Source of the DNA: Dehalococcoidia bacterium
Lineage (GTDB): Bacteria > Chloroflexota > Dehalococcoidia > DSTF01 > JACRBR01
DNA: 46,416 bases
Assembly: GCA_038240335.1 (NCBI GenBank)
Contig: JBBSDV010000001.1
Coordinates: 1-46,416, forward strand
Reading direction: 5' to 3'
Part shown: piece after piece, positions 1 through 46,416 of the stretch
Numbering within the stretch: position 1 is the first letter of the stretch
Layout of the letters: the number at the start of each line of letters is the position of its first letter
The notes under the pieces: generated by a model
What the model saw: only the letters and a program-made list of their open reading frames with translations
What the model was told of the DNA's origin: nothing
The model's database searches: none
Made by a program: the position numbers and the translations under genes

Positions 1-737
1 GCATCGGACTCGGCTTGCTGCTGCGGCAGCAGGCTGCCCCACGTGTTCAGCGCGGCGTCGTTGCCGTCGCCGTAGACGAGAGTCCACAGCGTCGGCTTGA
101 GGCTCGTCGCCTCGACGCCGGTACTGACGATATCCCAGTCGAAGCCGTAGGTCATGGCGATACCGCCGAAGGAGCTGACGCCGGGCGTCGTCGTCGCGGC
201 GGCGCCGAATGTGCCGGAGGCGCGCTTGATGATGCTGACGGTAGTCGTGGTCACCCAGGCGATCGCCATGTCGCCGCTGTTGTTCTTGTAGGCGACGGCG
301 AGATCGATGACGGATGCCGCGGCGGTTGCGATCGCCTGCTCTGCGCCGAAGGTGGCGCCGTTGTCGGTCGACTCTTTGAGCTTGACGCCCATGCCGGCGG
401 CGTCAACGTAGACAATCGCGACGCGCGCGCTCTTCGCGGCGCAGGCGACCTGCGTGCCGAGGCCGGTGGTGATGTTCGACCACGACGTCCACGGGCCGGC
501 GGCGGGGTTGGTGACGCGCTGCTGCTTGACGTTGCCGGAGTCGATGCGCACGCGCGTAACGCTGCCGTCGCCGGCGACGGCGATGTCGTGCCGGGCGATC
601 GGTTGCGCCGTGCTATCGAGGAGCGTGAACTCGAGGCGGCGGGCGCCGACGATGCTGTTGGTGACGACGACGTCGACCTGCGGTTCGGTGCTGGCGCTTT
701 GTTGGGCGGCGAGCAGTTCTAGGGAGAGAGATCTCAT
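1..737 (-). CDS. BNR/Asp-box-containing (sialidase-like beta-propeller?) protein; C-terminus lies beyond the window edge
   Basis: Own translation of the minus strand from ATG at 737-735 (GGAGA 5 nt upstream): MRSLSLELLAAQQSASTEPQVDVVVTNS...LKESTDNGATFGAEQ...TLWTLVYGDGNDAALNTWGS, open to position 1. It has no stop in the window, so it is absent from the ORF track. It contains one canonical Asp-box, S-x-D-x-G-x-T-F. The listed + ORF 15..722 is an Arg/Gly/Asp-rich antisense artefact. Confidence 0.6.
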   Translation of the reverse strand, partial: MRSLSLELLAAQQSASTEPQVDVVVTNSIVGARRLEFTLLDSTAQPIARHDIAVAGDGSVTRVRIDSGNVKQQRVTNPAAGPWTSWSNITTGLGTQVACAAKSARVAIVYVDAAGMGVKLKESTDNGATFGAEQAIATAAASVIDLAVAYKNNSGDMAIAWVTTTTVSIIKRASGTFGAAATTTPGVSSFGGIAMTYGFDWDIVSTGVEATSLKPTLWTLVYGDGNDAALNTWGSLLPQQQAESD

Positions 738-1055
738 TCTTGTCTCCGTTGGCGTTCGTCGTTTGTCGTTCTTGAGCGTTGGTGCTGGTCGCGGGTTCGC
801 TGGGTGGGGTAGCGAATCACAGCGGTAAAAGAGAAAGAAGAAAGAAAGTTGCCGGCGGACGTCCCCGTACCCCCGGCAGCCGTCGTGGCGGCTGCACTCC
901 GTATCGGATCCAGAACTTCGCAACGGATTCGGCGCGGCGGCGGCTGGTGCGCGACTGCATTCAGTTTTCGGATCGCCGGAAACGCACCTCTCACCTCCCA
1001 CCTCTCGAATCGACTTGCAGGCGCCCCCACCTCTCATCTCTCACTTCTCACTGCC
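738..1055. repeat. Intergenic heptanucleotide-period tracts (738-814 G/T-rich on +; 984-1011 and 1028-1055 units CACCTCT CATCTCT CACTTCT CACTGCC)
   Basis: Read directly. Consecutive 7-nt units share a register. No credible ORF covers them. Confidence 0.6.
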
Positions 1056-1061
1056 CCGCGG

Positions 1062-1703
1062 TCAGTACTTGACGCGGTTCTGTTCGAAGATGCTGGGGGC
1101 ATCGGTGGTGTAGAGGCGGCGCTGGCGGACGGTTTGGGCGCGGCCGATGCGCGTGGTCTCGCGGCGGAAGTCGCGCAGGCGCTCTTCTCCGAACGATTTG
1201 TAGCGGCCCCAGACGTCGTCGCCGCCCGTATTGATGCGGTTGGTCGCGAACGACGTCCAGTCGAGCGCGGCATAGCCCGCGGCGCCGAGCGCGACGAGAT
1301 CCTCGTGGGGGACGGGCAGCGTGGATGTGGCGCCGTCGACGGTGTGGAGCTTCGTCCAGAAGACGTTGACGTTTTCGATGCCGTTCGGCGGCGCTGTCGC
1401 ATCGAGGGTGATCGTGGTCTGCCACGAACTGAAGCCGACGAGGCGCGGCGGAAACTCGCCTACCGGCCACTCGACGGCTTCGACGGCGACGAGGCTGGTG
1501 AGGGAGGCGACGCTAATGTCGCGGCTGCCCGCGGCCGTCGTCAGGGTGGATTTCTGTTCGAGCGGGGCGCGGAGGCTGTACTCGGCGACGGCGCGGCCGA
1601 TGTGCCGATCGAGGACAGCGTCGGTCCAACGGTAGGCGCTGCTGTCCTCGTCATGTAGATCCTGGCGGACGCGGGCGCGGATGGTGGTGATGGTTGTCGG
1701 CAT
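1062..1703 (-). CDS. Hypothetical protein (213 aa)
   Basis: This is the inner part of ORF 1062..1919. ATG at 1703 is preceded by AAGGAGA 9 nt upstream. The protein starts MPTTITTIRARVRQDLHDEDSSAYRWTDAVLDRHIGRAVAEY and has balanced composition. The 72 residues upstream in the track ORF are translated heptamer tract (TSHISLRASISRRTPTSHLQ). Confidence 0.6.
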   Translation of the reverse strand: MPTTITTIRARVRQDLHDEDSSAYRWTDAVLDRHIGRAVAEYSLRAPLEQKSTLTTAAGSRDISVASLTSLVAVEAVEWPVGEFPPRLVGFSSWQTTITLDATAPPNGIENVNVFWTKLHTVDGATSTLPVPHEDLVALGAAGYAALDWTSFATNRINTGGDDVWGRYKSFGEERLRDFRRETTRIGRAQTVRQRRLYTTDAPSIFEQNRVKY

Positions 1704-1726
1704 GGGTGTTGGTCTCCTTAGTTGGG

Positions 1727-1966
1727 GCGGTTGGAGGTGAGAGGTGGGAGTGCGGCGCGAGATGGAAGCGCGAAGCGAGATGTGAGAAGTGGGAAAACGG
1801 CGAACGGGACGCGGAGGCGATACGCGCGTTGTGTGTCGGAGTCGTTTTGACGGCGACTTATGCGCGTAGGATCGCAGCAGCTCGTTTCCTCTCGTTTGCG
1901 CCTCATCTCGATCTCTCACTTCTCACCTCTCGCCTCTCACTCACCCCTCGCCTGCCACTTCGCCGG
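1727..1966. repeat. Two opposed heptamer tracts (1727-1830 GGAGGTG AGAGGTG ... GTGAGAA GTGGGAA on +; 1883-1966 ATCTCTC ACTTCTC ACCTCTC GCCTCTC on +)
   Basis: Read directly. The two halves are mutually complementary in kind: gtgagaagtg near 1782-1791 versus cacttctcac near 1916-1925. Confidence 0.6.
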
Positions 1967-2641
1967 GCGGGCGGCGGGATCGGCGCGGGAAATGGGGGAT
2001 GCGCGATCGCCGGGGAGGGTGCCGGCGGCGGGGCGAGCGATCGGTACGGGCTCGGCGGCGATGTAGGTGACGCGGAGGCGCGGGGCGACGGTGAGCGCGG
2101 GGTCGGCGCGGAACGACGCCCACTTTGTGCCGGCGCTGGTGCTTTCGTCGTTGGCGCGCAGGCGCAGCAGCAGCTTGCCGCCGCGGTTTGTGATCGCATC
2201 GATGACGAAGGTGAGCAGGCCGCCGATCGTGATGTCGCCGAGAGCGCTCGGTGATGTGAAGCCGACTGCGGCGGGCGGCGTCGCGATATCGCCGCCGGCG
2301 GTCGTCCATGCGGATGCTGTCTTGTAGTTGTTCCAGTCGCCGCTGGCCGCGTCCCAGTCGGCTCGCGTGAGCCGCTCGATTGACGCCGGCCAGGCGCTGG
2401 GGCCGAGGATGGCGCCGCAATTGAGAATGAGGTCCGCGGCAGTGATCGCGTCCGTGAGGGCGAGCGGGCGGCCGGCGGCGGCCGCGCCGAAGACGTCGAA
2501 CGCGCCAATGCAGCGGTCGAGATTGACCTTGCTGCTGCCGGCAACGATGGTGCCGAGACTCCACATGTTCGTATTGACCGCGCCCGGGTGGAAGAGGTCG
2601 ATGTACTCGGTCGAAGTGACCACGAATGTCGATTGCGGCAT
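1937..2641 (-). CDS. Hypothetical protein (234 aa), possibly a beta-sandwich/carbohydrate-binding-like module
   Basis: ORF track; ATG at 2641 with GGGAGAAG 8 nt upstream. Composition is globular-like (MPQSTFVVTSTEYIDLFHPGAVNTNMWSLGTIV...). The segment GGKLLLRLRANDES only faintly recalls the DNRLRE/CBM96 motif, so no family is assigned. Confidence 0.55.
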   Translation of the reverse strand: MPQSTFVVTSTEYIDLFHPGAVNTNMWSLGTIVAGSSKVNLDRCIGAFDVFGAAAAGRPLALTDAITAADLILNCGAILGPSAWPASIERLTRADWDAASGDWNNYKTASAWTTAGGDIATPPAAVGFTSPSALGDITIGGLLTFVIDAITNRGGKLLLRLRANDESTSAGTKWASFRADPALTVAPRLRVTYIAAEPVPIARPAAGTLPGDRASPISRADPAARPAKWQARGE

Positions 2642-2674
2642 GTGACGACTTCTCCCGGGGTGTGTTGTGTGTGA

Positions 2675-3097
2675 TTACGGCATGTCGGGGGTGTTGCCAT
2701 CGGCATCGCTGACGCGGAGCGCGACGCTGCGGATGTCATGCAGTTCGCCGCTGAGGACGCCGGTCAGATCGCCGCGTCTGCGCTGCGGCGCGACGCCGCT
2801 GATCTGCTCGGCGAATCGCTGGAGGCGCGGCGGGACGTCGGTGTGCACGGTCGTGATTCCCGCCTCGGCGGCAAAACGCAGGGCCTCGCGCACGAGGAGG
2901 GTGAGGGCGCGGAGCCGCTGCCGGGGCGCACCGTTGGCGTCGCCGATGATCATCTCGCCGAAGTAGCCGCAACCGGCGACGGCGTTGATCGGGCAGCGTA
3001 CGCTCGCGAGCGGCGTCGCGTCGCCGGCACGAACAGTGACGACGAAGGCGAACGGCCCGTCGTGTGCTGCGCTGGCGGTGAGGGGTTCGGACCACAT
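2675..3097 (-). CDS. Hypothetical protein (140 aa)
   Basis: ORF track. It lies 33 nt upstream of the next minus-strand gene and has non-artefactual composition. No SD is seen upstream of ATG 3097. Confidence 0.45.
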   Translation of the reverse strand: MWSEPLTASAAHDGPFAFVVTVRAGDATPLASVRCPINAVAGCGYFGEMIIGDANGAPRQRLRALTLLVREALRFAAEAGITTVHTDVPPRLQRFAEQISGVAPQRRRGDLTGVLSGELHDIRSVALRVSDADGNTPDMP

Positions 3098-3340
3098 TGT
3101 TAGTTTGTCGTTCGTAGTTCGTAGTTTGTGGTTTCTAGTCGAATCTGCTGGGGCGTGGTGCTATGGTCGCTGCCCTGCTGTGGAACTCAAAGATGTGGCG
3201 TCACTTCGCGCGGAGCTGAGGCACGTCGTTTGTGGTTCGTGGTCGCAGTTCGGGTGCGACGGGGCGTGGTGCTCTGGTGCTGCGGTCGAGTGGGTGGGGA
3301 AGCGGTTCGGGTGCGGCGAGGTTGAGCCGAGATGGGGAGT
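3098..3340. repeat. About 240-bp field of heptamer-period sequence (TGTTAGT TTGTCGT TCGTAGT TCGTAGT TTGTGGT TTCTAGT at 3098-3139, then degenerate G/T-rich units)
   Basis: Read directly. The + ORFs listed here (3128..3325, 3232..3471) are Gly/Trp/Arg/Val-rich artefacts. Confidence 0.6.
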
Positions 3341-3357
3341 GGAGGCTCGCGGCCGCG

Positions 3358-3392
3358 ACGTCAGTCCTCTCGTCGGTAGAGAGGACTGACGT
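3358..3392 (-). terminator. Perfect 14-bp stem hairpin downstream of the VOC gene
   Basis: acgtcagtcctctc (3358-3371), 7-nt loop gtcggta, gagaggactgacgt (3379-3392). It starts about 57 nt past the stop at 3449. No clear U-tract. Confidence 0.45.
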
Positions 3393-3448
3393 GCGGCGTC
3401 ATCGATCGCGGGGAACCGGCGGAGTTGCGCGCTTCGGGACGGCAGAGC

Positions 3449-3808
3449 CTATGCGGGGTGGTACTCGATGAGCTGCATGTAGTTGCCGTCGGGATCGGTG
3501 AACGTGGAGATGACGCCGCCCCAGTCTTGCTTACCCTCTTTGCGGATGAACTTCACGCCTGCTGCTTCGAGGCGGGTCTGCTCCGACTTGATGTCGTCGA
3601 CCATGAGGCTGAGGAGGACGCGTGCCGGTTCCTTCGTCGGGCCCGTAACCTCGCTGTGACTGTCGATCATGAACGGCGTCGAGCCCGCCATCATGGCGAA
3701 TTCGCCCATATCCGGGTTGGGCGGCAGGCCAACGGTATCGCGGTAGAAGGCGCCGAGGCGCTGCGGATCCGGGCTCGTCACGTTGATGATGATTTGGTTG
3801 ACGTTCAT
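3449..3808 (-). CDS. VOC (glyoxalase/bleomycin-resistance/dioxygenase) family protein
   Basis: 119 aa. The pattern MNVNQIIINVTSPDPQRLGAFYRDTVGL...FTDPDGNYMQLIEY is typical of single-domain VOC proteins. Confidence 0.8.
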   Translation of the reverse strand: MNVNQIIINVTSPDPQRLGAFYRDTVGLPPNPDMGEFAMMAGSTPFMIDSHSEVTGPTKEPARVLLSLMVDDIKSEQTRLEAAGVKFIRKEGKQDWGGVISTFTDPDGNYMQLIEYHPA

Positions 3809-4020
3809 GGTTTGCTCCTTCGTGTACGTGTGCCGTTTCTTCTTGCTTCATCGTACGGGACTGCTGGTGACAGCGTTCTGTCAGGAGGAATTGCGAAGTT
3901 TTGCGGCAGATGTCTCTGAGGACGGAGTGATGACATGAGATCCGGGGCTGGAACGCGCGCGCGATGGAGCCTCGTTACGAGGCGGGCTTGTGCTGGGGAC
4001 GGTGGAGTGGAGGCGTACGA

Positions 4021-4137
4021 AGAAGATCGTTCGCTGGCGCTCTGGATGACGGGTTTTCGTGCTGGGACGGGCGGTCGGCCTGAACGATGGGCGATTTCCG
4101 TAGGACGAAGAAGGTCCTTCGCTTCGCTCTGGATGAC
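4021..4137 (-). repeat. Two tandem copies of the dispersed GTCATCCAGAGCG..GCGAAG.ATCTT element
   Basis: Minus-strand reads are GTCATCCAGAGCGCCAGCGAACGATCTTCT (4050-4021) and GTCATCCAGAGCGAAGCGAAGGACCTTCTT (4137-4108). Their flanks are also similar (gggttttcgtgctgggacgg / aggctttttcgccgggacgg). The track ORF 3881..4300 translates them as HPERSEGP / HPERQRT. Confidence 0.7.
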
Positions 4138-4214
4138 AGGCTTTTTCGCCGGGACGGCGCATCTGCCTGCAATGGCGCGCTTTGTGAGCGGCGTCGGCCG
4201 GCAACTGGTAGCCG

Positions 4215-5174
4215 ATGGCGGGCGTACAATGCGGTATGGGGCGTCGGATCTGGATTTTCACACAGCAGACGTATTTTGGGTTTACGCGCGACAACTGCAC
4301 CCAACTCGCGGCGGCGATCTCCTACTACGTGCTCTTCTCGATCCTTCCGCTGGCGATCCTGGTGGTGTCGATCTTCGGCATCTTCCTCAATAGCGGCGAT
4401 CTGCGGAACGCGATCGTCGACCGCGTGCTGGACGCACTGCCGCTGACGCAGACCGAAGGCCGGACGTCGGTCAACAACGCGCTGGACAACGTCAACCGCG
4501 TGAGCGGAACGGTCGCGGCGCTGGGACTTCTCGGCACGCTGTGGACGGCGTCGGCGGTGTTCGCTTCGATCCGAAAATCGCTGAACGCAGTGTGGAAGGT
4601 GCAGGAACACCGGCCGTTCGCGCAGGCGAAGCTCGTCGACATCATGCAGGTGGGTGTGCTGGGGGCGATGCTGCTGGCCTCGATGCTGCTGACGGGCGTG
4701 CTGCGGGCGATCCGGTCGCTCAGCGCGCAACACGTCGGGCCGCTGGCCGGCAGCAACCCGTTCTGGGCGGTGCCGCCCATCGTCCTCCCGGCGGTGCTGT
4801 CGCTGACGACATTCCTCCTGCTGTACCGCATCGTGCCGGCGGCGCGGCCGGGCTGGCGCGACGTGGTTCCGGGGGCCGTGGTGGCGACGCTGTTGTTCGA
4901 GGCACTGAAGAACTCGTTCGCGATCTACATCGCGAACTTCAACAACTTCGACGTCGTCTACGGGTCGCTGGCCGGCGCTCTGCTGTTCCTTTTCTATACG
5001 TTCCTTTCGTCGAACATCCTGCTGATCGGCGCCGAGCTTTCGCGGACGTTCCAGCGCTATCACATGGGAGAGCTCGATGCCGAGCTGTACCCGCCCTACC
5101 CGGGGCCGACGGTTGCGACGCGCGCCTTCCGCGCCGTCAAGGGGTTGTTTGTGCGCAGCAGCGAGGAGACATGA
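4215..5174 (+). CDS. YihY/BrkB (ribonuclease BN-like) family membrane protein
   Basis: 319 aa. The segment FTRDNCTQLAAAISYYVLFSILPLAILVV, multiple TM segments and the C-terminal NILLIGAELS are typical of the family. The start (4215 or 4236) is uncertain. Confidence 0.8.
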   Translation: MAGVQCGMGRRIWIFTQQTYFGFTRDNCTQLAAAISYYVLFSILPLAILVVSIFGIFLNSGDLRNAIVDRVLDALPLTQTEGRTSVNNALDNVNRVSGTVAALGLLGTLWTASAVFASIRKSLNAVWKVQEHRPFAQAKLVDIMQVGVLGAMLLASMLLTGVLRAIRSLSAQHVGPLAGSNPFWAVPPIVLPAVLSLTTFLLLYRIVPAARPGWRDVVPGAVVATLLFEALKNSFAIYIANFNNFDVVYGSLAGALLFLFYTFLSSNILLIGAELSRTFQRYHMGELDAELYPPYPGPTVATRAFRAVKGLFVRSSEET

Positions 5175-5244
5175 GGTGAGATTGGTGACTGGTGACTGGT
5201 GACTGGTGGGTGATGATTGGTCGTCGGTCGTCGGTTATTGATTA
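5175..5244. repeat. Ten consecutive heptamers immediately after the yihY-like stop
   Basis: GGTGAGA TTGGTGA CTGGTGA CTGGTGA CTGGTGG GTGATGA TTGGTCG TCGGTCG TCGGTTA TTGATTA. Confidence 0.8.
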
Positions 5245-5277
5245 ACGGGCGCGGCAGGCAGCGCACGGGAGGTGGAG

Positions 5278-6009
5278 ATGCGTCTCGACGGGAAGGTCGT
5301 GCTGATCGCCGGGGCGGGCGGGCGGCAGGGGACGGCGGTGCCGATCGTGTTTGCGCGCGAGGGAGCGACGTGCGTGCTCGCCGGTCTCGCCGGCGACGAA
5401 CTGGATCGGCTGGCCGCTCACATTGTCGCCGGCGGCGGCAACGCAATCGCGCGGGCGACGAACCTCGTCGATGCGAGCGAGGCGGAGGCTGCGGTGCAGC
5501 TGACCATCGAGCGGTATGGGCGAATCGACGTGCTCTACAACAACACCGGGATCTACGCCGGCGGCGATGTGCGGACGGCCGATACTCCGCTCGACCAGTG
5601 GCAGCAGGTAATCGACGCGGATCTGCGGTCGCACTTCCTGACCGCGCGGTTCGCGCTGCCGGCGATGCAGCGCCAGGGTGCGGGGGCGATCATCAACATC
5701 GCGGCGGCGCGGCCGGCGAGGCTCGGCGGAAACGTCGCGTACGCGGCGGCAAAGAGCGCGATCATCGGCATGACGCAGAAGATGGCGCGCGAGTACGCCG
5801 CAGACAACATTCGCATCAACTGCATCTGCCCGACGAACATCCAGTCTTCGCCGGACGCGCTGGCGGCGCCGCTGCCAGCGCGAATGCTGGCTCGCGATGG
5901 CACGCCGGAGGACGTCGCCTATGCGGCGCTGTTTCTCGCGTCGGACGAAGCTTCATGGATCACCGGCGCGGCGCTCGTCGTCGACGGCGGGGCGGAGGCA
6001 GCGGGCTAG
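5278..6009 (+). CDS. SDR family oxidoreductase
   Basis: Motifs GAGGRQG (nucleotide-binding), NNTG and YAAAK (catalytic YxxxK). ATG 5278 is preferred over the track start 5272 (GTG) because GGGAGG lies about 7 nt upstream. Confidence 0.85.
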   Translation: MRLDGKVVLIAGAGGRQGTAVPIVFAREGATCVLAGLAGDELDRLAAHIVAGGGNAIARATNLVDASEAEAAVQLTIERYGRIDVLYNNTGIYAGGDVRTADTPLDQWQQVIDADLRSHFLTARFALPAMQRQGAGAIINIAAARPARLGGNVAYAAAKSAIIGMTQKMAREYAADNIRINCICPTNIQSSPDALAAPLPARMLARDGTPEDVAYAALFLASDEASWITGAALVVDGGAEAAG

Positions 6010-6115
6010 TCGCCGATTGTTGTGGAGGCGGTGAGGGTTGGGACGTTTGATCAAGCATCGATCCGTCGACGTTCGTTCCGCGACCAGACCAGCGACCAGC
6101 AACACAACCAGGCGA

Positions 6116-6646
6116 CTAACGAGCGGCCCAGCCGTCCTTGACCCACTTCCAGTGCATGCGGCCGTGATCGGCGTTGACCGCGAGAATGGCGCCGACGGTG
6201 CCGTCGGCCCAGGGCGCGCCGGGCACCTTCTCGAGTAGCTGTTCGTCACTGAGGCTTGCGAGCAGTGCGAGGGTCTCGGCGCGGGCGGCCTGGCCAAGGG
6301 CGACGACGTCGCTCAGCGACTTCGAGCGTTGCTCGCGAACCCACTGTTCGGTCATCTCATGAACGGTGGCCATCACTTGCTCGCGTGTCCGCGGCTGGCC
6401 CTCTGCGTCCCGCGCGAAACCGACGGCGTTGCGGTCGCCGGCGAGGTGACGCTTGATCATGCGGACGAAGTTCCTCTCGATACCGGCGAGGTGGGCGAGG
6501 TGATCCATCGCGCTCCACGATGACTCCGGATCGTGCTCGCTCGGCGTGGCGGCGCGGAGGAGGTCGGCCTCCGGGAGCTGGGCGTAGGTGTCGAGGAGCC
6601 ACGCGCGATCGGTGTTGAGCTTAATCTCGATCTCGGTGCGGTTCAT
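6116..6646 (-). CDS. DinB-family (four-helix-bundle, metal-dependent) protein
   Basis: 176 aa. WSAMDHLAHLAGIE ... VNADHGRMHWKW gives the His pattern typical of DinB/ClbS-like bundles. Confidence 0.65.
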   Translation of the reverse strand: MNRTEIEIKLNTDRAWLLDTYAQLPEADLLRAATPSEHDPESSWSAMDHLAHLAGIERNFVRMIKRHLAGDRNAVGFARDAEGQPRTREQVMATVHEMTEQWVREQRSKSLSDVVALGQAARAETLALLASLSDEQLLEKVPGAPWADGTVGAILAVNADHGRMHWKWVKDGWAAR

Positions 6647-6660
6647 GCGCTGTGGTCCGA

Positions 6661-6709
6661 CTGGTGACTGGTGACTGGTGACTGGTGACTGGTGACTGGT
6701 GACTGGTGA
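6661..6709. repeat. Perfect (CTGGTGA)x7 tandem array
   Basis: Seven identical contiguous copies, beginning 14 nt upstream of the minus-strand start codon at 6646. Confidence 0.95.
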
Positions 6710-6791
6710 AGCGTATATCGCGGTAACGGCTCAGGCTACCGTTGACCAGTGACGAGCGAGCAACACCGAACCGGCCGACGACCAGCGACCG

Positions 6792-7208
6792 CTAGTCCTC
6801 GGCGGCATGGCGGATGGCCATGGCGGGAGCGGGCTGGCCGAAGCGCGTCCAGAGCTTGAGGGCGCTCCGAAGCTGCTCCATGCGCTCCTCGTCGCAGTCG
6901 AAGCCCTCGAGCAGGCAGCGGTCGAGGTGGTACTCCATGAGACGCGCGCCGACCTGGTCGACGGCGCTGCGGATGGCCATCGACTGGGTCAGCATGTCCT
7001 CGCAGTCGCGACCCTCCTCGAGCATCTTGACGATGCCGCGCGCCTGGCCTTCGATCCGGCGTAGGCGGGCGGCAATGTCGGCGGCAAGCGGCTTGGTCGT
7101 GACATTCGGCGACGCGGGGCTTTCAACGAGGGCATCGTCGCCGCCGGCTCGGGTCGGAACCCGTGTCGTACTTGCGGTCTTGATTGGTTGTTCCGAGTTG
7201 GTGGCCAT
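6792..7208 (-). CDS. csoR: CsoR/RcnR-family metal-sensing transcriptional repressor (CsoR-type C-H-C ligand set)
   Basis: In ...RIEGQARGIVKMLEEGRDCEDMLTQSMAIRSAVDQVGARLMEYHLDRC..., Cys-x24-His-x3-Cys matches the Cu(I) CsoR spacing. The start is taken at ATG 7208 (GGAG 9 nt upstream) rather than the track start 7256. Confidence 0.8.
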   Translation of the reverse strand: MATNSEQPIKTASTTRVPTRAGGDDALVESPASPNVTTKPLAADIAARLRRIEGQARGIVKMLEEGRDCEDMLTQSMAIRSAVDQVGARLMEYHLDRCLLEGFDCDEERMEQLRSALKLWTRFGQPAPAMAIRHAAED

Positions 7209-7254
7209 GATGCTGCTCCGATGGCACTGTACATTTTCTTGCGGAGGGCTTGAC

Positions 7255-7271
7255 ATACCCTATGGGGGTAT
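7255..7271. promoter_or_regulatory. CsoR-type operator ATACCC-N5-GGGTAT
   Basis: ATACCCTATGGGGGTAT is an AT-flanked C-tract/G-tract inverted repeat of the type bound by CsoR proteins. It lies between csoR (minus) and trxA (plus). Confidence 0.65.
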
Positions 7272-7298
7272 AGTACTCTGAGTGCAGACAGAAGTCAA
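7270..7298 (-). promoter_or_regulatory. Sigma-70-like promoter for csoR (TTGACT-17-TACTAT)
   Basis: On the minus strand, TTGACT is at 7298-7293, followed by a 17-nt spacer and TACTAT at 7275-7270. The -10 overlaps the operator by 2 nt (7270-7271); the rest of the operator lies just downstream. Confidence 0.55.
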
Positions 7299-7349
7299 TC
7301 CGCCGCCTGCAGGGGCATCGCGACGGGCAAGCAGAAGGAGACGATGACG

Positions 7350-7673
7350 ATGGCCAAGCCGAGTGAAGTAACAGACGCGAATTTCGATGCCGAGGTGATC
7401 AACTCTGACACGCCGGTTCTGGTGGACTTTTGGGCGCCGTGGTGCGGTCCTTGCCGCATGGTCGCGCCGATTGTCGACGAGCTGTCGACCGAGTACGACG
7501 GCAAGGTGAAGTTCGTCAAGCTCAACACGGACGACAACGTGAAGACGGCCTCGACCTACGGCATCCGCAGCATTCCGACGCTGCTGGTGTTCAAGGGCGG
7601 CGAGCCTGTGGGCTCGATCATCGGTTTCCGGCCGAAGAGCGACCTCAAGAAGAAGCTCGACGCGGCGCTGTAG
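7350..7673 (+). CDS. trxA: Thioredoxin
   Basis: WCGPC active site and about 107 aa. AAGGAG at 7335-7340 favours ATG 7350 over the track start 7344. Confidence 0.95.
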
Positions 7674-7775
7674 GCTGCCGCGCAACCTTCGGCGGCAGAC
7701 GAGCTGCGAACCGAATCGAAGACGACAGAGAGCGGCATGATGCCGCTCTCTGTGCGTGTGCAGGAAAGACAGCGC

Positions 7776-8744
7776 ATGACGACGAGCACGACCGACTACG
7801 ACATCATCATCATCGGCGCCGGGCCAGCCGGACTCTCGGCCGGCATGTACGCGGCGCGAGCACGGCGGCGGACGCTGATGATCGAACGCAAGATCACAGG
7901 CGGCCAGATCGCGCTGACCGCCGGCGTCGAGAACTATCCCGGCATCGACCTGATCAACGGCTTCGACCTGGCACAGGCGATGCACGAGCAGGCGACGAAG
8001 TACGGGATGGAGACGACGCCCGGCGATGCGACCGGCATCGAGCAGTTGGCGGACGGCCGCCACCGCGTGCGGACGGACGAGGGCGACTACACCGGGCGCG
8101 CCGTCATCCTCACCGGCGGCGCCGACTACAACCGGCTCGGCGTGCCGGGCGAGGATCGGCTGACCGGCTTCGGCGTCTCGTACTGCGCGACGTGCGACGC
8201 GGCGTTCTTCAAGGACCACGATGTCGCCGTCGTCGGCGGCGGCGATGCGGCGCTCGATGAGGGTCTCTTCGTGACGCGCTACGTCCGGCACGTCAGCCTG
8301 ATCCATCGTCGCGACGCGCTACGGGCCAGCGCGATTCTGCAGGAGCGCGCGTTTGCGGAGCCGAAGATCGAGTTCGTCTGGAACACGGTCGTCGAGGAGA
8401 TCCTCGGCGATGACGCGGTGACGGGGGTGCGTATCCGCAACGTCGAGAGCGGCGAGACGTCGGTGCTGCCGGTGACGGCCGTCTTCATCTTCATCGGCCT
8501 GACGCCGAACACCGACTATCTGCGCGGGCTGGTGAAGACTGATGCCGACGGCCATATCTATGTGAACGAATGGATGGAGACGGAGGTGCCCGGCCTCTTC
8601 GCTGCGGGCGACATTCGCGCGAACTCGGCGCGGCAGGTCGTCAGCGCCGCCGGCGACGGCGCGACCGCGGCGATCCGCGCGGACCACTACATCAGCGACA
8701 GCTTCGCCGCCGCTGTTGGAAGCGGGAAGCGCGCGATCGGTTGA
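7776..8744 (+). CDS. trxB: Thioredoxin-disulfide reductase
   Basis: GAGPAG FAD motif, CATC redox-active disulfide, and a second dinucleotide fold VVGGGDAA. The start is taken at ATG 7776 (MTTSTTDYDIIIIGAG) after AGGAAAG. Confidence 0.9.
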   Translation: MTTSTTDYDIIIIGAGPAGLSAGMYAARARRRTLMIERKITGGQIALTAGVENYPGIDLINGFDLAQAMHEQATKYGMETTPGDATGIEQLADGRHRVRTDEGDYTGRAVILTGGADYNRLGVPGEDRLTGFGVSYCATCDAAFFKDHDVAVVGGGDAALDEGLFVTRYVRHVSLIHRRDALRASAILQERAFAEPKIEFVWNTVVEEILGDDAVTGVRIRNVESGETSVLPVTAVFIFIGLTPNTDYLRGLVKTDADGHIYVNEWMETEVPGLFAAGDIRANSARQVVSAAGDGATAAIRADHYISDSFAAAVGSGKRAIG

Positions 8745-8860
8745 GGTCGTACGGATCCCGGGGCCAAGTTCGGAACCTTGTCGTTGATCCGGAGCGTGAT
8801 GAACCCGTTGGCGCACGGAAACCAAAGAAGCGCTAGAAGCACTGCAACGGAGGTAACGTT

Positions 8861-8882
8861 GGCTGGATCTCGAGATCCAGCC
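8861..8882. terminator. Perfect 22-bp palindrome between convergent trxB and thiolase genes
   Basis: GGCTGGATCTCGAGATCCAGCC, a candidate bidirectional terminator hairpin with no U-tract. Confidence 0.45.
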
Positions 8883-8911
8883 TCCAACCTCCACTGACCA
8901 AACAGCCAGCC

Positions 8912-10219
8912 CTAGATCGCCTCGATGATCGTCGATATGCCCATGCCGACGCCGATGCACTGCGTCGCCAGGCCGTAGCGCTTGCCCGACCTCCGCAGTT
9001 CGTGCGCGACTGTCGAGACGAGCCGCGCGCCCGTCGCACCGAGCGGATGGCCGATCGCGATCGAGCCGCCGTTGACGTTCACCTTGTCCATCGAGATGCC
9101 CAGCTCGCGGCACGACGGGATCACCTGCGCCGCAAACGCCTCGTTGAACTCGACGCGGTCGATCTGATCTGCCGAGATGCCCGCGTGGCGCAGCGCCTTG
9201 TTCGTCGCCGGGATCGGCCCCAGGCCCATCACCTGCGGCTTCACACCGCCCACGCCCATGCCGATAATGCGCGCCAGCGGCGTCAGGCCGAGCTCGCGCG
9301 CCTTGTCCTCCGACATCAGCAGCGCCGCTGAGATGCCGTCGTTCGTCGGGCAGGAGTTGCCGGCCGTGATCCGCAGGTCCGTGTCGCCGAAGCTCTTGAT
9401 GCCGCCGACCGGCTTCAGTGCGCCGAGCCCCTCGACGTTCGTGCCGCGGCGCAGGCATTCGTCCTGCTCAAACGTGATCTGCTTGCCGTGCTCGTCCGCC
9501 AGCCAATTGCCCTGGTCGTCGAACACGGGCAGCTCGACATCGAGCGGAATGATTTCGTCCTTGTAGATGCCCTTGTCGTAGGCCGCCGCCACGCGCCGGT
9601 GGCTCTCCGCCGAGTACTCGTCCATCTCCTCGCGCGACAGGTTGTACACCTCCGCGACGTTCTGCGCTGTCTGCGTCATCGACGTGATCGCGGGCGCATC
9701 GAGAATGTAATCCGGGAACGGCACCGAGAAGTTCTTGTCGTGATCCGGCGTCATGTTGCGCTGCATCTCGTTCATCTGCGGCAGCTTCTTGTTGAACTCC
9801 GTGACGCGCGTCTTCGGTGCGCCGTTACCGCCGCCCGCGAGCGATCGGCCCATGCGCTCGATGCCGAGCGCGATGCCGCACTCCGTCGCGCCCACCATGA
9901 TCGACTGCGCCACCCGGTGCAGCGTCTCCATGCTCGAGCCGCACTGGCGGTTCGAGTCGAAGGAGCACGCCTCGGCAGGCAGCCCGGCGAGATGGGCGAC
10001 GTTATTCGCGCCGATCAGGATCAGCTCGCCCGCGCCCATCACATTGCCCAGGCCGATGTCCTCGACCATCCACGGACTGACCTTCGGATTGCGCTCCATC
10101 AGCGCGCGCAGCACCCTGGCGCCCGCATCGTCGAGCCGCGTCGCTACGAGACTGCCGCGCCCGCCGCGCCCGAATGCCGATCGCACACCATCGACCAGCA
10201 CCACGTTCTTGAGTTCCAT
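8912..10219 (-). CDS. Thiolase-family acetyl-CoA C-acyltransferase
   Basis: NRQCGSS (nucleophilic Cys), GHPLGATGARL, CIGVGMG. The start is taken at ATG 10219 (MELKNVVLVDGVRSAFG) with GGAGG upstream. Confidence 0.9.
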   Translation of the reverse strand: MELKNVVLVDGVRSAFGRGGRGSLVATRLDDAGARVLRALMERNPKVSPWMVEDIGLGNVMGAGELILIGANNVAHLAGLPAEACSFDSNRQCGSSMETLHRVAQSIMVGATECGIALGIERMGRSLAGGGNGAPKTRVTEFNKKLPQMNEMQRNMTPDHDKNFSVPFPDYILDAPAITSMTQTAQNVAEVYNLSREEMDEYSAESHRRVAAAYDKGIYKDEIIPLDVELPVFDDQGNWLADEHGKQITFEQDECLRRGTNVEGLGALKPVGGIKSFGDTDLRITAGNSCPTNDGISAALLMSEDKARELGLTPLARIIGMGVGGVKPQVMGLGPIPATNKALRHAGISADQIDRVEFNEAFAAQVIPSCRELGISMDKVNVNGGSIAIGHPLGATGARLVSTVAHELRRSGKRYGLATQCIGVGMGISTIIEAI

Positions 10220-10552
10220 CGAAATACCTCCGCTATACGTCATAAGGGCGCCAAGCCGACGCCAGACGCGAATTCCAGTCTAATCTGCGGCTTCTCTGGA
10301 AGCTAGCGGCATCAGCTTCTTGTTTGAAACTCGTCGTTGACGGCGTTAGGCCGGTGATTACGCGCGCAAAGCACGTGCGTCGAGGGAAGAACGGAGGACC
10401 GAACCCGGATAGCGGCGCATCTCCGAGAGGCCTCGGATGGCGAGCAGTGGGGACGCGTGCGAAGGCGCTAAAGACGTCGCGCAAATGGACTGGCGGCGCG
10501 TTGCGCCGTTCGTCATTCTTCAAGACGCCACCCGCGACCAGCAGGGATCGCA

Positions 10553-11434
10553 ATGACCTCACAGCGCGACATTCTCGAGTTCTACGTCAAACCGGCGAAG
10601 ATGGCCGACCCCGGCGAGCACGCGCCGATGTTGGGCGCGTTGCCGTCCGACGTCGAGTCGCTCGCGCGTATTGCGCAGGGCCTGCTGCTGCATGAACATA
10701 TCGCGCCCGCCTACGGTGTTACGCTGACGGACGAGCGACGGAGCGAGGTTCACCTCCGCTCGAACGAGCAACGACTGGATCGATTCCTCGGGCGAGACCC
10801 GCGGCCGCTCGACATCGCCAGGCCCGCCGCCGAGCGGCTGATCAGCAACTGCCGACACACAAGCTTGCTGATGGTCGCAATGCTGCGCGCCCGGCAAGTG
10901 CCGGCGCGAGCGCGTTGCGGATTCGGCGGCTACTTCGAGCGCGGCCAATTCGGCGATCACTGGGTCTGCGAGTATTGGCGCGCCGATGAACAGCGCTGGC
11001 TGCTCGTCGACGCACAGATCGACGAGGTGCAACGGAAGCTCTTCGACATCGACTTTGACCTCCTCGACGTGCCGCGCGATCGCTTCCTCGTCGCGGGAGA
11101 TGCGTGGGCCCGATGCCGCGCTGGCGAGCTGGACGCGGCGAACTTCGGGATCCTTGATATGAGAGGCCTCTGGTTCATCTCGGGGAATCTCGTTCGCGAC
11201 GTCGCCGCGATCAACAACATGGAGATGCTGCCGTGGGACGTGTGGGGCGCAATGACCGGGCCCGGGGAAGCAATGAATAGCGAGCGGATTGCTCTCTACG
11301 ACCGGTTGGCGGCTCTCACGCACGATCCTGACGCGTCATTCGTCGAGCTCCGCGACCTCTATGAGAATGACGAGCGACTGCGCGTGCCTCCAACCGTGCT
11401 GAACGCCGTCCTGCGCCGCATGGAGTCGATCTAG
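10553..11434 (+). CDS. Transglutaminase-like cysteine-protease-fold protein
   Basis: A Cys (SNCRHTSLLMVAMLRARQVPARARCGFGGY), then His (DHWVCEYW) and Asp (LLVD) in transglutaminase-core order. Confidence 0.7.
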   Translation: MTSQRDILEFYVKPAKMADPGEHAPMLGALPSDVESLARIAQGLLLHEHIAPAYGVTLTDERRSEVHLRSNEQRLDRFLGRDPRPLDIARPAAERLISNCRHTSLLMVAMLRARQVPARARCGFGGYFERGQFGDHWVCEYWRADEQRWLLVDAQIDEVQRKLFDIDFDLLDVPRDRFLVAGDAWARCRAGELDAANFGILDMRGLWFISGNLVRDVAAINNMEMLPWDVWGAMTGPGEAMNSERIALYDRLAALTHDPDASFVELRDLYENDERLRVPPTVLNAVLRRMESI

Positions 11435-11512
11435 CGAGCGGCGGCCGGGAGGCGGCGAGATCATCCACGAGCGTGCGCGGCACTGGCTCACTTCGGCATC
11501 CCTCGAGCCGAT

Positions 11513-12109
11513 CTAGTCCGCTGCAACCCCGATCGTCGCGCGGATCGCCTCGATCTGCGGCCGGTGATTGTCGTCGTGGATGCGCTGAAACACCATCCAC
11601 TCGCGGCAGTTGAGATCGCCGAACATGAAGTGCCGGAAGGTCGTCTCCGGCAGCGCCGCACCGTCCGTCGAGCGGATCACGTTCAGCATCGAAGCATGCG
11701 CATCACAAGCCGCGGCCCGAGCATCAGCAAGCGTCTCGAACCGCTTCAGCGTGACGCCGTCCTGTGCCGATGGCTGCTCGGCCGCCTTGCCGAAACCCGG
11801 CGGTAGTTGCCCGTTGACGAGAGCGGCACTGAGCGTCGCGAACAGCCGCTTCCCCGTCACGACGTGGTCCATCGTCTGCAAGATCGACCATTCGTCGGGC
11901 GCCGGCTTCCGCATCGCCTCGCTCTCCGAGACGCCGTCGATCGCCGCAAGCAGCGCGGCGTGGCCTTCCTCGACGATCGCCTCGATCTCCGCGCCGCTCT
12001 TCTCGGCGCCTTCGCGCATGAACGCGATCGCGGCCGCCTTCTTTTCCTCCGGCATCAGCATCGTCTGGCTGCCATCCGGATTCTTGATATAGCTCATCTC
12101 GAGATCCAC
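11513..12109 (-). CDS. DinB-family protein
   Basis: 198 aa. EWSILQTMDHVV ... FQRIHDDNHRPQI gives the His triad pattern of DinB-like bundles. The start could instead be 12097. Confidence 0.65.
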   Translation of the reverse strand: MDLEMSYIKNPDGSQTMLMPEEKKAAAIAFMREGAEKSGAEIEAIVEEGHAALLAAIDGVSESEAMRKPAPDEWSILQTMDHVVTGKRLFATLSAALVNGQLPPGFGKAAEQPSAQDGVTLKRFETLADARAAACDAHASMLNVIRSTDGAALPETTFRHFMFGDLNCREWMVFQRIHDDNHRPQIEAIRATIGVAAD

Positions 12110-12202
12110 GCATCACCTCCATGGAACATCTGACACGACAGCCGCCGCATGCTAAGCCGCGCTCGACGCGTCACGCCACAACGCGCATCGCGCATCGCGC
12201 GA

Positions 12203-13783
12203 TCACGCCGGCGATGCCACCATCGATGTCGCCATGATGCTCGCCCGATGCGACACGAAGTACGCCAGCCCGATCGCCACGCCGATAATGCACACCGTCG
12301 CGTTGACGCCGAGCGCGCGCTGCGTGCCGAGATTATCCGCCATATACCCGGTGAGGAAGCCGCCGATTGGCGTCGAGCCGGCGAACAGCAGCATGTACAG
12401 CGCCATCACGCGGCCCCGCAGGTGGTCCGGCGTCGCCAACTGCAGCAGCGTGTTCGCCGTCGCCGCGAACGCCGTGTTCGCTATGCCGAGCAGCAGCAAG
12501 AACAGCAGCGTCACGTAGAACCACTGACTCAGCGCCACCGCCATCAGCATCACGGAAAAGCACGCCGCGCCGACGAACAGCGTGTACTTCGTCGCATTTT
12601 TGCGCCCGGCGATCATCAGCGCGGACGTCAGCGCGCCCAACCCTACCGCCGCCGTCATGAATCCGAGACCGGCAGAACCCTGGTTCAGCACGTAGCGTGC
12701 GAGCAGTGGGAGCATGACGGTGAAGTTGTAGCCAAACGTCCCGATGATCGCGACGAGGATGATGATCAGCATCACCGATGGCGTCCGGAACGCGTAGGCC
12801 AGCCCCTCGCGCAACTCGTGCACCGGGTTCGCCGATGCCCGCTTGTTCGTACCGTACAAGTGCGAGAGGTTCATCATCACGAGACTCGCGATCACGGGGA
12901 CAAAACTCAGCCCGTTGAGCAGGAACGCCCACTTCAGCCCGAACGCCGCGATAATCAAGCCGCCGAGGCCGGGGCCGATCAGCCGCGCGCCGTTGAAGAT
13001 GCCCGAGTTGAGAGCCACCGCGTTCATCAGGTCGTCCTTGCCGACCATCTCGACGACGAACGCCTGCCGCGTCGGCTGCTCGAACGCGTTCGCGATGCCC
13101 AGCATCAACGCCAGCACGTACACATGCCACAACTCGACGTGGCCCGACCACACGAGCACCGCGAGGATGATCGCCTGCGTCATCGCCAGCATCTGCGTCG
13201 CGAGAATGAAGTTGCGCTTCGGCACGCGGTCGGCGATGACGCCGGCGAACAACACGAACACCGTGATCGGCAGGAACTGCAGCAGTGTCACCGTGCCGAG
13301 CGCGATCTTTGAGTCAGTGATCTGCAGCACCAGCAGCGCCTGCGCGATCGTCTGCATCCACGTGCCGCTCAGCGAGATCGATTGGCCGATGAAGTAGAGG
13401 CGATAATTGCGATTCCGCAGCGCCCGAAACGTCCCGCCGAAGATCCGGCTCTCCGACGGCGTGCCACCCGCAGGATCGATGGGCGGAATACCGCCGAGAG
13501 GTGCGCCGGGCATCATGCCATTCGCGCCAACCGTTGCCACAGTCGTGGCCGCGGCACTATTCGCGTGCCCATCCACGTCGGCGCCGGCATCCGAGTTCGC
13601 TGCATCGAGTGCGCGCTCCGCGACCGAAGGAAATGGCGCGACGCCCGCCGAGGCATCCTGCACCTGCCGCCACGGCAGCGCGCGCATCACCCGATCTGCA
13701 AGCCGGCTCACGCCCTCACCTTCCCGTAAACGGCAACGTTTCGTCAGTATAGCGAAGGCTGGACGCTGGATCCTCGATTGCAT
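12203..13783 (-). CDS. MFS transporter (MFS_3/EntS-like)
   Basis: FRALRNRNYRLYFIGQSISLSGTWMQ followed by about 12 TM segments. The N-terminal ~110 aa are low-complexity, so the true start is uncertain (alternative ATG 13687). Confidence 0.8.
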   Translation of the reverse strand: MQSRIQRPAFAILTKRCRLREGEGVSRLADRVMRALPWRQVQDASAGVAPFPSVAERALDAANSDAGADVDGHANSAAATTVATVGANGMMPGAPLGGIPPIDPAGGTPSESRIFGGTFRALRNRNYRLYFIGQSISLSGTWMQTIAQALLVLQITDSKIALGTVTLLQFLPITVFVLFAGVIADRVPKRNFILATQMLAMTQAIILAVLVWSGHVELWHVYVLALMLGIANAFEQPTRQAFVVEMVGKDDLMNAVALNSGIFNGARLIGPGLGGLIIAAFGLKWAFLLNGLSFVPVIASLVMMNLSHLYGTNKRASANPVHELREGLAYAFRTPSVMLIIILVAIIGTFGYNFTVMLPLLARYVLNQGSAGLGFMTAAVGLGALTSALMIAGRKNATKYTLFVGAACFSVMLMAVALSQWFYVTLLFLLLLGIANTAFAATANTLLQLATPDHLRGRVMALYMLLFAGSTPIGGFLTGYMADNLGTQRALGVNATVCIIGVAIGLAYFVSHRASIMATSMVASPA

Positions 13784-13988
13784 CGCCGCGTCGATGAAGC
13801 AGGAACGGGGTGTCCCCCAACTTGCGCACTCTCAGTCTTTCTCTTCTTCTCCTAAGCGTTGCACCCGCGTACACACACGCGTACACGGCGATGGATGCGA
13901 CCAAGTCGGACAACACCGAGACGCGTAGTCGTCTCGAACTTGAAGAACCACACTACCAACGACGAGCTACAAACGACACACTATCCCC

Positions 13989-14759
13989 ATGCCCTGGAAC
14001 CCAGACCAATACCGCAAGTTCGCGACCGAACGCTTCGCCCCGTTCGAGGATCTCTTCGCGCTCATCCAAACGCGGTCTGGCATGCGCGTGGTCGACCTCG
14101 GCTGTGGCACCGGCGAACTCACCGCCCGCCTCGCCGACCGTCTGCCCGAAAGCGACGTCCTCGGTGTCGATGCGTCGGCGTCGATGCTCGCCGCCGCCGC
14201 CCCGCTCGCACGCCACGGTCTGCGCTTCGAACACCGCGCAATCGAGGACGTCAACGGCACATGGGACCTCGTCTTTTCGCACGCCGCGCTGCAGTGGATC
14301 GACGGCCATGAGCGCTTGATCCCCGCCCTCCTCGCGCTCGTCGCGCCGGGCGGACAGCTCGCGGTCCAGGTGCCGTCGAACCACGATCATCCCAGCCATA
14401 GGCTGATCGTCGAGACGGCCAACGAGCCGCAGTTCCGAGATGCGCTCGGCGGCTGGCAGCGCCCACTGCCCGTACTGGCGATCGACGCCTACGCAACACT
14501 GCTCCATGCGCACGCCGCCAGCGGCATCACGGTCATCGAGAAGGTCTATCCCCACATCCTCGCCGACGCAGACGCGCTCGCCGAGTGGGTCTCCGGCACC
14601 GCCCTCGTCCCCTACATGGAGCGCCTCCCCGACGACCTCCGCGCCCCGTTCATGGCCCGCTACCGCGCCCGGCTGCGCCAGCAGTTTCCCGATGCTCCCG
14701 TCTTCTACCCCTTCCGCCGCACCCTCTTCGCCGCCGCCGCGCGGGGTGGAGCGAGATAG
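13989..14759 (+). CDS. tam: Trans-aconitate 2-methyltransferase-like SAM-dependent methyltransferase
   Basis: MPWNPDQYRKFATERFAPFEDL, VVDLGCGTG, FSHAALQWI: the typical Tam layout. Confidence 0.8.
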   Translation: MPWNPDQYRKFATERFAPFEDLFALIQTRSGMRVVDLGCGTGELTARLADRLPESDVLGVDASASMLAAAAPLARHGLRFEHRAIEDVNGTWDLVFSHAALQWIDGHERLIPALLALVAPGGQLAVQVPSNHDHPSHRLIVETANEPQFRDALGGWQRPLPVLAIDAYATLLHAHAASGITVIEKVYPHILADADALAEWVSGTALVPYMERLPDDLRAPFMARYRARLRQQFPDAPVFYPFRRTLFAAAARGGAR

Positions 14760-14825
14760 CGCCGCCGTCCCCGGAGGGCGCATCCGGCTAGACGGCGTCG
14801 ATGCATCACGAACTCGCCGGAAAGC

Positions 14826-14862
14826 AAGGCGCAGCGTGGAGTATTTCCACGCTGCGCCTTTT
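14826..14862 (+). terminator. Intrinsic terminator after tam
   Basis: AAGGCGCAGCGTGGA (14826-14840), 5-nt loop, TCCACGCTGCGCCTT (14846-14860), running into TTTT (14859-14862). It sits between convergent genes. Confidence 0.75.
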
Positions 14863-14889
14863 GCGAAATCTCGTGTCACCGCACGCCGG

Positions 14890-16065
14890 CTAGTACGCGG
14901 CGAGACCCGAGGCGCCGTCGTTCACCGGCAGGCCACCGTCAACCTCGCCGAGCGGCGTCAAAGACGCGTCCGCCTCGACGCGGAGCGCCGCAACGCCGCC
15001 CGGACCGCGAAGCAGTTGATACAAGTACTGCCCGTCGGCGCTAAAGGCGGAATCGACCGGCTGGCTCTTCGGGCCGAACGAAGCCGCGGCGCCATTCAGC
15101 AGGGTCAGCACGCCTGAAGGATCGAGACTGAAACTCGAGATCGTACCGCTGCCAAAATTCGACGCATAGACATACTTGCCGTCGTTCGTGATCACGACCC
15201 AGCAGACGTCCGTCTGCAGCGTCGGCACAGAGCCCGTGATCAGGCTGATCGTGCCGCCGGGGTTCAACTGGTACGAGGAGGCCGCGGACTTCGTCTCGGC
15301 CGCGTTGAATGACTCGACGACGACGAGCTTACCATCATTCCGGAAGGCGAGACTGAACGGCCGGATACCGTGAGATTCCTCCGGAGTCGGCATCGCGCTG
15401 GCGTAGCCATCGGCGCCGATGGTGAACGAGTCGATGATGTGATACGGCGGCACCAGCTCGTTCGTCACCTTTTGCGTGACGAGGATGACCTGGCCGTCCG
15501 GGCTGAACTGGATGGTGCCGGGAACGGCGATCGGGGAGCTGAGCGGCCGGAACGAGTCCGGCAGCGGAACCAGCGTGCCATCCGAAGCGATGCGGAAGCC
15601 GGTGATTCCGTTCCCCGCAACCGACCCGTTCAGGACGTAGAGCAGGTTGCCCGAGATCGTGAGCGCGACCGGCTCATCGCCGACATCGATGATTTGGCGA
15701 AACTGTAGCCGGGATCCATCGACTTCAAACACCGTAACGTTGTCGCTGCCGGCGTTCACCGCATAGAGGTAGCGATGATCGGCGCTCAGCCGCAGCCCTC
15801 CCTGCGTATCGAGATCGACGCCGATGCCGAGGCCCCGCGTGCGCCGCGTGCCGCTGCGCCGATCCAGCGTGCCGTCCTCGGCGCGGCTGTATGCGACGAT
15901 CTCGTTGCCGGCGGTGGCGTTCGTCATTGCGAAGACCGCGCCGGCCTCCCGCGACTTTCCATGTTCCCCCGCGAGGGCGCTGGTTTGAGTGAGGCTCATC
16001 AGGCCGACGGCCGCTAGAGTCAGCAGCAGCGTGGCGAAAACGAACCGTCTTGTTGTGCGAATCAT
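14890..16065 (-). CDS. Secreted 7-bladed beta-propeller lactonase-family protein
   Basis: Signal-like N-terminus MIRTTRRFVFATLLLTLAAVGLMSL. Repeated motifs of the LYAVNAGSDNVTVFEV / LYVLNGS type. GAGGAAGG precedes ATG 16065. Confidence 0.75.
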   Translation of the reverse strand: MIRTTRRFVFATLLLTLAAVGLMSLTQTSALAGEHGKSREAGAVFAMTNATAGNEIVAYSRAEDGTLDRRSGTRRTRGLGIGVDLDTQGGLRLSADHRYLYAVNAGSDNVTVFEVDGSRLQFRQIIDVGDEPVALTISGNLLYVLNGSVAGNGITGFRIASDGTLVPLPDSFRPLSSPIAVPGTIQFSPDGQVILVTQKVTNELVPPYHIIDSFTIGADGYASAMPTPEESHGIRPFSLAFRNDGKLVVVESFNAAETKSAASSYQLNPGGTISLITGSVPTLQTDVCWVVITNDGKYVYASNFGSGTISSFSLDPSGVLTLLNGAAASFGPKSQPVDSAFSADGQYLYQLLRGPGGVAALRVEADASLTPLGEVDGGLPVNDGASGLAAY

Positions 16066-16514
16066 ACGTACCTTCCTCTTCTTGTTGTGTCGAAACGTCG
16101 GATTGGGAACCGGTTACCGCATCGCCGCGGGTGTGCGTGATCACCTCTTTCTTCAAGCCGCGAACGGCGGCACCCCGGGCAGGACAGCCGTCGCGATCGA
16201 GGACCTGGCGTTCCACGTGCGGCCAAGCGAAGCTCGTGCCGAACGTCAACCGCGTGCGGCCAGCGTCCGAAGCAAACACCGAGCGATGCACGCAGATATC
16301 GGCCCAACGTCGCGCAGCGCCCGGAGCACAATCATCATGCGCGCGACGCGTTCCGCCGAGATCCTGCCTTCGGATCAGTCAGAGCTTAGGTACGGGCCAG
16401 ATCGCGCCGTGTGATCGCACGCACACGCGTCTGTCACTTTCGGGGGTTGCCACGTGGACGCGATACACGGCAGCCGTTCGGGAACGTCGATGCGAGGCGC
16501 GCTCGCCGTTCGGA

Positions 16515-17267
16515 TTAGTCCGCCGCGGCGATCGCCTGGAGACGGGTGCCATCGAGCACCTGGATGCGTTCACGCGCGATGCCGATCATGCCGGCCATAC
16601 GGAACTCGTTGAGCACGCGGGTGACCGTCTCCCGGCGCACGCCGACGCGGTCGCCGAGGTCGCCGTGCGAGAGTCCGTTCACTTCGCTGTTTGCATCCAG
16701 CAGCTTGATGAGCAATGAAGCGACGCGCGACGGGATCGCGGGGTGAGCGAGCCGCTCGATGACGTCCTCGGCAACGAGCAGACGTCCACCGAACACGTCC
16801 AGCATGTTCATTGCGACGGTTGGATGGGTGGCGATCAAACGCTCGACGTCGGGGCGAAGAAGGACGAATAACGTGCATGCCTTCGACACTTCGGCGAACG
16901 TGTCGTACACCATGCCGGCAACGAGTGCCAGTTCGCCGAAGAGCGCGCCGGCATTCAACATGTCGATGACGACGCGCCGGCCCCCAGGCGCGATCCTGTA
17001 CAGCCGAACGTTGCCGTGCTGGATCAAGAACAGCGCGCCCGCCTGCTCGCCCTGGCTATAAACGATGCGGCCCGCCGGGTAGGTTCGCAGCTGGATCATC
17101 GGTTCGACCTCGCGCAGGTCGTCCAGCCCCAGACCCCGGAATAGCTGGCTCGACGCGAGGTCGCCGATCTTGGCGTCGCCGCCCGCGCCGTCGCTCGATT
17201 CCTTCGTCACGCTGATCCTCTCTCGAAACCCCGAATTTGCCGCTATTGTCTCACGCACCGGCCTCAA
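16515..17267 (-). CDS. Crp/Fnr-family transcriptional regulator
   Basis: cNMP-binding-like domain (LFRGLGLDDLREV...GALFGELAL) plus a C-terminal HTH (LSHGDLGDRVGVRRETVTRVLNEF). An alternative GTG start at 17210 follows GAGAGGA. Confidence 0.85.
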   Translation of the reverse strand: MRPVRETIAANSGFRERISVTKESSDGAGGDAKIGDLASSQLFRGLGLDDLREVEPMIQLRTYPAGRIVYSQGEQAGALFLIQHGNVRLYRIAPGGRRVVIDMLNAGALFGELALVAGMVYDTFAEVSKACTLFVLLRPDVERLIATHPTVAMNMLDVFGGRLLVAEDVIERLAHPAIPSRVASLLIKLLDANSEVNGLSHGDLGDRVGVRRETVTRVLNEFRMAGMIGIARERIQVLDGTRLQAIAAAD

Positions 17268-17387
17268 GGAGTGTGACCCTACGCACTAAGCGTGACGCTT
17301 CGAGGTGCCGCTGTCTCTAATCCGAGCATCGAAGCGACCAAAGAAGCAGCCAGCGTCAGCAGCCGGAAGGTCCGCTCTCGACACCAA

Positions 17388-17443
17388 CGTCCCGCGTCTG
17401 ACTTCCCGCGTCCCGCCTCCCGCTTCCCGCTTCCCGCGTCCCA
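17388..17443. repeat. Eight heptamers CGTCCCG CGTCTGA CTTCCCG CGTCCCG CCTCCCG CTTCCCG CTTCCCG CGTCCCA
   Basis: Read directly. They lie in the divergent spacer between the crp-like gene and the gene starting at 17512. Confidence 0.85.
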
Positions 17444-17511
17444 ATTGACGCAGCCGCCTTCTCGATCGACGCTAGAGAGCGATCCGCCCGGCGACCAACA
17501 GGAGCAACGCC

Positions 17512-18639
17512 ATGTTCACCGCCCTCGACGAATACCTCGTCCATCAGACACCCGAGACCGTTGACCGCGTCGCCACCAGCGATCGCAACTTCTACGACCG
17601 CTACTACTTCGGCGCCTACTCCCTCGACGGCGAGGCGTACCTGATGGTCGCCATGGGCATGTACCCCAACGTCGGCGTCATCGACGCCTTCGCCACCGCC
17701 GTCGTCGGCGGGACGACGCAGTACATCGTTCGCGGCTCGCGCGATCTCGGCTCCGATCGCATGAACACGAAGGTCGGCCCGATCGGCGTCGAGATCGTCG
17801 AGCCGCTGCGCAAGGCGCGTATCTTCGCCGAGCCCAACGACAGCGGCCTTTCGTTCGACCTGACCTTCGAGGGCAGCACGGCGCCGTTCGAGGAGCCCCA
17901 CTTCCTCCGCCGCGCCGGCAGCCGCGCCGTCATGGACTACACGCGCATGACGCAGAGCGGCCGCTGGTCCGGCTCATTTACCGCCGGCGGCCGCACCTGG
18001 ACCGTCGACCCCAAGACCTGGTGGGGCACCCGCGACCACTCGTGGGGCATCCGCCCAATCGGCGGCGGCGAGCCGCCTTCGGCGCCCCCACCCGATGCGA
18101 AGCCTGGTGGCTTCTACTGGGTCTGGTCGCCGATGCAGTTCGATGATGGCCGCTGCCTGATGTACACCGTCTCCGAAGAGTCCGATGGCCACCGCTGGCA
18201 CTCCGCCGCCGAGCTGTTGTCGCCGCAATCGCTTGGCGGCACGGTCGAGCCGCTGATCGTCGCCGACCACCACTTCACGCTGAAGCCCGGCACCCGGCTC
18301 TGGCAGGGGGGCGACATGCGCCTGCTCAAGCCCGACGGCGCGCCCGTCACGATCTCGATGAAGCCGAAGTTGACCCTGTACATGGCGGGTGGCGGTTACT
18401 CGTACCTCGGCGGCTGGCGGCACGGCCAGTACCACGGTCCCCTCGTCGTCGAGACGGAGACCTGGGATCTCACTGATGACGCCGTCGTCCAGCGCGCTGG
18501 CGTCCACACCCAGACCATCTGCGACTACACCGTCGACGGCCTCGGCGATATCGGCGCCGCCCACGGCATCTTCGAGTTCCTCCTGCTCGGCGCCTATGCC
18601 CCTTACGGCTTCAAGTCCTGGTCCGACGTCGCTCCGTAG
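17512..18639 (+). CDS. Conserved hypothetical protein (375 aa) with a WGTRDHSWG motif
   Basis: ATG follows AGGAG by 8 nt and the composition is globular. The W-G-x-R-D-H-S-W-G motif recalls AttH/CrtC-like hydratase-fold proteins, recalled from memory only. Confidence 0.7.
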   Translation: MFTALDEYLVHQTPETVDRVATSDRNFYDRYYFGAYSLDGEAYLMVAMGMYPNVGVIDAFATAVVGGTTQYIVRGSRDLGSDRMNTKVGPIGVEIVEPLRKARIFAEPNDSGLSFDLTFEGSTAPFEEPHFLRRAGSRAVMDYTRMTQSGRWSGSFTAGGRTWTVDPKTWWGTRDHSWGIRPIGGGEPPSAPPPDAKPGGFYWVWSPMQFDDGRCLMYTVSEESDGHRWHSAAELLSPQSLGGTVEPLIVADHHFTLKPGTRLWQGGDMRLLKPDGAPVTISMKPKLTLYMAGGGYSYLGGWRHGQYHGPLVVETETWDLTDDAVVQRAGVHTQTICDYTVDGLGDIGAAHGIFEFLLLGAYAPYGFKSWSDVAP

Positions 18640-18826
18640 GCCGGCAACTGGTCGCTAGTCGCTGGTTACCGGTTGCCGGTCGCTGCTGCCGGTTGCTGCT
18701 TGCGCTTCTATCGGGTCATTAGCTTCGTGACTACGACGCATCGGCGGCGTTTGCCCGACTTCCTCGGCTGATCCCGCCGTGTCCGCTCGCGCGTACCCGG
18801 GAACAACGTATGAAATAAGAGAGAGT

Positions 18827-18845
18827 TTCGGGGGACACCCCCGAA
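18827..18845 (-). terminator. GC hairpin followed (on the minus strand) by a U-rich stretch
   Basis: TTCGGGGG aca CCCCCGAA. On the minus strand it is followed by actctctcttatttcat (plus 18808-18826). It lies about 290 nt past the stop of the giant gene. Confidence 0.5.
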
Positions 18846-19043
18846 CCCCGGCAGAGGCGCTGCACCTCTGCACGCCGCTCTAGAAATGGAGCACCCTCGG
18901 CAGTTCCCCCCAAGCATTGCTGGGCTCCGCACCCTCGCTTCAGTCTGGCGGCGAAGGAATTCGAGGCGGGCGCGTCACGGGGTTGCGTACCTAGCGACAT
19001 TTCACGACCACTCCATTACTCCGCTGGTTGCTGATGGCCTTGC

Positions 19044-19071
19044 ACTACCAACTACCAACTACCAACTACCC
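19044..19071. repeat. (ACTACCA)x3 plus ACTACCC
   Basis: Read directly, 64 nt downstream of the giant gene stop (19135). On the gene's sense strand it reads GGTAGTT. Confidence 0.9.
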
Positions 19072-19134
19072 CCGCACGCAGAACGGGCTCGCCAGTTGGC
19101 GAGCCCGTGTCTGCGTGGCGTGTGGCTACCGCTG

Positions 19135-22100
19135 TTAGGTCGGCTGGCAGACCCCGAGCTTCGAGGCGATGAACGCCAGGTCCGCTGCGTTGATGAAGCC
19201 GTCGCCGTTCGTGTCGTACGGCCGGAACTCCGGCGGCAGCTTCCCGAACGCGTTCGCGACGATCGCCAGGTCCGCCGCTGTCACGACGCGGTTTCCGTCC
19301 ACCGTCGCTACTTCCCGTCCGTCGCTGCAGCCATCCGCGTCCGTGTCCTTCACGAGCGGATTGCTCATCCAGTACCGAACTTCCGCCCCGTCATTCAGGC
19401 CATCCCCGTCGGTGTCCGCCACCAGCGGGTTCGTCCCGTAAATGGCCTCGCACGCGTCCGGCAGCCGGTCGTTGTCCGTGTCCGTGCCCGACAGATTGCT
19501 CGTCGCGCTCAGCGGATCCGACCCGCAGAGGATCTCCGTCCCGTCATTCGTCCGGTCGCCGTCCGTGTCGAAAATGTAGGGGCTCAATCCTGCGTTCGTC
19601 TCCGTCGTGTTCAGCACGCCGTCGCCGTCGATGTCCGGGTCGCAGGCGTCGCCTTCGTTGTCCGCCGACGGATTCGTCGCGTCGTTAAACGACGGCACCG
19701 GCTTCGGCAGGAACAGGATCTCGCCGTTCAAGTTCTTCTGGTTCGCATTCGATATCGTCGGACAGTTGTCCGCCGTGTTCAAGATCCCGTCGCCGTCGAT
19801 GTCGACCGACGTCGCCGTGGCTGTCGGCGTGTTTGTCGGCGTGTTCGTCGGCGTCGGCGTGTTCGTCGCCGTGTTGGTCGCCGTGTTGGTCGGCGTGTTC
19901 GTCGCCGTGTTCGTCGGCGTCGGTGTCGGCGTCGCCGGCTGCGGGCAGCCCTGCACCGCCAGTGTCAGGAACGCCGAGGCGTCGATCGTCGTCGCCGAGT
20001 CAATCGCATCGCCGCTGCCTGGCGGGTTGGGTCCGTCGACTGCGCCCCACCAGTTGTTCTGCGCATTCACCGGCCCGCCGGTCTGCGTGCCCTGTGTCGC
20101 CATGCCGTCGACACTGTTGCCGGCGATGCAGTTCTGCGAGAACGAGTTTCCGTTAGCCGATCCGGCGGAGTAGTCGATGTAAACGCCGTAGTCGCCGTCA
20201 CGGAACGCGTTGTTCGTAATGGTGTTGTTGTTGGCCCCGGCGTACAGGTACATCCCGAACGTGCCCGCTCCGCCAAGCGCCTTGTTGCCGTTGTACGTCG
20301 TCCCGTTCGCGGCGTCCGTGAAGATCGCCGTGTCGCGGTAGTTCGTGAAGGTGTTGCCCGTCACGACCGCGTTGTTCGTGCTTTCGACGTACATGCCCTC
20401 CATCAGGTTGTGCACGTTGTTGTTCGTCACCGATGTCGGCCCCGCCCCGAACACGAGCACACCGATCGCCGCCGCCGTGAACGGCGTGTAGTCGTAGCCG
20501 CTGATGTCGTTGTTGTTGACGACGGCGGACGCGTTATTCGAAATCTGGATGCCGTTCTGCGCGATATACGACACCGGACCGTTGCCGGAGACCGTGTTAC
20601 CCGTGATGTTCGCCGACACCGACGCCCCGCCGTACGTGTTCGTCACGACGATCGCGTTCTTCTGGATGTCGCTGATGTTGTTCGTGCTCAGCGTCATGTT
20701 CGACGAACCGGCACCGCTGCGCGCTGTCACGCGGATGCCGACGCCGCTCTGGGCGCCGTTCCCAACACCGTGCTTGATCCTCTTGATCACGTTGTTGCTC
20801 ACCGTGCCGGACGAGTCGACCGCGAACACGCCGTAGTACCGCGTGTCCGTGTCCGGATCCGTACCGGGGTTGGCCGATGTCGCCGCCAAGCCCTGGCCAT
20901 CGATGATGTTGTTATCGACGAGGATGTTCGCCACCCCGTCGAGGTTCATGCCCTGCTGCCGCGGCGCGATCACCGAATTGTTCGTGATCTGCGTCCCGTT
21001 GCCACCGATCGAGCAAACACCCACTTCATCACCCGTCGACGTGTTACCGCTCACCGTCGCCGTGTTGTTGAAGAGCAGAATGCCGCACGAGAAGTCGGAA
21101 TCAGGCGTGTAGGCATGCCCGCTCGTCGTGTTGCCGCTGATCGAAGACGTGCCGCTCGACGTAATCGTGATGCCGTTCGCCGCAATGATCGGCGATGGTC
21201 CCTCGCCCGTCATCGTGTTGCCGCTGATCGTCGAGTTCACCGTGTCGCGGACGATGATGCCGCTCTTTTGGTACTGGCTCGCGTTGTTGTTCGTGATCGC
21301 CACCGTCCCCGCACCGTCAGCCTCAATCGCGCGGCCTTCCTGGCAGCCGCCCGTGATGCTGTTGCCGATGCCGCTCAGCGTGTTGGCGCCGATCGTACCG
21401 CTCACCGAGTTCAGCTTGATGCCCCAGAAGCCGCCGACGCACGACAGCGTGTGCGGCCCCGTCACCGTGTTGTTCGAGTAGTCGGCCCCCGTCGCGTTCG
21501 ATGCAAGCAGGCCGGCATTCGTGAAGTTGTGCAGGTTGTTGTTCGTCACCGTCGCGTTGTTGCCGCCGTTGACGACCACATCGTTCGTGCCGTTGCGGAT
21601 CTCGAAACCCGTCACGGTAGCATTGTTCGCCGTGATCGTGACGACGTCACCCGACCCGCCGCCGTCGATAATCGGCGACGAGCCCTGTGTCAGCGTGATC
21701 GACTTGTTGACGACGACGTGCTCGGGGAAGACACCCGTCTTCGCCTTCACCGTGTCGCCGTTCGCCGAGTCATCGATCGCCGCCTGGATGCACGTCGCTC
21801 CGCACACGGCCGGCCCGGCGATCCACGTCATCGGCGATGCCAGCTGGAAGCCGCTGCTCACCGAGGCGTCTGTGCCGATGCCGAGCCACGGGCTGTACGT
21901 GACGCCGTCCGACACCGAGTTGCCGGTCCCGGGCACCGTGTTCAGCACGTGCGATGGTCCCGTGTCGGAGCCCCACCAGTTCTGCGTCATCGGCATGTTG
22001 AACGTGCCGACGCCGTCCTTACTGACGCCCGTGCCCGTGTTTCCGGCGATCGAGTTCTTCGTCGCGTTGACGCTCGCCGTGTAGCCGCTGTTCGCCTGGA

Positions 22101-23874
22101 CGAAGATGCCGTCCGTGTTGTTCTTGATGATGTTGCCCGTCATCAGCACCGACACGTTGCCGTCACCGTAGCCGAGCTGGTCCGTCGTGACGTAGGCGCC
22201 CGTCGCGCCCGGCTTGCTCTGACCGTCAATCTCGTTGTCGATGAATGACGTCGTCACCGCTGCGCCGCTGCCGAACGCCGCGATCCCGACATCGACGTTG
22301 TTCACGGTGTTGTTCTTGAACGTCGGCGCGATGTACGGCACGAAGACCCAGATCCCGTACCCAAACGGCGCGCTGCTGTTGCTGATCGTGTTGCCCTGGA
22401 TCAGGTCGGCGACACCGCCGCCATCACCCGCGTTGTCTGTGTGGACGCCGCTCTGCGAGTTCGTGATCGTGTTGTTCAGGAACTGCACGCCGCGAGAATG
22501 GTTGCTGCTGATCGCGTCGTTCGATCCGTCGACGATGTTGTTCGCGAACGTGCCTGCGCCGCCCGAGTTGAACATCGAGATCGATGCCGGATCGGCCTGC
22601 ACGTTCAGCACAGTGTCGTTGTGGAAGTTGAATGTGCCGCCTGTCGACGCGTAGATGCCGCGCAGGTAGATGTTCTTCGCCGTCACGTCATGCACGTCGA
22701 GGTTTTGGTACACGCCGGCGAGGTGGTTCGTCTGGATGCCGTTGCGGGCATCGAGATCCGCGCCCGCGACGACGACGCCGCTCGTCAGCGACGGGTTGTC
22801 GCCGTCGATTCCAAGATTCTGGATCGTCACGTTATCGGCCTGGACCAGCAGGATGACGCTCGCCGCGCCGCCGCAGAGCGATCCCGGCCCGCAGATCGGG
22901 TTCGATACCGCCGGTTCGACGATGGTCGATGTTTGTCCCGCGCCGGTCAGCGTCAGTGGCTTGTTGAGCACGACGTTCTCGGTGTAGGTGCCGGCCGCCA
23001 CGTGCACCGTGCCGCCGCTCGAGACCGTGTTGACGGCCGACTGAATCGTCAGCTTCGCGTTCGCCGCGTTGTCCGCCGTGCCGCCGTTTGCGTCGTTGCC
23101 GTTCGGACGCACGTAGCAATCCGTCGTGCAGTTCACCGTCGGCTCGAAGTCATACGTCGTGTCGGCGCCGCTGACGCCGATCGTCAGGCCGTCGGCGTTG
23201 CCGTCGAAGCCGTTCCAGTTACTTCCGGAACGCAGCAGGAAACGGCCGCTAACCGCCGCCGCCGGGAAGGCCGCGTTGATCTGCGCCCACGTGCACGGCG
23301 TCGCCTGTACACAGTTGCCCGCCGGCAGCGCGACGACCTGCGCGCCGCCCGTACCTGCCGTCGTTGTCTTGGAGGCCCACCACTTGCCCGCAAGCGGCGA
23401 CCACGACTGCCAGCCGGAGCCGACCGTCACAGCGCCGTTCTGGTACGGCTCGAACACCAGACGGCCGCCGTAGGCCGTGTCCGTCGTCCGATACTTCACA
23501 TCGAACTGCACAGCCACCGCCAGCGTCGGTCCCGGCTGGTACGTCGAGTACGCCATCGACGTGAAGTTCGCGATCGGCGTGCCGGCGTACGAGTTCGTGG
23601 CGATCGCCGAGTACCCGTTGGCGGTCGCGCCGCTATCCGTCAACGGCCCGAGCCGCACGCTGCCCGTGCCGAGCGGTGGCGTTGCCGGCCCCGCGACCAG
23701 CGCGCCTGGGCTGCCGGTGAACGTGTCGTCCTTGTCGTTCCAGAAATACCATCCGTTCATGTTGGATGGATTCACGACCACGGTCGTCGAGCCTGATGCG
23801 TGATGTGCGCCGCCTGTAAAGACGGCTGTGCCCATGACGACGATCGCGATGATCGCTAAGAGATAACGTCGCAC
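19135..23874 (-). CDS. Giant secreted protein (1579 aa): signal peptide, N-terminal domain, long right-handed parallel beta-helix (pectate-lyase/NosD-type) repeats, TNTP linker, thrombospondin-type-3 Ca-binding repeats, C-terminal dockerin-like module
   Basis: GTG start at 23874 with GGGGAGG 6 nt upstream. N-terminus MRRYLLAIIAIVVMGTAVFTGGAHHASG. There are dozens of N-x-I/V-x-G/N beta-helix rungs (NNTITNSQSGVHT, GNTISNSSAPF and similar). Linker [41 protein letters not shown] is encoded about 19808-19940. TSP3 motifs include DIDGDGILNTADNCP, DPDIDGDGVLN, DTDGDRTNDG, DTDNDRLPDACE, DTDGDGLNDG, DTDADGCSDG. Dockerin-type duplicated segments are VDGNRVVTAADLAIVANAFG and DTNGDGFINAADLAFIASKLG. Confidence 0.9.
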   Translation of the reverse strand: MRRYLLAIIAIVVMGTAVFTGGAHHASGSTTVVVNPSNMNGWYFWNDKDDTFTGSPGALVAGPATPPLGTGSVRLGPLTDSGATANGYSAIATNSYAGTPIANFTSMAYSTYQPGPTLAVAVQFDVKYRTTDTAYGGRLVFEPYQNGAVTVGSGWQSWSPLAGKWWASKTTTAGTGGAQVVALPAGNCVQATPCTWAQINAAFPAAAVSGRFLLRSGSNWNGFDGNADGLTIGVSGADTTYDFEPTVNCTTDCYVRPNGNDANGGTADNAANAKLTIQSAVNTVSSGGTVHVAAGTYTENVVLNKPLTLTGAGQTSTIVEPAVSNPICGPGSLCGGAASVILLVQADNVTIQNLGIDGDNPSLTSGVVVAGADLDARNGIQTNHLAGVYQNLDVHDVTAKNIYLRGIYASTGGTFNFHNDTVLNVQADPASISMFNSGGAGTFANNIVDGSNDAISSNHSRGVQFLNNTITNSQSGVHTDNAGDGGGVADLIQGNTISNSSAPFGYGIWVFVPYIAPTFKNNTVNNVDVGIAAFGSGAAVTTSFIDNEIDGQSKPGATGAYVTTDQLGYGDGNVSVLMTGNIIKNNTDGIFVQANSGYTASVNATKNSIAGNTGTGVSKDGVGTFNMPMTQNWWGSDTGPSHVLNTVPGTGNSVSDGVTYSPWLGIGTDASVSSGFQLASPMTWIAGPAVCGATCIQAAIDDSANGDTVKAKTGVFPEHVVVNKSITLTQGSSPIIDGGGSGDVVTITANNATVTGFEIRNGTNDVVVNGGNNATVTNNNLHNFTNAGLLASNATGADYSNNTVTGPHTLSCVGGFWGIKLNSVSGTIGANTLSGIGNSITGGCQEGRAIEADGAGTVAITNNNASQYQKSGIIVRDTVNSTISGNTMTGEGPSPIIAANGITITSSGTSSISGNTTSGHAYTPDSDFSCGILLFNNTATVSGNTSTGDEVGVCSIGGNGTQITNNSVIAPRQQGMNLDGVANILVDNNIIDGQGLAATSANPGTDPDTDTRYYGVFAVDSSGTVSNNVIKRIKHGVGNGAQSGVGIRVTARSGAGSSNMTLSTNNISDIQKNAIVVTNTYGGASVSANITGNTVSGNGPVSYIAQNGIQISNNASAVVNNNDISGYDYTPFTAAAIGVLVFGAGPTSVTNNNVHNLMEGMYVESTNNAVVTGNTFTNYRDTAIFTDAANGTTYNGNKALGGAGTFGMYLYAGANNNTITNNAFRDGDYGVYIDYSAGSANGNSFSQNCIAGNSVDGMATQGTQTGGPVNAQNNWWGAVDGPNPPGSGDAIDSATTIDASAFLTLAVQGCPQPATPTPTPTNTATNTPTNTATNTATNTPTPTNTPTNTPTATATSVDIDGDGILNTADNCPTISNANQKNLNGEILFLPKPVPSFNDATNPSADNEGDACDPDIDGDGVLNTTETNAGLSPYIFDTDGDRTNDGTEILCGSDPLSATSNLSGTDTDNDRLPDACEAIYGTNPLVADTDGDGLNDGAEVRYWMSNPLVKDTDADGCSDGREVATVDGNRVVTAADLAIVANAFGKLPPEFRPYDTNGDGFINAADLAFIASKLGVCQPT

Positions 23875-24117
23875 TGCTTGCCTCCCCTTTGTTTGCGCGG
23901 ATGGATAGATATCGGGGAAGCGCTAACGATCAGCGCGATGCGGCCCGCTCCCCCGAGTGGCCGCATCGCGCACTGTGCCCTATCAGTCAGTCCTCCTCGT
24001 CTCAAGATCCCAAGACGATGGAGCCGGTCGAACGCGAACCCGCCTATCCGGCGCGTCTCAGTGTTCTAACGACTGGCGGGAGTCGGCGATCCTGCTGGGC
24101 AAGCATGGCGGGGGTTT

Positions 24118-24158
24118 ATGGCCCGGGGACGACGGCTGAGTGTCGTCCCCGGGGCCAT
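24118..24158. other. Strong 16-17-bp hairpin in the upstream region of the giant gene
   Basis: atggcccggggacgac (24118-24133), 8-nt loop, gtcgtccccggggccat (24142-24158), with one bulged C. No coding gene ends near it. Confidence 0.6.
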
Positions 24159-24169
24159 CAACGGAGGCT

Positions 24170-24199
24170 ACTCTAGGACGAGTACGAGCGATCTGTCAA
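24170..24199 (-). promoter_or_regulatory. Candidate sigma-70-like promoter (TTGACA-18-TAGAGT) pointing at the giant gene
   Basis: On the minus strand, TTGACA is at 24199-24194, followed by an 18-nt spacer and TAGAGT at 24175-24170. It lies in a locally lower-G+C patch and would give a leader of about 290 nt. Confidence 0.35.
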
Positions 24200-24727
24200 C
24201 GGCAAAACAGGTACATGGAGTACCTATTTCGGCCCAGTTGTCAAAAATATGTGGCAAAATTCGGGCGCTCGAAGCTAACTCGGCGAAACATTGGCAAAGG
24301 TTCATGTCGGCACGCTCGATCCTTACCTCTACCGCGAGCCCCCATGCGAACGACCGCCGTTCGTGCTCAAAACTATGCCCAACCGCCCGATGGCGCGCGC
24401 TGAACCCGCGCCTCGCGCCCCCAGCTGCACCCTCAGGCGTGCTGACCGACCCCATGAGCACCCCGCGACTCGCGAGCCTCGCCGCGCTCGCGTCTCCGTC
24501 CGCCGCCCATAGGCCGGTGGCGCGACCTTTAAGCCCGCGTCTCACGCTCCCGCTGCACGCGAGTGCAAACCCCACCATGACACGACGCCTGCGAGTTTTG
24601 CCGCCAAGGGCATACCCTGTCATCGCCGCGACGTACCACGCCGACGTTCTTCCCCCGTCAGCCAACGCCGACGCCCAATCACCAGTCACAAATCACCACT
24701 CAGAAACGACCAGGAGGGACCAACCAT

Positions 24728-25576
24728 TTGCAATTCCACGGCTGGTGCCACAACGGCTATCACAACCTCCCCGCAGCCGAAGTCATCCGCCGCGCCCGCC
24801 TCGCCGCCCTCGACGGCGTGATCATCAAGTACGGCGATCCCGCGTTCGAACAGGAGATCGCCGCTGCCGGCATCCTCTGGGGCGTCGAGCGCTTCGCCTA
24901 CGCGTCCCAGGCCGCCCGTGAAGCCGACATGCTCGCCGATGCCGTCGCTGCCGGCGCGTCCTTCGCCGTCGCGAACTGCGAACCCAACGACGGCGGCGGT
25001 TGGGCGGACGACGGTGCTGCCGTTGCCATCCGCGCGCTGATCGACCGCTTCCGCGCCCGCTGCCCCCACATCCCCCTCCACGTCGCCGCTGATCTCCGCC
25101 CCGGCCGTGGTCTCGGAGCGCCCTTCGTGCTCGAGGCGGCGCGCGCCGGCATCGATGGCTGGCTGCCGATGGTCTACCCGCAGGCGTTCCGGCAGCCCGT
25201 CGCCGCCGCCTTCGATGCGGCCTATCCCGGTCCGTCCTATCTCGGGCTGCCGTGCGCCCCGGTGCTCCAAACCTACGACGACGTCGGCCCGGAGCTCGTC
25301 GCCGCGCAGGTCAGCGAGGCGCTCCGCCGCGGCGCCCGCGCCGCCTCGATCTACGTCGTCGAGACGGCCTCCGACGACGAACTCCGCGCCCTCGCCGCCG
25401 CCGCAACGTCAGCCTCCAAGCCTCCATCCCCATCGCCGTCGCTCATCGATCGCGCGACGCTGCAGGCGACTGCCCTCGCCTACCGCTCCGGCGCGATCGC
25501 CATCCTCGATCACGGCACCGCCGCCGAACTCAGCGCCTGGGGCGCCCTCTTCTCCGGCGATTCCAACCGAATGTGA
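24728..25576 (+). CDS. Hypothetical protein, possibly a glycoside-hydrolase-like TIM barrel (GH25/DUF1906-like)
   Basis: TTG start with AGGAGGGA 9 nt upstream. The N-terminus (GWCHNGYHNLPAAEVIRRARLAALDGVIIKYGD) resembles the opening strand pattern of GH25-type lysozymes. This is a weak, memory-based assignment. Confidence 0.5.
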   Translation: MQFHGWCHNGYHNLPAAEVIRRARLAALDGVIIKYGDPAFEQEIAAAGILWGVERFAYASQAAREADMLADAVAAGASFAVANCEPNDGGGWADDGAAVAIRALIDRFRARCPHIPLHVAADLRPGRGLGAPFVLEAARAGIDGWLPMVYPQAFRQPVAAAFDAAYPGPSYLGLPCAPVLQTYDDVGPELVAAQVSEALRRGARAASIYVVETASDDELRALAAAATSASKPPSPSPSLIDRATLQATALAYRSGAIAILDHGTAAELSAWGALFSGDSNRM

Positions 25577-25590
25577 TTCGAGAATCAGGT

Positions 25591-25611
25591 GCGCGATCGC
25601 GAGGATCGCGC
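25591..25611 (+). terminator. 8-bp GC hairpin 15 nt after the stop of the 24728 gene
   Basis: GCGCGATC gcgag GATCGCGC, with no U-tract. Confidence 0.35.
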
Positions 25612-25813
25612 AACCCACGATCTGCCGGCCGCGCAACCACAAAGTGGTGAACAATCACGCCCGAGGCGAACACCACGGCGTACTGTCGTGCTTTTCGCGC
25701 GTCGCAGATACAACAGGCGAATGCTACGAGCAACTCGGACGCCGACGATGCATCGCCATGAGATCAATGAAGCGCGTAGAACTCTGGGACCGCGAACCGC
25801 CAACGCCGGGCAG

Positions 25814-27007
25814 CTATCTGCCCGGCGCCAGTTGCCCGAGCACCAAGCGCTGGTTCAGCGTCGCCACCGCAACCACGTGCCCACCACGCAGGTACGCCCG
25901 CGGCACCCGCGCACTGATCCCGGCGAGGATCTCCCACGAGATCGTATCCGCGAGCTCGGCCAGCTCGTCGGCGTCGATCCGCTCGTCGCCCTGCTGGCCG
26001 ATCAGCACCACCTCGTCGTCGGGCGCAACGCCAGCAACGTCCGTCACGTCCGCCATGCACATGTCCATCGCGATCCGGCCGGCGATCGGCGCCCGCTGCC
26101 CGCGCACCAGCACCGATGCCCGATTCGAGAGATCGCGTCGCAGACCGTCCGCATAGCCGCACATCACCAGCGCGATCCGCGACGGTCGCGTCGCCGTCCA
26201 TGTCCGTCCGTAACCGACACTGCCGCCGATCTCGACGACGATCACCCGCGCCACCCGCGATTTCAGCGACAGCGCGCGCCGCAGCTCGATGTCGCCGGCG
26301 ATCCCCCGCGCCGGTTCGTAACCGTAGACCGCCAGCCCTGCGCGGACGGCATCGAGCATCATCTCCGGCGCGCCGAGGATGCTCGCCGATGCGGCGCAAT
26401 GCCGCATCGGGATCCACGGCAGGCGCGCCGACGCCGCCATCAGCGCGTCATGCTGGCCGCGCGTGAAGGAGCTGTCGCCCTCCTCGGCCGCCGCGAAGTG
26501 GGTGAAGATGCCCTCGATGACGATGGCCGGCAGCGCGCGCACACTCTCGGCGTACGCGACGAGTTCTTCGACCGGCAGACCGTGCCGGTTAAGCCCGCTC
26601 TCGAGCTCCACGTGTACCGGCTGCGTGATGTTACGGTCCGTCGCCAAGCGCGAGAGTGCGAGCGCGAGCTGCATCGAGTCGACGGTCGGAGTCAGCCGCA
26701 GGTCGACGATCCGTTCCGCTTCCGATGTCTGCGCGCACCCGACCACCAGGATCGGCGCATCGATGCCCGCCAGCCGCAGCTCCTCGCCCTCGTCGACGCA
26801 CACGACCGCGACGCCTCGCGCTCCTGCGTCGAGCGCCGTCCGCGCCACCGCCACCGCGCCGTGCCCGTACGCATTCGCCTTGACGACGGCATATAGCCGC
26901 GCCGGCGCAACGCACGCCACAAGCACACCGACGTTGTGCGCGATCGCATCCAGATCGATCTCCGCCCACACCGGCCGCCCGGTCCAGCGCTCGTGATCAG
27001 CCGTCAT
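25814..27007 (-). CDS. alr: Alanine racemase
   Basis: AVVKANAYGHG PLP-lysine motif, about 397 aa, typical two-domain layout. Confidence 0.9.
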   Translation of the reverse strand: MTADHERWTGRPVWAEIDLDAIAHNVGVLVACVAPARLYAVVKANAYGHGAVAVARTALDAGARGVAVVCVDEGEELRLAGIDAPILVVGCAQTSEAERIVDLRLTPTVDSMQLALALSRLATDRNITQPVHVELESGLNRHGLPVEELVAYAESVRALPAIVIEGIFTHFAAAEEGDSSFTRGQHDALMAASARLPWIPMRHCAASASILGAPEMMLDAVRAGLAVYGYEPARGIAGDIELRRALSLKSRVARVIVVEIGGSVGYGRTWTATRPSRIALVMCGYADGLRRDLSNRASVLVRGQRAPIAGRIAMDMCMADVTDVAGVAPDDEVVLIGQQGDERIDADELAELADTISWEILAGISARVPRAYLRGGHVVAVATLNQRLVLGQLAPGR

Positions 27008-27023
27008 GGCCGAAGGATATCAT

Positions 27024-27114
27024 CGGCTTGGTTGTTGGTTGCTGGTCGGCGGCTGGCGGCTGGCGGCTGGCGGTACCTGGCTGGCGGCCGTTCCTTGTCG
27101 TTTTGTCTCCGGTC
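27024..27114. repeat. Thirteen heptamers including (GCTGGCG)x3
   Basis: CGGCTTG GTTGTTG GTTGCTG GTCGGCG GCTGGCG GCTGGCG GCTGGCG GTACCTG GCTGGCG GCCGTTC CTTGTCG TTTTGTC TCCGGTC, starting 17 nt upstream of the alr start. Confidence 0.85.
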
Positions 27115-27156
27115 GGCCGCAGTAGTCCGTCGCCCACCGCGCGCCCCTGACCGCCT

Positions 27157-27186
27157 GTCATTCAGAGCGGCAGCGAAGAATCTTGG
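27157..27186 (+). repeat. Copy of the dispersed GTCATTCAGAGCG.CAGCGAAGAATCTT element
   Basis: GTCATTCAGAGCGGCAGCGAAGAATCTTGG. Confidence 0.7.
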
Positions 27187-27245
27187 CTCGAAACGGCCGA
27201 CCCCTCTCGACGCAAGAGCGGCAAACTGTCTGCCGGTCAGCCGCG

Positions 27246-28289
27246 CTAGCCGCGCATCTCAAAATCGCCTGGCGAAATGCGCGATCGATCCACCACCGGG
27301 GTCCCGCCGACGATCCGCAGCCCCGCGCGACCCAACCCAACGAGAAAGCCCGCGCCGTACGCGACGTGCAGGCACGCAAAGACGATCGGCAACAGCGGCA
27401 GCTGCCGCGGCGCACGCGGCAGCGCGACCGCGGCCGACGCGGCGCCGATCGCGGCCACGTACGTCGCGAGCAGCGCTTTCAGCGGCCGCGCATCGCCGCC
27501 GGCCGCGCGCAACGCCGCGACCACGAGCCCCGCGACGAACAGCGGCGGCACGAGCTGCCGCGGCCGCACCTGCGACGGATGCCGGCGCAGCACCTCCGGC
27601 TTCGCCCGGCCGTACCCGAAGTACTGCCGCCACAGCCCAACGATGCTCCCGCGCACCGTATAGCGAGCGCGAATCGACGGCGCGAGGAAGATCGTGCCGC
27701 CGGCGTCGAGCAGCCGGTAGTTGAATTCGTCGTCCTCGCCTTTGTCGATGTCTTCCGCAAAGGTGCCGATGCGCTCGAACACGTCCCGGCGGTAGGCGCC
27801 GAACGCCACCGTGTCCACTGGGCCCTCGCCGCCGATACGGAACGACGCGCCGCCGACGCCGAACCGCGACGCCATCGCGAGCGCGATCGCACGGCCGGCG
27901 TATGAGTCGCCCTCGCTCGTGATCACGCCGCCGACACAATCGGCGCCCGTCGCGTCGAGCGCGGCGACGCTCGCGCTCAGGTAGTCCGCCGCGACCGCCG
28001 CATGCCCATCGACCCGCACGATCACATCGCCCCGCGCCTCGACGAGCCCGATGTTGAGCGCGAACGCCGGCTTCAACGCCGGGTTCTCCAGCAGCCGCAA
28101 GTCGAGCGTCGACTCGGCAGCGAACCGCGCGATCAGCTGCTTCGTGCCGTCGGTCGAGTGGCCATCGATCACCAGCACCTCGAAGCGCCGGCGCGGATAG
28201 TCCTGCGTACCCAGACTCTCGAGGCAGCGCTCGATATAGCGCTCCTCGTCACGCACCGGAATCAGCACCGAAACAAACGGCTCATTCAT
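27246..28289 (-). CDS. Family-2 glycosyltransferase with C-terminal TM segments
   Basis: FVSVLIPVRDEERYIERCLESL, VIDGHSTDGT, VRVDGHA. The C-terminal third is hydrophobic. Confidence 0.85.
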   Translation of the reverse strand: MNEPFVSVLIPVRDEERYIERCLESLGTQDYPRRRFEVLVIDGHSTDGTKQLIARFAAESTLDLRLLENPALKPAFALNIGLVEARGDVIVRVDGHAAVAADYLSASVAALDATGADCVGGVITSEGDSYAGRAIALAMASRFGVGGASFRIGGEGPVDTVAFGAYRRDVFERIGTFAEDIDKGEDDEFNYRLLDAGGTIFLAPSIRARYTVRGSIVGLWRQYFGYGRAKPEVLRRHPSQVRPRQLVPPLFVAGLVVAALRAAGGDARPLKALLATYVAAIGAASAAVALPRAPRQLPLLPIVFACLHVAYGAGFLVGLGRAGLRIVGGTPVVDRSRISPGDFEMRG

Positions 28290-28404
28290 CCCGCGACCCT
28301 AACACGGCCCGCCGACCGCAGCTAGTAGGTTGGAGTTGGGGGCTGGACACCAGCCTGCGAACCGCAAACTGCAAACCGTGAACTGTCAACTGGGCGCAGC
28401 GACT

Positions 28405-29325
28405 TCACGCGACCCCCGCCAGCGCTCCCTCCGGGATCGTCACGCCATACAGATCGACCAGCAGCGTGAAGAACGCGACGACAGCGCGCGTGTGCTTACG
28501 ATTCTTCCGGAAGATCAACGAGATCTGCCGCCCGGGCATCGAGGCGTTCGAGATGTTGATCGGACTCAAGCTCCCCTGCGAGAACTCGCGCTCCGTCGAT
28601 ACCTTCGGCAGCAGCGCGATGCCGAGTCCCTCCTCGACCATCTTCTTCGTCGCCTCGATCGTATCCAGCTCCATCAGCGTGTGCGGCACGATCCCGTGCT
28701 GCCGGAATACGCCCTGGATCAGCTGGCTGTAGCTCGACCCCTTGTCGAACAGGATCAGCGGCTCGCGCCCGACATCCTCGATCGTCGCGGAGCCCGCACG
28801 CGCGAAGCGGTGCTGCGGCGCCGAAGCCAGCACGAGGTCATCCTCGTACAGCGGCACCGTGACGATGTCCGCGTGATGCACCGTGCGCTCGAGCGCGCAG
28901 TGGACGTCGTCCGAGAGCACCATCTGCAGTACCTGCTCGGAGCGGCCCGTGTGCACGCTGACCTCTACGCCGGGATACGTCGAGCAGTACTGCTTGAGCA
29001 CCTTCGGCAGGACGTACGTGCTCACCGTCAGCGCGCAGCCGAGCTTCAGCGTACCGATCTCGAGATTGCGCATGCCGTCGAGCGCGTCGCGGCCCTCCTG
29101 CAGCGCCTTCAAGGCCCGCCGCGCATACGGCAGGAACGCCGTCCCCATCTCCGTCAGCCGCACGCCCCGCCCGTTGCGCTCGAACAGCGCCTCGCCGAGA
29201 TCGCGCTCGAGTGACTGGATACGCGCCGTCACCGAGGGCTGCGTGAGGAAGAGCGCATCCGCCGCCTTGCTGAACGATCGGTGCTGCGCGACCTGTACGA
29301 ACGCCTCGATCTGACCGAGATCCAT
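28405..29325 (-). CDS. LysR-family transcriptional regulator
   Basis: The N-terminal HTH IEAFVQVAQHRSFSKAADALFLTQPSVTARIQSLE is followed by a substrate-binding domain. Confidence 0.9.
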   Translation of the reverse strand: MDLGQIEAFVQVAQHRSFSKAADALFLTQPSVTARIQSLERDLGEALFERNGRGVRLTEMGTAFLPYARRALKALQEGRDALDGMRNLEIGTLKLGCALTVSTYVLPKVLKQYCSTYPGVEVSVHTGRSEQVLQMVLSDDVHCALERTVHHADIVTVPLYEDDLVLASAPQHRFARAGSATIEDVGREPLILFDKGSSYSQLIQGVFRQHGIVPHTLMELDTIEATKKMVEEGLGIALLPKVSTEREFSQGSLSPINISNASMPGRQISLIFRKNRKHTRAVVAFFTLLVDLYGVTIPEGALAGVA

Positions 29326-29663
29326 GCTCGCCCCAACTGCTGCCCGCGCTCGTCGCGGATCCTCGATACATTGCGCTGAAGTATCGGCCCGGTCTATGAG
29401 ACCAGCAGTGTCGCACCGTTCCCCATCGATTGCAAGATGATCATCGCCATGCCGGCGAGCAACACCTTTGGTTCCTCATGTGGCATGTCGCAACTTGATG
29501 CGAGATCAACCACGCACGTGCGATGCTCACATCATCCGCCGGGCTCAAGCGAACCCGACCAAGCGCCAGTGTGCCATGTTCGGCCGTGATTGTTGCTCAT
29601 TCACATCGCCGCAGGGCCGTCATTAGGTCCCCGGCGCGCCGTCATTCAGGTCACGGCGCGCTT

Positions 29664-29861
29664 TCATTCAGAGCGCCAGCGAAGAATCTTGTTCGGCTTG
29701 TCGCCGAACGCCGATTCGGCAATGAAAGCAGCGGCATCAGAAATGCCTGTGCGAAACGAAAGCGAGAAGCGAAGCCGGCCAGCGCCCTCGCGCGGATCAT
29801 CATCCTCAGCCGCATCCTCGCCGTGCATGATTGGCATTCAGAGCGCCAGCGAAGAATCTTG
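29664..29861 (+). repeat. Two direct copies (170 bp apart) of CATTCAGAGCGCCAGCGAAGAATCTTG
   Basis: Copies at 29664-29691 and 29834-29861 share an identical 27-nt core. Related GTCATTAGG / GTCATTCAGG half-sites occur at 29618-29650. Confidence 0.75.
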
Positions 29862-30084
29862 CCCGGCTGTCGCAGAAGCTCCGATATCGCCAGACGTCAC
29901 CGCCACGCCAAGACACGCGGCCGAAACAACCGAAAATTGAACAACCGAGTACATAACCGATGACGCTAGTACCGGCTGCATCACGACCACGTTCGCTTAC
30001 CGCGGCAACCCCAGACCATCACCGCACAGCCCGATGACCCCAAAAGTGCCAAACGATTACATAACGAATCAGCGAGGCCGACCC

Positions 30085-31158
30085 CTACCCGACCCGCTTC
30101 GTCCGCATTCCGAACGCCAGCACGCCGAGGCCCAGCGCGGCCAGCGCCACGCCGAGCGCAGCATTCAGGATGCCCGAGCGTGAGTCCGTGCCCGCGCCCG
30201 TCGACGGAAATGCGCGGTTCGAACCGTTCGGCGACGACGGCGCTTCGGATGGATTGCCCGGGTGCGTCAGTCCGCGCACGCTGCTCGTTAGAGCCGGCGT
30301 GCCGCTCGCCGAGGCGCCCGGATTCCCCGAAACAGGCGTCGTCGACCCGGCTGGCGTCATGTTCTCGCGCGACGAAGTCGTACCGGACGTCGGCGACGCG
30401 TGGCCACCGGCGGCCGGAGTCTTCGTGGGCGCAGGCGTCGCTGTGCTTTCAGCGCCACCGCTCGGCGTCACCGACGATGTGGAGGACGCGCTCGGTGATG
30501 CTGCCGCAGTTCCGGTCTGCGAGGGCGTCGCGCTTGCGATCGGCGTGCCGTTCGCGACTATCGTCTCAGTCGCAGCGGGCGTGTACGTCCCGATCGGCGT
30601 GATCGTGCCGAGACCGAGTTCTGTCGCCGTCGCCGCCGGCGTATCGGTCGCGATGGTAGTCATCGTCGCAGTCGCCGTCGGCACCGCAGTCACGGTGCTC
30701 ACGGACGTCGTTGTGGCGGCCGGTGTGTCGCTCACAGGCGGGGTCGCCGTCATCGTCATCGCCGGCGTCGCATTCGCGCACACAAGATTAATATGCGTGT
30801 CCTCGGCGTTCGAAACGACGCTGTAGCTACGCCCCGACTTCTCGTACAGCGTCACCGTGCCCGAGGTCCGCAGCTGCCCCGATCCCATGCGATCGTAGAG
30901 GAGGTAGTAATCCTGATGTCCGAGATGGCCCGCCTTGTCGTCGAAGAAGAAGGTCTGCTGGATCGCCTCGCCGTTGATGACGACATCGACGACTGCCTTG
31001 CGATCATCCGGCCCGCCGATGTACTCGGCCTTCGTCTCCCAGCTCGCGCAATCGAGCCGGTCGCTGATCATCACGTGATGCGCCAGCGCGATCCCCGGCC
31101 GCGCGACAAGCAACAGCACGCCGGCGATCAGCAGCCCGCCGCCCAGCCCAACGTGCAT
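30085..31158 (-). CDS. Cell-surface protein: signal/TM, ~110-aa globular domain, long T/P/A/S-rich stalk, LPXTG-like FPSTG sorting signal
   Basis: The C-terminus NRAFPSTGAGTDSRSGILNAALGVALAALGLGVLAFGMRTKRVG has motif, hydrophobic helix and basic tail. The start is taken at ATG 31158 (MHVGLGGGLLIAGVLLLVA); the track ORF begins at 31209. Confidence 0.75.
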   Translation of the reverse strand: MHVGLGGGLLIAGVLLLVARPGIALAHHVMISDRLDCASWETKAEYIGGPDDRKAVVDVVINGEAIQQTFFFDDKAGHLGHQDYYLLYDRMGSGQLRTSGTVTLYEKSGRSYSVVSNAEDTHINLVCANATPAMTMTATPPVSDTPAATTTSVSTVTAVPTATATMTTIATDTPAATATELGLGTITPIGTYTPAATETIVANGTPIASATPSQTGTAAASPSASSTSSVTPSGGAESTATPAPTKTPAAGGHASPTSGTTSSRENMTPAGSTTPVSGNPGASASGTPALTSSVRGLTHPGNPSEAPSSPNGSNRAFPSTGAGTDSRSGILNAALGVALAALGLGVLAFGMRTKRVG

Positions 31159-31385
31159 CGATTGAGTACGGATTGTTGATAGCACCACAGCCTCCTGCCC
31201 GGCGTACATCCCTGCGCACGAGCAGCATCGCGGCCAAGCGCGCCCTCAACAATCAGCGTTTGCCCTATGCGCCCCCCGCATCTGCACGTAGCGCGCGAAG
31301 GCAGCGTCCGGCAAGCAGGAGAGCTGGAGGCTGCATAGCGGAGCGTCGAGGGCAAAAGCTGACGTTCTTTGGCACCGCCGCGATT

Positions 31386-31505
31386 GTCATCCTGAGCGTC
31401 AGCGAAGGATCTTGTTGGGCCTGACCGTATCCTCGTTCGAACAGGCGAGGCCCGAACGCGAGATCGCCAGCGTTCCGCACAAGACCTTCGCGGGCTCAGG
31501 GTGAC
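31386..31505. repeat. Inverted pair of the dispersed element (about 120-bp hairpin-forming unit)
   Basis: Left arm GTCATCCTGAGCGTCAGCGAAGGATCTTG (31386-31414). The right arm on the minus strand is GTCACCCTGAGCCCGCGAAGGTCTTG (31505-31480). Confidence 0.7.
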
Positions 31506-31575
31506 AATCACCGCGGCATGTCACGCGACAGCGGACACGGCGATCCCGCCGACGCACCCCGTCGCCGTCACCGAA

Positions 31576-32307
31576 TCACTTGATCGCCGCCAGCGCGGCG
31601 ATAAACGCGTCCGCGATCAGTCGATGCCCGGCGTCCGTAGGATGCGGATCGAACTGCGGATCGAGCACGTGCGTCAGCTCACGGCCGCGCCCTTCGAACG
31701 CCGGCGCCGCGTCGGCCACGCCCGCATGCGGATACTTTGCCGCCGCACCGCGGATCACATCGTCGAGCCGCGGCATCACGCGCGTCGCCGGCGCCTCGAA
31801 GACGTGACCCGTGCCCGAGAAGAAGTTCGGGTAACCGAGCAGCACAATCGGCGTGTCGGGATGCGCAGCCCGCAGCCGTGCGACGAGCTCGCTGTACCGC
31901 GTCTCGACGCCGCGCAGCGTCTCATCGAGCGGGCAGGCGGCCGGCAATGTCTCATCCCGGCAGGCGGCGTTCGGGATCAGCCCGGCCAGGTCGTTGCCGC
32001 CGACAGAAATCGTGATGAACGCGATCTCTCCATCGAGGGAGAGCGCATCCGGCAGCTGCTTGTCGATCACGTCCTGCGTCGTCGCACCGGCGACGGCATA
32101 GTTTCGCAGGTCAAGATTGCCTTCGTCGCGCGCCAGCAGCGCCGCATAGCTCGTCGCCGCCTTGTCCGACGAGCCGTTGCCTGCGGCCACCGAATCGCCC
32201 AGCGAGATATACACGCCGGAATAGTGCGTCGTGCCCTGCGAGTCTCGGCAGCGCGCGCCCGTGACAAGAAGGAGGCTCGCGCACGCAAGGAGAATCAGCG
32301 GCTTCAT
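31576..32307 (-). CDS. Secreted SGNH/GDSL hydrolase
   Basis: Signal-like MKPLILLACASLLLV. Block I GDSVAAG, block III SVGGND, block V DPHPTDAGH. Confidence 0.85.
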   Translation of the reverse strand: MKPLILLACASLLLVTGARCRDSQGTTHYSGVYISLGDSVAAGNGSSDKAATSYAALLARDEGNLDLRNYAVAGATTQDVIDKQLPDALSLDGEIAFITISVGGNDLAGLIPNAACRDETLPAACPLDETLRGVETRYSELVARLRAAHPDTPIVLLGYPNFFSGTGHVFEAPATRVMPRLDDVIRGAAAKYPHAGVADAAPAFEGRGRELTHVLDPQFDPHPTDAGHRLIADAFIAALAAIK

Positions 32308-33167
32308 ACCGTCAGTATAGGACGGCGCCGAGTAGGCGCGGGCCCGATTGCGATCTGCCCGTCGAACCTGCGCGCCGGTTGCCAGATCATCCCCTCGCGC
32401 AGCAGCTGCGGGTCGAGAATCTCCGGCAACGCAGCCAGCTCCGAAGCATGATCCGCCATCACGAGCGCCGAGACGGCCGCGTCGAAGGCGTCCTCCGTCG
32501 ATGCCGCGAGCGCACGCATCGCCGTCGATTGCGATGCCAGGTGCTTCTCGACAAACTCCGTTCGTTCGTCGATTCGGCGCTTGCGTATCGGCCCCGTCAT
32601 CAACCGCGGATAGATCTCGATCACGGTCGTCGCTGCCGCCGCGCTCGTCCCGGCGTCAAAGGGCCAGATCCGCAGTCCTGCCGGGCGCAGCCCGTGCAGC
32701 GAACACATGCCCCGGAGCGAGCCCGTGCCGACCGCGCCGGCGCCGCCGATCTGGAAGACCGACTTCGGTTGCACGCCGAACGCCGCGACAACATCGCGCT
32801 CGGTCCGTCGATACTGCTCGTCGCCCTGCGGTCGCGCGCGGCCCGCGCGACCCCAGAACGGCGCAGCGCAGGCACTCAGCAGCGTCTCGGCCTGCCCGTC
32901 CGCGAGCTGCTCCCACAGCTGGGGCGCTGTCGCCCAGCCGCATCGATCGAGGTACCACGCTGGGAGCGAGAAGCCGAAGTCGAGGCCAACGATCATCGGT
33001 TTGCCGCATTCGGTCTCGTCGACCAGATGCGCCGCAATCTCGTCGCGCCTGCGGCCGCACTCGAGCCTGATCAGCTCGCCGTCAGCGGTCGCCTCCGCGA
33101 GCCAGATCTTCTTCTCCGCGCCGATTGCCGCGCCGGACCAGTCGACCGCGAGAATGCGCAGACTCAC
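32304..33167 (-). CDS. DUF429-family protein (predicted RNase-H-fold nuclease)
   Basis: GTG start overlaps the thpR stop (GTGA) and the stop overlaps the SGNH start (ATGA). ILAVDWSGA ... VGLDFGFSLP ... EIYPR resembles DUF429 conserved blocks (from memory). Confidence 0.65.
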   Translation of the reverse strand: MSLRILAVDWSGAAIGAEKKIWLAEATADGELIRLECGRRRDEIAAHLVDETECGKPMIVGLDFGFSLPAWYLDRCGWATAPQLWEQLADGQAETLLSACAAPFWGRAGRARPQGDEQYRRTERDVVAAFGVQPKSVFQIGGAGAVGTGSLRGMCSLHGLRPAGLRIWPFDAGTSAAAATTVIEIYPRLMTGPIRKRRIDERTEFVEKHLASQSTAMRALAASTEDAFDAAVSALVMADHASELAALPEILDPQLLREGMIWQPARRFDGQIAIGPAPTRRRPILTV

Positions 33168-33784
33168 AACGCAGCGCCGCCGGAGAGCGGATACGTCGAA
33201 AGGGAGTCATACGTCGCGCCGCCGCGCGAGGGCGTCGACCGCATGAGACTGACATGCTCGACCCGGAACGCGGGCAGTTCCGACGTCGACATCCCGGCGA
33301 GCAATCGATGCACGCGCGACCGCTCGTCGGGCAGTGCGCCTTCCCGCACGCGGCCCAGCGTCAGGTGCGCCGCGAATGGACGTCGCTCGCGCTCGAATCC
33401 GATCGGCTGCAGTGCAGCCTCCACGCGGTCGGCGAGCGATGCGAGCCGTTCGGTCTCGCCGACGAGGCCAAGCCATGCCACCCGCAAGCCGTGGCTGCCT
33501 CCGAAGCTGCCGATGCCCTGCGGCTGCAGAGCGAACGGCGCAGCGCCGCAGGTCGCATTACGCAGCGCCGCATCGATCGCTTCGACGCGCGCCGTCGACA
33601 CTGCGCCGAGGAACTTGAGCGTCACATGGATCCCCTCGACGCGCACCCAGCGCAGCGAGTCGCCGCCGATCGCGGCTCGCAACGATGCGATCGTCGCATG
33701 TAGCGCGCGCTTCACATCAGCCGCCAGTTCGATCGCGACGAACAACCGCAGCGGGGCCGTCTCGGGGCTCACGGGTGTGCGCAT
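33164..33784 (-). CDS. thpR: RNA 2',3'-cyclic phosphodiesterase (2H phosphoesterase, ThpR/LigT)
   Basis: Two H-x-T-x motifs, HVTLKFLG and HLTLGRV, at the expected spacing. N-terminus LRLFVAIEL. Confidence 0.85.
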   Translation of the reverse strand: MRTPVSPETAPLRLFVAIELAADVKRALHATIASLRAAIGGDSLRWVRVEGIHVTLKFLGAVSTARVEAIDAALRNATCGAAPFALQPQGIGSFGGSHGLRVAWLGLVGETERLASLADRVEAALQPIGFERERRPFAAHLTLGRVREGALPDERSRVHRLLAGMSTSELPAFRVEHVSLMRSTPSRGGATYDSLSTYPLSGGAAL

Positions 33785-33920
33785 CGCTCAGTGTAGGGCG
33801 AGCAACGACGGGCGGACTCGAGAATGCCGCTGTCTGCACTCCGCTCGCCGTTCGGAGCGCGCTTTAAGGGAGGAGCGCAACCGACAAGCAAGGAAGGGCG
33901 TCGCGTTTGCGACGCCCTTT

Positions 33921-33955
33921 CAATCACCAGTCACCAATCACGAGTCACCAGCAAC
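33921..33955. repeat. Five heptamers CAATCAC CAGTCAC CAATCAC GAGTCAC CAGCAAC abutting the permease stop codon
   Basis: Read directly. On the permease sense strand it reads GTGACTG/GTGATTG, the same family as CTGGTGA. Confidence 0.9.
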
Positions 33956-36900
33956 CTACTCGTACCGCAGCGCCTCCGCGACGGGGACGTTCGCCGCACC
34001 GCGACTGGGCCACCACGTCATCGCCAGCGAGAAGACGAAGGCGATGGCGGCGAAGCCGACGACCTGCAACCACGGGATCGTGAAGTCCGAACCGATGTCG
34101 GCGAACTGGCCCGAGGTCATCAAGTTGCGGGCAAGAATCGTGCCGCCGACGACGCCGGAGAGGATGCCCATTAGCGCGATGAAGCTCGACTCCAGCATGA
34201 AGGTCAGTGCGACGCTGCCGCTCTGGTAGCCGATCGCCCGCAGCATGCCGATCTGCTGGCGCCGCTCGACCACCGAGCGGAAGGCGATGACGCCGAGCGA
34301 GATGATGCCGACGAACAGGCCGAGCGCCATGAACGCCTGGAACATTTGGTTGAAGGCTTTACCCTGCGCAACGCTCTGGTCGATCAGCGCCTTGATTGAG
34401 TCGGCCTGCACCCGCTTCGTCGTCAGCGCCGACTCGATCTGGTTCGCCGCAGTCTTCGCATTGACACCGTCCTTCAGCCGCACATACGTCCGCTGATAGT
34501 CCGGCGCGCCGAAGACGGGCGCATAGGAGGCGGCATTGACGTAGATTCCGCCCGTGATGCTCGAATCGAGCTTCATCGCGAGGACGCCGATGATCGTCAC
34601 GCGCTTGAGGTCGCCTGTCACCGGGTTACGGAACTCGACGTCGACCGGTTCGAAGCGCTTGTCGTTGACATTGAGGCTGGGCTGGAAGTCGTACGAGCTG
34701 AACTCCGAACCGTCGGCGAGCGCGACATCGCTATTCGTACGGATCGCGTTGAACACGTCGGCGTCGCTGTTGTAGCCGTGTGCCCGCGCATCGAGCGAGG
34801 AGTGCCCATTCGAATAGAAGGCATCATCGCCGGCGATCACCGGGTAGGACGCCCAGCGGCCTTCGTCATAGCCGGGCTGATGCACCTGCTGCTCGCCGGT
34901 AAACACCGTCGTCCGGCCTTCGCTGTCGATCTCGCTTGCGACGGGTGCGTTCGCGTCGACCAGCGCCTGCTTGACGTCGCCGACGGGGTTGTTGCGGTTG
35001 GCCGTCGCGAGAACGTTCCAGCCGCCGTCGCCGCTCTTGCCGGCGGTCTTCGCCGCAAAGTTGGCGTTGATGATGCTGAACACGGTCAGCGAGAAGATGA
35101 TCAGCGCGAACATCGCGATCGTCATTCCGGTGCGGAAGCGGTTCGAGAGCGGGTAGGCGACGCCCATCTTCAGTGCCGGGCCCAGCTTCGGGAACTCTGC
35201 CGCCGAATACGAGGCCGCCGTCACCATCGCCGCGAGCGCTGCGAAGAGGTACATCAGCTGGCCGAGGCCGTCGCCCTTCTTGCCGATCAGCACGCCGCCG
35301 GCGACGAACGCCAGAGTTGCGGCGGAGGCGGCGACCGACACGCGGTAACGCCCGGTGCGGAACAGGGCCGTCAGCAAGCGTGCGTTGAACACGATGACCA
35401 GCGTGAAGCCGATGACGACCATGATGCCGGACATCAGGAACATCTCGATATCGCCCTCGAGCGTCGTTCCGAGGATCTTGCCGCCGATGTCAAACGGCGT
35501 GAGCCAGTAGGCCAGCAGCCAGGCGCCGACGATCGTCCACGTCAGGCGGCTCGGCGCGCGGTAGTACGATGCGATCTGCGCCACGCACAGCGGGATGAGC
35601 GAGAACCCGAACCCCGCGAGGAACTGCGACGCCGTGCCGCCGCCCCGGGCTCCCTGCAGCGCCAGCAGCGAGAGCGCGATGCCGATCGGCGCGATGATCC
35701 ATGCCCACGCCAGGCCGATGCCTTTACGGAAGAAGAGCCAGATGCCGAACGGCGGCACGATCATTGCGGGCAGGCCAATGGCGACCCACTTCCAGTTCGT
35801 GTTGCGCTTCGGCTGGCGGCGATCGTCGTCGTCGGTGCCGCGGATGGCGCCGACGATGTTGACGTTCGACACCTTCATCGCCGAGATGACGACAGTTACG
35901 AACGTCACGACGACACCGAGGCAGTAGCTGACGATCAGCGACCGCGCCGTCACGTGCGCCGTGATGAACGACCCGCCGCCCCCAAGACCAACCTGCAGAA
36001 TGCCGAGCACCAGCGCGATCGCAGCCGCCACGCCGAGTGCGCCGCCGACGATGCCGGCGAGCACGCTGTACGCCATGCCCTCCGCCATGAACGACTGCAC
36101 GAGGCTGTTTTTCTGCGCGCCGACCGCACGCGCCATCCCCATCTCGGGCTTCCGCTCGGCCGCGAGCATGACGAAGATCATGAAGATCAGCATCACGCCG
36201 GACGCGATCGAGAAGAGGCCGAGCACGAGGAACAGTGTCGTGAGGACGTTGCCGAACTTCTCGGCATCCTCCACCGCGTCCTTCTTGAACGTCTCGACCT
36301 TAACGTTGCGGACGCCGACGCCAAGGGTCGACTTGCCCTCGTCGCTCGAAACGAATGACTGCAGCCGCGCCGCCGGGGCCGCCGCCTTCGATACGGTGCT
36401 GCGCACGTCGCCCTTGAGCGCGACGCTGATCTGATTCACCTGGCCGGCGTGGCCGGTGAGCGCCTGCACCGTCGTGAGGCGCATCGCGGCGCCCCCTGGG
36501 GTGCGCGCATCGGCCGCATTCGTCGAGCCGGCAGCGCGCTCGTCCTTGACGACGCCCGCGACGTGCGCGTCGTGCGCCTGGCCGCCTACCGAACAAGCTC
36601 ACCGTGTCGCCGAGCTTGGCGTCGAGCGCGTCGGCCGCTTGCTTGCTGAGCAGGATGTCGTTTTCGCCTAGCGTCTTCAGGGTGAAGCGCCCGCCGCTTT
36701 CGAGCCGCAGGCCGCCGAGGCGATCGAGCCGCTCCGGGTCGATGCCGCTCAGCTGCACCGTCGGCTCCGAGAGCCCGCTGCGCTGATCCTGCACGGCGAC
36801 GCCCTCGAACAGGAACGGCATGAAGCCATCGATGCCGGCGTCGTTCGCGAAGCGCCGCTCCAGCACGGGCACCGCTCCCTCGGCGAAGTAGACTTCGTTG

Positions 36901-37235
36901 GTGCTCGATACAGCGCCCGGCTCGTGGCTCGTGCTGTTGTTGTACGGGTTGAGCGTGAGATCGGTGCGCTGTAGGTCGTCGAACGTCAGCTTGCTGATCG
37001 AGTAGTCGATCGTGTCGCCGGTGCTGAAAGCGGCGGTCGTGATCAGCGTCGCCAGCATCAGCCCGACGACCACGAGTCCGGTCTGAAGGCCACGCTTCGG
37101 CAGGTTGCGCAGCCCCATCTTGAACATGACACGGTTGGTGATGAATACGAACGCGACGCTCGCCAGCGCGACCGCGAAGATGGCGATGAGCACGTACATG
37201 ATGTCTTGCATCGGCAGGCCAAATAGCGATTTCAT
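33956..37235 (-). pseudogene. Large FtsX/MacB-type ABC transporter permease, interrupted by a frameshift near 36589-36598
   Basis: ORF 36300..37235 reads as a bona fide N-terminus (TM helix, periplasmic domain ...LSKQAADALDAKLGDTVSLF) and then turns into Arg-rich nonsense. My translation of the frame of ORF 33956..36484 upstream of its Met gives VGGQAHDAHVAGVVKDERAAGSTNAADARTPGGAA-MRLTTVQALTG..., which continues the protein sensibly. The two frames meet at GTGAGCTTGTTCG|GTAGGCGGCCAG, consistent with one extra or two missing nt. Confidence 0.7.
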
Positions 37236-37705
37236 GAGTTGCGGCCCTCCCCGACGATGACGCCATCGGACATGTGAATGAGGCGGTGGCAGCGCTTGCC
37301 GATGCCGGCGTCGTGGGTGACGATGACGAACGTCTGGCCCTGCTCCTGGTTGAGCTTCTCCATCAAGGTCATGATGTCGTTTGCGGTGCGCGAGTCGAGC
37401 GCGCCGGTCGGCTCGTCGGCCCAGACAATCGCCGGGTCGTTAACGAGCGAACGAGCGATCGTGACGCGCTGCCGCTGGCCGCCCGAGAGTTGCGACGGCC
37501 GCTCGTTCGCCTTTTCCGGCAGGCCGACCGTCTCGAGCGCCGCGAGCGCGCGCTTGCGGGATTCGTTCGTGTTTACGCCGGAGACGACGAGCGGCAGCTC
37601 GACGTTCTCGACCGCCGAAAGCACGGGCAGCAGGTTGTACGTCTGGAAGATGAAGCCCATGTTGTGGGCGCGGTAGGTCGTCTTCTGCTTGTCGTTCACA
37701 TCGCG
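37232..37705 (-). pseudogene. ABC transporter ATP-binding protein remnant (MacB/LolD-like), 5'-truncated with no Walker A
   Basis: From ...[26 protein letters not shown] (Q-loop) through LSGGQRQRV (signature), [10 protein letters not shown] (Walker B) and VTHD (H-loop). The ~45 residues carrying GxxGxGKS/T are missing. The upstream part of track ORF 37232..38035 is nonsense overlapping another gene's frame. The stop overlaps the permease ATG (ATGA). Confidence 0.7.
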
Positions 37706-38067
37706 ACGGTAGCGATCAGCGGCCAGTGGCCCCAGATGTACATCCAATTCGCCAACGTGACGATCCAGTGGTGGGTGACGACGTGGCGCTGGATGGCTGG
37801 CTCCCAGAAGAATCCAAGATGCTTCTCCAAGCCGACAATATAGACGGCATTCGACACCGCTCGCGCGTGGTCGCCTTCCGTAAAGCCGCGGACGAGGAAG
37901 TACGCGAAGTACGCAAACACAACGAGCGAAACCTGCTGGACGACCGCGGCACGCGGCGCGGCGGCCAACGCCGACAGCACGCGGCTCGGTGGCCGGTTGC
38001 GCTCGTACCGGCGAAAGGCTGGCGACTCCAGCCACATGTCGCCCTGGTTGCGTGTCATGATTGCCAT
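37696..38067 (-). pseudogene. PAP2-superfamily (inositolphosphotransferase-like) membrane protein fragment, 3'-truncated
   Basis: ATG 38067 follows AAGGAG by 7 nt. The product is [12 protein letters not shown]...[49 protein letters not shown]...[17 protein letters not shown]. This matches only the N-terminal ~120 aa of such proteins and ends exactly where the ATPase remnant begins. Confidence 0.55.
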
Positions 38068-38302
38068 CGCAATGCTCCTTACCGCCGTCTCCGGCGCTCC
38101 CGTCTCGATATAGCGATTGTCTCGCGACTGAGGGCGCGCGTAATCGACCTTGCGTCGGGGCTGGGGCTGGTGCTTCTGCCTCAGCCCGCCTCCGCCGAAC
38201 GGCGGAGCATTGCCGGGCGATGACGTCGTGACGGAAGTGATCATTGAGGCGACGGCTGCGCTAAACTGGCACTACCAACTCGCACACTCCCGGAGCAGAC
38301 GC

Positions 38303-39196
38303 ATGGAACTCGGCCGCCTCCTCACCGCCATGATCACGCCGTTCACGCGCGATGGCGCCGTCGACTACGCGCAGGCGCGTCGCCTGGCGCTGGCGCTGCT
38401 CGATTGCGGATCAGGCGGCATCGTCGTCACCGGCACGACGGGCGAGGCGCCGACGCTGACCATTCCTGAGAAGATCCGGCTCTGGCAGGAAGTAAAAGAG
38501 GCGGTCGGCGACCGCGCGGCCGTGATCGCCGGTTCCGGCGACAACTGCACGGCCGACAGCGTCGACCTCAGCCGAGAGGCAGTGCGCACCGGCGTCGACG
38601 CGCTGCTGCTCACGGTGCCCTACTACAACAAGCCGACACAGGAGGGCATGTTCCGGCACTTCGCTGCGATCGCCGACGCCGTCGAACTGCCGTGCATCCC
38701 GTATAACGTCCCGAGCCGCACAGGCGTCAACATGAACGCGGATACGCAGCTGCGGCTCGCGCGACACGGCAACATCGCCGGCGTCAAGGAAGCGAGCGGC
38801 GACATGGCGCAGATCGCGCTGATCATCGAGGATGCGCCGCCGCAGTTCCGAGTTTGGTCGGGCAACGACGAGGACACGTTCGCCGTCGTCTCGCTCGGCG
38901 GCTACGGCGTGATCAGCGTGACGAGCCACATCGTCGGCCGCCAGATCGCCGCGATGATTGCCCATCTCCTCGCTGGCCGGATCGGCGAAGCCGCCAAGCT
39001 GCACAGGCGGTTGCTGCCGCTGAACGACGCGCTCTTCTGCGTCACGAACCCGATCCCGCTCAAGTACGCTCTCAACCAGCTAGGCTTCGAGGCCGGACCA
39101 TTCCGGCTGCCGCTGTGCGAGCCGGACGAGGCATCGGCGCACCGCATCATCGCCGAGCTGCATCGCCATACCATCGACCTCCCGCTGCCGGTCTAG
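38303..39196 (+). CDS. dapA: 4-hydroxy-tetrahydrodipicolinate synthase
   Basis: TGTTGE, YNVPSRTG, GVKEASGD (Schiff-base Lys). The start is taken at ATG 38303 (MELGRLLTAMITPF), with GGAG 8 nt upstream. Confidence 0.9.
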   Translation: MELGRLLTAMITPFTRDGAVDYAQARRLALALLDCGSGGIVVTGTTGEAPTLTIPEKIRLWQEVKEAVGDRAAVIAGSGDNCTADSVDLSREAVRTGVDALLLTVPYYNKPTQEGMFRHFAAIADAVELPCIPYNVPSRTGVNMNADTQLRLARHGNIAGVKEASGDMAQIALIIEDAPPQFRVWSGNDEDTFAVVSLGGYGVISVTSHIVGRQIAAMIAHLLAGRIGEAAKLHRRLLPLNDALFCVTNPIPLKYALNQLGFEAGPFRLPLCEPDEASAHRIIAELHRHTIDLPLPV

Positions 39197-39197
39197 C

Positions 39198-40226
39198 ATG
39201 GCCGAAACGCAATCAGCTCATCGGCTGATCCTCGGCATCGAGACATCGTGCGACGAGACCGCTGCCGCGGTCGTCGAGGATGGACGGACGCTGCGCTCGA
39301 ACGTCATCGCATCGCAGTTCCACCTGCACGCACAGTACGGCGGCGTCGTGCCGGAGGTAGCATCGCGGCACCATCTCGAAGTGATCCTGCAGGTCGTCGA
39401 TGCGGCGCTGGCGGAGGCGCAGGTAACGTGGCGCGACCTCACCGCCGTCGCCGTTACCGCCGGGCCGGGGTTGGCGGGCGCCCTGCTGGTCGGCGTCAAC
39501 ACAGCGAAGGCGCTGGCTTACGCGCACGACCTGCCACTGCTTGGCGTCAACCATCTCGAGGCGCACCTGTACGCGAATTGGCTCCAGGTCGACGGCCGTG
39601 ACTACGTCGTGCCCGAGCTGCCCGCGCTCGGCCTCATCGTCAGCGGCGGCCACACGGATATCGTCCTGATGTCGGATCACGGGGTCTATCGGCGCCTCGG
39701 GCGCACGCGCGACGACGCCGCAGGGGAAGCTTTCGATAAGGTCGGCCGGCTGCTCGGTCTCGGGTTCCCCGGCGGGCCAGCGATCGAGCGCACTGCGCGC
39801 GAGTCCGGAACGCCGCGGCTGCGCCTGCCGCGAGCGTGGCTGAAGGGGACCGACGACTTCTCGTTCAGCGACCTCAAGACAGCGGTCCTGCACGTCGTAC
39901 GAAACGAGGATGCGCCTGCGCCGCCGGTACCCGAGATCGCCTCGGCGTTCCAGACGGCCGTGATCGACGTACTGACGAGGAAGGCGGTGAGGGCGGCCGA
40001 GCGCGAAGGGGTGCGCAGCATGCTGCTTTCGGGCGGGGTCGCCGCTAACCGGGCGCTACGCGACCTGCTCGTACAACGGTCCCCGGTGCCGGTCTTTACG
40101 CCGCCACCCGTCCTCTGCACCGACAACGGCGCGATGATCGCCGCCTGCGCCCACTACCGGTACGACGCGCTCGTGGCCGGCTGGGACCTCGACCCGCAAC
40201 CCGGCATGAAGGTCGTTGGCAGCTGA
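39198..40226 (+). CDS. tsaD: tRNA N6-adenosine threonylcarbamoyltransferase
   Basis: LGIETSCDETAAAV, NHLEAHL, and the typical Kae1/TsaD length. It starts 1 nt after the dapA stop. Confidence 0.9.
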   Translation: MAETQSAHRLILGIETSCDETAAAVVEDGRTLRSNVIASQFHLHAQYGGVVPEVASRHHLEVILQVVDAALAEAQVTWRDLTAVAVTAGPGLAGALLVGVNTAKALAYAHDLPLLGVNHLEAHLYANWLQVDGRDYVVPELPALGLIVSGGHTDIVLMSDHGVYRRLGRTRDDAAGEAFDKVGRLLGLGFPGGPAIERTARESGTPRLRLPRAWLKGTDDFSFSDLKTAVLHVVRNEDAPAPPVPEIASAFQTAVIDVLTRKAVRAAEREGVRSMLLSGGVAANRALRDLLVQRSPVPVFTPPPVLCTDNGAMIAACAHYRYDALVAGWDLDPQPGMKVVGS

Positions 40227-40274
40227 ATCTGGTCGCATGGTCGCTGGTTCAACCAGGAACTACAAACGACAAAC

Positions 40275-41366
40275 TCACATCGAAACGGCTTGCCCCGTTC
40301 GTGCGGACTCATAGATCGCATCGACGACCCGATGCGCTTCGACAGCGACACCGAAGTCGAGCCAGCTCGGGCGATCTTCGCTGACAGCTTTGAGGAAGGT
40401 GTAGTCCTCGAGCAGGTACGCCTGGCCGAGATCGTGGGGGATGACCGCTTCCCTGAGGCGCTCGTCCGTCACCGGAAAGCTCTCGATGAAGCGCGCGATC
40501 ACCTCGTCCGACGACAGATCGCGTCGGTCGCCGGTGGTGTTCGTCTCGCAGCGGATCGCGCCGGCGTAGTCGTCGTCTTCCCACGAATACTGGGCGTTCA
40601 TGCACGCGACGTTCATGCGGCGGCTCGAGCCGCGGTGCAGCAGGTTGTGCCAGATCGATGTGTGGTTGACGACGACGCCGTTCTCGAACTCGAGCACGGC
40701 GCTGCTCATGTCCTCGACTCCTTCCTTCTCGAAGAAGTGGCGCGTCACGCCGTAGACGCGCGTGACGCGTCCGAAGTAGGAGAGGAGGATGTCGACATCG
40801 TGGATGGCGTGCTCGAGCAGGGTCCCGGCGCCCACCTTCGCGACGTCGCCGCGCCACGTGCTCGCGTAATGGCCCTGGATCGGGAAGAACTGGTCGTCGA
40901 CCATCGTGCACGTCATCGGCGCCCCCGACGCCGGGTCATTAATCAGGTCGCGCACCACCGCGATGACGGGCGAGAAGCGCATCACGAGGCCGACCTGGTG
41001 CGTGACATCGGCGGTCGCCGCGGCATCACGCATTCGCGCGGCATCGGCGGCGTTGAAAGCGAGCGGCTTCTCGCAGAACACGGCCTTGCCGCGGGCCATG
41101 GCCTTTGTCGCGAGATCGAGGTGATTGAAGGTCGGCGTGCAGATGTAGACGGTGTTGATCTCGGGCGACTCGATCAGCTCATCGGCGGACGCCGTGACGA
41201 GCGACGCACCGGAGGCGCTGGCGAAGACATCACGCCGCTGCGCATCCTCCTCGGCGATGCCGACGAGCTCGCCGTCGATCAGCCCGCTCTTCAGGCAAAA
41301 ATGGATGCACTTGCCATGCGTCGTGCCCATGACGCCGGCGCCGATGATGCCGATTCGTGGTCGCAT
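40275..41366 (-). CDS. Gfo/Idh/MocA-family oxidoreductase
   Basis: IGIIGAGVMG Rossmann start and the FCEKPLA motif. Confidence 0.85.
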   Translation of the reverse strand: MRPRIGIIGAGVMGTTHGKCIHFCLKSGLIDGELVGIAEEDAQRRDVFASASGASLVTASADELIESPEINTVYICTPTFNHLDLATKAMARGKAVFCEKPLAFNAADAARMRDAAATADVTHQVGLVMRFSPVIAVVRDLINDPASGAPMTCTMVDDQFFPIQGHYASTWRGDVAKVGAGTLLEHAIHDVDILLSYFGRVTRVYGVTRHFFEKEGVEDMSSAVLEFENGVVVNHTSIWHNLLHRGSSRRMNVACMNAQYSWEDDDYAGAIRCETNTTGDRRDLSSDEVIARFIESFPVTDERLREAVIPHDLGQAYLLEDYTFLKAVSEDRPSWLDFGVAVEAHRVVDAIYESARTGQAVSM

Positions 41367-41398
41367 GCACGCATCGTAGTAGGCTGTGCTAGTACGGG

Positions 41399-42820
41399 CT
41401 ACCCGCGCGCGCGGCCCGGGTCATCGGGCAAGAGCGGGTGCGTGAACTGGCGGCCGGCATCCGACAGGTCGCCGAGAAGGTTCTCACCGACGGGCTTCTT
41501 GCCGTTCTCGACCCAGTTCACGAGGTCCTCGAACGCCGAGATGCGCTCCTCCTGCGTGAAAATGCAATGGCCCGCGCGCCGAATCGCGCGCTGCACGAGC
41601 AGGTCGCCGGAGCCGGCCGCATCGACGATGCGCCGGTACGACTGCTCGAGGCTGATCGGCACGAAGAGGTCGCCCGTCCCATGGAGCGTCAGGTAGGGAC
41701 GTTGGATCTTGCCCGTGAAGTCGGCGAACTCGGGATACTTCGCCGCATCACGGTACTTCGGGTCGGCGGCGATACGCGAGACTTCGCGGTTCAGTTGATC
41801 GCTGCTGACCCCGTTGCCCTCGTCGATCGAGTACACGGTCGACTGGTTCTCGGCGACGGCATTCGAGATCGCGGGCTGTGCCGCCGCCTGCACAAGCAGT
41901 CCGAAGTTCAGGACGTAGTTGACGACGAAGCCCTCGCCGAAGAACGGCCGTGGTCCGCCGGTGAGGTGCTCGACGGCGTTCTCGAACGCCTTGCCCTTCG
42001 CCGTCAGGTCGTTCGGGGGGCCGAGCGTCGAGCCGATGTCGTTCTGCAGCACCTTGATCAGCTTGCCGGCGTCGCCCGTCAGCGAGAAAAGATCCTTGCC
42101 GGCGAAGTAGCCGGAGAGCGCAGCCCAGCTGATGAGGTAGTCGAGCTCCTCGTGTCCCGAGACGACGCCGCACTCGGACAGCGCGCCGTCGTACGCCGTC
42201 GGGTGCCGCTCCAGTGCGAGCGAGGTGACATGGCCGCCCATCGATTGCCCGTAGATGTAGCTTCGCTTCGGAGCACCGATCTTCTCGGCGAAGATGTCCC
42301 GCAGGCGGTATGTGTCGTTCTCGGCCGTGCCTGGATCGTACCCATTGGCGCTGTAGCTCGACGCCGCCCAGGCGTACCCGTGCGAGATCAGGTAATCGCG
42401 GATCGGCGGCGCTTCCACAGTGAGGTCGCGCCCATTCCCACGAAAGCCGTGCGCGAAGTACAAGACGCTGCCGTTCCAGGCATCCGGCACCTCGATCTTA
42501 TAGCCGGCGCGCGGATAGTCCCCTCCCGCGGTCTCGCCGAAGATCGCGCGCGCACCGGGAAGTGCATCGAACTTTGGATCCGCAACCGAGAACTCCAGTG
42601 CGATCGGCGCGACCGACAGCATTGACGGCGTCTGCCAGCCGTCATGGGAGGCACCGCCCTGCGCTGCGCCCGCACCGCCGACGACCGGACTGGCGGCCGC
42701 GGTGGCTACGGCAGCGTTCGCAGGGGGCTTGCTGCTGCCGCCGGTACATGCGACCAGCAGCAGTACGCTCACGATACAGATCGTCAACGCGAGTGATGGC
42801 TTAGTGGCCGCCATGTTCAT
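41399..42820 (-). CDS. Alpha/beta-hydrolase lipoprotein
   Basis: Lipobox LLVAC after a signal peptide. Nucleophile elbow GQSMGG. C-terminal LHGTGDLFVP and GHC. Confidence 0.75.
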   Translation of the reverse strand: MNMAATKPSLALTICIVSVLLLVACTGGSSKPPANAAVATAAASPVVGGAGAAQGGASHDGWQTPSMLSVAPIALEFSVADPKFDALPGARAIFGETAGGDYPRAGYKIEVPDAWNGSVLYFAHGFRGNGRDLTVEAPPIRDYLISHGYAWAASSYSANGYDPGTAENDTYRLRDIFAEKIGAPKRSYIYGQSMGGHVTSLALERHPTAYDGALSECGVVSGHEELDYLISWAALSGYFAGKDLFSLTGDAGKLIKVLQNDIGSTLGPPNDLTAKGKAFENAVEHLTGGPRPFFGEGFVVNYVLNFGLLVQAAAQPAISNAVAENQSTVYSIDEGNGVSSDQLNREVSRIAADPKYRDAAKYPEFADFTGKIQRPYLTLHGTGDLFVPISLEQSYRRIVDAAGSGDLLVQRAIRRAGHCIFTQEERISAFEDLVNWVENGKKPVGENLLGDLSDAGRQFTHPLLPDDPGRARG

Positions 42821-42976
42821 TCACGCACCCATCCATTCACGGTTGATCGTGCCGGCATGGCTTCCTTCCCGTTGCTGTCGACAATTAGTACGAGTTCGAC
42901 AAGCACCCGGACGTGCGGACGATGCGTGCTCTGTAAGACCTGCTCGGAGCTTCGATGACCCCGTGACCCGCGACGG

Positions 42977-43894
42977 CTATCCCGCTGCGTCGGAGATTCC
43001 GGCTGCAATCGCCGCCGGCGAGAAATCGCGGTTGGCCAGCACATCCGTCACGAAGTCGCGGATGTTCGGGACAACGTACTCGCTTGCGAGATCGGAGTGG
43101 CCGTAGCCGGGGAACGTCACGAACCGCTTCGGCTGCGGCGCGGCATCGAAGATGCGCCGGCCCATCGCTTCCGGCACGGTGCGATCGGCGTCACCGTGCA
43201 TCACCAGAAGTGGCCGGTCGAGGCGGCGGATCTTCGCGAGGTTGTCGAAGCGGGTCAGCGGTAGCCACGGCGCGAGGGCGAGCGCGTATCGGAATCGGTC
43301 ATCCCAATCGAGAATCATGTCGCGCATCGACGTGAACGGCGCGCGGAGGATGAGCCCGGCGCATGGCTCGCGCATCGCCATCTCCGTCGCCACTCCGGCA
43401 CCCATCGAGAAGCCGTAGAAGAAGATGCTGCGCGGATCGACTTCATCGCGCCCGTGGAGCCAGCCGAGTGCGGCTGCGCCATCGGTGTACGTCCCTTCCT
43501 CGCTGGCCGTGCCGCCGTTCCGTCCATAGCCGCGATAGTCGAACACGAAGAAGTTGCATGAAGTGCCGGAGAGAAACTCGTGGAACGCTGCAGCGCGCTC
43601 GTCCGTCACCCACATATCGCTCGCGTTGTAGCTTGTGCCGTGGAAGAACAGCAGCGTCGGCGCCGGGCTTCCGTCGGCGGTGCGCGGCTGCTTGAAGAAC
43701 CAGCCCTGCAGCTCGAGACCGTCCGCCGTGTACAGCGTCGCTTCCTCGTAGGGCCAGCCAACGGCGTCGGGCGGCTGCGGGTACCAGACACCCGTGTAGA
43801 ACAGGCGGGGCTTAATGAGCCGTTCGGACATCATCGTCAGCGCGATGCCCGGCACAGAAAATGACATCGTTGCGCTGAGAACCTGCTTGATCAT
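42977..43894 (-). CDS. Alpha/beta hydrolase (S9/BAAT-like serine hydrolase)
   Basis: GFSMGA nucleophile elbow, HGDADRTV, GYGHSD. The upstream 158 codons of track ORF 42977..44368 are low-quality. The start at ATG 43894 is a guess with no SD. Confidence 0.75.
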   Translation of the reverse strand: MIKQVLSATMSFSVPGIALTMMSERLIKPRLFYTGVWYPQPPDAVGWPYEEATLYTADGLELQGWFFKQPRTADGSPAPTLLFFHGTSYNASDMWVTDERAAAFHEFLSGTSCNFFVFDYRGYGRNGGTASEEGTYTDGAAALGWLHGRDEVDPRSIFFYGFSMGAGVATEMAMREPCAGLILRAPFTSMRDMILDWDDRFRYALALAPWLPLTRFDNLAKIRRLDRPLLVMHGDADRTVPEAMGRRIFDAAPQPKRFVTFPGYGHSDLASEYVVPNIRDFVTDVLANRDFSPAAIAAGISDAAG

Positions 43895-44131
43895 GCCGCA
43901 GTGTATCGAATGCGCAATTGCAGCCGCGTAAAGCGTTGACCTCCGAATCCCGCGTGCGAGACCTATCTTCGCGAACGCGCAGTGGTAGCGCGAAGGGCAG
44001 CGGGGTACTGACTCCCGCTCCGTCAGTGCACCACGATCAACGGCGACCGGCGACGGGCCGTGCTCTCGTTTGGCACCGTGTGGGTCGTGAAGCTTCCCGC
44101 GACCCTGCGGGAAGATGTGGGGCGAAGCGAC

Positions 44132-44171
44132 GAGAGCCGGAGCTTTTGCTCCGGCTCTCTCTTTCGTATTT
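44132..44171 (+). terminator. Canonical intrinsic-terminator shape on the plus strand (12-bp stem, TTTT loop, T-rich tail)
   Basis: GAGAGCCGGAGC tttt GCTCCGGCTCTC tctttcgtattt. It lies 53 nt beyond the stop (44224) of the minus-strand PT-repeat gene, but the U-rich tail is on the plus strand. Confidence 0.55.
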
Positions 44172-44223
44172 GACCGACTGTTCGCGCTCTCGGCACATGC
44201 AGGCACAAGCCGCGACGATAGCT

Positions 44224-46416
44224 CTAGTTGCCGAACGGCGCCGGCGGACCGAGCGGAGGCTGTGCCGGGAGCGGGTTCTGGCACGTCGAGCCGTCGCGGC
44301 CGAACACCTTCTGCAGGTCCTTGATGTCGATATCGAGGTCGTGCGTCGCCGGCTCGAGGTCGTACCACTTGCTGTACAGCAGGCTGCCGAAGAAGCCGCC
44401 ATAGCGCGTGGCGATCTGCTGTTCGTCCGTCACGTTAACGACGCAGTCGAGGTTCAGGTCGCCTTCGAGGATCCGAACCGTAACCGCCAGGTCGCCGCAC
44501 ACGGGAGTCAGACCGCCGTTAACGCTGCCCGTCACCGCGTGCCCGAAGACATCAACCAGCTCGCACCCGTTGTCCTTGATGATCGTGACCACGCCGTTGT
44601 TATTTCCCGGGAAGATGTCGTTCGTCAAGTCGGGGTGCGGGATCAGGTTCAGGCGCGCAAGGTCGAAGGCACCGGTCGGTCCCGGCACCTGGCCATTCGT
44701 CACGCAGCCGAAGCGGATGAGGTTCTCGAGAACCAGTGACATGGTGCAATCGCCGTTAATCGGGGCGCCGTTGGCGACACAACCGGCGCTTGAGCCGAGC
44801 TGTTGCACGTTGCCACGCGCCGCGCCGGCGCCAGCCGGAGAGAAGACGATATCGCACGGGTTCACCGACTGGATGACGAAGTTGTCGTATTCGACCTGGA
44901 ACTCGTAGGCGCCAAGGCCGTCTTCGATCGAGTCGCCGTTCTGGTCGCCGGTGTGCACATTGGTCGCGTGCTCCGTGACGAGGAGGTTGCCTTCACCGGC
45001 GCCGGCGCATACCCCGGTACATAGCCAGAGATTCGCCGCCGGCACGCTCTGGTTCGCGTTGCCGCTGTTGCCCTCAGGCACCTTGTTCACGCCTGGATCG
45101 CCTGGCGTGGCCGTCCCGACCGCCGTGCTCGTCGGCGTCCCGACGGTCGTGTTGGTCGCCGTTGGCGTACGCGTCGGTGTGCTGACGGGCGTGTTCGTAC
45201 TCGTCGCCGTCGCGATTGCCGTCAGGCTTCCGAGCACCTGCACTGTGCTCGTCGCTGTCAGCGTGCTTGTCGCTGTATTCGTCGCCGTCGGCGGGACGGG
45301 CGTGCTCGTCGCGGCCACGGAGGTATTCGTCGCCGTATAGGTCGCCGTCGGCGTCGGCGGCACCGGCGTGTTTGTCGGTGTGTTCGTCGCCGTCGGCGGC
45401 ACCGGCGTGTTTGTCGGTGTGTTCGTCGCCGTCGGCGGCACCGGCGTGTTTGTCGGCGTGTTCGTCGCTGTCGGCGGCACCGGGGTGTTTGTCGGCGTGT
45501 TCGTCGCTGTCGGCGGCACCGGGGTGTTGGTCGCCGTCGGTGTGCTTGTCGCGGTGTCCGTCGGCGTATTCGTGGCGGTGTTCGTCGCCGTATTCGTCGC
45601 GGTGGAGGTCGGCGGCACAGGCGTGTTCGTCGCCGTCGGAACCGGCGTATTGGTGGCTGTATTCGTCGCCGTGTTGGTCGGCGTCGACGTCGGTGGCACG
45701 GCGGTGTTCGTCGCCGTCGGCGTGTTGGTCGCGGTGTTCGTCGGCGTGTTCGTGGCCGTCGGCACCGGCGTGTTGGTCGGTGTATTCGTCGCCGTGTTGG
45801 TCGGCGTCGACGTCGGTGGCACCGCCGTGTTCGTGGGTGTGTTGGTCCGCGTCGGGGTGTTCGTCGGGGGTACAGGCGTGTTTGTCGCCGTCGGCACCGG
45901 CGTGTTGGTCGGCGTATTCGTCGCCGTGTTGGTTGGCGTCGACGTCGGTGGCACCGCCGTGTTCGTGGGTGTGTTGGTCCGCGTCGGGGTGTTCGTCGGC
46001 GGCACAGGCGTGTTTGTCGCCGTCGGTACCGGCGTGTTCGTCGGCGTATTCGTGCGCGTCGGAGTCATCGTCGCAATCCCGCTCGGCTGGAAGCTGCGAT
46101 CCTGGTTCTTGTTCCCCGCGCCGTCGACCTTCTGCGTGCGCATGTGCAGTTGACCGCCACTTCCCGATGTAGCGCCCTGCCCAACGCCCCAATAGCCGCT
46201 GTATGCAAGGTGCCCGCCCCAAACGAACTCAACAGACGAGCCGCTGTTCACGAACGTGACCACCATGTCGGCGGTACTCGCGCCGCCGCCCCAAACCGCA
46301 GGGCTGTGGACGATCGGAGAGATCGACGTGATCGTGCCGCCGTAGATGCCCAGGCAGCGCGGCTGCGCGTTCGCCGCCTCGGCGCCGGCTACCGTCAGAG
46401 CAGGCGCGGCAAAGGA
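44224..46416 (-). CDS. Large secreted PT(TNTP)-repeat protein with cohesin-like and dockerin-like C-terminal modules; N-terminus beyond the window edge
   Basis: I translated the frame of ORF 44224..46266 upstream: ...[55 protein letters not shown]..., with no stop up to 46416. About 330 aa are TNTP/VPPT repeats. The C-terminus has [17 protein letters not shown]...VVTIIKDNG (cohesin-like pattern) and then [22 protein letters not shown] ... [15 protein letters not shown] (dockerin-like duplicated segment). Confidence 0.8.
45355..45530. repeat. 39-bp tandem repeat x4.5 inside the PT region (encodes [13 protein letters not shown])
   Basis: The unit cggcggcaccggcgtgtttgtcggtgtgttcgtcgccgt begins at 45355, 45394, 45433, 45472 and 45511. 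Confidence 0.9.
45782..46045. repeat. 132-bp near-identical tandem duplication inside the PT region (44-aa unit)
   Basis: gtattcgtcgccgtgttgg... recurs at 45782 and 45914. The protein unit [44 protein letters not shown] occurs twice. Confidence 0.85.

Follow-up and report, generated by a model that had tools for sequence, protein, structure and literature searches.

Intergenic heptanucleotide repeat arrays and their strand orientation in an uncultured Dehalococcoidia lineage

Period-7 arrays in the spacers of the window

The window, i.e., the whole stretch of 46,416 nucleotides from a Dehalococcoidia bacterium (contig JBBSDV010000001.1) that was analyzed, carries tandem arrays of 7-nt units between its genes. 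TRF reported period-7 arrays starting at positions 749, 985, 1028, 1913, 3101, 5183, 5219, 6659 (7.3 perfect copies), 12182, 17388, 19044, 27028, 27048, 28355, 33924, and 40229. A self-match scan (28-nt windows, cut-off of ≥ 75% self-match at a given lag) retrieved 10 segments at lag 7, comprising 471 nt, and none at lags 4, 5, 8, 10, 11, and 13. Period 7 is thus the only standout period in the window among those that are not multiples of 3. The signal is non-coding, as the preliminary description had stated: 465 of the 471 nt lie outside of genes, and the self-match fraction of non-coding DNA reached 0.314 (lag 7) and 0.299 (lag 14), compared with approximately 0.27 as background, while coding DNA of the window stayed at background at lag 7 (0.260). 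Without the 10 strongest tracts, the non-coding value at lag 7 was still 0.294.

Among the 29 spacers of at least 40 nt, 13 bear tracts (16 segments, 687 nt, 8% of spacer DNA), and dinucleotide shuffles yielded an expectation of 0.19 ± 0.44 tract-bearing spacers. The existence of the tracts and the proposed excess over shuffled spacers were hence confirmed for the window, with the correction that about half of the spacers are occupied and not almost all. Each tract was further compared to 2000 shuffles. All seven tracts that had been described as clear exceeded every shuffle (p < 0.0005). Among the tracts described as weaker, 984–1055, 1727–1830, 18650–18700, 28325–28395, and 40229–40274 reached the same level, 6745–6791, 12140–12202, 13945–13988, and 24677–24711 had p-values of 0.003–0.009, and 738–814, 6010–6115, 8883–8911, and 1883–1966 were marginal (p = 0.03–0.07); no period-7 signal over shuffles was found at 38264–38291 (p = 0.47). 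For the tract at 3098–3139, the array itself held (p < 0.0005), but its supposed decay out to position 3340 did not (m7 0.29, p = 0.69).

The window contains at least 10 different units. The YTGGTSR family, which had been called dominant, is the most common one and accounts for less than half. REP- or MITE-type elements were ruled out, as the arrays share a period and not a sequence, and a repeat scan returned matches between tracts only for arrays of identical unit.

Position and orientation relative to genes

In 10 of the 16 non-coding tracts of the window, one edge is no more than 24 nt away from a start or stop codon, which agrees with the earlier statement that tracts end at gene borders. 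The following tracts are located before start codons or between divergent genes (gene strand in brackets):

738–814: weak tract with TTGTCGT x3 at 749–770, adjoining the start of gene 3–737 (−); G/T-rich on the + strand, so that the leader of this gene is A/C-rich (TRF; m7 0.44, p = 0.026)
1722–1830: tract of GGAGGTGAGAGGTGGGAG type, located in the leader of gene 1062–1703 (−) and paired in inverted orientation with the array at 974–1009 in the repeat scan (m7 0.56, p < 0.0005)
3096–3141: TAGTTYG/TCGTAGT x6, adjoining the ATG of gene 2675–3097 (−), whose leader reads ACTACGA/ACAAACT and lacks a Shine-Dalgarno motif (TRF, lag-7 scan, p < 0.0005)
6661–6709: perfect (CTGGTGA)x7, with the ATG of the DinB-like gene 6116–6646 (−) 15 nt downstream (TRF, p < 0.0005)
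13945–13988, + strand: weak A/C-rich period-7 tract in the leader, immediately before the methyltransferase gene 13989–14759 (+) (p = 0.009)
17388–17443: CGTCCCG/CTTCCCG, eight units, in a spacer of divergent genes; the sense strand of gene 17512–18639 (+) is C-rich here, with GGG every 7 nt on the opposite strand (TRF, lag-7 scan, p < 0.0005)
24674–24711, + strand: AATCACC/AGTCACA in the leader, 24 nt upstream of gene 24728–25576 (+) and followed by a GGAGG motif (TRF)
27024–27114: TTGGTTG x3, then GGCGGCT x4 plus degenerate units, 17 nt before the ATG of the alanine racemase gene 25814–27007 (−), which has an A/C-rich leader (TRF, lag-7 scan, p < 0.0005)

Of the seven genes whose leader contains an array, four lack a Shine-Dalgarno motif, and the leader RNA of the DinB-like gene, (UCACCAG)7, is predicted to be unstructured (−2.4 kcal/mol). 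The arrays could in principle be binding sites of a sequence-specific protein, whether a regulator or nucleoid protein at the DNA level or an S1, cold-shock, or CsrA-like protein at the RNA level. This idea has been put forward for the TAACTGA repeats of Beggiatoaceae (PMC4679880) and, in Nostoc, for the heptamers that precede recF/recO (10.1101/2022.06.06.494920). It would suit the proximity of arrays to start codons and the missing Shine-Dalgarno motifs, as described for the BOGUAY genome (PMC4679880), and deletion of a heptamer array altered recO reporter activity in Nostoc (10.1101/2022.06.06.494920). However, the unrelated units within 46 kb, with more in the relatives, are too many for one sequence-specific partner, and half of the arrays follow stop codons instead of preceding starts. 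We therefore regard protein binding as unlikely. The tracts after stop codons are as follows:

983–1058: two arrays of CACCTCT/CTCTCAC directly 3′ of the stop of gene 1062–1703 (−), sense strand AGAGGTG (TRF, p < 0.0005)
1909–1943: CTCTCAC x4–5 at the stop of gene 1937–2641 (−) (TRF)
5172–5247, + strand: ten units (TTGGTGA, CTGGTGA x3, CTGGTGG ... TCGGTCG), beginning at the stop of the BrkB-like gene 4236–5174 (+) (p < 0.0005)
6745–6791: degenerate tract immediately following the stop of gene 6792–7208 (−), sense strand G/T-rich (GCGGTCG CTGGTCG TCGGCCG ...) (p = 0.006)
12140–12204: CGCGCAT-type tract at the stop of the MFS transporter gene 12203–13690 (−) (TRF, lag-7 scan, shuffles)
18647–18700, + strand: CTGGTCG-type tract 7 nt past the stop of gene 17512–18639 (+) (p < 0.0005)
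19037–19079: (ACTACCA)x4, 55 nt past the stop of the large beta-helix/TSP3 gene 19135–23781 (−), sense strand TGGTAGT (TRF, p < 0.0005)
28325–28395: CTGCAAA/CCGCAAA-type tract 11 nt beyond the stop of the LysR gene 28405–29325 (−) (TRF, p < 0.0005)
33919–33956: CAATCAC CAGTCAC CAATCAC GAGTCAC CAGCAAC, adjoining the stop of the FtsX permease gene 33956–36484 (−), sense strand YTGGTGA, with a canonical G+C-rich hairpin next to it at 33886–33918 (p < 0.0005)
40229–40274: short CTGGTCG-type run, then an A/C-rich run, which together fill the 48 nt that separate the convergent stop codons of TsaD (39198–40226, +) and gene 40275–41366 (−) (p < 0.0005)

The strand orientation relative to the gene is not random. 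After stops, the sense strand is G/T-rich in a ratio of 20:2, and before starts it is A/C-rich in a ratio of 12:3. Grouped by the nearest gene, the + strand is G/T-rich next to the left-hand gene (17:3) and A/C-rich next to the right-hand gene (15:2; Fisher p = 1e-5). The same trend is seen for whole spacers, with G+T being higher at the left end in 53 and at the right end in 23 (Wilcoxon p = 4e-5). We additionally collected 120 loci from many phyla, which were chosen for carrying YTGGTSR arrays. Adjacent arrays of opposite composition follow the order G/T then A/C in 53:10 cases (p = 3e-8), and with the crude gene calls of these loci, arrays are A/C-rich before starts (36:10) and G/T-rich after stops (57:32; p = 4e-6).

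Composition translates into predicted structure. For three arrays, the G/U strands folded with −24.4, −30.2 (5172–5247), and −10.9 kcal/mol, and the complements with −2.4, −4.8, and 0 kcal/mol. The more structured strand is the sense RNA after stops (19:1) and the antisense before starts (13:1). The array at 5188–5235 is the best terminator-like match within bases 1–20000; other after-stop arrays have the stop codon on one side and a G+C-rich hairpin on the other. TAGTTCG arrays after stops showed no fold at all, and the G/T-rich and A/C-rich arrays of one spacer showed specific mutual pairing (z < −2) in 12 of 53 spacers. Ranked among all units of the same composition, real units came out mid-table (22/60, 27/30, 24/60, and 58/60), and foldability therefore looks like a by-product of composition and not like a selected property. 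Judged by their position, the arrays would lie in untranslated regions. A single rule at the DNA level, in which the G/T-rich strand points 5′ to 3′ away from the gene border and into the spacer, fits the data no worse than two rules at the RNA level.

Density and turnover in relatives

The window has 0.30 tracts per kb, and six close relatives have 0.31; at distant loci (781 kb), the value is 0.04. The close relatives are uncultured Chloroflexota/Dehalococcoidia MAGs, and their loci are unrelated to the window and carry other units. Period 7 exceeds other lengths that are not multiples of 3 in these relatives as it does in the window. This is in line with the earlier view of a genome-style signal, and the equal density at other loci supports a lineage-wide trait; heptamer arrays are unusually dense in this uncultured Chloroflexota/Dehalococcoidia-like lineage. 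The best TsaD homologues are 80–93% identical, and their source labels, where given, are Dehalococcoidia or Chloroflexota MAGs.

Individual arrays turn over completely. Between the window and locus L121 (TsaD 93% identical), spacers beside the same genes are unalignable and arrays are different or absent. Contig L203 carries 17 tracts in 20 kb, with the units GGTTCTA x10, TAGTTCG, CAGCAAA, and CTGGTCG, and G/T-rich arrays follow TsaD in the window, in L203, and in L206, with a different unit in each. The copy-number comparison that had been suggested in the preliminary description was possible for one contig pair: L203 and L204 (99.75% identical over 13.8 kb) differ by no substitution in 545 nt of arrays and by no copy-number change or indel in 11 arrays, and thus give no sign of hypermutability of the arrays.

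These data bear on whether the arrays are contingency loci, at which copy-number changes toggle neighboring genes. Phase-variable genes classically have tandem repeats close to their promoters and start codons (PMC4679880), and the arrays differ wholly between relatives. Against this, many arrays lie 3′ of genes, most are imperfect, and lengths are equal in L203 and L204. The neighboring genes have housekeeping and metabolic roles (TsaD, alanine racemase, thiolase; groES/groEL in L203), unlike the surface, virulence, or restriction-modification genes typical of phase-variable repeats. Phase variation is thus very improbable.

Relation to known heptamer repeats and possible origin

Short tandem repeats of period 7 are known from heterocystous cyanobacteria as the STRR families (STRR1 CCCCAGT, STRR2 TTGGTCA, STRR3 CAACAGT), a name that is restricted to cyanobacteria. 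The likeness pointed out previously is substantiated by a shared period, an intergenic location, several unit families, and TTGGTCA falling within the window consensus YTGGTSR; a scan for (YTGGTSR)x4 matched 36 cyanobacterial loci among the 120 matches listed. Phylum, G+C content, and exact units differ (TTGGTGA/CTGGTGA/CTGGTCG in the window). The arrays do not belong to STRR: TRF output contained no array of an exact STRR unit, the best window units being one mismatch off, and the host, by its named TsaD homologues, is no heterocystous cyanobacterium.

Heptanucleotide repeats are the most abundant class in many prokaryotes, with Burkholderia, Xanthomonas campestris, and three Actinobacteria among the top genomes (Mrazek et al. 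2007, as presented in PMC4679880 and PMC4692102). Such repeats (Mrazek 2007; Mori et al., bioRxiv 10.1101/309039) resemble those of the window in being tandem, over-represented, and intergenic, with many units per genome, high-G+C hosts included, and no assigned function; only the host lineage and the density (approximately 0.3 arrays per kb, nearly half of the spacers) differ. Within the phylum, Chloroflexus aurantiacus has 22 satellites from one heptamer, (GATAGRA)n (Subirana and Messeguer 2019, PMC6749651), which are likewise dispersed tandem repeats, but of one unit family in a genome of 56.7% G+C. The statement that nothing equivalent is described for a high-G+C genome was consequently not upheld. 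The repeat class is already catalogued, also within the phylum, though not for this uncultured lineage in particular. The repeats described here are a dense new example of a phenomenon already known, including from high-G+C bacteria. TAACTGA direct repeats in marine Beggiatoaceae, Cyanobacteria, and Bacteroidetes (MacGregor 2015, PMC4679880) are similar in lying a few nt upstream of starts, where canonical ribosome-binding sites are often missing. They consist of one dominant unit (169 sets) with related heptamers being rare, in contrast to the many units of the window and to the half of window-type arrays that follow stop codons.

The closest parallel comes from Rehm et al. 2015 (PMC4692102), who dissected intergenic heptamers in Xanthomonas (coding G+C of approximately 65%). 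The GGGAATC/GGGGAYT repeats of Xanthomonas and Nostoc are about 90% intergenic, form G-quadruplexes in vitro, have the G-rich strand sense within 50 bp after stops and antisense within 50 bp before starts, commonly occur as convergent inverted pairs, and vary widely in length and sequence among related species. The window shares the intergenic location, the strand rule at stops and starts, the convergent inverted pairs, the variability among relatives, and, with Xanthomonas, the high-G+C host. Their units carry runs of three to four G, whereas CTGGTGA, TAGTTCG, GCTGGCG, and ACTACCA in the window lack G runs. The main window units are not of the G-quadruplex type (a run of at least three G in every unit, at least four units), the only qualifying tract being the strand opposite 17388–17443 (CGGGACG/CGGGAAG x8). 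Since most window units are without G runs, the orientation rule is independent of G-quadruplex potential and also applies to units unable to form G-quadruplexes.

Taken together, the tracts are intergenic heptanucleotide SSR arrays of a known class, which are probably born by slippage, excluded from reading frames, and filtered for orientation at the RNA level. Strand slippage would create and lengthen arrays and point mutation would then erode them, as suggested by perfect cores with degenerate flanks, many unrelated units, and full turnover between relatives. Because a 7-nt unit shifts the reading frame, arrays would persist only outside reading frames, and they are indeed confined to spacers. 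The strand entering the mRNA is non-random, with G/T-rich sense directly after stops and A/C-rich directly before starts. In the folding predictions, G/U-rich arrays can pair via G-U wobbles and their A/C-rich complements cannot self-pair. Filtering at the RNA level may thus leave open, unstructured 5′ leaders in the A/C-rich orientation and foldable 3′ trailers in the G/U-rich orientation, some of which might form the terminator stem itself and others precede a canonical terminator hairpin.

A less probable reading takes the arrays as functionless slippage debris, whose position and orientation arise from mutational bias alone, e.g., polar growth that starts at gene borders or an asymmetry linked to transcription. 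It agrees with the unit diversity within one genome, the degenerate edges, the lack of anything conserved in the same spacers of relatives, and the folding of real units, which is no better than that of composition-matched ones. A preference for period 7 is moreover shared by many unrelated phyla, in keeping with a property of the replication machinery; the only published idea that we found for this length is that the replicative polymerase holds a stretch of approximately 7 nt (Mrazek 2007, as given in PMC4679880 and PMC4692102). However, the orientation rule is strong (p ~ 1e-5) and reversed between starts and stops, whereas the known transcription-coupled mutation bias has one direction per transcript and predicts no such reversal, and TsaD is flanked by arrays in three relatives despite different units.

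With the slippage-born, orientation-filtered arrays that we favor, the positional rule itself was already published by Rehm et al. 2015 for Xanthomonas and Nostoc heptamers. What is added here is that this orientation rule extends to units that do not form G-quadruplexes and to 120 loci from many phyla.

Heptanucleotide tracts in the window

The window (G+C content of 66%) carries a strong and specific period-7 signal, and the tract sequences match the preliminary description. Using Tandem Repeats Finder, 18 period-7 arrays were identified, two of which (at 21740 and 36919) lie outside the tracts discussed here.

Table. Examples of the period-7 arrays in the window (Tandem Repeats Finder)
6659-6709: GACTGGT array, 7.3 perfect copies
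17388-17442: CGTCCCG array, 7.9 copies
19044-19070: ACTACCA array, 3.9 copies
27048-27073: GGCGGCT array, 3.7 copies

We complemented these data with a self-match scan of the window, based on 28-nt stretches with ≥75% identity to themselves at a given lag. Lag 7 yielded 10 segments covering 471 nt, 465 nt of which were non-coding, and no segments were found at lags 4, 5, 8, 10, 11, and 13. Non-coding DNA reached self-match values of 0.314 at lag 7 and 0.299 at lag 14 (background ~0.27), and 0.294 at lag 7 after removal of the 10 strongest tracts, whereas coding DNA stayed at 0.260 (background ~0.26). With a slightly laxer threshold (16 segments, 687 nt), at least one tract was present in 13 of the 29 spacers of ≥40 nt; dinucleotide-preserving shuffles predicted 0.19 ± 0.44 tract-bearing spacers, and other lags gave 0–2. 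The proportion of affected spacers is therefore about half, not almost every spacer as had been proposed. When single tracts were tested against shuffles, all seven described as clear and most of those described as weak exceeded expectation, and four others were marginal; a period-7 signal was absent from the claimed decay at 3140-3340 and from 38264-38291.

The genes of the window are ordinary bacterial ones, and those supported by Pfam encode a BrkB-like protein, a short-chain dehydrogenase, DinB-family proteins, thiolase, alanine racemase, DapA, TsaD, an FtsX permease, and a large beta-helix/TSP3/dockerin protein. A coding explanation of the arrays was rejected, as all of them lie outside ORFs backed by third-position G+C; (CTGGTGA)n contains TGA in every plus-strand frame. 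Neither Rfam hits nor tRNA genes turned up when the window was scanned, and the spacers are thus without a known RNA family. The initial reading as a non-coding, genome-style signal resembling STRR repeats was sound. Of at least 10 unit types, YTGGTSR is seen most often, and its supposed dominance does not extend to a majority. Such a diversity of units within 46 kb is hard to reconcile with arrays being binding sites of a sequence-specific protein, an explanation we consider improbable.

Two other types of repeat were noticed. The first is a dispersed repeat of ~34 nt, CATTCAGAGCG[C/G]CAGCGAAGAATCTTG, which looks like a small REP/MITE-type element. Each of its five copies is located in a long spacer without a supported gene, and period-7 structure is absent from all of them.

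27159-27192, plus strand: copy of the ~34 nt repeat
29665-29698, plus strand: copy of the ~34 nt repeat
29835-29868, plus strand: copy of the ~34 nt repeat
31388-31421, plus strand: copy of the ~34 nt repeat
4018-4049: inverted copy of the ~34 nt repeat

The second type is found inside coding sequence: long in-frame repeats whose periods are 12, 39, and 132 nt (19806-19946 and 45144-46090), unrelated to the period-7 tracts. They belong to minus-strand ORFs at 19135-23874 (the beta-helix/TSP3/dockerin protein) and 44224-46266, and judging from their unit on the coding strand, GGCGACGAACACGCCGAC, should encode Asp/His/Gly-rich stretches.

Relatives, turnover, and published heptamer repeats

The closest TsaD homologs (80–93% identical) were metagenomic, and the few with a source name are labeled as Dehalococcoidia or Chloroflexota MAGs. 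Tract densities were compared between the window, six contigs of close relatives, and a distant background of 79 loci (43–65% identical) among the matches listed in a metagenome TsaD scan, which listed a single close relative (L122).

Table. Density of period-7 tracts
Window: 0.30 per kb
Six close relatives: 0.31 per kb
Distant bacteria, 781 kb around TsaD genes: 0.04 per kb

Lags other than 7 were essentially missing from the window and the six relatives. Given the matching densities, the trait is probably lineage-wide, and it varies between members: one relative (L202) has one tract, and the groundwater contig L203 has 17 tracts in 20 kb. Units in L203 include (GGTTCTA)x10, TAGTTCG, CAGCAAA, CCAGTCA, and CTGGTCG, with arrays adjoining groES/groEL, TsaD, and DapA. 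The tracts also matter in practice, as false ORFs and over-long N-termini are called across them. In the public gene calls of L203 (8576-9247 and 9252-9399; 11791-11918), three ORFs of 60–79 aa cross heptamer arrays, the first ~120 nt of the called TsaD gene do the same, and another array lies near the 5' end of a DUF2851 gene; the repeats have probably given rise here to spurious ORFs and to starts placed too far upstream.

Spacers beside the same genes were not alignable between the window and L121, a relative with a 93% identical TsaD, and had no common arrays in a side-by-side reading. G/T-rich arrays follow TsaD in the window, L203, and the relative L206, with three different units. Arrays turn over fast, yet re-arise in the same kind of place. 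No copy-number change was seen in the one contig pair L203 and L204; L206 and L207 are 100% identical, and hence uninformative in this respect. Phase variation by the arrays is a very remote prospect in view of the unchanged lengths between L203 and L204, the housekeeping genes as neighbors, and the many arrays located 3' of genes.

A scan for (YTGGTSR)x4 across 185,579 species genomes matched at least 120 loci. Many of the 8-kb loci among the 120 listed contained further period-7 tracts of other units, with almost nothing at lags 5, 8, 10, and 11.

Table. Groups represented among the 120 listed matches to (YTGGTSR)x4
Cyanobacteria: 36 loci
Bacteroidota: 21 loci
Planctomycetota: 17 loci
Proteobacteria: 12 loci
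Acidobacteriota: 10 loci
Chloroflexota (Ardenticatenaceae, a 67% G+C Dehalococcoidia MAG, Chloroflexia, Anaerolineae): 4 loci
Gemmatimonadota: 3 loci
Other groups: 17 loci

Heptanucleotide repeats have been described before. As summarized in PMC4679880 and PMC4692102, Mrazek et al. (2007) found them to be the commonest class in most of the genomes in which repeats with 5–11 nt units abound, with four Burkholderia, three Actinobacteria, and Xanthomonas campestris among their top ten, and proposed that ~7 nt corresponds to the stretch interacting with DNA polymerase, favoring slippage. For Chloroflexus aurantiacus, Subirana and Messeguer (2019, PMC6749651) list 22 satellites that go back to a single heptamer repeat. 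Rehm et al. (2015, PMC4692102) analyzed GGGAATC in Xanthomonas (coding G+C ~65%) and GGGGAYT in Nostoc, and describe these repeats as ~90% intergenic, with ~70 convergent inverted pairs per genome and extensive variation in length and sequence between related species. According to the same account, the G-rich strand is sense within 50 bp after stop codons and antisense within 50 bp before ORFs. MacGregor (2015, PMC4679880) reports TAACTGA repeats immediately before start codons that seldom have a ribosome-binding site, and deletion of a heptamer array upstream of recO in Nostoc alters a reporter (preprint 10.1101/2022.06.06.494920). It is therefore incorrect that high-G+C genomes lack a described equivalent. 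The tracts are a new, dense case of a known, still unexplained class, i.e., intergenic heptanucleotide SSR arrays.

Orientation of the arrays relative to genes

Gene models were derived from third-position G+C and checked with Pfam for the window, and taken from called genes for the relatives. In this combined set, tracts with the left gene nearest were G/T-rich on the plus strand (17:3), and those with the right gene nearest were A/C-rich (15:2; Fisher p = 1e-5 for left versus right), identically at start and stop borders. Expressed in mRNA sense, tracts were G/T-rich after stops (20:2) and A/C-rich before starts (12:3; p = 2e-5). Whole spacers had a higher G+T content at the left than at the right end in 53 versus 23 cases (Wilcoxon p = 4e-5), and this gradient was present in all four gene arrangements. 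The 120 listed loci from many phyla behaved alike: neighboring arrays of opposite composition followed the order G/T then A/C (53:10, p = 3e-8), and, with crude gene calls, arrays were A/C-rich before starts (36:10) and G/T-rich after stops (57:32; p = 4e-6).

The rule is the same as in Xanthomonas and Nostoc (Rehm et al.), whereas the units of the present lineage are almost never G-quadruplex-capable. Since it is seen with units lacking G runs, the orientation rule is independent of G-quadruplexes, which suggests that it is set by strand composition (G/T versus A/C). The present data mainly add that a published rule also covers heptamers incapable of forming G-quadruplexes, in this Chloroflexota-like lineage as well as in the loci of many phyla. 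A single window tract has a GGG run in every unit (17388-17443, minus strand, CGGGACG/CGGGAAG x8), making it a candidate G-quadruplex former; it lies antisense ~70 nt upstream of the gene at 17512-18639, the position that Rehm et al. gave for G-rich heptamers.

Cumulative GC skew in the window rises up to ~9 kb and then falls to ~34 kb, and the turn coincides with a switch of the predominant gene strand. An explanation by replication strand was rejected, as G/T- and A/C-rich arrays are interleaved on the plus strand on both sides of this turn.

Neutral debris with a mutational polarity is a rather doubtful account of the rule, as it leaves the reversal of the bias between starts and stops unexplained. 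A single polar DNA-level process, common to phyla, that builds the arrays and sets the period would describe the geometry by one rule rather than two: the G/T-rich strand runs 5' to 3' from the gene border to mid-spacer, whatever the direction of the flanking gene. This geometry at all borders, together with the G/T-then-A/C order of the multi-phylum loci and the sameness at starts and stops, would point to such array building, for example by synthesizing repeats on 3' ends where DNA breaks or forks stall within spacers, or by one-directional slippage extending from transcription-unit borders. We nevertheless regard this process as unlikely.

Predicted folding and possible origin of the arrays

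Predicted RNA folds differed markedly between the two strands, with G-U wobble pairs as the folding means of the G/U-rich strands.

Table. Predicted folding energies (kcal/mol) of array strands
6650-6720: G/U-rich −24.4 (z −3.75), A/C-rich complement −2.4
5172-5247: G/U-rich −30.2 (z −5.36), A/C-rich complement −4.8
33919-33956: G/U-rich −10.9 (z −3.65), A/C-rich complement 0

Across 41 tracts, the more structured strand was sense after stops (19:1) and antisense before starts (13:1). The array at 5188-5235 ranks first among the terminator-like sites of the first 20 kb, its stem of 20 pairs preceding a T-rich tail, and other after-stop arrays (e.g., 33919-33956 and L203 16679-16716) separate the stop codon from a canonical G+C-rich hairpin. 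The folding asymmetry is real and follows from composition: compared with every unit of equal composition, the actual units fold no better than average, TAGTTCG arrays form no structure, and specific pairing of spacer halves was seen in only 12 of 53 cases (z < −2; block shuffles preserving composition). Long specific hairpins between the G/T- and A/C-rich halves were accordingly rejected as a general rule. Preference for YTGGTSR as a wobble palindrome (ACUGGU) was also rejected, with real units ranking mid-table, and the data lend no support to selection for particular palindromic units.

In four loci, a G/T-rich array is closely followed by its own reverse complement, giving long near-perfect intergenic hairpins: L121 4192-4268 and L203 16679-16802 (spacer z-scores of −6.1 and −8.4), and L014 4975-5071 and L048 1493-1624.

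Array-bearing leaders are almost purely A/C, and a Shine-Dalgarno motif is missing in four of seven. Separately, a −10-like TAnnnT box (TACAAT, TATACT, TACACT, TACGAT) ends 6–8 nt before the ATG of several genes without a Shine-Dalgarno motif, with starts at 4236 and, on the minus strand, 32307, 33784, 41366, and 43894; this arrangement suggests leaderless mRNAs.

The account we favor, with some reserve, is that arrays are born by slippage, kept out of reading frames, and filtered for orientation at the RNA level. Slippage would give rise to the arrays, and reading frames would exclude them, since 7 is not divisible by 3. Unstructured leaders favor initiation, and we infer that the same principle applies here: within transcripts, A/C-only leaders would be unable to base-pair and stay open for ribosomes. 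G/U-rich trailers could fold, and at times supply or precede a terminator stem; arrays may thereby affect expression.

Heptamer repeats between genes are widespread in prokaryotes, with cause and function openly acknowledged as unknown, and the present lineage leaves this general picture unchanged. With arrays in nearly half of its spacers, many units, and almost none that are G-quadruplex-capable, it offers a dense natural test set. The explanations worth testing are narrowed to two: an RNA-level filter, in which A/C-rich leaders stay open and G/U-rich trailers can fold, and a polar DNA-level process. If true, the latter would be common to Cyanobacteria, Planctomycetota, Bacteroidota, Acidobacteriota, and Chloroflexota, and would fix the period at 7 as well.

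Follow-up and report, generated by a model that had tools for sequence, protein, structure and literature searches.

Why should tandem heptamers lying between genes respect which of their strands faces a reading frame? The question is raised by the head-to-tail spacer at 6647–6791 of a 46,416-nt stretch of DNA (the window, analysed here at its full length), in which a sequence-only reading had claimed that such tracts are polarised relative to genes, being G/T-rich on the sense strand behind stop codons and C/A-rich ahead of start codons. Followed along the minus strand, this focal spacer runs from a stop codon through degenerate G/T heptamers (6791–6745), a unique core and (TCACCAG)7 to an ATG (Table 1). 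The perfect array, (GACTGGT)×7.3 on the plus strand according to TRF, stands 12 nt 5' of the DinB_2 start codon, itself backed by homologues of 176–182 aa, and is C/A-rich on the sense strand of that gene. At the 6745–6791 border, the best 7-periodic window is 13/21 and the outward keto skew +6.

The unit in the dinB leader differs among relatives, being (TCACCAG)7 here, (CACCAAT)~4 in L124 and L126 and a mixture in L125, and the array keeps the same position and orientation here and in the (CACCAAT)~4 relatives, whose protein is 81% identical. An exact look-up of two proteins of the window gave no entry; by homology, the DinB protein was found only on short contigs from short reads, which end inside the array.

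One polarity rule at both ORF borders

Skew statistics were computed over the 29 spacers of the window, each at least 40 nt long, with the left 50 nt and right 50 nt taken as edges. Keto skew on the plus strand averages +0.13 on the left and −0.17 on the right and is higher on the left in 24 of the 29 spacers (Wilcoxon p = 4.1e-5), which bears out the claimed polarity: the left edge is G/T-rich, the right edge C/A-rich. When the spacers are oriented by gene, the sequence behind stops has a GC skew of +0.18 (p = 3.7e-4); ahead of starts, TA skew amounts to −0.26 (p = 1.3e-3) and keto skew to −0.14 (p = 0.019). Because the sense-strand skew of coding DNA in the window is ~0, these edge values are not spill-over from codon usage.

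The period of seven has the same distribution. Identity at lag 7 is 0.321 across intergenic DNA versus 0.261 in coding DNA, and within spacers it reaches 0.377 in the 60-nt edges, compared with 0.283 in the middles and with 0.27 at lags 6 and 8 in those same edges; TRF reports period 7 at 6659–6709 and at more than 15 further sites. Of 56 ORF borders, 15 (8 starts, 7 stops) adjoin a period-7 tract that exceeds the 99th percentile of shuffles, the median gap being 5 nt at stops and 22 nt at starts. Read outward from the ORF, G exceeds C in 14 of these 15 tracts, and keto skew is positive in 13 (p = 0.007).

The two rules of the earlier reading thereby collapse into a single symmetric one: read 5' to 3', the G-rich strand leads away from the adjoining ORF, at start and stop borders alike. 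Starts and stops are independent in this respect, because divergent spacers have arrays at their starts and convergent spacers at their stops. At 6010–6115, for example, the right arm (6080–6115) is C/A-rich on the plus strand, that is, G/T-rich behind the dinB stop, and in the 48-nt convergent spacer 40227–40274 the AACTACA/AACGACA repeats, C/A-rich on the plus strand, follow the stop of a minus-strand GFO gene. Every tract that had been listed from the sequence alone is present where it was placed, with the composition ascribed to it. The tracts at 985–1051 and 17388–17443 are C/T-rich and not C/A-rich, and tract polarity is described more consistently by G>C versus C>G.

Among individual tracts, (GGTAGTT)4 at 19044–19071 lies beyond the stop of gene 19135–23874 and beyond its strong hairpin. 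The gene at 3–737, earlier called a BNR gene, had no match in a Pfam search, and an Rfam scan of the whole window matched no family.

Table 1. Heptamer tracts of the window and the genes flanking the focal spacer.
Position	Strand	Feature	Basis or remark
738–806	minus	TTGTCGT-type on plus strand; C/A-rich leader of minus-strand gene 3–737	
985–1051	minus	CACCTCT repeats on plus strand; AGAGGTG (G-rich) after stop of minus-strand gene 1062–1703/1919	
3101–3139	minus	TAGTTTG/TAGTTCG ×5.6 on plus strand; C/A-rich leader of minus-strand gene 2675–3097	
5175–5244	plus	(TGGTGAC)×3.7 then (GGTCGTC)×2.4, after brkB stop codon	TRF
6010–6115		Convergent spacer; left arm G/T-rich after adh_short stop	G+T 0.64 left, 0.25 right
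6116–6646	minus	DinB_2 family gene, 3' of focal spacer	Pfam PF12867, E = 1.1e-12
6659–6709	minus	(TCACCAG)×7.3, perfect heptamer array	TRF period 7, 100% matches, score 102
6710–6744	minus	Non-repetitive spacer core with small local hairpin AACGG...CCGTT	Sequence; hairpin in MFE structure
6745–6791	minus	Degenerate G/T-rich heptamers (CGGTCGC TGGTCGT CGGCCGG TTCGGTG ...) right behind CsoR-like gene stop	Sequence reading
6792–7256	minus	CsoR/RcnR-type metal-sensitive repressor gene, 5' of focal spacer	Pfam PF02583, E = 1.6e-22
8883–8911	minus	C/A-rich on plus strand; G/T-rich after thiolase stop	Plus-strand G+T 0.19
13945–13988	plus	C/A-rich degenerate heptamers; methyltransferase gene leader, divergent spacer	
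17388–17443	plus	CGTCCCG ×7.9 (C/T-rich, G-poor), 68 nt 5' of gene 17512	TRF periods 7 and 21
18650–18700	plus	G/T-rich (GTCGCTG / GTTGCCG) after stop of gene 17512–18639	
19044–19071	minus	(ACTACCA)×3.9 on plus strand; (GGTAGTT)4 on the gene's strand	TRF 100% matches
24677–24711	plus	AATCACC/AGTCACA repeats, leader of gene 24728	
27024–27114	minus	TTGGTTG and (GGCGGCT)×3.7 on plus strand; C/A-rich alr leader	alr by Pfam
28350–28395	minus	CTGCAAA-type on plus strand; G/T-rich after LysR gene stop	
33921–33955	minus	TCACCAG/TCACCAA on plus strand; CTGGTGA-type right behind FtsX permease stop	
38264–38291	plus	C/A-rich (ACTACCA, ACTCGCA), dapA leader	Orthologous tract in L127
40227–40274		48-nt convergent spacer; CTGGTCG repeats after tsaD stop	

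The rule across phyla and among known heptamer repeats

Outside the window, polarity was tallied at 120 loci that had been chosen for CTGGTGA arrays, the tally being made on arrays of other units; these loci span Cyanobacteria, Planctomycetota, Acidobacteriota, Verrucomicrobiota, Bacteroidota, Betaproteobacteria, Actinobacteria and others, and a megablast of the window against them gave no match. The non-query heptamer arrays obey the outward-G rule by 47 to 5 (p = 1.3e-9), with 15:2 at starts and 32:3 at stops. The rule survives restriction to high-scoring genes and also holds in relatives under the collection's own gene calls. Of the CTGGTGA tracts, 14/128 fall inside called genes, and for the post-stop arrays of this unit the near-side and far-side distances have medians of 18 and 156 nt. 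Arrays of (CTGGTGA)n occur in many cyanobacterial genomes, and some loci, most of them cyanobacterial, violate the rule with (TCACCAG)n right behind stop codons. The outward-G rule is general across phyla.

Nor is the rule new, having already been published by Rehm et al. (2015, PLoS One; PMC4692102) for the G-rich heptameric SSRs GGGAATC of Xanthomonas and GGGGA(C/T)T of Nostoc PCC 7120. The repeats of these workers lie near the 5'-neighbouring ORF regardless of ORF orientation, with the G-rich strand sense within 50 bp after stops and antisense within 50 bp before starts; they form convergent inverted pairs in one spacer and differ in length and sequence between close relatives, and the authors left their function unsettled. 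The window arrays are like them in being tandem 7-nt intergenic units that adjoin ORFs, follow the same strand rule and form convergent pairs. They differ in host, here a high-GC Chloroflexota/Dehalococcoidia-like lineage, and in that many units coexist within 46 kb in place of one dominant unit: CTGGTGA, GGTAGTT, CTGGTCG, GGCGGCT, TAGTTTG, AGAGGTG and CGGGACG. Most units, moreover, are free of GGG runs and so form no G-quadruplexes (G4), the focus of that paper; the first five just listed have no GGG, and their arrays do not offer at least four G-tracts of at least three G. Tandem, intergenic and depleted from coding DNA, G-rich outward near ORFs, and variable in unit and copy number between close relatives at the dinB leader, the window arrays belong to a broader kind of polarised heptanucleotide SSR and not to its G4 subclass.

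The STRR (short tandemly repeated repetitive) heptamers, with units CCCCAGT, TTGGTCA and CAACAGT, are likewise tandem repeats in non-coding DNA, and the CACCAGT seen here is one base off STRR1 (CCCCAGT). STRRs were defined, however, in low-GC filamentous cyanobacteria, mostly as fingerprinting markers, and we know of no gene-relative polarity rule in their original description. That description, of heterocystous cyanobacteria, is by Mazel et al. (1990, cited in PMC4692102).

The start-codon half of the rule recalls the direct repeats with unit TAACTGA that marine Beggiatoaceae carry, as do some Cyanobacteria and Bacteroidetes (MacGregor, 2015; PMC4679880). Of these repeats, 147 of 170 sets are directed toward the start, often where a canonical RBS is missing, and a post-transcriptional or translational role was proposed for them. 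The window arrays are similar in position and orientation bias, with 8 start borders carrying arrays 0–45 nt upstream, several of them without an SD-like 4-mer. The unit is unrelated, in contrast to the single conserved one of the TAACTGA sets, which is A-rich, not C/A-rich, and often ends 1 nt before the start. Theirs is also mainly a start-codon phenomenon, for which no complementary G/T-rich post-stop class was described, whereas in the window the post-stop class is as large as the start class. More broadly, the LSSRs of Mrazek et al. (2007, PNAS), as related in PMC4679880 and PMC4692102, have units of 5–11 nt with heptanucleotides most abundant, are over-represented in intergenic DNA and were proposed to be generated by polymerase slippage; as related there, the description is at the level of a survey, unlike the present one.

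Folding of the flanking transcripts and a proposed reading based on their selection

The RNA strands of an array fold very differently. The (UCACCAG)7 of the dinB leader is predicted to be essentially unstructured (−0.6 kcal/mol), and its complement, (CUGGUGA)7, folds at −20.7 kcal/mol. For 28-nt tracts, mean energies are −4.5 kcal/mol in the outward and −1.6 kcal/mol in the inward direction (p = 1e-7). Over the 80 nt after stops, sense RNA (mean −28.8 kcal/mol) is more stable than antisense (−24.1; p = 0.008); over the 80 nt before starts the MFE of the two strands does not differ significantly. Much of this asymmetry is an automatic outcome of composition. Outward units fold no better than the same units permuted (p = 0.70), so that hairpin formation does not look selected, and selection for self-folding of the outward strand was rejected on this result. 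The inward strand is less structured than its permuted units (−1.5 versus −3.0 kcal/mol; p = 0.019, a modest effect over 31 units), which points to selection for open inward RNA.

C/A-rich arrays lie 5–45 nt 5' of start codons, including those in divergent spacers where no co-directional gene stands upstream. Upon inverting the arrays in silico, the cost of opening the RBS rises by 2.5–9.7 kcal/mol in five of eight leaders (from 6.1 to 13.6 kcal/mol in the leader with the 13945–13988 tract). An SD-like 4-mer precedes just 12 of 36 genes, which makes SD-poor initiation possible. The earlier suggestion that G-poor leaders serve SD-independent translation gains from these results and from the openness predicted for (UCACCAG)7, although the other three leaders barely respond to inversion (at most 0.6 kcal/mol). 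C/A-rich unstructured enhancer leaders are familiar from the CA-repeat enhancers of E. coli and the poly-CAA of TMV omega. With these the window leaders share a G-poor, repetitive, unstructured sequence before the start, which would favour 30S/S1 binding, a resemblance of possible mechanism and not of membership; the enhancers are individual elements of engineered or viral origin, do not make up a genome-wide class and have no post-stop counterpart.

The reading that we prefer, at a probability of roughly two in five, is that the arrays are heptanucleotide microsatellites made by slippage, and that selection on the neighbouring transcripts decides which orientation is kept. Arrays would arise and turn over by slipped-strand mispairing, and beside ORFs almost only one orientation would persist, as orientation sets the character of the transcript. 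RNA entering the ORF would be G-poor (C/A- or C/U-rich), would have hardly any structure and would contain neither SD-like nor NUG start triplets; at a start border, such an open 5' leader may favour correct translation initiation. RNA leaving the ORF would be G/U-rich, would fold on itself through G-U wobble and would often hold stop triplets in all three frames, thus providing a structured 3' trailer at a stop border.

The data show the rule, its independence of border type, its spread over phyla, the turnover of repeats at a constant place and orientation in one leader, and the strand-asymmetric folding; that slippage generates the arrays and that selection on RNA maintains their orientation is what we infer. 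The explanation is weak at stop borders, where the benefit of a G/U-rich trailer is far less clear than that of a G-poor leader, and orientation selection leaves unexplained both the build-up of arrays at ORF edges and the period of seven itself. Also counting against it, RNA-seq gave Rehm et al. (PMC4692102) no clear expression effect of their repeats. The symmetric rule could equally well stem from a cause at the level of DNA or of RNA polymerase.

Other possible causes of the polarity

A polymerase-level cause would be a one-way transcription barrier, in which a G-rich non-template strand halts RNA polymerase leaving the ORF in either direction. The means might be wobble hairpins, pause-prone G/TG sequence, R-loops or G4, and the complementary direction would be either free of any barrier or a C-rich Rho-loading pad clearing untranslated RNA that enters the ORF. 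Such a barrier accounts for the identical rule at starts and stops. The composition of (UCACCAG)7 is rut-like, with 49 nt of RNA predicted to be unstructured at 43% C and 14% G set against the 60–80 nt or more of C-rich, G-poor, unstructured RNA of a rut site. To our knowledge, though, Cyanobacteria lack Rho; they obey the rule all the same, and Rho is thus not its general cause.

The barrier also fits the strand-specific self-folding just described, one case of which follows the brkB stop codon. There, the two G/U-rich arrays of 5175–5244, the top terminator-like match, are predicted to form a wobble-paired hairpin specific to the sense strand: 5175–5271 folds at −39.0 kcal/mol (z = −4.6) in the sense direction and at −12.6 kcal/mol (z = −0.65) in antisense, and within it 5188–5235 forms a terminator-like wobble stem of 20 pairs with the tail UAUUGAUU (z = −4.6). 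In Xanthomonas, G4-competent repeats are enriched at transcript starts and stops (Rehm et al., PMC4692102). Against a barrier stand the outward units that fold no better than permuted ones and, for most units here, the want of the GGG runs that a G4 needs. We hold it to be doubtful.

Unlikely, in our judgement, is a cause at the DNA level. Arrays might be bound by a protein with affinity for DNA or ssDNA; they might be GT-rich, Chi-like recombination or RecA-loading signals facing an exonuclease that nears the ORF; or polarity might be imprinted at the birth of the array, as when slippage synthesis extends 3' ends at spacer breaks, which would automatically leave G/T on the left and C/A on the right. 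As a DNA-level process predicts, the rule follows position in the spacer and not gene direction. CTGGTG, the core seen most often, is also that of the E. coli Chi sequence (GCTGGTGG), and one of the loci, L102, carries (CTGGTGG)n. The outward strand is strongly enriched in GTGA, TGG and GGTG (GTGA 18:1 versus ~4 expected), a bias that is not independent, because the loci were picked for CTGGTGA arrays. One short tract has opposite orientations in close relatives, so that orientation is not simply frozen. The great diversity of units within the window, on the other hand, argues against any single sequence-specific protein or Chi (a sequence-specific Chi with the CTGGTG core was judged unlikely on this ground), and an origin in break repair fails to explain why arrays hug the ORF border at medians of 5–22 nt.

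It is similarly unlikely that the polarity is no by-product of optimised leaders or trailers and betrays a general and so far unrecognised ORF-boundary process across phyla, whether carried by one-way RNA/DNA elements or by arrays that 3'-end slippage synthesis or GT-rich, Chi-like recombination signals leave at spacer breaks. A one-way element might pose a G/U-wobble or pause/R-loop barrier to polymerase leaving the ORF and an open path to polymerase entering it. Such a process is compatible with the identical start and stop rule, with the 47:5 tally and with the fact that the rule needs neither G4 potential nor stop codons.

The inverted look of head-to-tail spacers had led the sequence-only reading to propose that, once transcribed, the G/T and C/A halves pair with each other into a long imperfect hairpin, which would terminate or insulate transcription or protect 3' ends. 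Several observations are in its favour. The convergent spacer 40227–40274 beats its shuffles (z = −2.15 and −2.54), as do 33806–33955 (z = −2.3) and the focal plus strand (z = −1.9); by duplex energy the arms of the focal spacer rank third of 26; and positions 1–20000 hold 23 terminator-like sites versus 9.9 ± 3.5 in shuffles, about twice expectation. In Xanthomonas, moreover, there are 70–75 convergent inverted pairs per genome, and transcripts begin or end at the repeats more than at controls (Rehm et al., PMC4692102).

The proposal is nonetheless not supported. On the sense strand the focal spacer folds like its shuffles (z = −0.75, with −1.86 for the antisense strand), as does 28290–28404, with z ~0 on both strands; at 6010–6115 the values are −1.26 and −1.19. 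The hairpin at 28337–28352 has a loop of 3 nt (GGCTGG-ACA-CCAGCC) in place of the acac first read. Across 26 spacers, own arms pair no better than arms taken from different spacers (−25.3 versus −25.2 kcal/mol; permutation p = 0.45), and units differ between the arms of one spacer. A U-tract is absent behind the putative long hairpins, and with this and its sense z the focal spacer does not look like an intrinsic (Rho-independent) terminator; nor, given the equal arm energies and units that vary by spacer, are the arrays palindromes of the REP, BIME or MITE type. Leader arrays in divergent spacers have no partner in the same RNA. Many spacers possess one arm only; the inversion thus results from two edge rules acting side by side and is no designed palindrome. 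On the preferred, transcript-selection reading, those rules would set a G/T arm beside a C/A arm in head-to-tail and convergent spacers. A paired-arm hairpin we consider quite unlikely.

Very improbable, and already largely refuted, is the view that these are neutral microsatellites whose polarity is an artefact of gene calling or base composition: G/T-rich units do hold stop triplets at which ORFs end, which could inflate the post-stop class in gene calls, but arrays with equal stop counts on both strands obey the rule by 15:2, start borders obey it by the same 15:2 where such bias would run opposite, it is kept with high-scoring genes alone and with independent calls in relatives, and in annotated genomes GGGAATC, with no stop triplet on either strand, follows it too (PMC4692102). 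Two further candidates were rejected. Stop content and G>C are confounded overall among arrays, and an all-frame stop cassette as general driver of orientation was set aside on the equal-stop arrays and on GGGAATC; transcription-coupled C-to-T mutation bias would make the sense strand of 5' leaders G/T-rich as well, contrary to observation.

Heptanucleotide repeats are reportedly the most abundant class of long microsatellites in many bacterial genomes; their arrays break short-read assemblies, and start-codon calls may be confused by them. The window displays the published outward-G rule without G-quadruplex potential and with many units, in a high-GC Chloroflexota-like lineage. The candidate mechanisms are narrowed accordingly: G4, paired-arm hairpins and the supply of stop codons are weakened, and the openness or structure of RNA and a polarity at the level of DNA are the candidates that remain.

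One strand rule at starts and stops

The sequence-only reading had proposed two rules for the heptamer tracts, namely that the sense strand is G/T-rich after stop codons and C/A-rich before start codons. Both are true, and in all four gene arrangements they are algebraically one statement: on the plus strand of every spacer the left edge is G/T-rich and the right edge C/A-rich, and, as reasoned from the tally of tracts, the G-rich strand runs 5' to 3' away from the adjacent ORF (outward) regardless of ORF direction. Its tract positions are right, and the other tracts it listed were all found as described; as to details, the loop of the 28337-28352 hairpin is 3 nt long, two tracts called C/A-rich are C/T-rich, and "BNR" is a putative label.

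Across the 29 window spacers, keto skew is +0.13 in the left 50 nt and -0.17 in the right 50 nt, the left exceeding the right in 24 of them (Wilcoxon p = 4.1e-5). GC skew past stops is +0.18 (p = 3.7e-4) and TA skew ahead of starts is -0.26 (p = 1.3e-3), the sense-strand skew of the window's coding DNA being ~0. Lag-7 identity is highest, at 0.377, in the 60-nt spacer edges, with 0.283 mid-spacer and 0.261 for coding DNA. Period-7 tracts, defined as exceeding the 99th percentile of shuffled intergenic sequence, occur at 15 of the window's 56 ORF borders (8 starts, 7 stops), and 14 of the 15 have G>C when read outward. Because divergent spacers carry start-border arrays (13945-13988, 24677-24711, 38264-38291) and convergent ones carry stop-border arrays (6010-6115, 8745-8911, 40227-40274), neither class can be put down to the other.

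This positional and strand observation has already been published by Rehm et al. (2015; PMC4692102) for the GGGAATC repeats of two Xanthomonas genomes and the GGGGA(C/T)T repeats of Nostoc 7120. Those arrays lie near their 5'-neighbouring ORF whichever way it points, the average distances being 28 nt and 160 nt. These workers found the G-rich strand to be sense at ≤50 bp past stops and antisense at ≤50 bp upstream of ORFs, with 70-75 convergent inverted pairs per genome and with array length and sequence differing among species; they found no function for the arrays. Unlike those repeats, the units of the window are without G-quadruplex potential and many different ones stand side by side, in a host lineage that is new for the phenomenon. 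TAACTGA arrays pointing toward start codons have been assigned a proposed translational role (MacGregor, 2015; PMC4679880), and Nostoc heptamer repeats upstream of recF and recO had modest effects on reporters (Pradhan et al., bioRxiv 10.1101/2022.06.06.494920). Mrazek et al. (2007), as their work is cited elsewhere, found heptanucleotides to be the most abundant class of long simple sequence repeats (SSRs) and put forward a slippage hypothesis for long SSRs.

The spacer 6647-6791 and other features of the window

Gene calling with a self-trained codon model and Pfam gave about 37 genes in the window (65.8% G+C over 46,416 bp). No Rfam family was matched anywhere in it, and two long stretches, 23875-24727 (853 nt) and 29326-30084 (759 nt), are without a confident gene call. 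The minus strand of the spacer 6647-6791 reads, in order, TAG stop, G/T heptamers, unique core, (TCACCAG) array, 12 nt and ATG start. Directly upstream of the CsoR-like gene lies a GC-rich pseudo-palindrome that we take to resemble a CsoR-type operator and that suggests autoregulation; it overlaps the sole minus-strand sigma-70-like promoter match, a putative promoter from which csoR and dinB are possibly co-transcribed.

Features of the spacer 6647-6791 and its flanks, and copies of the dispersed repeat
Feature	Position	Strand	Detail
DinB_2 family gene	6116-6646	-	PF12867, E = 1.1e-12
CsoR/RcnR-type repressor gene	6792-7256	-	PF02583, E = 1.6e-22
Degenerate G/T-rich heptamers (CGGTCGC TGGTCGT CGGCCGG TTCGGTG ...)	~47 nt after TAG stop	-	
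Unique core	between G/T heptamers and (TCACCAG) array	-	35 nt
Perfect (TCACCAG)x7.3 array	6709-6659	-	12 nt before ATG
Putative operator ACCCTATGGGGGTATAGTAC	7257-7276		
Putative promoter TTGACT-17-TACTAT	7298..7270	-	
Dispersed repeat CATYCWGAGCGNCAGCGAAGRATCT	4024-4048	-	
Dispersed repeat CATYCWGAGCGNCAGCGAAGRATCT	27159-27183, 29665-29689, 29835-29859, 31388-31412	+	

The dispersed 25-nt repeat, with five spacer copies vs 0 expected by shuffling, is unrelated to the heptamers and may be a small mobile or REP-like element; a similar sequence occurs around 3400-3460 of L124, a contig of a relative. Also unrelated to the intergenic heptamers are coding tandem repeats with periods of 12, 24, 39 and 132 nt (19810-19937 and 45299-46060; GTCGGCGTGTTC-type on the plus strand), inside two large minus-strand genes.

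Other phyla, relatives and turnover

Exact matches to (CTGGTGA)3 were sought in one genome per GTDB species, and more than 120 loci came out, spanning Cyanobacteria, Planctomycetota, Acidobacteriota, Verrucomicrobiota, Bacteroidota, Betaproteobacteria, Actinobacteria, Chloroflexota and others; the window's own genome is absent among the 120 scanned. With genes called over these 833 kb by GC-binned codon models, CTGGTGA arrays lie closer to the 5'-side ORF in 57 of 87 cases (p = 0.005), and in 39 of 49 where that border is a stop (median 18 nt, vs 156 nt to the other side). Heptamer arrays of other units, which were not used for choosing the loci, have G>C outward by 47 to 5 (p = 1.3e-9), at starts (15:2) and at stops (32:3) and in every GC class; polarity in the scanned loci is kept with high-scoring genes alone. 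Exceptions to the rule are (TCACCAG)n arrays 0-15 nt past stops in the cyanobacterial loci L012, L031, L034 and L056 and in L009, L069 and L070. Across the arrays of other units, GTGA falls on the outward vs inward strand 18:1. At one further locus (L102), a (CTGGTGG)n array contains ACTGGTGGCTGGTGGCTGGTGG, each of its repeats including GCTGGTGG, the octamer of E. coli Chi.

For TsaD (about 80% identity) and DinB (64-75%) of the window, the closest proteins are labelled as from Dehalococcoidia or Chloroflexota MAGs. With the source collection's own gene calls, the relatives' contigs show the window's left/right keto asymmetry in 34 of 55 spacers (Wilcoxon p = 0.0066), including 6/6 in L124, 6/8 in L127 and 11/15 in L129; arrays are few in L128 and L131, and the asymmetry was not seen in their spacers. 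L129 offers textbook examples, namely a perfect (GGTTCTA)7 directly past the tsaD stop (10371-10420) and, in one ++ spacer (16683-16808), a left arm of TAGGGAC/TAGGGAT against a right arm of CCCTAGT. The TAGGGAC/TAGGGAT units resemble plant telomere repeats.

The orthologous dinB leader in relatives of 81% protein identity has (CACCAAT)~4 leading to an AGGAG Shine-Dalgarno (SD), where the window has (TCACCAG)7: place and orientation are equal, unit and copy number differ. Between brkB and adh_short, (TCGTCGG)2 lies in opposite orientation in the window (5219-5235) and in L124 (~1650-1665; 81% protein identity), so that a very short stretch is locally inverted between the two. Of the same strain there are three independent Logan contigs from short reads (L121-L123), whose first 41-42 nt lie inside (TCACCAG)n upstream of dinB; heptamer arrays break short-read assemblies. 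Together, the change of unit and copy number, the inversion and the contigs ending in an array fit a fast turnover of slippage type in which the array of the dinB leader keeps its place and orientation elsewhere is not simply frozen.

Predicted folding and the cause of the polarity

The reading that we favor, at a probability of about 0.42, is that slippage would generate heptanucleotide SSRs beside ORFs and that selection on the flanking RNAs would filter their orientation. On the leader side this would leave open, G-poor RNA without start triplets or SD-like sequence; on the trailer side, G/U-rich, self-structured RNA. The leader half is reasonably supported and the trailer half weak.

Predicted folding is strand-asymmetric: -20.7 kcal/mol for (CUGGUGA)7 vs -0.6 for (UCACCAG)7, and, for 28-nt RNAs of 130 arrays, a mean of -4.5 outward and -1.6 inward (p = 1e-7). 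The 80 nt past stops in the window give -28.8 kcal/mol sense vs -24.1 antisense (p = 0.008). The trailer after the brkB stop (5175-5271) folds at -39.0 kcal/mol in sense (z = -4.6) and -12.6 in antisense (z = -0.65); within it, G/U-rich (GGUGACU)n pairs with (GGUCGUC)n by G-U wobble in a predicted ~28-bp hairpin (5188-5235), in the sense RNA only, after which comes UAUUGAUUAA. Elsewhere, a strong long minus-strand hairpin, CACGCAGACACGGGCUCGCC-AACU-GGCGAGCCCGUUCUGCGUG (19072-19125), lies between the stop of a 1579-aa beta-helix/TSP3/dockerin gene and a (GGTAGTT)4 array that occupies the usual place of a U-tract.

Permuting the bases within units separates composition from base order. Inward strands fold more weakly than their permuted units (-1.5 vs -3.0 kcal/mol; p = 0.019), and outward strands fold no more strongly than theirs (p = 0.70). 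In silico inversion of the array adds 2.5-9.7 kcal/mol to the cost of opening the -18..+12 region in 5/8 leaders; in the remaining three the change is ≤0.6 kcal/mol, and in one of these, g17512, the tract lay outside the folded segment. An SD-like 4-mer is present in 12/36 genes and in none of several array-bearing leaders. The earlier suggestion of G-poor leaders is plausible, and the interpretation that contained it is supported in part, its long hairpin excepted.

A one-way transcription barrier or Rho pad would best account for the symmetry between starts and stops, but it gains no support from the unit-permutation test and, to our knowledge, Rho is missing from cyanobacteria; we consider it unlikely. 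Slightly less probable is a DNA-level cause, which could be a protein that binds the arrays, a Chi-like signal rich in G and T, or a polarity imprinted at synthesis.

The pairing of a spacer's inverted halves into a long hairpin, as the sequence-only reading envisaged, is more doubtful still. The sense RNA of 6647-6791 folds at -44.1 kcal/mol vs a shuffle mean of -41.4 (z = -0.75; antisense z = -1.86), with z = -0.04 and -0.25 for 28290-28404 and about -1.2 for 6010-6115. Among spacers folded singly, only the short convergent 40227-40274 (z = -2.2 and -2.5) and 33806-33955, with an ordinary GC hairpin inside, stood out. Over 26 spacers, duplexes between the left and right arm of one spacer (-25.3 kcal/mol) equal those across spacers (-25.2; permutation p = 0.45), so the inverted halves follow from the composition that the edge rule entails and are not the matched arms of a palindrome.

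An artefact is very improbable: the rule holds 15:2 among arrays whose two strands match in stop-codon content, so the polarity is not created by ORFs being called to end at stop-rich units.

The analysis confirms the observation, which is statistically robust. The phenomenon is a known one, shown here to be general, symmetric and independent of G4.
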